From the NCBI GenBank assembly GCA_048213135.1, contig PS015543.1, forward strand, positions 1-36,080: 36,080 nucleotides of DNA, given 5' to 3'. The notes under the pieces are model-generated. The model did not search any database. It was not told the origin of the DNA and was given only the letters and a program-made list of their open reading frames with translations. The translations under genes were made by a program, and so were the position numbers. Origin of the DNA: Reclinomonas americana ATCC 50394 (taxonomy: Eukaryota). Position 1 is the stretch's first letter. Every line of letters starts with the position of its first letter. This document shows, piece by piece, positions 1 to 36,080 of the stretch.

Positions 1-3000
1 TCACGACTCGGGCGAGTTGAATCGAGCCAGTGCAGACCCTGTGACCAGCAGCATCAGTGCAGCGGATGATGATGATGATGACGACGATGACGATGATGAT
101 GACGCGAATCGTGCGGCCACGCCGCCGACCTTGGGTGGGATTCTCGACAGTGGTGAGTGAGCGAGATTTTCGCATCCTTGCATGTGTGTGTCACGCACTG
201 ATTTATCTTTGGCGCGGCGCAGCTGAGGCAGTCGTGGACGAGGACGTGGATGCGGGCTCGTCGCCGGCAGCTGACGATGAGGAGCCTGCGGTGGCTGCTC
301 GGCGCACCGACATTCCGCTCAAGTTCCAGGGTGCCTTGTCGTCGGGGTCGGATTCTGCTGCGCTGCGCGTGCAGTCGTCGCCGCGCCCATCGGCACGCAC
401 CGCCAAGGCGTCGACTCTCGCCACTCGACCCTTCACTCACGACGCCGACATGAAGTTGGAACTGACTGGCCAGCGTGTGGCGGTACCGACTCGCGTTGCA
501 CCAGCAGCACCAGCACCAACTCCTCCGCCTGCGTCATCGGCGTCATCGGCGGCCTCTGACGCAGCCTTTACTCCCTCCACCAAGATCGGCACTCGACCGG
601 TCAGCGCACGTCGTCGACCGTGGGAGAGAGTTGCGAGCGTGTGCCTTGACTGTCATTGGATCGAGCTTGATGTACTCAACTGGGTACGTCTCTCTCTCTC
701 TCTCTGTGTGTGTGTTTGTGTGTCTCTCTCTCTTCTCTCTCTCTCGCTCGTTCTCTCTCTCTCTGTCTCTCCCTCTCTCGCTCGTTCTCTCTCTCTCTCT
801 CTCTGTCTCTCCCTCTCTCGCTCTATCTCTCTCTCTCACTCTCTCTCTCGCTCTCTCTCTGTCTCTCGCTCTCGCTCTCTCTCTCTCTCTGTCTCTCTCT
901 CTCTCTTTCTCTCTCCGCGCTTGCAGGGTGGAGACAGCTCATCGGGCTTGGTACAAATGGACGACACGATGAAACTGGAGACGCTGGACGCGGCCTCGGC
1001 CTCGGCTGTGATTGCTGCTGGCGGTGAGAGAGTGACGCGCACGCAACACAATGTCCCCTTGCTCGACTTCTCCTGACACGCCCTCGCCAGTGGCTGCGTT
1101 GGCCAGTACCGCAACCGTACCGCCGGAGACACTTGCACCGTCACCAGCACCGTCTGCGACACCGGCGCCTACGCCAACGTCTGCTGCGGCTTCCGCTCGC
1201 CCCTCCAGCTCTGGTGGCCGTCGTCTGAAGGGTCTCGATCGTGCCGCTTCTGCCGACAAGTATCAGATGGAGCTGAAGGCTGCGGAGGTTGCGCCCACGC
1301 GCATTCAGCCAGCTGCCGCACCAGCACCTGCGGCCCCTGTGGTTGCTCCCGCCGCACCCGCCAAGGTGTCAATCGTGGAGACAGCAGCCGCTGCCGCCCC
1401 CGCCTCGGAAGATCCGCTCCCCGTGTTGCACGCGGCCGAGAGTCGACAGTCGTCAGCCAGGGATGGTATGTGAGAGACTGGCTTGTCATGACACAGCGCT
1501 GGCCTGTCGCTGATGTTGAATTCGTCACAATAGCCGCATCCATGGCCGCCATTGAATCGTCGCTGCGAGCCTCGATGCAACGCAAGGACGCCTCACCGGT
1601 GTTGTCCGAGTTGACACAAAAGCTGAGGTCGCTCGATCCGAAGAAGCAGGAGTACATGCTCAAGGTGCGTGTCTCGAATCGTCGTCTATGGTTCACACAC
1701 ACANNNNNNNNNNNNNNNNNNNNCCCTCACTCACTCCTCTGCAGATGCTGGAACGCATGGAGCAAGTGGACCTGCGCTCGTCCTCTGAATTCGAGATTCG
1801 TTTCCTCAGCAGCCTCATGGCCGAAACCGCCAAGAAGCGCAAGAGCAAGATGAAGGAGCTGAGTCTGTGTCTCAAGTCCACGTGGGGCAACGACCGCTAC
1901 ATTGGTCTCACCGAGGTGTGTGAGTCCGTGCAGTGGCATTGAGTCGCCTGCTTCCCCTCACAATACTGCAGGTGGAGGTCTACGATCGGTACGACCGCAA
2001 GGTGTATATTGCCGATCAATGGCTACGACTGCAGAATGCGGCACCGGCAGATGGCAATCTGGCGCGCGCCGAGCACACACTCACCAAGCTCGTGAATGGG
2101 AAATTCAGGGTGAGTCCAGCAATGGTGGTCAGTTGATCTGTGTAAATCGCTCACCGATGCACTCACTCGTCAGACCACTTCCGAGCGCAACATGTTTGCG
2201 ACCGACCTGCCGCCACCCGGCGCACCGCCGCTGCAGGTGATCATCTCCTTGCCGACGTCGGTGGAGGTGGCGTACTTGCGGTTGTGGAACTACAACAAGA
2301 CGGCGTCGGTGAGTGAGCAGTGTCGGCGGCAGTGATTCCTTTGCCAGCTGTCTGTTGACGCACGTGTGCACAGGAAATCAACAAGGGTGTGAAGGACATG
2401 GAGATTCTGCTGGACGGCAACTCTGTGTGGACAGGGTGCTTGCAGCGCGGCTGCGGAACGACACACATGGACTACTCCACGGTCGCTGTATTGAAACCGA
2501 CGGCTCGAACGGATGACACCGGCAGCGAATCGGAGCGCGAATCCGACGGAGTGGAGGGCAAGACCGACGAGGAAGACACGCGCCACACACGAACCGATGC
2601 CGACCGTGCTGCGTCAACCGACCTGTCCAATCGGCGGCGACAGGCGTTTGACTTTTTGGATCAGCAGCAAGTGGACAATCTGGCTGCCTCTGGTTGGTGC
2701 ACGCCCAAAGTGTATGTGTGCATTTTTTCCGAGGACTCACCTCCTCGATTCACATCGCAGCGGCGACTGCAACATCGCCCAAGAGCGAACTCGACCAGCG
2801 CTCCTTGCGACTGGCCAAGGCGCACGATCAGCTCATGTCAAACACAGTGGGTGACGCGACGGCGGGCGGTGTGCCGTCGTGGCTGATGGACCTGGCCTCC
2901 CACAGCGAGACAGGCGAGCGGCCAGACAGCGCCGCCCTCGACGACGACGTGATGATTGGCACTGTTGGAGCGGCGGGCCCGTCGTTCCGAGTGGGCGCCG

Positions 3001-6000
3001 ACGATGACGCCGACCCCCTCGGCTTGCAGGGTGACGCTGCGCAGGCACGACCAAGTGCGTCGTTATTCTCACACTCTCTTCTGTCTAGTCCACCTCGTCT
3101 AAATCTCGTTCTTTCCTCTTTCTGCGCAGCGTCGCGCTCCAAGAGGCGGCAACAGGCGAGTGGCTCTGAGGCTCACGGAGTGCCAGCTCCCATCTCCACC
3201 GCCGCCACGAGCACGGCGGCAGTGACCGGTGGCGTAGTAAGGTTACCGGCCGAGCCCGGAAGCCCAGACGATGCACTGTCCAAGTTCAAAAAATCGCAGG
3301 CAGCTCCTGCTGCTGCTGCTACTGCTACTGCCACCGAGACGGCGGAAAAGGCACGCGGAGCTCAAAAACCGGCGGCGCGCAAGCAGGACGCAGAGGCAAA
3401 CGAGACCGACGGCGGGCGCACGCTCGAGTCGCTCAATCGGGAGGCCGAACGGCAGTTGGAGGAGGCCAAACGCGACAAGCAGCAGCGTGTCCTCGAAAAG
3501 GCACACCAAGTCGCAGCTAATGTCGCCTCGGCTGTAGCGGCGTCGGTGCACACTGGCGGCGCATCGGAGAGCATCGTCGAGCCGTCGCCTCGTTGCGTTC
3601 CTTTTGTCGCACGCATCGATGTCGCAGTCACTGATGTGTGTGTGTGTGTGCTTCTTTGTACAGTCACCGAGAGCCGACAAGCAGCGGCAGCGGCAGCTGA
3701 AGCTGTTGGTGAGTGGGAGCATTGGGGAGAGCGAATTTTTATGCACGAGACACACTTCTCACTCTTGTGTGTTGCTGACAGATGGGAATGTGGAGAATGA
3801 CTTGCCGCTCGTGGAGTTGCGTAAGCGGTGTTGCGACACGAGTGGAGCGCGGTGCGCATACAACGTGCTCACTATTCTTCGCAGTCTGTCACCCGTTGTG
3901 ATTCCAGAGGAGCCATCGGGCCGCGTGCTCACCATCAAGATCTACTCCACGTGGGGTGATCCGTACTACGTCGGCATGACTGGCGTGGAGATTTTTGACA
4001 AACTCGGCAATGTTGTGCGCATCAACGATGTCGACAAGCAGGTGAGGGGGAAAGTTTGAGGTGTGCGTTCACGTTTTCTCACGGATCCTCGATCGCCACA
4101 GGTGACGGCCGATCCGTCGAGCATCAACGATCTGCCCGAGTATTCGGACGATCCGCGCACGATCGACAAGCTGTTTGACGGCGTCAACAAGACATGTGAC
4201 GACTTTCACATGTGGTTGGCGCCGTTCACCAAGGGCAAGACACACTCGGTCACCATTGACTTTACACGCAGTATTTCGCTCGGCATGATCCGCTTCTGGG
4301 TGCGTCTGTTCGCTCAGTGTGTGTTTGATGGAGGGAGTGCTGACGTTGGTGGTCACAGAATTACAACAAGAGTCGCATTCACTCGTTCCGTGGTGCTCGG
4401 CACTTGGCGATCGAGCTCGACTCGCTCACTGTATTCCGCGGCGAGATCTCGGCTGCCGACGGCAGCCTGCAGCGAGCCGAGGAGAAGGCAGAAGTTGTGT
4501 GACAGTCAATGGTCTCGTTGTTGTTGGCAAATCGACTGATTCCTGCCACTGTGCAACTGCAGTGCATTTTGTTTACGACGAAAGAGCGGACGATTCAGAC
4601 GATTGAGGCGTACGATTTGCGACGCTACGTGCGCCTGCAGGAGACGATGGAGGAAATTCAGGTCGGTTTTTCTTTTCTGACAGATTATGCTTCGCCGACA
4701 CTCACCACTCGTTGCATGAAAAGACCCTACAACAACAAGAAATCATTCGTGCCAGCGTGCCGAGACCACCAACTGCACAGTCGGAGAGATCACGTGACAT
4801 GCCGGTGCGATAAGCTTGCTGGCTGGCTCACTCCCTCCGCGTTCGTCCACCTCTCATCTGCGCTCCTCCCCTCCACAGCATGCATTCGACGTGGACGTGG
4901 TAACCGGAGGCAGACCACGAACGACTGCACAGGGTCCAACCATGCCGAGCGCTGCGGAGACTGCACGCTTGTTGTCGTCGGCGTATGGGCCTGAGCAGGA
5001 CACCATCATGGGCGCCTCGTCACTACGTCAGTTGGCGAATGACGCCACTGCCGTGTGCAAAGGCTCCTCGGTGCGGCTAGAACTGCTGGAGAGCTGGGGC
5101 GACCGCTATTATGTCGGTCTCACCGGCCTGCAAGTCCTCGTGGATGAAGGTCCGTGTGCCGCTTCTCAAGTGTCTTGTGCAGAGAGTGCGTCGCTCATTT
5201 TCTTGGTGTGTGCAGACTTGCGAGCGGCTCCTGTCACCATGAACGACCTGGAGGCCGCGCCGCGCGACATGAATGCGATTCCGGGGCATCGAGGAGATCC
5301 ACGCACACTGGACAAGTTGCGCGCTTCCGTGCTCCTTTGTCATTCACTCGCACACATCGCGCTCACTACGACGTCATTCATGCAGGCTGCTCGACAACAT
5401 CAACGTCACCGTGGACGACACGCACATGTGGCTGGTGCCGCAGACACTGTTGGAGTCGCGACCGTACATTCGAATCAAGTTGAACAGTCGGCAGTCCATC
5501 TACGGCCTGCGACTGTGGAACTACAATAAGAGCGTGGAGGACTCCTTCCGTGGTGTGAAGCGGATGCGCGTGTATGTGGACGACAAGCTGGTGACGCCAG
5601 AGGGCGGCGTGATTGTCAGAAAAGGTGAGTGTGGGCACGGTACTGTCGCCATGAGCTGAATACTGAATCCACCCCGTGCAGCACCGGGTCTGGATCTGTT
5701 TGACTTCTCGCAAGTGGTGCTCCTCAGTGCCAACGGCGACATCAAGGTACGCGTCACTCTCATGCTACTTTTTCTCGGTCGCCAAGAGTATTCATTCTCC
5801 GTGTGTTTGCATAGGGCGTGCTTCCGTACTCGCTGCTGCAACCCAGTGTGCGTGCGCACTACGTCGATCAGAACGCCAAGTACTCGCTGGAGCGTGGTGG
5901 TGGTCGCGAGCCGTGTCACAACTACGTCACGCCACTCAATCCTGTTGGCTGTTGCGTGCCGGTTGCCTTTCCTTTCCCCCTCCCGTCCATAGCTCACTGT

Positions 6001-6818
6001 GCGTCGCGCAGACGTGTTCAAATTTGTGCTGCGCACGACGTGGGGCGATCCGCACTACGTCGGGCTGAACGGCATCGAGTTGTTCGACTTGCGCGGCGAG
6101 CCAATTCCGCTCACCTACGCCAACATCATGGCCTTCCCCCGCAGCGTTTGCGACACGCCAGGCAATGCCGACGATGTGCGCACGGTGGACAAGCTCATCG
6201 ACGGCGTCAATAACACGTGGTCCGACGAGCACATGTGGCTGGCGCCGTACACCGTGGGCGAGGTACGTGTGGAGGAAGATGATTACCACTGCTGTTCTTG
6301 AGTGTTGCTCATCTCACTGCGCGCACGCGTAGGAGAACCTCCTGTTTGTGGTCTTCAACGAGCCGACGCCGGTGACCGCCATCAAAATGTGGAACTACGC
6401 CAAGACGCCGGAGCGTGGCGTGCAGGATTTTGAGTTGTACGTCGACGACCTGCTGGTGTACCAGGGAGCGCTGGTGCGATCGCCCGTGCAAGAGGGGCGC
6501 GCACCTCCACCCGACATGGCGCAGACGGTGTTCCTCACGAGGTGTCCCACGGTGACGGAGATTGTGGGCGGTCGCTCGGCGGCGGTCAAGGTGGGCACCA
6601 CGGCGCCGAAGAGCGCCATGATCCTCGGTGCCGGCTCCCGCGGTGCGGCTGGCGGCAGGCAGCAACAAGAGGCGGCGGTCGTGGAACAGGAAGTGCTGTT
6701 CTTCAATCAGCGCAAGTTGGAGCACGGCAAGCTCGTCGATCAGGCGCCAGTGCCAACAAGAACCGATTCGCTGGAGCGGCCGAGAACATCAGCCGGATCG
6801 CAGAAAACTGAGCTGTAA
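1..6818 (+). CDS. KATNIP: Katanin-interacting ciliary/basal-body protein KIAA0556 (DUF4457 repeats), 5'-partial, about 24 introns
   Basis: Spliced exons give four modules starting with (S/T)TWG/ESWG..Y.G(L/M)(T/N): [15 protein letters not shown] (~1875), [19 protein letters not shown] (~3945), [17 protein letters not shown] (~5085), [19 protein letters not shown] (~6035). They are followed by R-T-x-D-K-L-x-D and H-M-W-L-x-P (last three modules) and by WNY(N/A)K..GV/GA motifs typical of this family. Stop TAA at 6816-6818. Confidence 0.9.
689..914. repeat. Imperfect (CT)n/(GT)n microsatellite inside a KATNIP intron
   Basis: Directly visible dinucleotide run; it expands this intron well beyond the usual ~65 nt. 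Confidence 0.95.
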
Positions 6819-6984
6819 ATGAGAAAGTACGATACTATAGCTGAAGTTTGCACAATCAGGGATTCCTCTTGCTTGATTGGTCAATTGCCGTGATGGGCGA
6901 CCATGACACGCGCTTGTCGTTGTGCCGATGTCACCGACACCCATCATCACCGTTTGAGCAGCGAGAGCGCAGTGTCGGAGGGAG

Positions 6985-9900
6985 ATGGCGGCCGCCGCCA
7001 GTGAGGAAACGCGCGTGACCTCGTTTGTCCGCGTCGATCAAGTGTACGAGCACTTGACAGAGGTAGCCCTCTCACACACATAAAGAGAGAGAGCAAGTCA
7101 CTTACTTTCTCCTTCACACACACACAGATCTTTGACGCGCTCTTCCAAGAACGAGTTGCGTTGGACGCTCACAATGAGTGTGTCTCTCCCTCACTTTCCG
7201 CCTCACACACTCTCCTTCTTTTGCCTTGCAGGTCACTCTGCAAAAGTATGAAGAGGCCGAAGTCATCGAACGATTGTCTGAGTCGGTGCAGGCGCACGTG
7301 CAGGTGGCTATTGATGACAAGGTGCTCTTACCCTCCAAGTGCTCTCTGTCACCTCTCAGCTCGCTCATTGATTGGTGTTGTGAATAAGCTCGAGCATTAC
7401 ACGGCCGAGTTTCTCGTCGGAAGCAATCGGTTCGGCGTGGAGGAGGTTCTGCCAATCCCCGATGTGTTCCGCCAGTCACTGGACGCGCAGCGCAAAGAGA
7501 ACGCGGTCTGCCTCTCTCTCTGAAACACTGTCTCTCTCACTTTGTCGCTCACGCCTCTGTCTCCAGGAGCTGAAGAAGAAGATGTCGACGCAGGACTCGG
7601 TCATTGATCGCATGCACAATCGCATTGAGAAAGTCACCGATGCGGTGCGTCCCCTGAGACCCTGTATATATATGTGTGTGTGTTGGATGCTCATCACGGT
7701 GGCAAACAGATTGACGAGGTGCGCAAGACGCTGTACAAGGAGAACTGTTTCTTTCGTGAGCGGCTGGGATACGGGCCAGACTCGACGGCCGGTGGCGATG
7801 TGTTTACAATGTTGCACTTGGCGTTTGCGGAGTTTGGCGACGATGGGCCCGACGAGCAGGATCTCGATGCACACTTTCGTGCGCAAGTGCAGGATCTGCT
7901 GTTCAAGAAGACGCAGGAGGTGGAGAGCGAGAAGGCCAGTTTGATTCGGTATCAGAGTGAGCAGGCCAAGAAGCGCCAGCAGGCCTTCACCTCCGCACTC
8001 GAGGAGAAGGCGGCTCGTGTGCTGGAGTTGGAGAGCCTGCTCGATCGCATGCTGTCGGAGTCGTACGGCGGGCAGGCGGAGACGGCCGACCTCGAGATCC
8101 AGACCGAGGGTGTTCCATGGGGGTACGTGGCTCTGAGTTTGGCCACCGCCTCTCCCTGGCCCGACTGACTGACATGTTCGCAGCGAGGAGGTCGAGGTGC
8201 AAACAGACCCGTGGGAACCGGAGCCGGTGATTGTGGAGAAGTTGATTGTGGTGGAGCGACGTGTCGATGTGGGAGCAGCTGCGGCGGCGCAGCTGGGCAC
8301 CGCGAGTGCGGACGACTCGCCGGCCACCGACATGGTGCCGCTCGACGCCTTTGTCTCTGCACAGGAACAGCTGGCCGAGGCCAAGGAGCAGGTGAACAAG
8401 GTGACGCAGGAGCTGGAGCTCGTGCGTCGTGACATGCGCGACGCGGCTGAGCGTAGTCGACGACAAATCGATAAGCTCAAGGCGGACTCCAAGCGCGCCG
8501 GCAAGCCTCCGTCCTCTGCTCCGGCCCGCAAGTCTCACACCGACAGTTCCGTGGAGGCTGAGAGCGACGATGCGGAGGCCGACGATGAACCGGAGACGGC
8601 GTCAGAGCCGGAGCAGCCGCGCTTCACCACGCCCAAGGAGGCCATCACGTACGAACAGAAGAAGTTTGCGGAGATGGAGAGCACTCTGCGCAACGATATT
8701 GCGACGGTGCGCAGCGACAAGGATCGCGAGATTGCACAGCTGCGGGAGCAGCTGCGCGCCAGTGAGCAAGGTTTGAGCAGTGTTGATGTCCTTCTGTGTT
8801 TTCTTTCTTCTCCTCACCAATTTCATGTGCAGCGGCGCAAGCGGTGAACACCGAGCTCAACGCCACGCAGTCGGCGGCCACCAAACAGCAACAAGAGGTG
8901 GCGAAGCTGCAGGCGGACCTCGCCAATGCACGACAGCAGGCTGCTGATTTGGTTTCGGCCGCCGCCCGTCGCGCGGCCATGACCAAGTCCGCCGGCTCCA
9001 CTGCCTCACTCGCGCGCACCTCTGCCTCCGCCGGGCATGACAGCCACGGGAGTGCCGACATGCCAGAGGACGACGATGACGATGTGCCGGTTCCCCTCTC
9101 GGCACCCGCGCCCATTGATTTGGATCTGGACGAGGCCACTGCTCCGGTGGCGCATGATGACGAGCCCGACATTATCGCTTCGCCCATGACACCGGTGAGG
9201 TGGAGGGCGGAGAGAAGAATGGGGAAAAGAGCTATCGCCGCTTACCTTTCTGCTCGCAGAACACACCCATGGCCTTCCGGGCAGCTTCGCCAACTGCAGC
9301 CCTGGCGCAGCACATCAAGCCAGTGAGTTTGACCATGAAGGAACTGCAACGCACAATGCTGGTGCACGCTTGCCGCACAGCTGCCGCCGTGTCGCTGCAG
9401 CGACGGGTGGCTAAATTGCATGGTGCCAACGCACCATCCACTGGCACGGTGTCGTTGGTGTGCGTCGCGGTGGAAAACGCTTCCGATTTGGTTTGTCTGT
9501 CGTGGTACTCTCTCACGCAGCTGCGCTCGTCGATGTGTGACTGACAACGACTGCCCACAGTGGAATGAGTGCCCGGGAGCCATGTTCCAGGCGACGCTGA
9601 TGTCGGGCGAGATTATGGTTCACCAATTGGGTCAGGTGCGTAAGGAGGCAGAGGGACGTGCTGCTCCCACTCTCAGTGCTCACTATTCCTGCATCGCAGT
9701 GCAATGGATTCATGGCCAGAAGTGATGCCGGCCGGCCGGTTATGGTGTTCCGCACGCTGGTCGACGCCATGAACTTTTGTCTGCGAACTCAGGTGTGTTC
9801 TCGCGCGCACAATATCGCCGTCTTGTGCATTCTTACTGATCACCTTGGCAGCTGGCGCATGTGGCCGCGGAATGGCCCGAGCCCATATTACATTCGAGCT

Positions 9901-12900
9901 TGTGCCCGCTCGTGTCGTCCGCCTCGGCCTCTTCCAAGTTGCGTTGCTCCGTGTGATGCACGCCGATAGTCTTGTCACACTCACTCTCCTCGTGCAGATC
10001 GGCGTTCCGTGGCTTGCGGTTGCGCATGGCGGTCCACACCGACACCGCAGTGATTGCGCCGGACGTGTCGTCCGGCTTGGTGGTTGTCGGCGGTGACATT
10101 CAGCCATTCTGCACGCAGCTTACCGGTTTGCGAGGATTCCCCTTTTGCACTTGAGTGTTTGGTTCTCACTCCCGGATCGTCTGGCAGATGTGGCATTCGG
10201 CGGTCAGATTGTGCTCAGCAGCACAGTGGCGAGTGCCGTGCGCAACGGCAGTGGCACGACCGGGCTTGATTTCTCACTCACCGTCAAGCCGCACAGCCGG
10301 CAGCTGCAGGCACGCTTGCCTTGCCATCCACGCGCTGCAGCACTCAGTCACTCACTCACTCACTCACTTGGTGTGTACCTCTTCGCGCAGCTTCTGAGTG
10401 CCATGGAGTCACCCGATGCGATGCTGCTGGTGCCCGGCGAGTTGGCACACCGCAAGTTTGAACCTGTATCACCGGTGCCGGTCGCACTACGCGATATGCA
10501 AAATCCGATTCAGGAGCTGTACTGCATCCAGCGAGCGTGGGAGAATGCGCAACACGATCTGAGGTGTGCAATTACTTATGGTCGTCTCGTTGATCAGCGA
10601 CTGGTTCTGATTCATCTGTCCAGGAAACTCATTGCTGCCGCGCGGAGCGAGCCTGAGGTCCTGCGCGAACGTCAGCTGCACGACATGGCGGTGCTGCTCG
10701 AGAGGCTGCTGAGTACGGTGGCGGATGTGGGGATGCAGGGAAGGTTTGTGAGCGCTCAACTGATGTCGCGATGCATTGCTGGCACACTCACCCCTCTGCG
10801 CAGCGTCGTGGAGCATGGAGGCACAGTACCGCCTGGCTCTGAATCACAACTCCAGGTGCAACCACAACAACAACTTCTGCAGCAGCCGCGATCTGGTCGA
10901 GGACCGGGTGGAAATATGGTGGAGGTTGGCACTCACCTGCCTCTGTATTGTTCAATTATTCGTGGCGTGTATTTCTCACCCGCACCATCGCACAGACTGC
11001 CTCGTCGCCGATTCACGTCATGCTGAGTGGTCGCATACCGGCAACAGATCCCTACGGCATTCCGTATTCTTCGTCGACCGATGATTTGCTGGATCACTCG
11101 GTGCGTTCGTGTGGGGCGAGTTGCACACGCACACACATGTTATCGCTAACTGGTGATTCGTTCTGTGGGTGCGGCAGTCGGTGAATTCCATGCCGCAGTA
11201 CGATGCACGAGATGTTGCGTGCGATGAAAAGTGTCTGTTCCGCCTTGTTGCCAGCTTGCTTCCTCACCATGTTGCACACAACAGGCTGGCTCCTCTCCCA
11301 TGCCGCGTGCCGATCAGCGAGATGTTGCGATTTCAGTCCGCGCGTGCTTCGTTGTGTGCTGTTGCAGCTCACTTTCAATCCATGCAGGCCATGCTCTCAC
11401 CGATGAGTTTCGACAATGGTGATGCCGGCAGCTTGAGTGACGGATCGTACTTGCCGCCATCTCCCATGGCGATGCGACGGCGAAGCCTGGAGACAGCGTC
11501 GCCACACGCGCTCATTGAGGGCCAGCCGGCCGATGATGATCAGTCGGCTGCTTTCGAGAGTGGCAGCGAGCAGGTCGACAGTGTGGCAGACGGCAGTCAA
11601 GAACACGAGGCTGGACCCTCGCGCTGGCGCAATGCACCCGGCATGCTGCGCACGACGGGAGTTTCGTGCCATTATTTGTTCTCAGTATTATATTTCTACC
11701 CTTTTGCAGTTGCTCACGGCATGTTTGCATGTGTAGGATGACTGGGCCGATTTCTCAAGTGGCCCTCCAAGGTTTGTCCTTGCGCTCTCCAGTGCTGTCG
11801 AATGAACTCACTGACTGACCTCGTCACAGTGAGCCACTGTTCTCCTATCCGGTACCGAACTCGGCGGTGCGGGATTCGGCGCGCTCAGTACCCATGTCGC
11901 ACCAGTCGTCGTCTCCGATTGCCGCCGTGCAGCCTTCGTCGGGACGCCGTGGCATCGACACTGTGTCGGCTGTGTCGCTGGAGGACCATGATGTGCCGGC
12001 GGAGGAGGATGCGCACCTGGCGCACAACAAGAGACCGCTGAGTTCACCGGGTCACATTATCGCGCTGCTGCGTGCCACGAACGCCGCCGAGCAGCAACAG
12101 CAAATGCTGCTGCAGCAAAACCAAGTGTCGTCCTCCGCTCGCGGCTCTGGTCGGCGCCAAAAGGACACGTCGAAGATCGACGAGGAGCAAGACACGGTGC
12201 AGTCGCCGTCGTCACAGCACCAGCAGCAACTGCAACAACGTGCTTCCGCCGGTCGCTACCACCGCGTACAGCGCAGCGTATCACCGCTCTCACAAGCACG
12301 ACAGCTGTCGCAAGTCGACACGTTTGGGCTGGCGGCTACCACCTCCACGGGCGAGGTGGTGGTGCCGCCGCACACGTGGGACTACGTACGGACGGCGCTG
12401 ATGTACATGGTGCAAGATTACGAGAAGATCGCGGAGAGAGCAGGCGAACCGGAGGAAAAGTGGAGGCGCAAACTGGACGCGGCGCGGCAGGCGCTGACGC
12501 TCGTCATGAATCCACTTCCAGGGTACGTCGAATTGGTGGCGAGGGGGGCAAGTGTTTGCTTGTCTGGTCACTGACGTGCATTGTTTGTGTGTACGTGTAC
12601 GTGTACACAGGGCGAACCCAATCTCCCTTCCCAGCGACAGCAAGATCACACACGCTGCCGATCTTCTCGGTCCACCGCACTGGTGGGACGTGGCAAAACG
12701 AGCCACAACACCACCGGCCGCCGTCGACGAGTTGCTGCCGTCGGCCGACTCGCAGCAGAGTGAGGCGCTGCAGAGATTGGCGGAAGAGCGGCGCAAACTG
12801 CACGAGCGACGCGTGCAGCTGACGTTGCGTTGTGTTGACGGAAGAGGTGGTTGCTGTGTTCATTTTTTTTTGCTGATTTCGTGTTGTCGTCTCAGGGAGG

Positions 12901-13971
12901 AGATCTTGAGCGAGATTCTCGACTTTGACCGCACGCACGATCTCGTTCTCAACCCCAAGGTGCGCCGTGTTCTCATTATAGTCACTCTGTGTCTCAGTTG
13001 CCTGAACCTACACTGTAGCGCTTCCTCAAACCGTGGCGCTCCATTGCATTGGATCCGCTGGACGCACGCCATTCTCCACTTCCGGCCTCCACCGAGCTTG
13101 CCACCGGTCCACCCGGTACTCTCCTGCAAGTGCGCCAGCCGCGCACGCCACTGATACCGCCGGTGGGTGGCACTCCGCACCCGCGACCCACGGTCAAGTT
13201 CGTCACCCCGCCCCCGGAACCGGCAGTCGATCACAGTGCGCAGCTGTCGGCCGCGTCGAGTCGCAATCCGGCCAGCATGCCATCACCGTGGCTGCACAAC
13301 GATGGTCGCTCCAGTGCTCCGCGCACGCCGTCGACCGACGGCGCACCACCGATGGATCTGGACGAGCTGCAGGAGACGCCAGCCAAGGAGGGACAGGGCT
13401 CGGCGCCACCGTCGCCGACCAAGGTGTCGTTCCTGTCACCGACACGACGCACGCCGAGTACACGCGAGGTGATGGCCAGCATCAACGCATCGTCGCAAGA
13501 TGTGCAGGACTTTTTGCGGCCGCCCACCACGCGACCGATCAAGCCGATGCACGCACCTCTGGCGCCGGCCCTCTCGCCCGTGATTTCACTGTCGCCACTG
13601 GATGTGGTTCGCGACACGCGTACCAGTGTGCCGGAGAGTGACATGTCGGTGCGCCGCTACCACCAGGCTCGCATGACGGCCGTGCGTCTGCCGGCCGTGG
13701 ATCGCGACCGCAACGACTGGGAGCACACCCGCGGTCCATCTCCGCCCCCGCACGGGCGACCGGTGATTCGTTCCCCACCACCCGTGTCCTTTGGCGTGCA
13801 ACCGACACCTGTGAAGGAGGAGTCGCCGAGTCTCGTTTTCTCCGGCATGCGAGCTCCCACACTGAGTTGCGTCTTGCCATTCTGATCTTATGCCACAGTG
13901 TGATGTCTCACTCGCCCTACGCAGCCATGCAAGACATTGCCGCCCTCCGCAACAGCGCGGCCATGAGGTGA
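6985..13971 (+). CDS. Large protein: N-terminal coiled coil, central degenerate class III adenylyl/guanylyl cyclase-like domain (~9430-10465), Ser/Pro-rich C-terminus; about 26 introns
   Basis: ATG at 6985; frame-consistent exon chain to TGA at 13969-13971. Spliced cyclase-like segments: APSTGTVSLVCVAVENASDLWNECPGAM, CNGFMARSDAGRPVMVFRTLVDAMNFCLRTQLAHVAAEWPEPIL, AFRGLRLRMAVHT, LTDVAFGGQIVLSS, LLVPGELAHRKF. These match the trypanosome/fungal-type cyclase pattern (PTGTVTLVFTDI..STxLWE; GLRVRMGIH; GGQI). Confidence 0.75.
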
Positions 13972-14042
13972 AATGTGTGGGGTCATGTGCAACACACGCG
14001 AAATTCAATAATCTACTGCTCTGCAATGGCGGAAGTGTCAGT

Positions 14043-14936
14043 CTAGTAATGGTTGGTGGTGGTGATGTGCCGCTTGGGTGCATCCACGGATTTGGAGCGT
14101 ACAAACAGCAGCTTGTCCACGTCGACAACAGACAGTGTGACGCCGGGATGCGCTTCGCGGAGGGCCGTGAGAATGAGGTTCCTGATGTCGGCAGCCAAGT
14201 AAGAAAGAGAGGGGGAACCACGATAGGCAGAAGAAGAAGAAGAAGAAGACGCGCAACGATGCGTGCACGGCGCACGCCAGCAATTCGACTTCAGAGTTGC
14301 TGCCGGCCACCACTTCGGTTCCGCTCTCGATCGCTGTGTGACAAGTCTCGATGAGTGTGGACTCCACACAAAAACTGTGCGCGTTTGCAAGCAGGTCACT
14401 CACACTCGGCCAGTTCAGGCGACGGTTGAAGAATGCCGCCGGCAGTGAGCAATGCTGGAATGCGCGAGCCAGCGGCGACCGTAAAGCGCTCCACCACTTC
14501 TGGGGGCCACAGTGGAAAGTCTTCCTGTGTGGTGGCATGAGCGCTGAAGTCATCAAAGGGAGGCAACGAGATACAACAATAACACAACTGGGAGTTCCGC
14601 GGCCAGCGTCCACATGGTGCGCTGCGCCTTGAAGTAAAACGCCACACGTCGGTCCTTGTACTCGACCTCGTCGTTCCACGCCGGTGCGAGCTTGACGAGA
14701 CGATCAAAGAGCTGCAGCGTCTGCGGTGGCGACGACGACATGTTGCGGAAGAAATCGTAAAAATCGCCGGCCCGAGCGGCTTTCAGAGCGCGCCCGCACT
14801 CGTTGAGGGCGCCAATCATGCGCTGACCAAAGTCGCGGAGAGGGCCCGGGTCTGACGTGTAGATTCCGGGCTGCGACGACGGAGGTCGATGAGGAANNNN
14901 NNNNNNNNNNNNNNNNCACTGTTAACTACTGCATCG

Positions 14937-14980
<44 letters not shown>

Positions 14981-15410
14981 TGATCACCAACGAGTTGTCT
15001 CAGAGCGACTGAGAACATTGCTCTCTCACTCTCTTTCTCTCTCTCTTCTCTCTCGCTCTCGCTCTCTCTCTCTCTCTTCTCTCTCACACACACGCACTTG
15101 CACCAAAAGCTCTCGGAATGCCGATCCGAACTGCAGACAGTGAAAGGTGCAGATAAAGTTGCAGTGATGCCGCGGACTCTCAAACGAGAACGGGAGTCCA
15201 CCATGCTCACGACACTGCTCAAGTTCCTCTGACAGCAAGCGAGCGAGTGAGAGAGTGAATGTGCGAGGAATCGTCAAACATACACTCAGTCACACCTGCT
15301 GTCACAGAGGCCACAAAGGCGGGGATCGCACTGGCGTCGATGTGACAGTGAGTGGCGGACTCGGCGATTTCAGCGCAGGTTGTGCGCAAGGCAACGAGCG
15401 ACTCTGCCAT
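14043..15410 (-). CDS. Queuosine salvage protein-like (Q_salvage/DUF2419, QNG1 family), divergent; part of the gene lies in the N-gap 14897-14916
   Basis: Spliced segments LRTTCAEIAESATHCHID, LPFSFESPRHHCNFICTFHCLQFGSAFR, WNDEVEYKDRRVAFYFKAQ, FTVAAGSRIPALLTAGGILQPSPEL, GSNSEVELLACAV, VDVDKLLF...KRHITTTNHY* follow the order of Qng1 motifs (NFGSG, F.D...Y.G..V.FYKRAQ, LT.FADY..P..L...G.L.YS..L, EVEIRA, D..LW, HH.T.T..Y). Confidence 0.75.
14941..15085. repeat. (CT)n/(AG)n microsatellite blocks in an intron of the QNG1-like gene
   Basis: Directly visible; lies next to an assembly gap. Confidence 0.9.
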
Positions 15411-15443
15411 TCTTCTCTCTCTCTTGTCTTTCTTGGAGGGATG

Positions 15444-15453
15444 GAGGACAACT
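15444..15453 (-). promoter_or_regulatory. AGTTGTCCTC upstream motif (candidate core-promoter/5'-end element) before the QNG1-like gene
   Basis: Exact 10-mer starting 43 nt before ATG 15410, in a 69-bp spacer; the same 10-mer precedes two other ATGs. Confidence 0.45.
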
Positions 15454-15479
15454 CGATCGATCGGAGAAATGACATCGTT

Positions 15480-15623
15480 TTACAACAACTTGGCCGCCTT
15501 GGCCGACAAGATGATGAGTTCCCGCTGACTGGCGAACTTCTTCCATGTCTTTGACTCTTTGAATCGGCTGCGTAGAGGGGATGCCAGTCAGTGTTTTTGC
15601 GAGNNNNNNNNNNNNNNNNNNNN

Positions 15624-15718
<95 letters not shown>

Positions 15719-17899
15719 GTCGCGGTGAGTCACGACGTCGCTGTGAAGAGCAACCGCCACAGTGGCCCGGACGCAACGGAGAGAGTTACACCGACGCTGC
15801 CGTCCCGCAATGTCACTTGATGGAACACACTGGCGTCTTCCTCCTCGCTCTGTGGTCTTAGTAGCGACACACCGGACGCGGACTTGATCTGCGCGAAAAT
15901 GAAAAAGTGAGGCGGTCATCACCCACGACCATCAACCCTCGCTACCCACGCACATCTCGCCACTGAATGGCAAACGCTTCGTCGCCAAGTCTCTGTACTT
16001 TCTTGCGGGCCGCGTCGACAACTGCACGAGAGGCCTGTTAACATACAAAGCCAAGACATGGCAGGATTGCTCGGTCGTCACGCACTCTCAATGGGCAAGT
16101 TGAGTGCGTGCTTGCCGTCCTCTAATACAAAGTTGTGGTACATCGACTGGCCCAGCTCGACAATGTGCGGGTCGAGGAGACCCTCGCTCGTAACGCAGCC
16201 GGGTTTCTGCAACGCCGCAGCGCCGGCGTCACGGTACGCCATCCACAGCTCGAAGAACAAGCAGTTCTGCGAAGAGGATGAGAAGCTGCGGAAGTGGGAG
16301 GAAGACAAGAACACTAGAGGCTCACCTCGGAGGAGAACTCAAGCACCAGATGCTTTCCGCGTGCACAAGCGAGGTGAGGGATGAGAGGAATCGACTCGTC
16401 GCACCACATCATCGACAACATACCTCACGGAAGATAGCGCGTGCGTCGTTGTTGGTCATTACGCCCTCGAAATCACCGTTGGGGAGAAGGGCGGCGGTGA
16501 GGCCACGTGCCTCGGTTTCGCCACTTTGTCGACCCCACTACGCGGAATGGAGGCGTACGATTAGCGAGAGGGACAGGGAGAGAGAGAGAATGGCGAAGAG
16601 AGGAACCTTCCAGTAGCCAACCAGGATCGGGAATGCCGACACAATCCACGAGACCTGCGAAGCAAGAGGTTTAGAGGAGCTGTCGACCGATATCTGTGCA
16701 GGCTTGACACTTGGCCATACCTCCACGATGCACAGCAGCACGTACCAAATGAGGGTACGCGTCGTGTGATTGTACCTAAGTCGACGAATCAATGAGCAGG
16801 TAGAAAAACGAGAGGAACGAAAAACACGATCACGCACCACGGCTGAGAGGACAGGAGAACGAGGAAAAAGACGGCGAAAATGAAAAACGCCAACATTTTG
16901 AATGTCAACTCCAGGCGCACGCTAAAAACCTGCGGGGAGCGGAGAAGGAGAGTGAGAAACGGGCGGGGAATGCGCACACGTGCAATGCAACTCGAGACGA
17001 AACATCGTGCAGGTCGCGCATGATCCACAGGAACCTGCGCATGGGAGTGAGACGAGGGAACGCAGCAGACGACCCTCACACACCCCCGCTCACTCACCAA
17101 CAGCTCCACGTCAGCGAGGCGATGACGGCGATGTCAATCATCCACAACACTACATGCGAGAAGTGATCGCACTCGCACCATTCCTCGTCGAGTACCGCCA
17201 CGCGCGCCGACCCGCCGTACGTGAGCGCGGCCTGCATGGAAGGTGAGAGAGCGAGGGAAAGAGAGGGATCTCACAACGCAACCACGCAACAATGAGCGAT
17301 ACGACCACGGAGAAGGCAAGAATAATTGCCAGCATGCGCGCCAGTCGCCCGTCAGAGAAACGTCGCCCCCTCTTAAACATGGCTTCGTGCACGGCGGCCA
17401 CCTCCTCGGGTGAGGCGTCGCCCAAGTCGGCGTTGTCGCGGGCCAAGCTGATTTCGGCTCGAGCCACGGACACACGGAAAGCAAAGTACAGTCGCAAGAC
17501 GCGCATCTGCACAACAAAAATGGGAGGAGTGAGGTGGGGTGGGGGAAGGGAAGGGGAGAGGGTGTGCGGGGCGCAACTGCTGGGCCGGTTAGCGCTGTCG
17601 GTCTGCGACGAGGAAAAGGTGAGGAATTTGACTGGGAAGCCATGCGACAGCGACGAAAAAAAAAACGCAACAGGAAGGCCAGTCCCAACATTGGGACGGT
17701 GTTGCACCAGGGATTGTCGACAAAGAGGTACACGGCGATGCCTACTTGTACCACTAAGAATGCCATCATGTAGACGACGATCAACTGCCGCGCGAAGAAT
17801 GGGTGAGGCGGGGGAGGGCAGTGAGAGAGGAGAGAGGAGTGAGCGTACCCGCGGAGATCTGGCGCGCAGGTAGGGTCGCCTCCGGTGCGCCCATGTTAG
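15480..17899 (-). CDS. 7TM-RGS protein (seven-transmembrane region fused to a regulator of G-protein signalling domain); 5' end unresolved (probably at gap 18214-18281), and one or more exons probably lie in gap 15604-15623
   Basis: Spliced: RRRPYLRARSPR, several hydrophobic helices, MRVLRLYF, MRDLHDVFSVRLEL (the D.F.IR.EL motif of 7TM-RGS proteins). The RGS domain follows: FEGVMTNNDARAIFREHLVLEFSSENCLFF...MYHNFVLEDGKHALNLP, with last exon RFKESKTWKKF...LL* (TAA at 15482-15480). Confidence 0.82.
15624..15714. repeat. Perfect (CA)n microsatellite in an intron of the 7TM-RGS gene
   Basis: Directly visible; abuts an N-gap. Confidence 0.97.
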
Positions 17900-18137
17900 C
17901 TGCGCGAGGGAGGGAAGTGAGGAGGAGGAGGAGGAGGAGGAGATGAAAGGAAAGAGAGAGGCAAAGGAGATGAAAGGAAGAGGGCAAGAGAGAGAGAGAG
18001 AGGAAGGAGGAATGCCAACCCCACATGAATGAGGAAGCCAAAAACGGGAAAGAATGAGGGACGACGAGAATGAAGAGCACAAGGACTCACAGCATGAACA
18101 AAACGAAGGAGACAGGGAAGGACGCAAGGCCACAATG

Positions 18138-18140
<3 letters not shown>

Positions 18141-18210
<70 letters not shown>
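18141..18210. repeat. (AG)n microsatellite
   Basis: Directly visible; abuts N-gap 18214-18281. Confidence 0.97.
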
Positions 18211-18213
<3 letters not shown>

Positions 18214-18330
18214 NNNNNNNNNNNNNNNNNNNNNNNNNNNNNNNNNNNNNNNNNNNNNNNNNNNNNNNNNNNNNNNNNNNNTCTCTTTGTGTGCACTGCG
18301 CAGCTCACCAACATTGATTGTCGCTTGCAG

Positions 18331-20589
18331 TCCATCAAGCAGCAGTGGCGGCGTTGACAGTTTGTCAGCGCGACGCACTGTGACACTGGCCGGGTCGCGC
18401 ATTGTGTTGCTCTCACCGCCCTCGTCATTGTCATCGTCGTCGTCGCGTCCATCGTCGGCAAGAAGCTCTGTCATGTCGCCTCCTGCGCCTCCTCCACCAC
18501 CGCTGGAGCGGCCGCTGTCGGGCAGGCGCGTCATGGACTCGATGCTGCTCAGCACGGGCGCGGACGATGTCAGTGAGAGGCTGCGTGCGTGGCGGCAGAG
18601 TGGAGGCTTTGGGAAGGGCAGTGTCACGCCGAAGCAGCGTGCAGCCAAGGTGGCGGCGGCGGCGGCAGCTGCGGCGGCCGAGGAGCACGATGAGGAGACA
18701 CCGGGGGCGTCGCCGCCACTGACTGAGCGGCTGCTCATGTATGAGCCGCCAGAGTCGCCGCCCACGTCCATGCCACCCTCGGCAGTGCGTACCGCTCTTT
18801 CTCACTCTTTCTCTCGTCATACCCACATTGTTCCGCTGCAGCGCACGATGAACAGCTTTGGGAGTGTGATGATGCAGACGGGCGATAGCAGCAGTGGCAT
18901 GCGGAAGCAGCGGTTCAAGCGGGCCGCGTTGTCGCCGCGTCCGCGATTGGCGTTTGTGCCGCCACTGGTGCGATTGCATGTCGGTGGCGCGGCGCAGATT
19001 ACCGAGGTGGAGCATGAGGTGTTGGTGGCGCAGAGTGGGAGTGGTCGCTCGACAGCGCGACGTGCCAGCTTTGCCGACGTGTCGGGAAGGCGGCCCGAGT
19101 CACCCGGCCGGTCCATCTCGCCGACGCTGGCGGAGCCTCGCAGGGCGAGTCTGTCGTCGGCCATGATGATGGAGTCGCGCCGCGGCAGTCTCTCTGCGTT
19201 GGTCATGGCGGCGGCTGTGCGGCGGTCTTCACCGTCGCCGACATCGGGTGGTGAAACCTCGTCTCGCACCTCGTCACCGGGTACTGCCGGTGGCAGTGGT
19301 CGCAGCCTGCGCTCGTCATCCATGTCGCCACGGCAACGCGTTCTCACACCACTGCAAAGACCAGCAGTTGCGCCGCCCCCCCTCCTTCACCCGCCGATGT
19401 TGCTTCTGTCGCATGTTTTATTGAATCCGTTGTGCAGAGCACGGCAGTCAAGCCCGGCTTCAACTCGACGGAGCGCAAGTTCTACCAGCGGAGTGTTGCG
19501 TCTTGTCACCCGAGTCTCCGGAGATGAGGGAGGGAGGAGGGTAAGAAGTCTCATGTGCTTGTGTGGCAGCGTGTGTACACTCGACCGCAAGCGCCGCCTG
19601 GCTGGGGAGGCGAAGAAGGTGCGCGAGGGCGTCCGCAATCGGCACCGCAGGGTCCACGGCCGGTTTCACCCGGTCCGCCACCTTTAGTTTTGTTCCTGGG
19701 AATGCGCTCCGCGTTTGCTTTATATTTTTCCTCACTGCTCTCTTTGCATCGCCAGGCCAGAGACGCATCTCCGCGACCCTCGTCTGCGGTTCGTGATCTT
19801 TGTGCGAAGCGTGTTGTTTGTCGATGACTCACCACCGTGCGCAGCGTCCGGGGTCGGCACGATACCAGCCGCGACCGATGGTTTGCCACTCCACACGTTG
19901 TGTTGTTTTCACACCTCTCCTGACTCCATGTCAATCAGAGTGCAAGCAGTCAGGGTGGCAACCGCCACGTGCATCCCGGCCACGAAGAGGAGTCGACGCC
20001 GCGGTCGTACAAGGAGTCACCGAGACGACCAGGCTTCGCCTCCACCGGCAGCATGGCGCATCAGCGACGAGATGTGCACCCGACTGGCGACTTGCTCGGC
20101 TACATTAGCTGGAGCGTGGCAGACACGCTGCCGGGCACACCGGTGCGATTCCAACATCTCTCTCTCTCTCCTTTTCTCCTTTTCCGTATGTTTGCCTGGG
20201 GTGGCATTGCCGCGTGCTGAATGCGCTTGTATGTGCACAGCGATCGCCTGCGAACCGGCCTCTCTCTGCACGTGGCGCGCCACCGAGAAAAGTGCCTGTT
20301 GTTGCGTCCCTCTGTGATTTTTCTCGTCCTGTGTACGTGTGTTACCTCGCAACCCCCACTCATGCACCCGAGCAGAAGTCGCTGCGAATCAACATCCCGC
20401 ATGTTGCGTCGACATGGCGTGCGGCGATGGTGCCTCCTGTGCTTTTCTCTCATGGCCGCTTGTGTTCCCATCTCACAGTCATCAGCGGAGGGTCAACAGG
20501 TGCCGCGTGGACGCGGTCTACTACTCCTGGCTCCCGGACACTCGCCACTCGAGGGAGGTGGCGTGCTGGTGGAGAGCCCGGCCACCTGA
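18331..20589 (+). CDS. Hypothetical Ser/Arg/Pro-rich disordered protein with repeated RPxSA motifs, 5'-partial
   Basis: Frame-consistent chain of GT-AG exons starting at acceptor 18330 and ending ESPAT* (TGA at 20587-20589). Motifs RPSSA, RPQSA, RPSSA, RPGSA, RPLSA. No folded domain recognised. Confidence 0.55.
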
Positions 20590-20625
20590 ATCAGACATGT
20601 ATATTAATTACACGCCCTACAAAAT

Positions 20626-20633
20626 CTACGCAC

Positions 20634-20676
<43 letters not shown>

Positions 20677-22763
20677 CCACGCGTTCCACTGCTCGATGGG
20701 CAGGTTGAAGGAGGACGCCAGTCGATGTCCACCGCCTCCGTACGACTTGGAGATGACTGAAGCGAATGTGCGTGAGTGACTCTTTCGAGGTCAAGGCACA
20801 CGGCGTCGCACACCTTCAGTGTTTTCCTCGCCAATGCCTCGCAGCGAAATCTTGATCATGTTCCTGTTGCGACACAGGAGTTGTGAGGCATCGTTCAAAA
20901 TACTGGAGCGTGGATACGGAGCGCAACGGAGGGAGTGACGGATCCACTGTTTGCACGACAGCAAGTGAGAACAAGGTGCAACGCGGTGTGAAGAAACAGG
21001 TGTTACACGTACGTACCGTACGCCACAACACCGATGGCACGCAAACCCATGGCTGTTGCATCGCAATGTCAGACCTCCATGCAATGCCACTTTACGAGAG
21101 ATGGAAAATCACCCACCAGCACTGCGTGAGGCAAGTTGGTTGCCGAGATCCGAACGCAGTCCGGATTGCTCGAATGGCACCTGAGTGTGGATGGTGAGGT
21201 GAGAATGCGATAGGCGGCGGAGCGCACCAACACTCGATTCACTCGCCTCCACAGCCAAGCAGCGGCCAACACTGGACGGTCCAGCACCAAGCGAGATCGT
21301 CGCAGCAGTGCCCACAATGCCGTCAATCTCCAGCTGACGACCGGTCAACTTGCTGCGGCCGGCGGCAACCAGCGCCGAGGGATCAATGCCCTGCAGCGTC
21401 TCAAAAATGCCCGGGTTCACTCGCGCGTCAAACTCCAGACCGAGTGCTGCCGCGGGAGTGAGTGGACGCACCCGTTCACGCAGCAATGAACAACATTACC
21501 AAACCTGCAAAGCCGCTTCCGAAAGCCTGCACAGGGACAAGAAAGCTAACTCAGCAAAGTAAACAAGAAGAAATCCACGGGAAAGAAGTCACCTTCCACT
21601 CCTTGTCTGCATGGCAGAGGCACAAGTCAGCGACAAACAACTCAATGCAGATCACACTCAAATATCACACGCACCACCTCCATCACGCCACAGATCACCG
21701 TCCTGCCACGCGTATCACGGGTGAGTTGTCCGCACTCTTCCACCTCGAAGATCATCATGCACGCACCTCCACCAACAAAAACGCTCGATGCAGACGCGCA
21801 GCAGCCTCCGTGCTGCCGGCCAACAACTCGGCCGACGTCTGCTGACCGCGCACATCGCTCCACTCCTCCCTCAGTCGCGCCGCAAAATAATCCCACGAGA
21901 TCGTGGCCCCACTGCGCTTCATGTCCAGATGCAACTCCACATTCGTCGGCAGCTGTCCACCCTGCGACGACACATGTCAGCAGACAACTCTCGCGACCCA
22001 CCAGAGCGGGGTACACACACACAGACACGGAACATCGGCCAGCTCCTCCGCCTCATCCAGTGCCGTCTTGTGATGATCGAGAACGACAATCTGCACGCGC
22101 GTGCGTGTGTGAGACACGTCGCTGCGAGGGCAGCAGACTCAAACGAGCGAAAACAAACCGTGCTCTTTGGCAACGCAGCCGCCAGCTCACACACAAAGCC
22201 ACGAGGTCCCATGTAGTCGCACAGGTACACTGCACACACACACACACACACCAACAGTGCGTCAATGACACACACACAGTGAATGCATTCATGACGCATG
22301 CAAAATCACCTCGCTTGGTGTGCTCCGGATGCACCGGCAACTCATTCACCTGCAAGCGACGCGTCACCTGATGCGGAACAAAGGCCACCGACTCACCACT
22401 GCGCACATACGCACAGATGAGACACACACAACGAGCGAGTGCACAACGAGACACACGCGCACGTTCGATGATGATACAGCCAGGCACCAAATGCTGCAAA
22501 GATACCATCAACGCACTGCACATGCCAGTGAGCACACACATGGGCGAGCACGCACACAGTGATTGACACACACGCAACGGGATAATGATAGAGCACCACA
22601 GTGCTGCTGAACGATTGCTGCTCAGCTGCGAGCGCGGAAGAGTCAGAAACACTCACTCACAAAGAGAGAGAGAGAGACACACACACACACCATGCATCGC
22701 CACTGCCACCGACGATGTCATGTACAGACACAGAGGGGCCGCCCTGGCCAAGTAGCGCATCAT
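20626..22763 (-). CDS. DHH-family phosphoesterase with C-terminal DHHA1 domain (NrnB-like / plant-type uncharacterised DHHA1 protein), possible mitochondrial presequence
   Basis: Spliced motifs VLYHYPCVDGIFAA, VYLCDYMGPRGFV, IVVLDHHKTA (DHH), LDMKRSGATISWDYF, VEDGDLWR, LRSDLGNQLA, IKISLRG, SKSYGGGGHRLASSF (DHHA1 GGGH). Stop TAG at 20628-20626. Start MMRYLARAAPL at 22763 (alternative ATG near 22721). Confidence 0.88.
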
Positions 22764-22780
22764 GTTGCAACGAAGAGAGC

Positions 22781-22790
22781 AGTTGTCCTC
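22781..22790 (+). promoter_or_regulatory. AGTTGTCCTC upstream motif before the HIT-like gene
   Basis: Exact 10-mer starting 48 nt before ATG 22829, inside a 65-bp divergent spacer. Confidence 0.45.
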
Positions 22791-22828
22791 TCGCGTTGTG
22801 TCGTCCCCCTCATTTTTCCGACATAACA

Positions 22829-24110
22829 ATGAGAGCGTTGGTGGCACTCACCTGTGGCGCCAGTCTGCTGATGCTGACGACACAGCATCGCCAGCGTTCA
22901 CTGACGATGCATGCTGCCACGCAAGAGGCACAACTCGTGTCGCGACAAGACGCGGCTCGTGTGCTGCAGTCGTGCGTGCGACCTGTGTGCACGCTGCTGC
23001 CCGCTGACAACGAGCGTCTGCCGTTCGTTCTTGAGTACATTTGTGGTGTGCGTCGTCCGCACTTGATTGTGGTGCCGGTGGACCACGACAGCATGCGTTG
23101 CGTCTCTTCGTCGCGATTGTCAAGGTGGGTGCAAGACTGAGCGTCGCTCGCTCGCAGCCACCGATCTGTGTGAGAGCGAGTGGTCGCTGCAGGTGCGTCT
23201 CTGGGAGACGGTGCAGCGGACGGTGCAGGCGGTGCGACAGCGTGGAGCTCGAGGCACGGTCAAGGTGTCGTTCCATCAGGGGTCGTGGCGAACGTGTGAC
23301 TGGATGCACGTGCATGTGGTGCTGCGGACGAGCGAGTACGTCTCGCTGCTGCAGCAAGATAGCAAGGAAAACGACAGAAAGGTGGATGTGGCGTTCTGGC
23401 AACAGTTTGACGAGCGACTCCTTGCTCGCAGTCTCTCGTACCGCGAGGCCGATAGTGCAGAGGCGGCACAGGTGCAGTGCACGGGCTCATGCCCGCCTGT
23501 TTCTGGCGAGCGCTTCCGTCTCTTCGACGACGCGGACGTGCAACGTGAGTTGAAGCGGCTGCAGCAGCCGGAGCGCGACAGCAACAACAACAACAACACC
23601 CACCCACGCATCCACCCGTCTGCTCTACCCCAGGTCTCCCCTCGTGCACTCGCTGTGCATGTTCGTGTGTTGCGTGAGCTGACTCGACGCATGCGCAGTT
23701 GCAGATGGCGGCGAACTCGGCCGTGGAGGTGACACTCGACGACACACTGGCTCGAGTGCACTTTACCATTCCTCACGACGACAACAACAACAACGACGAC
23801 GACGTGGATTTTGTCAGCCAATGCGGCCGCTTGTACCTGTGCATGATGCTGTTCTATGGCGCCAAGAGACTCCGCGATGCGCACTTGGTGTTGGTGTTTG
23901 ACGGTGAGTTCATTCTCTCCTACGCCCCGTCACTTGCTCGATGACAAGCACTGAGCCGCACACCCTTTTTGCTGATCAGATGCGTCGACGCCGAAATGCA
24001 CGCACGGCTATGTGCGGCTTGCGCCTGCCGAGTACGTCTGTGTCCATCCGCATCGCGACAATTGGCTTGAGTCGTACCGACACGCCGCGGATCCCACCAT
24101 TGACACGTGA
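22829..24110 (+). CDS. Hypothetical protein with a HIT-like (histidine triad) nucleotide-hydrolase signature; 3 introns
   Basis: Spliced ORF from ATG 22829 to TGA 24108-24110. RPHLIVVPVDH resembles the HIT H-phi-phi-phi-phi-P-x-x-H motif, and FHQGSWRTCDWMHVHVV resembles the triad with the first His replaced by Trp. Confidence 0.55.
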
Positions 24111-24151
24111 GTGAAAAAATCGCCACGCGCAGCTGTTCGTTCTCCACGCGG

Positions 24152-25514
24152 TCATGAGGCCTCTGGCTGTTCACGATGCCACGGCCACTCGGTATTGAAG
24201 GTGTCGAGCAGCAGGTCGCGCATGGCGCTGTCCTTGCGCACGGCTAGCAGATCCACGACGCACCACGAGAGGCCGCCCAGTCTCGTGTGCGAGTCCTGAC
24301 ACATCTCATAGTCGCTGTCCCACCACACCCCTGAAACGGGCAGCAGAAGACCGTCGCCGAGTGCATACAGCTCGTAGCCCATGACGTGCACGGCCATGGC
24401 AAAATCGCGCAGCGTTGGACTCGGCACGTCGCCAATGGCGCGTGGTGCCGGGTACTTGCGCATGCTTGCCGCTCGATACACGCCGTTCCACATGAGCGAG
24501 TACTCGAACGAGGCCAGCTCCACCAGCCCGGCCCGCAGCAAGCCCTCCATGCCGGCCAACACATGCGACTCCCAACCCTCGACGTCGACCTTGACGTAGA
24601 GAATGCGCCGACCGGCCAGCAAACGCGCTCGCTCGTCGGTGGCAAACAGCGAATCCAGTGTGGTGACAAACACACGGTCCACCTTCTCCCCGTGCACACC
24701 GGCGGCGACCTCGCGCTCCGACGGCGGTCGCAGAGAGAACAAGTTGCCGGCCCCCACTTCCTTGGAGGCCAGCGAATAGAGCGGCAACTGTCCGACCGTG
24801 TCACCCAGGGCCACCTTGTGCAACTGGAAGGTCGTGCTGGTGCTGTCGGCGTCGGTGATGTTGAAGCGACGCTGCAGCTCCTGGCGCAGCATGCGATGCG
24901 CACGACTGGCCGGCTCAAAGGCCACCACGTGGCACTCACCGCGCATCAGCTCATACGCGATCAGCGCATCCGACGCGTCCATGTCGTCGTTCCAGTGCGC
25001 CGCCCCCACATCCACGATAATCGGCCACGGCTGCGCCAGCGCTGCGTGTGCCTTGCTGTCGCGCTCTCGCAACTCCGACAGCGCTCGTCCATACACCCAA
25101 CGCGCCAGTCGTTTCAGCGGACCAGGCGATCCTCCGGCCGAGTGATGAAACGCGCGACCGTGCTTCCGATACCAGTCGGTGAGGCGCGAGCGCATGCGCA
25201 GCGTGTGCGTCAGTTGCACCGTGGACATGGATGGGCCGGTTGCAGACTGGAAGGCGAGTGTGTGTGAGAGAGGGAGAAAAGGAAGAGGGGAGAGAGAGAG
25301 ACGCAACGCTGCACAGGCGCTCGCCGATGCGCTCCAACGCAGAGAGAGTGGATGAGTCGCGACGACGCGTGGCAGTTGTCGGCATTGTGGAGGTGGTGGT
25401 GCTCGTGGACTCCATCGCTGAATGGAGAGCAGTGAAGAGCAGCAAGCTGCCGAGCACACAGCCGAGTGTGAGGCCGGCCAGGAAGGTCAGGGCCAGTGCC
25501 CATGATGGGCGCAT
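24152..25514 (-). CDS. FkbM-family (Methyltransf_21) SAM-dependent methyltransferase with N-terminal signal anchor; 1 intron (25307-25247)
   Basis: IIVDVGAA (motif I), VVAFEP, HKVALGD, TTLDSLF, ILYVKVDVEGWESHVLAGM, FEY; hydrophobic N-terminus WALALTFLAGLTLGCVLGSLLLF. Confidence 0.88.
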
Positions 25515-25628
25515 CAATGATGAAGAAACAATCAATGTCCCACGGCGTCCGATATCACTTTGCCTCCTTGACAACAACAAACACGACTGCCGCGACGTGA
25601 TGCTTGCTAATGCATCATCACAATTCAC

Positions 25629-27812
25629 TTATGTGTCGTTCTCTCCGCGATCGGTCACCGAGTCCCACTGATCGGTCCATAGCACCACCATGTCTTCGGG
25701 AAGTGGATCGGGCTGCAGAAAGGAAGTGAGACGACAGAAGAAGCTGTCGAGCCAGACAGACAACACGATGAATTCTGCACGTACCGAGTTGATCTCTACA
25801 AAGGGGTCGGGGATCGGCATGCTGATCGAGGCGGTTTCCATCGACGGCAGCTTGCGCAGACTCTCCGACACGCGCGGCAGCGGTAACGGCACATGTTCGG
25901 TAAAGCGGTGGTGAATGGTGTTGGCTTCGCTGACGCCGCGTGATAATCTGTAGGCATTGGTGAGGAAAAAAGGGGCAGCAAGCGAGCAAACAGCGTGTCG
26001 ACAAACTCAGTACCTTCTCTCGCGCATGCGAGCACGAATGTCGTCCAATGATGGTGGCTTCGGGGCGAAGAACGCCGACTTTTCCAGCTCACCGTCCAAC
26101 CGGATCCACTCAAACACGCGGACGTTGGTCGGCAACGGCTGCAACGATGCCAACCGCTGCAGCAATGCCGAGCAGAGGCGGTTCGGCAGCTTGTTGCTGG
26201 GTGACACTACACTGGAGCTCGACACGCCCGTCAGCACCGACCCGTTCATCGATGCCGCGTTCGGAGTGGCCGGCAGAGTCGATGGTACCACCGACGACGA
26301 CACCATCGTAACCAGAGGGTGCGATTCAGCACTGGCGCCCATGTGGCGCTCGTGTAACCGCAAGCTCGAATCCAACTCGGCCTCCAGACGGCGTGCCAAC
26401 ACGGCCTGTGGTGTGGGCACGAGAACACCGGCACCCCCACCAGCAGCACCACCTGCACCCGCCACAAATGCGCTGTTCCTTCTGTGGCCTGCAGCACCGC
26501 TGTCTCCGCTAACATCAATGGCCTCCACATCCTCCTCCACCAGATGCTCCAGATGCATCAGTGCCGGCTTTTGTTGCTCGGCACCGTGAGCGGGAGACAG
26601 CGAGAGAGCATGCAGGCCGCTGGCAAAATGCCTCCGCAGCCAACCGGCCGACGGATTCGTAGTCCGTGGTGGCGACTGCCCAAGCAACAGTGGTGGCAGT
26701 TGCTGTGCAACGTCGTCGGCATTGTCGGCGCCGACGGTGTTGTCCTGATCGTGGTCGCCGATCTTGGCGGCGGCCTGAGCCCGCACCGACAGTGGCGCCA
26801 GAGCACTGCGTTCGGTAAAGGCCGGTGCGGATGGGCTGAGAACGCGCTCGCTGCGGTTGTCCATGTCACCCGCCTGCGCCATGTTGGGCAGCGGCGAGAT
26901 CGCACCCGACAAGTCGTCGCGAGTGTCGTCCAACGGCGCATGCGCTGCGCACTCCGACACCACCTGCATGTCGTCCAGGAATCCCGCGTGCTCCATCAAG
27001 CGCCTCGCACGGATCCCTTGGTTCTTGGTCGACAGCGGAGTCTCTGGAGGTCGGCGATGGCTGGAGAGCGTGGACGCCTCGGCCAGGACACGAGCCGGAG
27101 TGGATGCCACGACGGCCGGTGGGCACGTGCGTGGCGACACAACCACGCTGCCAGCAGTCTGACCAGGTCGTGCGTGACGGTACTCGTACAGTGCCTGCGC
27201 GTGCAGCGACGACACTGGCGTCGACGGCGATGTGGGCGACACGGCCGGAACCACCACCTGAATCGGCGGTAACCTAGCCACGCGAACCACCGGCGACTTG
27301 CTGCCGACAGCAGCCGCCGCCGACGCAGCACCACCACCACCACCTCCACCAATGGCCACCACCGCATGCAATTTGTCGGACTCGGAAGGGACGCGAGTCA
27401 TGGGCGATCGTGACACGCGTTGTCTCGGCGGTGGCGATGGTGTCGCCAAGTCACGGTGCGCATGCGAGGAGGATGATGACGACGACGACGACGACGCTGG
27501 CGATGATGGCACAGAGTCGGCGACGGCGATGTAGCCACTGCAGGGGGACTGTGGTGCCGGCGGAAGCGAGGGTGTGACAGTGGACGAGAACGACAGGCGA
27601 CGGCAGGCGGCGGTGAGTCCCGACACGGCCGATGAGGCCGGACACAGTGGCGATGGCGGCTGTGACGGGGCAACAAACGGGTATCGCACAGTCGACGATG
27701 TCACCGACGACAGTCCGCACGCTGCGAGATGAGCACGCGGCGAGAGTGACGTTTGGAATCCGGTGGCTGGTCGCGGACCACCAGCAATGTGGGCGCTGCA
27801 ACCACACCCCAT
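25629..27812 (-). CDS. Hypothetical, largely disordered protein with N-terminal MGCGCS myristoylation/palmitoylation signal
   Basis: 601-codon ORF from ATG 27812, then introns near 26012 and 25783 lead to TAA at 25631-25629. No recognisable domain. Confidence 0.6.
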
Positions 27813-28892
27813 GACCCTGTGCGTGTGTCTCTGTGTACACTCCGTTTGTCAGTGCACGCCTGGGCACGCAGACGAGGAGACAAAAGGGACGGACCGACTG
27901 GAAAAAAGTGGTCGTTGCAGCAAGCACGCGCTGTGCTCGATGAACCAGTTTTTGTTCGCGGAATAGGCAATCACGCACGGTGCTTGTGTGCTTGTGCGAG
28001 AGAAAGCGCGGGAGAGTGAAGGGGGAGAGAATGTGTGCGAGGTTGCGCTGGCGCGCCAACAGCGTGTCAAGGAGTTGTGTGGATTTCGCGACGGCGATGA
28101 TGTGAGGGTAACCGACACATGATGACCAAATCTGGATTGTTGGTGGTTGGTTTTCGCATTTGGCTCTCTCCCTCGCTGCACACTCACTGCTTCAGTGCTA
28201 CTCACGAAGGCATAACGTAAAGCATCATCGATGGAAGCTCACTCTGCGGCATGCGTGCGTGCGTGCGGAATGCAGAATGCATCGAATGTATGCCAGCGCT
28301 GGTTTTTTTGTTTTTCCGCTTGCTTGCGATTGCAGAAAAGGCAGTACGAGAGTGACTCACTGTGCGTCCCCACACACATAGTGTACCAAACCGAATGCTT
28401 CGATCCACCACCGCGAAAAAGAAGCAGAGGACTGCATCCGGATCCATGCAAGCACGAAAGATGTCGCACACAGTGCAGCGATGCAGCGATCACCTGGCCC
28501 CACACAGACAAGACGACAAAGGGGACATTGAGCTGTGCTCTGCTGTGCGCCCTGTGCATGCAGCAGCAGCTTCTGCACGCGTGAACCTCGATTTTCAGCG
28601 AGTGCGAAACCTGGCGCAGTGAGACATGGATGATCGGTTTCGCCACCGTCCTCTCCTCTCCTCTCGACTCCTCTTCGCCATCACTGCCTCGCTCACTTCA
28701 TTGCACACTGCGCAGTCATTGACTTTGCGATCTCTCGCCATTTGACGCAAAAGACGTTGCTCGCGAGTCGACCGTTTCTTCCTCAATTCATCCATCAGGC
28801 GAGAACAAGCACCAGCCAAGCACTAAGCCACACGCACCTCTCTCTTTCACACACTTACACGCCAGTCACTTTCACCACTCGTCACGTGCACA

Positions 28893-31734
28893 ATGTTCAC
28901 CCGCGAGGAACTCGAGGTGAGTCGTCTCGGTGCTCCGACTCTGCGCACGACGTCTTGTCCCACTTCTCCCTTCGACGCAGGCGTTCAAGCGCCCGGAGCT
29001 GCAGAAGCTCGCCAAGGAGCACGGCATTCGCGCCAACTCCAAGTCATCGGTGATCATCGATGAGCTGCTTGCCGCGCTCGGCGAACAGTTGGGTTGCCTT
29101 CACGAACATGTGCCGTTCCGACCAATGTTGCTGAGATCCCCTCTCGCAGAGCATCGCCAGTGGAGCAGGTGGAGATGGAGGAGGTGGAGGAGACACCCGC
29201 GCAGGCGGACGCTGGTGGCGAGGAATTCGCCGAGGCACTGCCGTGAGTCGCACACACACACTTTATGAAGATCTCACCACTCACGGAATCGTTGACAGTG
29301 AGGCGGCGCTGGCGATCTCGCCGGCAACCGAGGACGAAGTGTCGGGGTGCGTTGCTTGAACATCGATTGTGTCTTGCGTGGACGCAAGCACTGACCGTGT
29401 GACGAGCAGGCAAGCCGTGGCGATGGATGCCGATGTGTTCCTGGGCAAGAGCACCACCACGGACGGCTCCAACAGCAACGACTCGACTCTGATCGACGAG
29501 AAGGAGGGCGGCATCTCGCCCACCGCGTCAGCCGGCAGCAGCGCGCAGGATGTTGCGTGCTCGCTGCGTGTTCCCCGTCGATACCTCTCGTGACAAGTAA
29601 CAAACCCTTTCGTAGAGCGTCATGTTCCCGATGGAGGCGCCGCCACTCACCACCATGTTGGACCTGAAGAGCCCGCACCTCAACAAGTTGCCATCGCGCG
29701 TCTTCAACCCCACTGGTGAGTGACTGGGTGAGTGGCAGGTGAGGCGATGCCGCCACGAGAGCTTATCGTACTCTGTTCGTAGCCTCGACCCGCAAGATGG
29801 CCCTGTGCGACGACTCGCTCACAGCCGACCTGGCCGCGCTGGACGACGTCTCCGTGTTTGACCCGGAGGAGAGCATGGTGCGCCCGGTGTCGCAAGTGTC
29901 TGTGCCCAAGGAGAAGGTCTGCGCATGAAGAAGTTGAGTCTCGTTCGTGCACACGCCAACTGTGTTGTTTTGTGGGCAGGTGGACGTCATTCGCAAGCGC
30001 ATGTCGCAGGGAACTGCCAATCGCCGCCAGTCGCTGCTGCGTCGGCTGAGCACGGCGCCGCTGCCGGCCATGGAGGTCGACGAAGTTGCGCCCATGTGCT
30101 TGGCCGCCTTTGTTTTTCCTCCGCCACTCATCGCCTACGCAGGCCCCTGCTCCGTCACCTGACGTTGTCGATCAGGCGGCCGTGTTGGAGGCCGAATTCG
30201 CCAACGTCTCCACAGCATGGGAGGCTGTCAAGCGACGGTGCGTGTACCCTCTTACTCGGCAGTGGAAATTCCTACTTGGTGCTCATATTTTCTCCCTCGT
30301 GTCGTCGCAGCTCTTCTGTGGGCGTCGGGCGCCGCCAGTCGCTGTCGGCAGACGCGGCCGTTGCTGCTGCTGCTGCGCTCGCCCCTGTGCAGGAGACTGC
30401 CAACGTGGTGCCGGCCGCCGATGTAGCTCTGTTGGCCGCCGTGCAGGCCGAAATGCAGGAGCGGCTGCAGAAGAAGAAGGAGATCGAGGCGAACGAGGAG
30501 AATGAGGCCTCGGATGATGAGTCCGACAGTGAGCCTGTGTCGCGCAAGGAGCAGATCAAGAACAAGCGCGCCAAGTCAGTGCAGACGCAGCGCAAGTTGC
30601 GTGGAACCGCGTCTGCCCGCCACCTACGTGCTCGTGTCTTACAGCGACAGTGTGCAGGCAAGTGACCGAGCAGCGCAAGACCGAGATCAAGAAGGCCATT
30701 GCCAATCCGAAGATCGCCAAGCGCATGGCACCGACATCCTCGACACCGGCTGCCACTGGCGGTGCTGCGGCGTCGATCAAGGACAAGTTTGACCGCCAGC
30801 ACCAGGTTATTATGTCGTCCACGCTCTATCGACGTCAAATTCTCGCTCTGCTGACACTCGTTGATGAGCAGAAACTGTTTGCGAAATCCGAGTCCATTGT
30901 CGACACGTACCAGCGCATGCAGCAGTCGCGCACGCCAAGCAAGCCCATCGTCTCCAAGACCCCAAGCAAGACACCGAGTCAGAGCAGCACCGCGCCGCCG
31001 ACCAAGACTGCCATTGGCAACAAGACGCCGGCAACCGCCAAGGCCACCACGGGTGCGATAGCCACTCGCACACCAAAGAACCTTGCTGCCGTCGGCTCGC
31101 GTCTCTTTGCAGAGACCGCCTCGACTCGCGCCAAGGTCACATCCACGACGACGACGACGACCACGACGACCACGACGACGACCAACACCACCACCACACC
31201 GGCGCGTCCGGCGACTGGTGCGGCCCCGCGAACGGCGTCGGAACTGACGCTGTTCAAGTCCAAGTTGCGCTGCAATCCCCATTCTTGTTGTACAATCAGT
31301 GTGTTTCACTCACTCTTTTCGGTTGTTGCAACTGCGCAGAACGGCCCGTCCGCGTGTGAAGTCGATTGGTGCACCGAGACCGACGACTGCTACTGGCATT
31401 CGCCCGCCCCTGCAGACCTCCAAGGCGGCCAACAGCGGTGCGCCCGTCTCACTGATCCCAGTTCCGTCGTCGGCACTGAAGGAGAACCGCACGGCAAACT
31501 CGGATCGTTGCGCGATTCTTGGCCCCGAGCACAAACCACCACCAGTTTTCTCACCGCATGCATGCAGTGAAATCGACCGGCGCCGCCAAGATCCCCATCA
31601 AGAAGACGGCCGTGCGATCGTCCACCAGCGACGCCGCTCGCACCGAGAAGCGCGCCAATGCGCTGAAGCAGCAGACCGACCGTCGCAAAGCCGCCCTGAG
31701 CAATCGCCGAGGCGGTGCCGAAGTCGAGGCCTAA
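28893..31734 (+). CDS. NuSAP-like (nucleolar and spindle-associated) microtubule-binding protein with N-terminal SAP-like domain; 13 introns
   Basis: N-terminus MFTREELEAFKRPELQKLAKEHGIRANSKSSVIIDELL resembles the NUSAP1 SAP-like start (L..LAK..G.RAN). KFDRQHQKLFAKSESIVD resembles the NUSAP1 F...H...F...ESID motif. Basic Thr/Pro-rich tail; TAA at 31732-31734. Confidence 0.65.
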
Positions 31735-31937
31735 TATCGCATCGAATCGTGTTTTCCTTCCCATCTCTCCTCTCCCTTTTTTTGATCACCACTCTCCTTG
31801 CCCACCACTCCCACCACTGTGTTCTCTCTCATCTGTGTCGCCGTGGACACGGTGAGAAATGAACACTCACTGGAAAATGCATGTCCTCCTCCTCTTCCGC
31901 GATCAGCCTGTGTGTGCTTTAAGCGAGAGATAGTAGC

Positions 31938-32318
31938 ATGGAAGTGCTTGTGATAACACACCCCGTCAGCATCTTCATGCAAGCAGGGGGCGGGGACGGC
32001 GACGGAGGCTCCGGCTCCACTCCTCCTCTGTCGCCCTCCGCCGCCGCCTCCTCGCCCTCCGCCGCCACTGGTCTCCGCTCACGCGCCACCGAGTTTGTCG
32101 ACGCGCGACTGAGCGTGCAGGGAGTGACGCACGCCAGCATGCTGCGCGATCGCTTGGTGTCGACGAGCGCGACTGGGGAGAGTGGTGGCTGGTGGTTGCC
32201 ACAAGAGGCGGAACTCGTGGTGTGCTCGCCACTCACACGCGCACTGGAGACCGCCACTGTCGTCTTTGGCTGCACAGTGCCCACAGTCGCCTGTGACCTC
32301 ATTGCGCAGTTCCGCCAG
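31938..32318 (+). CDS. Histidine phosphatase / phosphoglycerate mutase-like protein, exon 1
   Basis: MEVLVITHPVS (degenerate RHG box), DARLSVQG...A, ELVVCSPLTRALETA; ends at phase-0 donor CAG|GTAACT (32319). Confidence 0.75.
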
Positions 32319-32381
32319 GTAACTCACGCACGCGTGTGTGCATGTGTATGCATGTGATGAAGGGTCGATCACACGATTTTG

Positions 32382-32599
32382 NNNNNNNNNNNNNNNNNNN
32401 NNNNNNNNNNNNNNNNNNNNNNNNNNNNNNNNNNNNNNNNNNNNNNNNNNNNNNNNNNNNNNNNNNNNNNNNNNNNNNNNNNNNNNNNNNNNNNNNNNNN
32501 NNNNNNNNNNNNNNNNNNNNNNNNNNNNNNNNNNNNNNNNNNNNNNNNNNNNNNNNNNNNNNNNNNNNNNNNNNNNNNNNNNNNNNNNNNNNNNNNNNN
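32382..32599. other. Assembly gap (other gaps: 1704-1723, 14897-14916, 15604-15623, 18214-18281, 33307-33326)
   Basis: Runs of N, mostly next to dinucleotide repeats. Confidence 0.99.
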
Positions 32600-32673
32600 T
32601 GATTTAAGGGGGAAGGAAAAGCTCCTGCGCGTGAGGCAGAAGGAGAAAAAACAAGAGGGTGTGTCGTCGCCTG

Positions 32674-33294
32674 TCACGCCGGCTTCCTGGATGTCGGCGA
32701 GGAGCGACCTGATGGCGATCCTCGTCGACCACGAGGAGAAGCTGGCAGGTCCCCTAGATAGAGCACAATCAGCAACACGCACGCAACGTAAGCAGCGAAG
32801 GAGACAGACCTGCTCCGGCCGCGGTGGTGGCCTCGTCGAGCGTGTAAGGCGAGGAGACGGCCCGCCGACCCAGCGGCGTGCCCACACGTTTGCCGGAGCC
32901 GGCAGCGTTGAGAGGCGCCACAGCAGTGAGCGCCGACACGGCATCGCTGCCGCCTGCGGTGCCCACGCGCCAGCGCAGGAAACTGCATCGCTCCACATTC
33001 TGATATGTCAACGACGACGCGACAAATGCATGGGTCACAACCTGCAACGACAGACACCGTGAGCAAGCACGCGAGCGGAGCAGTGCCTCCTGTGGCGCAC
33101 AAACGCACTGCAATGCGCTTCTCCGGTCGCCCGCGCAGCCACTCAATGAACGCCGCCAGTCGCCGTCTCCAGTCCGCGCGCGTCTCAATCACATCGCCGA
33201 CTCTCCACGACGGCTGCTCCGCCACCAACGCAAAGTCCACATGCGGAAAGTCACTGACCAACTCACTACGCGGGCGCTGCTCATCGCATGCCGA
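32674..33294 (-). CDS. Histidine phosphatase / PGM-like protein, C-terminal exons, on a gap-flanked segment oriented opposite to exon 1
   Basis: Phase-0 acceptor then SACDEQRPRSELVSDFPHVDF...E.....R...FIEWLRGRPEKRIA|VVTH, the characteristic second half of plant-type PGM-like proteins. In-frame TGA at 32676-32674. Confidence 0.75.
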   Translation of the reverse strand, partial: SACDEQRPRSELVSDFPHVDFALVAEQPSWRVGDVIETRADWRRRLAAFIEWLRGRPEKRIAVRLCATGGTAPLACLLTVSVVAGCDPCICRVVVDISECGAMQFPALARGHRRRQRCRVGAHCCGASQRCRLRQTCGHAAGSAGRLLALHARRGHHRGRSRSVSFAAYVACVLLIVLYLGDLPASPRGRRGSPSGRSSPTSRKPA

Positions 33295-33694
33295 CTGCGA
33301 CACACANNNNNNNNNNNNNNNNNNNNCCTTTTATGCCTTTTATTTTCCCTACCTCCCTCCCTCAGTGTGTTCTCCCTGTCCCTCCCGTGTCTTCGACGCA
33401 TAGCCAACTATGGTGAAAAGAGTGAAGCGCGCGACCAGAATCTCGGCATCTCTCGCTCATGTCGAGAGCATCGCGTCCCCTCCGGCACGTAGAGTAGCTC
33501 ACTTGTTGGGATGACAGCGACAGACGACGTGCTCGGAAGGAAAGATGGCGGGGTCGGGTGTCCCACCGGCAAGATCGCGACCACACATTCAATCAATCGT
33601 CACGCACGCACTCACTCCCACTCGTGTGCCGAGTGTGAGTGCGCGCGCGCGTGTGTGTGTGTGTGTGTGTATAGGCGCAGAGTAGTGTGTTGTC

Positions 33695-35048
33695 ATGGCA
33701 GACCTGCGGTACATGCCACTGAGTGAGCACACGGAGCATGTCGGCTTTGTGTCATGTGTGTCGTTGTCGCATGATGGGCGTTTGGCCGCCACGGGCTCCT
33801 TTGACGAAACAGTGCATGTGTGGGACTGTAACTCGGGCCAGCTGGTGCTGCCACCACTGCGTGGACATGAGCGCCGCGTGTGGGCCGTGGCCTTTACGCC
33901 CGATGCCTCGCGAGTCATCAGTGGCTCCAGTGATCACAGCATTCGTGTGTGGTCACTGTCGAGTCCGACACTGCTGCCGCTGGCGGTGGCTCACAGTGAG
34001 GCGCACGAGCACCACCACCAGCAGCGCGAGCAGCAAGCAGCGGCAGAGAGCGACACAGCGGCAGAGGCGGCACCGGTGGTGTTGGACGGGCACTCGGGAT
34101 CTGTCATGAGCTTGTCCGTGTCTGCGGATTCGCGCGTCCTCGCCAGCGGATCACTCGACAAGACGGTGCGTCTGTGGGATCTCGAGTCGGGCACCGAGCG
34201 ACACTGTCTGCGCGGGCACACTGAGTTTGTGTTTGCCGTGGCCCTGGCGCCGTGCGAGTCGGCGCCGTGGGTGGTGTCGGGCTCGGAGGATCGCACGCTG
34301 CGCGTGTGGTCCGTGCACACGGGTGCGGTGGAGCATGTGCTTGTCGGCCACACTGATGGCGTGTATGCGGTGGCCGTGTCGCCCGACGCGGCCTTTGTGG
34401 CCAGTGGCTCTGGCGATTTGTCGATTCGCCTCTGGTCCACCGCCACGTGGGAGACGGTCGCCGTCTTCACCGGCCACACGCTGTCGGTGCGTTCGCTGGC
34501 CATCAGCATCGGCTCCACACACGTTGCGAGTGCGTCGGCCGACAAGTCTGTTCGCGCGTGGGAGGTGGCCTCGGGGCGCCAAGTGCTCTGCATCGAAGAC
34601 GGTCACAGCGACACCGTCAACGCCGTGGCGATTGGGCCCGACGGACACCGCGTGGTCAGCGCGTCGTACGACCGCACAGCCCGCGTGTGGGACACATCGC
34701 TGCCGCCAGATCCGCTGTTCTGCTCCGAAGGCGAGCTGGACGCCGCCGACACGGCTCTCGACGCCGTGGCCGAGCTGGCCGACGAACAGCGCGACGTGGA
34801 CGACGACGACGAAGCGCATGAACGCGCACTGTACTGCACGCTGGCATTCATGGTGCTGCGCGCGTTTGTGCGCGAAGAGGTGGCGCTTCGTGTCGCCCAG
34901 CTGCGTCACCGACGAAGACCATCCACTCCAATTGCTGCAGCTCCGGTACGTTCTTTGCAGATTGTCTCTGTCTTGTTGTAATGCGCTGACCGTGCCCCAC
35001 ACACACACGCAGTCGAATGCAAGCCTGCCGAGACCATTCACCGCCTGA
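33695..35048 (+). CDS. WD40-repeat beta-propeller protein (about 7 repeats); probable terminal intron 34946-35012
   Basis: Repeated GH...V..V..S.D...SGS.D..VR.W(D/S/E) units in ORF 33695-34981. Donor CCG|GTACGT and acceptor CGCAG| give a last exon ending at TGA 35048. Confidence 0.92.
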
Positions 35049-35083
35049 GCCATACCAACGTGTACAGAATCCTTCCGCAAGCG

Positions 35084-35093
35084 AGTTGTCCTC
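35084..35093 (+). promoter_or_regulatory. AGTTGTCCTC upstream motif before the G6P 1-epimerase gene
   Basis: Exact 10-mer starting 55 nt before ATG 35139, in a 90-bp spacer. Confidence 0.45.
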
Positions 35094-35138
35094 GTCCGTC
35101 GTCCCTCTTTCTCTCAGTCTCTCTTTTTCAAGTAAATC

Positions 35139-36080
35139 ATGCCCGTGGTGATTGGCACTGGTGCTAATGGCCTGGCCAAGGTCACTCTGGTGAACGAGCA
35201 GGCAGGCGGTGGCCGTGTGGAAGTGTACCTGCACGGTGCGACAGTGACAAGTTATCGCCCGCGTGAGGATGCCTCCGAGGTGCTCTTTGTGAGCGCACAG
35301 GCCGTGTGGGACGGAGTGAAGCCCATCCGCGGTGGCATCCCCGTGAGTTCCACACACTCGCATACAGAGAGACACGCAGAGAGGGAGAGAGCTCACGCAC
35401 CTCTCTTTCTCTCAGGTCGTTTTCCCACAATTCGGGCAATCTCTCGACGCGCGACTTGCACAGCACGGCTTTGCGCGCAACTCCACGTGGTCACTGTCGC
35501 AGGTGGACGACCTCGCCGACAGTGTGGTGGCCACGTTTACACTGCAATCAAACGAGGCCACCATGGCAGTGTGGCCGCATGCGTTTTCGTTGCAGTACGC
35601 CGTCACCCTCGGCCCCGATCGGCTGACCACGGCGTTGCAGATTAGCAACACGGGCGCGGAGTCGTTCGTCTTTCAGTGCCTCCTGCACACATATTATCAG
35701 CTCGGAGAAGATGTGGCGCATTTGCAGGTGCACGGACTGCGTGGCTGCGAGTTCCTCGATCAGCTGAAGCAGCGGGCGCGCGTGACGGACGACGCGGAGA
35801 GTGCGGCGATTGCGGACGAGGTGGATCGTATCTACTTGTCGGTGCCGGCTGGCACCGAGCTGCAGGTGGCTCAATCGAGCAGTCGCGTGGCGCTGCAGAA
35901 GCGCGTGTTTTGGGATGGCGATCGCAGTCGGGAGGCGGCTTGCGACGTGGTGCTGTGGAATCCGTGGATCGAAAAGTCGCGGCGCATGGCCGACTTTGGC
36001 GACGAAGAGGTGCGCCGGCCAGTCGTTTGTTGGGCGATGCTGTGGTCTCTTATTATTGTTACTTTGTACAGTACCATCAC
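35139..36080 (+). CDS. Glucose-6-phosphate 1-epimerase (D-hexose-6-phosphate mutarotase, aldose 1-epimerase family), 3'-partial
   Basis: VYLHGATVTSY, LFVS..A..DG.KPIRGGIP|VVFPQFG, QHGFARNSTW, LHTYY, EVDRIY, DVVLWNPWIEKSRRMADFGDEE; the window ends inside an intron. Confidence 0.93.

Follow-up and report, generated by a model that had tools for sequence, protein, structure and literature searches.

A recurrent GTTGCG class of 5' splice sites suggests an unusual reading of intron starts in a 36 kb window

Introduction

How are introns recognised when their first letters depart from the usual 5' splice site? The question is raised by the window under study (the whole stretch of DNA analysed, 36,080 nucleotides), which the gene models render intron-dense and in which about one fifth of the predicted introns open not with the usual G/GTRNGT (the slash marks the splice junction) but with GTTGCG, preceded by an exon base other than G. 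Standard U1 should hardly recognise such a start. An earlier note had listed such positions and ascribed them either to a routine one-base shift in the pairing register of U1 or to a variant U1/U6 or an altered spliceosome.

Results

The letters given in that note are present at all 30 of its positions, namely 27 of 27 GTTGCG sites (21 on the plus strand and 6 on the minus strand) and three of three variants (GTTGTG at 4494, GTTGGG at 29088 and GTTTCG at 11661), and none of the 30 is preceded by G. On both strands of the window GTTGCG occurs 50 times, compared to 34.4 copies expected from a second-order Markov model. This raw enrichment is modest; the signal lies instead in strand and context. 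Within gene regions 36 copies are sense and 12 antisense (binomial p=7e-4), and an exon-chain gene model blind to donor sequence settled on GTTGCG more often than on any other donor, using 16 of the 36 sense copies versus 113 of 2541 GT sites overall (4.4%; p=7e-13). The abundant donor class described in the note is upheld. The donor-blind run recovered 16 of the 27 listed GTTGCG sites and all three variants.

A second, informed model, its donor scores trained on the output of the blind run, placed GTTGCG at 23 of 114 introns: 22 of the 27 listed sites and one new site, 20927(-). Five listed sites (9938, 19495, 20301, 20403 and 22578) were left unused, and forcing them comes at a small cost of 2.9-5.9 nats. 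The note's estimate of about 25 in roughly 110 introns is reproduced by the gene models as 23-28 of about 114-118, percentages being approximate since 55 of the 114 have other donors (27 "GTT-other" and 28 "other") and less certain borders. A test independent of any coding model gives a similar picture: 23 of 35 sense GTTGCG copies are followed, at 50-85 nt, by a branch motif plus YAG, versus 368 of 2340 other GT sites (16%; p=6.5e-11) and 2 of 12 antisense copies. With all gene models computational, three junctions fixed by homology and the other 20-25 resting on an ad hoc gene model, these data show H/GTTGCGY (H, not G; Y, T or C) to be a genuine 5' splice site, predicted to open some 20-25% of short GT-AG introns here; this one 36 kb window may not represent the genome.

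The firmest junctions lie in the KATNIP gene. The best-verified member of the class is the intron at 5316..5385 (+, 70 nt, caa/GTTGCGCGC...CTCAC...CAG/g), whose donor was chosen by the blind model. Position 5316 is the sole GT donor that keeps the frame; the alternatives that also keep it all begin with GC and bring in additional residues. No GT stands at +6, and the spliced protein aligns without gaps to an intronless relative, L007. In another relative, L010, an intron reading GACAA/GTATGAC...CAG/G occupies this position in the same phase. The intron at 5951..6011 (+, 61 nt, gct/GTTGCGTGC...CTCAC...CAG/ac) is likewise fixed by homology, its junction yielding PLNPVG/YVFKFVL, gapless against both P0004 and L007, and L010 carries an intron in the same split Tyr codon (GGCT/GTACGT...CAG/AC). 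A rival GT at +6 of 5951 was rejected, as it requires a 37-nt intron and 8 extra residues. Both positions and phases are common to introns of L010 and L013, and these conserved positions, with the intronless relative, fix the two junctions; the note had placed KATNIP junctions by conserved protein motifs. The variant donor at 4494..4562 (+, 69 nt, gaa/GTTGTGTGA), also a blind-model choice, is fixed by the intronless relative alone: its junction AEEKAE/CILFTT aligns with no gap to AEEKAEVLLFT of L007. Sequence comparison thereby shows at least two class introns to be old, their positions being shared with a distant relative that has conventional donors there; the GTTGCG state thus arose in place by substitution.

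Elsewhere in the window, every model pass chose the introns at 12824..12895 (+, 72 nt, gac/GTTGCGTTG; the first blind pass included) and 23097..23157 (+, 61 nt, tgc/GTTGCGTCT). Both the blind and the informed models chose those at 7155..7231 (+, 77 nt, cga/GTTGCGTTG), 11214..11284 (+, 71 nt, gat/GTTGCGTGC), 11324..11387 (+, 64 nt, gat/GTTGCGATT; one of two class members with A at +7), 14182..14257 (-, 76 nt, atc/GTTGCGCGT), 17507..17577 (-, 71 nt, gca/GTTGCGCCC), 19367..19437 (+, 71 nt, gca/GTTGCGCCG), 29552..29615 (+, 64 nt, gat/GTTGCGTGC), 30085..30142 (+, 58 nt, gaa/GTTGCGCCC), 30596..30657 (+, 62 nt, caa/GTTGCGTGG), 31264..31339 (+, 76 nt, caa/GTTGCGCTG) and 31507..31567 (+, 61 nt, atc/GTTGCGCGA), as well as the one at 25247..25307 (-, 61 nt, agc/GTTGCGTCT), in a gene identified as an FkbM-type methyltransferase by Pfam PF05050. 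The same two models chose the variant donors of 29088..29149 (+, 62 nt, aca/GTTGGGTTG) and 11661..11736 (+, 76 nt, gga/GTTTCGTGC). Six further introns were chosen by the informed model and have a branch motif and YAG at a distance equal to their length: 3592..3663 (+, 72 nt, ctc/GTTGCGTTC), 3816..3884 (+, 69 nt, gga/GTTGCGTAA; a second GTTGCG lies within it, at 3830), 13866..13924 (+, 59 nt, tga/GTTGCGTCT), 17232..17290 (-, 59 nt, att/GTTGCGTGG; beside its donor a tandem copy at 17282, with G at -1, is unused by the model), 17603..17671 (-, 69 nt, cct/GTTGCGTTT) and 20864..20927 (-, 64 nt, tcc/GTTGCGCTC), the last absent from the earlier list.

The five sites that the informed model left unused are probable members. 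The intron at 9938..9997 (+, 60 nt, caa/GTTGCGTTG) has a branch motif and YAG at 60 nt, and forcing it costs 3.0 nats and adds neighbours with cag/GTGCGT and cag/GTGTGT donors. Those at 19495..19569 (+, 75 nt, agt/GTTGCGTCT; 5.5 nats), where the model favoured the GT at +6 (19500), and 20301..20375 (+, 75 nt, gtt/GTTGCGTCC; 5.9 nats), which falls within a 233-nt model intron, both have a branch motif and YAG at 75 nt; that at 20403..20485 (+, 83 nt, cat/GTTGCGTCG; 3.7 nats) has them at 76 nt. The fifth, 22516..22578 (-, 63 nt, ccc/GTTGCGTGT...CTCAC...CAG; 2.9 nats), joins YHYP to CVDGIFAAFGAW in a gene that we take to carry a DHH motif; coding evidence is weak here because the frame stays open through the intron, and a Pfam search of the gene's single exons gave no match. 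Uncertain is the possible intron at 630..926 (+, 297 nt, aga/GTTGCGAGC), chosen by the blind and informed models, which spans a (CT)n tract and has an atypical length, A at +7 and no branch motif plus YAG at 50-85 nt.

Exonic copies serve as controls. The copy at 34523..34528 (+, cac/GTTGCGAGT) is not a donor; it lies within an uninterrupted WD40 reading frame (33686-34978), the Pfam match spans it, and no branch motif plus YAG follows downstream. Other exonic copies stand at 1288 and 10019, both with G at -1, and at 25073, with A at +7.

Class introns are short GT-AG introns of 55-80 nt with a CTSAY branch motif and a CAG end, intermixed in the same genes with ordinary G/GTRNGT introns, with which they have 3' ends and lengths in common. 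The median length is 69 nt in the class and 67 nt in ordinary introns, C stands at acceptor -3 in 22/23 and 32/36, respectively, and the branch-to-acceptor distance is 18 and 16 nt. The 3' machinery is the same for both. CTCAC is somewhat commoner as the branch motif in the class (14/23 versus 34/91 others, p=0.058).

The two classes part at the 5' end. The base at -1 in 28 class sites is A in 11, C in 8, T in 9 and G in none, compared to G in 27 of the 36 ordinary GTRNG donors (p=1e-10), which agrees with the note's statement that no class site has G there. Class positions +3 to +7 (TGCGY) are identical to +2 to +6 of ordinary G/GTGCGT, so that the TGCG(Y) core sits one base deeper in the intron, and +7 (T18 C8 A2 G0) mirrors the ordinary +6 (T26 C5 A3 G2); beyond +7 the class shows no sequence conservation (information below 0.3 bits). 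The proposal of a shifted consensus therefore stands for the core, for +7 and for the absence of -1 G, and fails for the consensus as a whole: ordinary donors comprise GTGAG (16), GTGCG (12) and GTACG (8), whereas class donors comprise GTTGCG (23) with no GTTGAG and no GTTACG (Fisher p=6e-8). The shifted counterparts of GTGAGT and GTACGT are not among the model donors, GTTGAG being used at 0 of 1 occurrence and GTTACG at 0 of 2. Nor does a plain one-base shift account for -1, where G in the class (0/28) is rarer than G at -2 of ordinary donors (8/36; p=0.0075).

Pairing with the U1 5' end was computed by ViennaRNA duplexfold, any register or bulge being allowed. With a U1 motif supplied from general knowledge, plain U in place of pseudouridine and no proteins, class sites average -0.67 kcal/mol against the standard 5' end, background GT sites -2.45 and ordinary donors -6.98. 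Proteins are known to stabilise weak 5' splice sites. Since the class pairs with standard U1 worse than background GT sites do, a routine shifted register on ordinary U1, the first of the note's two proposals, does not explain its recognition. The calculations indicate that standard U1 is insufficient for the class and that a standard-like U1 exists. When 2620 U1 motifs carrying up to three substitutions were compared, AUACGUAACUG reached -9.0 and AUACGCAACUG -11.0 kcal/mol on the class; two changes from the standard motif would be enough for pairing. No snRNA gene was found within the window.

Discussion

The organism probably reads these intron starts in an unusual way; a shifted register on ordinary U1 is a poorer account of this than a variant U1/U6 or an altered spliceosome. 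The leading explanation, to which we give a probability of about 0.5, is an adapted or second U1-like guide with +1-shifted recognition, the guide itself being purely inferred. Compared to G/GTGCGT, the TGCG(Y) core is displaced by one base into the intron, so recognition would probably be shifted by +1 and the intron's first G would stand for the exonic G at -1. A U1-type guide with a 5' end adapted to GUUGCG, either a second variant beside standard U1 or a changed U1, may bind in this frame; after hand-over U6 would also pair one base deeper, with cleavage staying at GU. Specificity for the GCG core (23 versus 0; p=6e-8) is more readily expected of a dedicated guide complementary to it than of a degenerate shift. 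The guide model does not by itself yield the avoidance of -1 G; selection may act against such a G, which would give the ordinary register a chance to compete. To our knowledge few RNA sequences are as conserved as the U1 5' end, which is kept almost universally, so that it would be exceptional for this end to be altered or for a second functional one to exist.

That conservation speaks for a rather unlikely alternative, in which one ordinary U1 routinely pairs with a +1 shift or a +3 bulge, the very weak duplex is stabilised by U1C, by LUC7-type proteins or by others, and U6 and U5 fix cleavage at GU. It would also account for the match of the class core and +7 to ordinary +2 to +6, and human sites offer proven cases of shifted and bulged registers (PMC4856993). 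Yet even the best register pairs below random GT sites, a bulge would favour the -1 G that the class lacks, and GTTGAGT or GTTAAGT would out-pair GTTGCGT, whereas neither GTTGAG nor GTTACG is used. The rigid hexamer, the lack of an exon consensus and the negligible complementarity to U1 have the look of a protein site or of a non-U1 guide, so that UUGCG(Y) might be read by a sequence-specific protein, or, in an altered spliceosome, by U6, U5 or Prp8 directly, the class then having no need of U1. This is improbable: the likeness of class +3 to +7 to ordinary +2 to +6 would be coincidence, and no spliceosomal gene appeared among those window ORFs, a part of the total, that were scanned with Pfam.

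A diverged minor (U12-like) spliceosome, its 5' consensus drifted to GTTGCG and its introns multiplied, is highly unlikely. A rigid 5' motif that lacks -1 G resembles those of U12-type introns in style, and the slight excess of CTCAC branches might be read in the same sense; against this, RTATCCTT has 0 matches in the window, GTTGCG is unlike the U12-type consensus, and the class matches ordinary introns in branch motif, branch distance, acceptor and length. There is equally little to commend an annotation artefact, whereby the true donors lie nearby (the GT at +6 in GTTGC/GT, or GC donors) and GTTGCG is an intron-proximal word or an "introner" relic. A second GT at +6 is present in 18 of 28 class sites, and at 19500 the model favoured it. 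The junctions at 5316 and 5951 contradict this account, both in the alternatives that they leave and in their agreement with an intronless relative and conserved intron positions; the lack of conservation beyond +7 and inverted repeats without excess (4/23 class introns versus 15/85 others) also weigh against it. An introner origin is excluded, since the class introns are old.

The class can be set beside known systems. Roca and Krainer reportedly described, in 2009, human 5' splice sites recognised by +1-shifted U1 pairing. These and the present class are alike in being GT-AG with U at +3, a block one base deeper, no -1 G and cleavage at GU. The human class is rare, however, compared to 20-25% of introns here, and its shifted block is the full consensus (UAAGU), which pairs well with standard U1, whereas UGCG(Y) pairs negligibly. 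Validated noncanonical U1 registers together make up ~1.5% of 201,541 human sites (PMC4856993). Sites with a bulge at +2/+3 resemble the class in having GU, an extra U and a block matching ordinary +3 to +6, and number in the tens in the human table (PMC4856993); in that register -1 G stays paired and ought to be preferred, unlike in the class. With U12-type introns the class has in common its status as a second class, a rigid 5' motif, no exon-side consensus and interspersion in the same genes, yet it is without RTATCCTT or a distinct branch site, its motif is unrelated, and its frequency is far above that in most organisms. G/GTGCGT and G/GTGAGT donors are typical of GC-rich genomes, such as those of green algae. 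The window's ordinary class (36 GTRNG donors, 27 with -1 G) is of this type; the new class shares its GCGT letters and differs by T at +3, C at +5, G at +6 and the absence of G at -1.

Gene content of the window

The window comprises 36,080 bases (60% G+C) with six N runs, and is eukaryotic and very dense in introns. Pfam matches place KATNIP (DUF4457) exons at about 3,500-6,800 (+), an uninterrupted WD40 ORF at 33,686-34,978 (+), an aldose-1-epimerase gene at the right end of the window (+) and an FkbM-type methyltransferase ORF at 24,155-25,486 (-). With a KATNIP exon as the query, the best homologues share 40-49% identity; the matches of the WD40 ORF, at 27-46% identity, are bacterial or metagenomic for the most part, and the epimerase exon has no database match at E<=1e-40. 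The gene at 20,626-22,721 (-) may be a "DHH" gene, a label given for a motif; Pfam returned no matches for it on 18 single-exon ORFs. At third codon positions G+C reaches 77% and A only 8%, which makes coding frames easy to score.

In the KATNIP-like region at 1542-13950 (+) the model has about 47 short introns in one or two very large genes, depending on whether 2-6818 and 6985-13950 (+) are joined; outside the DUF4457 repeats, much of the region is low-complexity or unconserved. The WD40-repeat ORF at 33686-34978 (+) has 431 codons and no introns amid intron-dense surroundings; it may have been acquired recently, or may simply be a repeat protein that evolves fast. The commonest hexamers of the window belong to long (GA)n/(CT)n and (GT)n/(CA)n microsatellites, for example at 650-900, 14900-15100, 15620-15700 and 18100-18280; several of these adjoin N runs, which suggests that the N runs are assembly gaps at repeats.

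Location of GTTGCG and its use as a donor

The letters that the earlier note had read at 27 GTTGCG sites and three variant donors are as claimed and none follows a G, including the rare variants GTTGTGT (4494), GTTGGGT (29088) and GTTTCGT (11661). Over both strands GTTGCG occurs 50 times, against 34.4 expected under a second-order Markov model. This raw frequency is by itself unremarkable, and it is the location of the copies that decides. Within gene regions 36 copies are sense and 12 antisense (p=7e-4). A branch motif with a YAG 50-85 nt downstream accompanies 23 of 35 sense copies (66%), compared with 25 of 72 sites for the three ordinary hexamers (35%), 368 of 2,340 for all other sense GT sites (16%) and 2 of 12 antisense GTTGCG copies (17%); the comparison of sense GTTGCG with the other sense GT sites (Fisher p=6.5e-11) uses no coding model.

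Introns were modelled with an exon-chain dynamic programme scoring codon log-odds, any GT...AG pair, a branch motif (CT[CG]A[CT] upstream of YAG) and a length prior of 50-80 nt. In the blind model, which was applied to gene regions with an assigned strand and retrained on the exons it predicted, donor information was limited to GT and intron signals were taken from homology-anchored introns; unrestricted self-training on both strands was dropped, having drifted into over-prediction. The blind model predicts 113 introns with GTTGCG as the commonest donor hexamer: 16 of 36 sense copies are used, against 113 of 2,541 GT sites overall (binomial p=7e-13), the ordinary hexamers being used in 6 of 15 (GTACGT), 9 of 38 (GTGCGT) and 6 of 25 (GTGAGT) cases. 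The informed model, provided with a hexamer table learnt from the blind run, has 114 introns (GTTGCG 23, GTGAGT 10, GTGCGT 10, GTACGT 6), of which 55, less certain, lie outside both the GTTGCG class (H|GTTGCGY, where H is not G) and the ordinary GTRNG class. These figures describe one 36-kb window under our own gene model, in which junctions are predicted.

As donors, most of the sites proposed in the earlier note hold: the informed model uses 22 of the 27 and all three variants, adds one site unlisted there, 20927 (-), and leaves five unused. Each of the five has a branch motif and YAG 60-76 nt downstream and costs only 2.9-5.9 nats to force; when 9938 is forced, neighbouring introns with cag|GTGCGT and cag|GTGTGT donors appear. 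Site 630 is a doubtful member of the class, and either 19495 or 19500 may be the donor at that junction. Eight sense copies are not donors, four in predicted exons and four within introns; among the exonic copies, 1288 and 10019 follow a G, and 25073 and 34523 have A at +7, the last sitting within the continuous WD40 ORF.

Anatomy and age of the introns

All 23 model introns of the GTTGCG class run from GT to AG and keep the frame open, in mixed phases. They closely parallel the ordinary introns in median length (69 versus 67 nt), in median branch-to-acceptor distance (18 versus 16 nt) and in C at acceptor position -3 (CAG in 22 of 23, versus 32 of 36). A CTSAY-type branch motif occurs in 17 of the 23, and its CTCAC form in 14, as against 34 of 91 among all other introns (p=0.058, not significant). 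The exonic base at -1 sets the two classes apart: over 28 sites (23 model sites and five probable ones) it is A in 11, C in 8, T in 9 and never G, whereas G precedes 27 of 36 ordinary GTRNG donors (p=1e-10).

GTTGCG also occurs in doublets a few bases apart, at 17282-17290 (-) GTTGCGTGGTTGCG, 3816-3830 (+) GTTGCGTAAGCGGTGTTGCG and 9938-9947 (+) GTTGCGTTGC, which could be tandem alternative donors. T at +3 is found as well in donors with G at -1 and G/T at +5/+6 (G|GTTTGT, G|GTTGGT), and model introns with G|GTT donors begin, for example, at 2693, 8771, 9491, 11772, 21231 (-) and 22158 (-). In the model, ordinary donors seem to be under unusually little constraint at +3 and +4 (GTNNGT). On the sense strands of gene regions there are just 4 copies of GTAAG, which matches standard U1 perfectly, and the model takes none of them as a donor.

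Three junctions of the KATNIP gene, 4494, 5316 and 5951 (+), are gapless against homologues once the introns are removed. At 5316 the GTTGCG site is the sole frame-keeping GT donor, the alternatives being only GC donors that add residues. The GTTGCG donor at 5951 yields PLNPVG/YVFKFVL, gapless against an oomycete KATNIP, whereas the rival GT at +6 needs a 37-nt intron and eight extra residues. A metagenome scan gave 25 loci with KATNIP relatives, none closely related (best identity 67% over 18 residues, 60% over 79). One of them (L007; 63% G+C) has no introns over 1,500 bases and aligns without gaps across 4494 (AEEKAE/CILFTT), 5316 and 5951. Two others (L010 and L013; 56-60% identity) carry introns at the exact positions and phases of 5316 and 5951, the donors there being GACAA|GTATGAC...CAG|G and GGCT|GTACGT...CAG|AC, respectively. 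Three intron positions and phases are shared in all (window 5316, 5951 and 6263; L010 614-770 and 1380-1500, and L013 likewise). Because both homology and these comparative anchors place the junctions, the motif is not needed to fix 5316 and 5951. Both introns are old, and the relative has conventional donors there. None of the 25 loci has a GTTGCG donor: of 8 gene-strand copies, 0 have a branch motif and YAG downstream.

An origin from introners or another mobile-element family was considered and rejected. Nothing is conserved past +7 (<0.3 bits at +8..+18), and internal complements of the 5' end, such as a CGCAAC towards the 3' end with which GTTGCG could pair intramolecularly, show no excess (4 of 23, versus 15 of 85 other introns); the class thus does not consist of related mobile introns. 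That relatives of 56-60% identity have the 5316 and 5951 introns in common also speaks against a recent origin.

Register of the donor and pairing with U1

The earlier note had described the class as the ordinary consensus shifted by one base, a description that fits only in part. Positions +3..+7 of the class equal +2..+6 of the GTGCGT form, GTTGCGT being G|GTGCGT with its second letter changed, and +7 (T18 C8 A2 G0, over the same 28 sites) behaves like the ordinary +6 (T26 C5 A3 G2). The GTGAGT and GTACGT forms are without shifted counterparts (0 versus 23): ordinary donors divide into GTGAG 16, GTGCG 12 and GTACG 8, against GTTGCG 23 in the class (p=6e-8), and GTTGAG and GTTACG serve as model donors in 0 of 1 and 0 of 2 cases. 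Nor does -1 take on the role of the ordinary -2, as a complete shift would have it, G being rarer there (0 of 28 versus 8 of 36, p=0.0075); the prevalence of A among the -1 bases of the class (11 of 28) does fit a shifted register.

Pairing was computed with ViennaRNA duplexfold, with shifts and bulges allowed, against what we take to be the conserved U1 5'-end motif, pseudouridines entered as U, which may not be the organism's own. The best duplexes average -6.98 kcal/mol for ordinary donors, -2.45 for background GT sites and -0.67 for the class. The strong pairing of the ordinary donors therefore argues that a standard-like U1 exists here. The proposal that ordinary U1 pairs with the class in a shifted register fares badly, its sites pairing worse than background GT, and these calculations argue that the class is not what a standard-like U1 would select. 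When 2,620 variants of the motif, differing from it at no more than three positions, were compared, AUACGUAACUG (two changes) reached -9.0 kcal/mol on the class and AUACGCAACUG (three changes) -11.0 kcal/mol, both pairing in the shifted frame. A search of the window for snRNA genes gave 0 Rfam hits at the gathering score, and only two weak, irrelevant matches at E<=0.5.

Discussion

The GTTGCG class consists of real, abundant donors in ordinary short GT-AG introns, and has evolved in place. The most likely explanation is a putative U1-type guide adapted to the class, which could be a changed U1 or a second variant of it. Such a guide would recognise the UGCG(Y) core at a position one base further into the intron than usual, U6 would also pair one base deeper, and cleavage would stay at GU; G at -1 would be avoided since it favours the competing ordinary register. 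Foremost among the rivals is ordinary U1 acting in a shifted or bulged register and propped up by proteins. It is followed by a U1-independent reading of the site, in which a protein or U6/U5 would do the work of U1. A diverged minor spliceosome ranks below both, and mis-annotation comes last. U12-type introns have the 5' splice site RTATCCTT and, near the acceptor, the branch site TCCTTAAC; the window contains no RTATCCTT, and the branch motifs of the class are the same as in ordinary introns.

A narrower form of the adapted-guide explanation, possible rather than probable at perhaps one chance in four, has two putative U1-type guides working in parallel within the major spliceosome, the standard one for G|GTRNGT and the second for GUUGCGY. 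The 5' end of the second guide would be complementary to GUUGCGY (e.g. AUACG(U/C)AAC...) and would differ from the standard by two or three substitutions. At least a fifth of all introns would depend on this guide, and G at -1 would act as an anti-determinant separating both systems. Such an arrangement, if true, would divide intron recognition in a new way, other than that between U1 and U11.

Few features of eukaryotic gene expression are as conserved as the 5' splice-site consensus and the U1 5' end. In the window, a fifth of the introns begin with a hexamer bearing U at +3 and C at +5 that is never preceded by G and should hardly pair with standard U1. The organism thereby offers a natural experiment on the separation of the cleavage site from the U1 register, in which functional U1 variants or U1-independent recognition become directly testable. 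Two of the introns lie at positions shared with a distant relative whose donors there are conventional, which shows that a donor class can be replaced in place, the junction unmoved. Gene-finding software trained on ordinary donors would wrongly annotate a large part of this organism's gene set. A search of the full-text literature, covering few subscription journals, gave nothing relevant on GTTGCG or GUUGCG as a splice signal; a genome paper may report it.

For human sites, pairing with U1 in shifted and bulged registers is established, the shifted register reportedly having been described originally by Roca and Krainer in 2009. Validated noncanonical registers make up about 1.5% of 201,541 human sites (PMC4856993). 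Compared with those human sites, the GTTGCG class is far commoner, at 20-25% of introns, and differs further in having a fixed GCG core, in not being complementary to standard U1 and in excluding G at -1.
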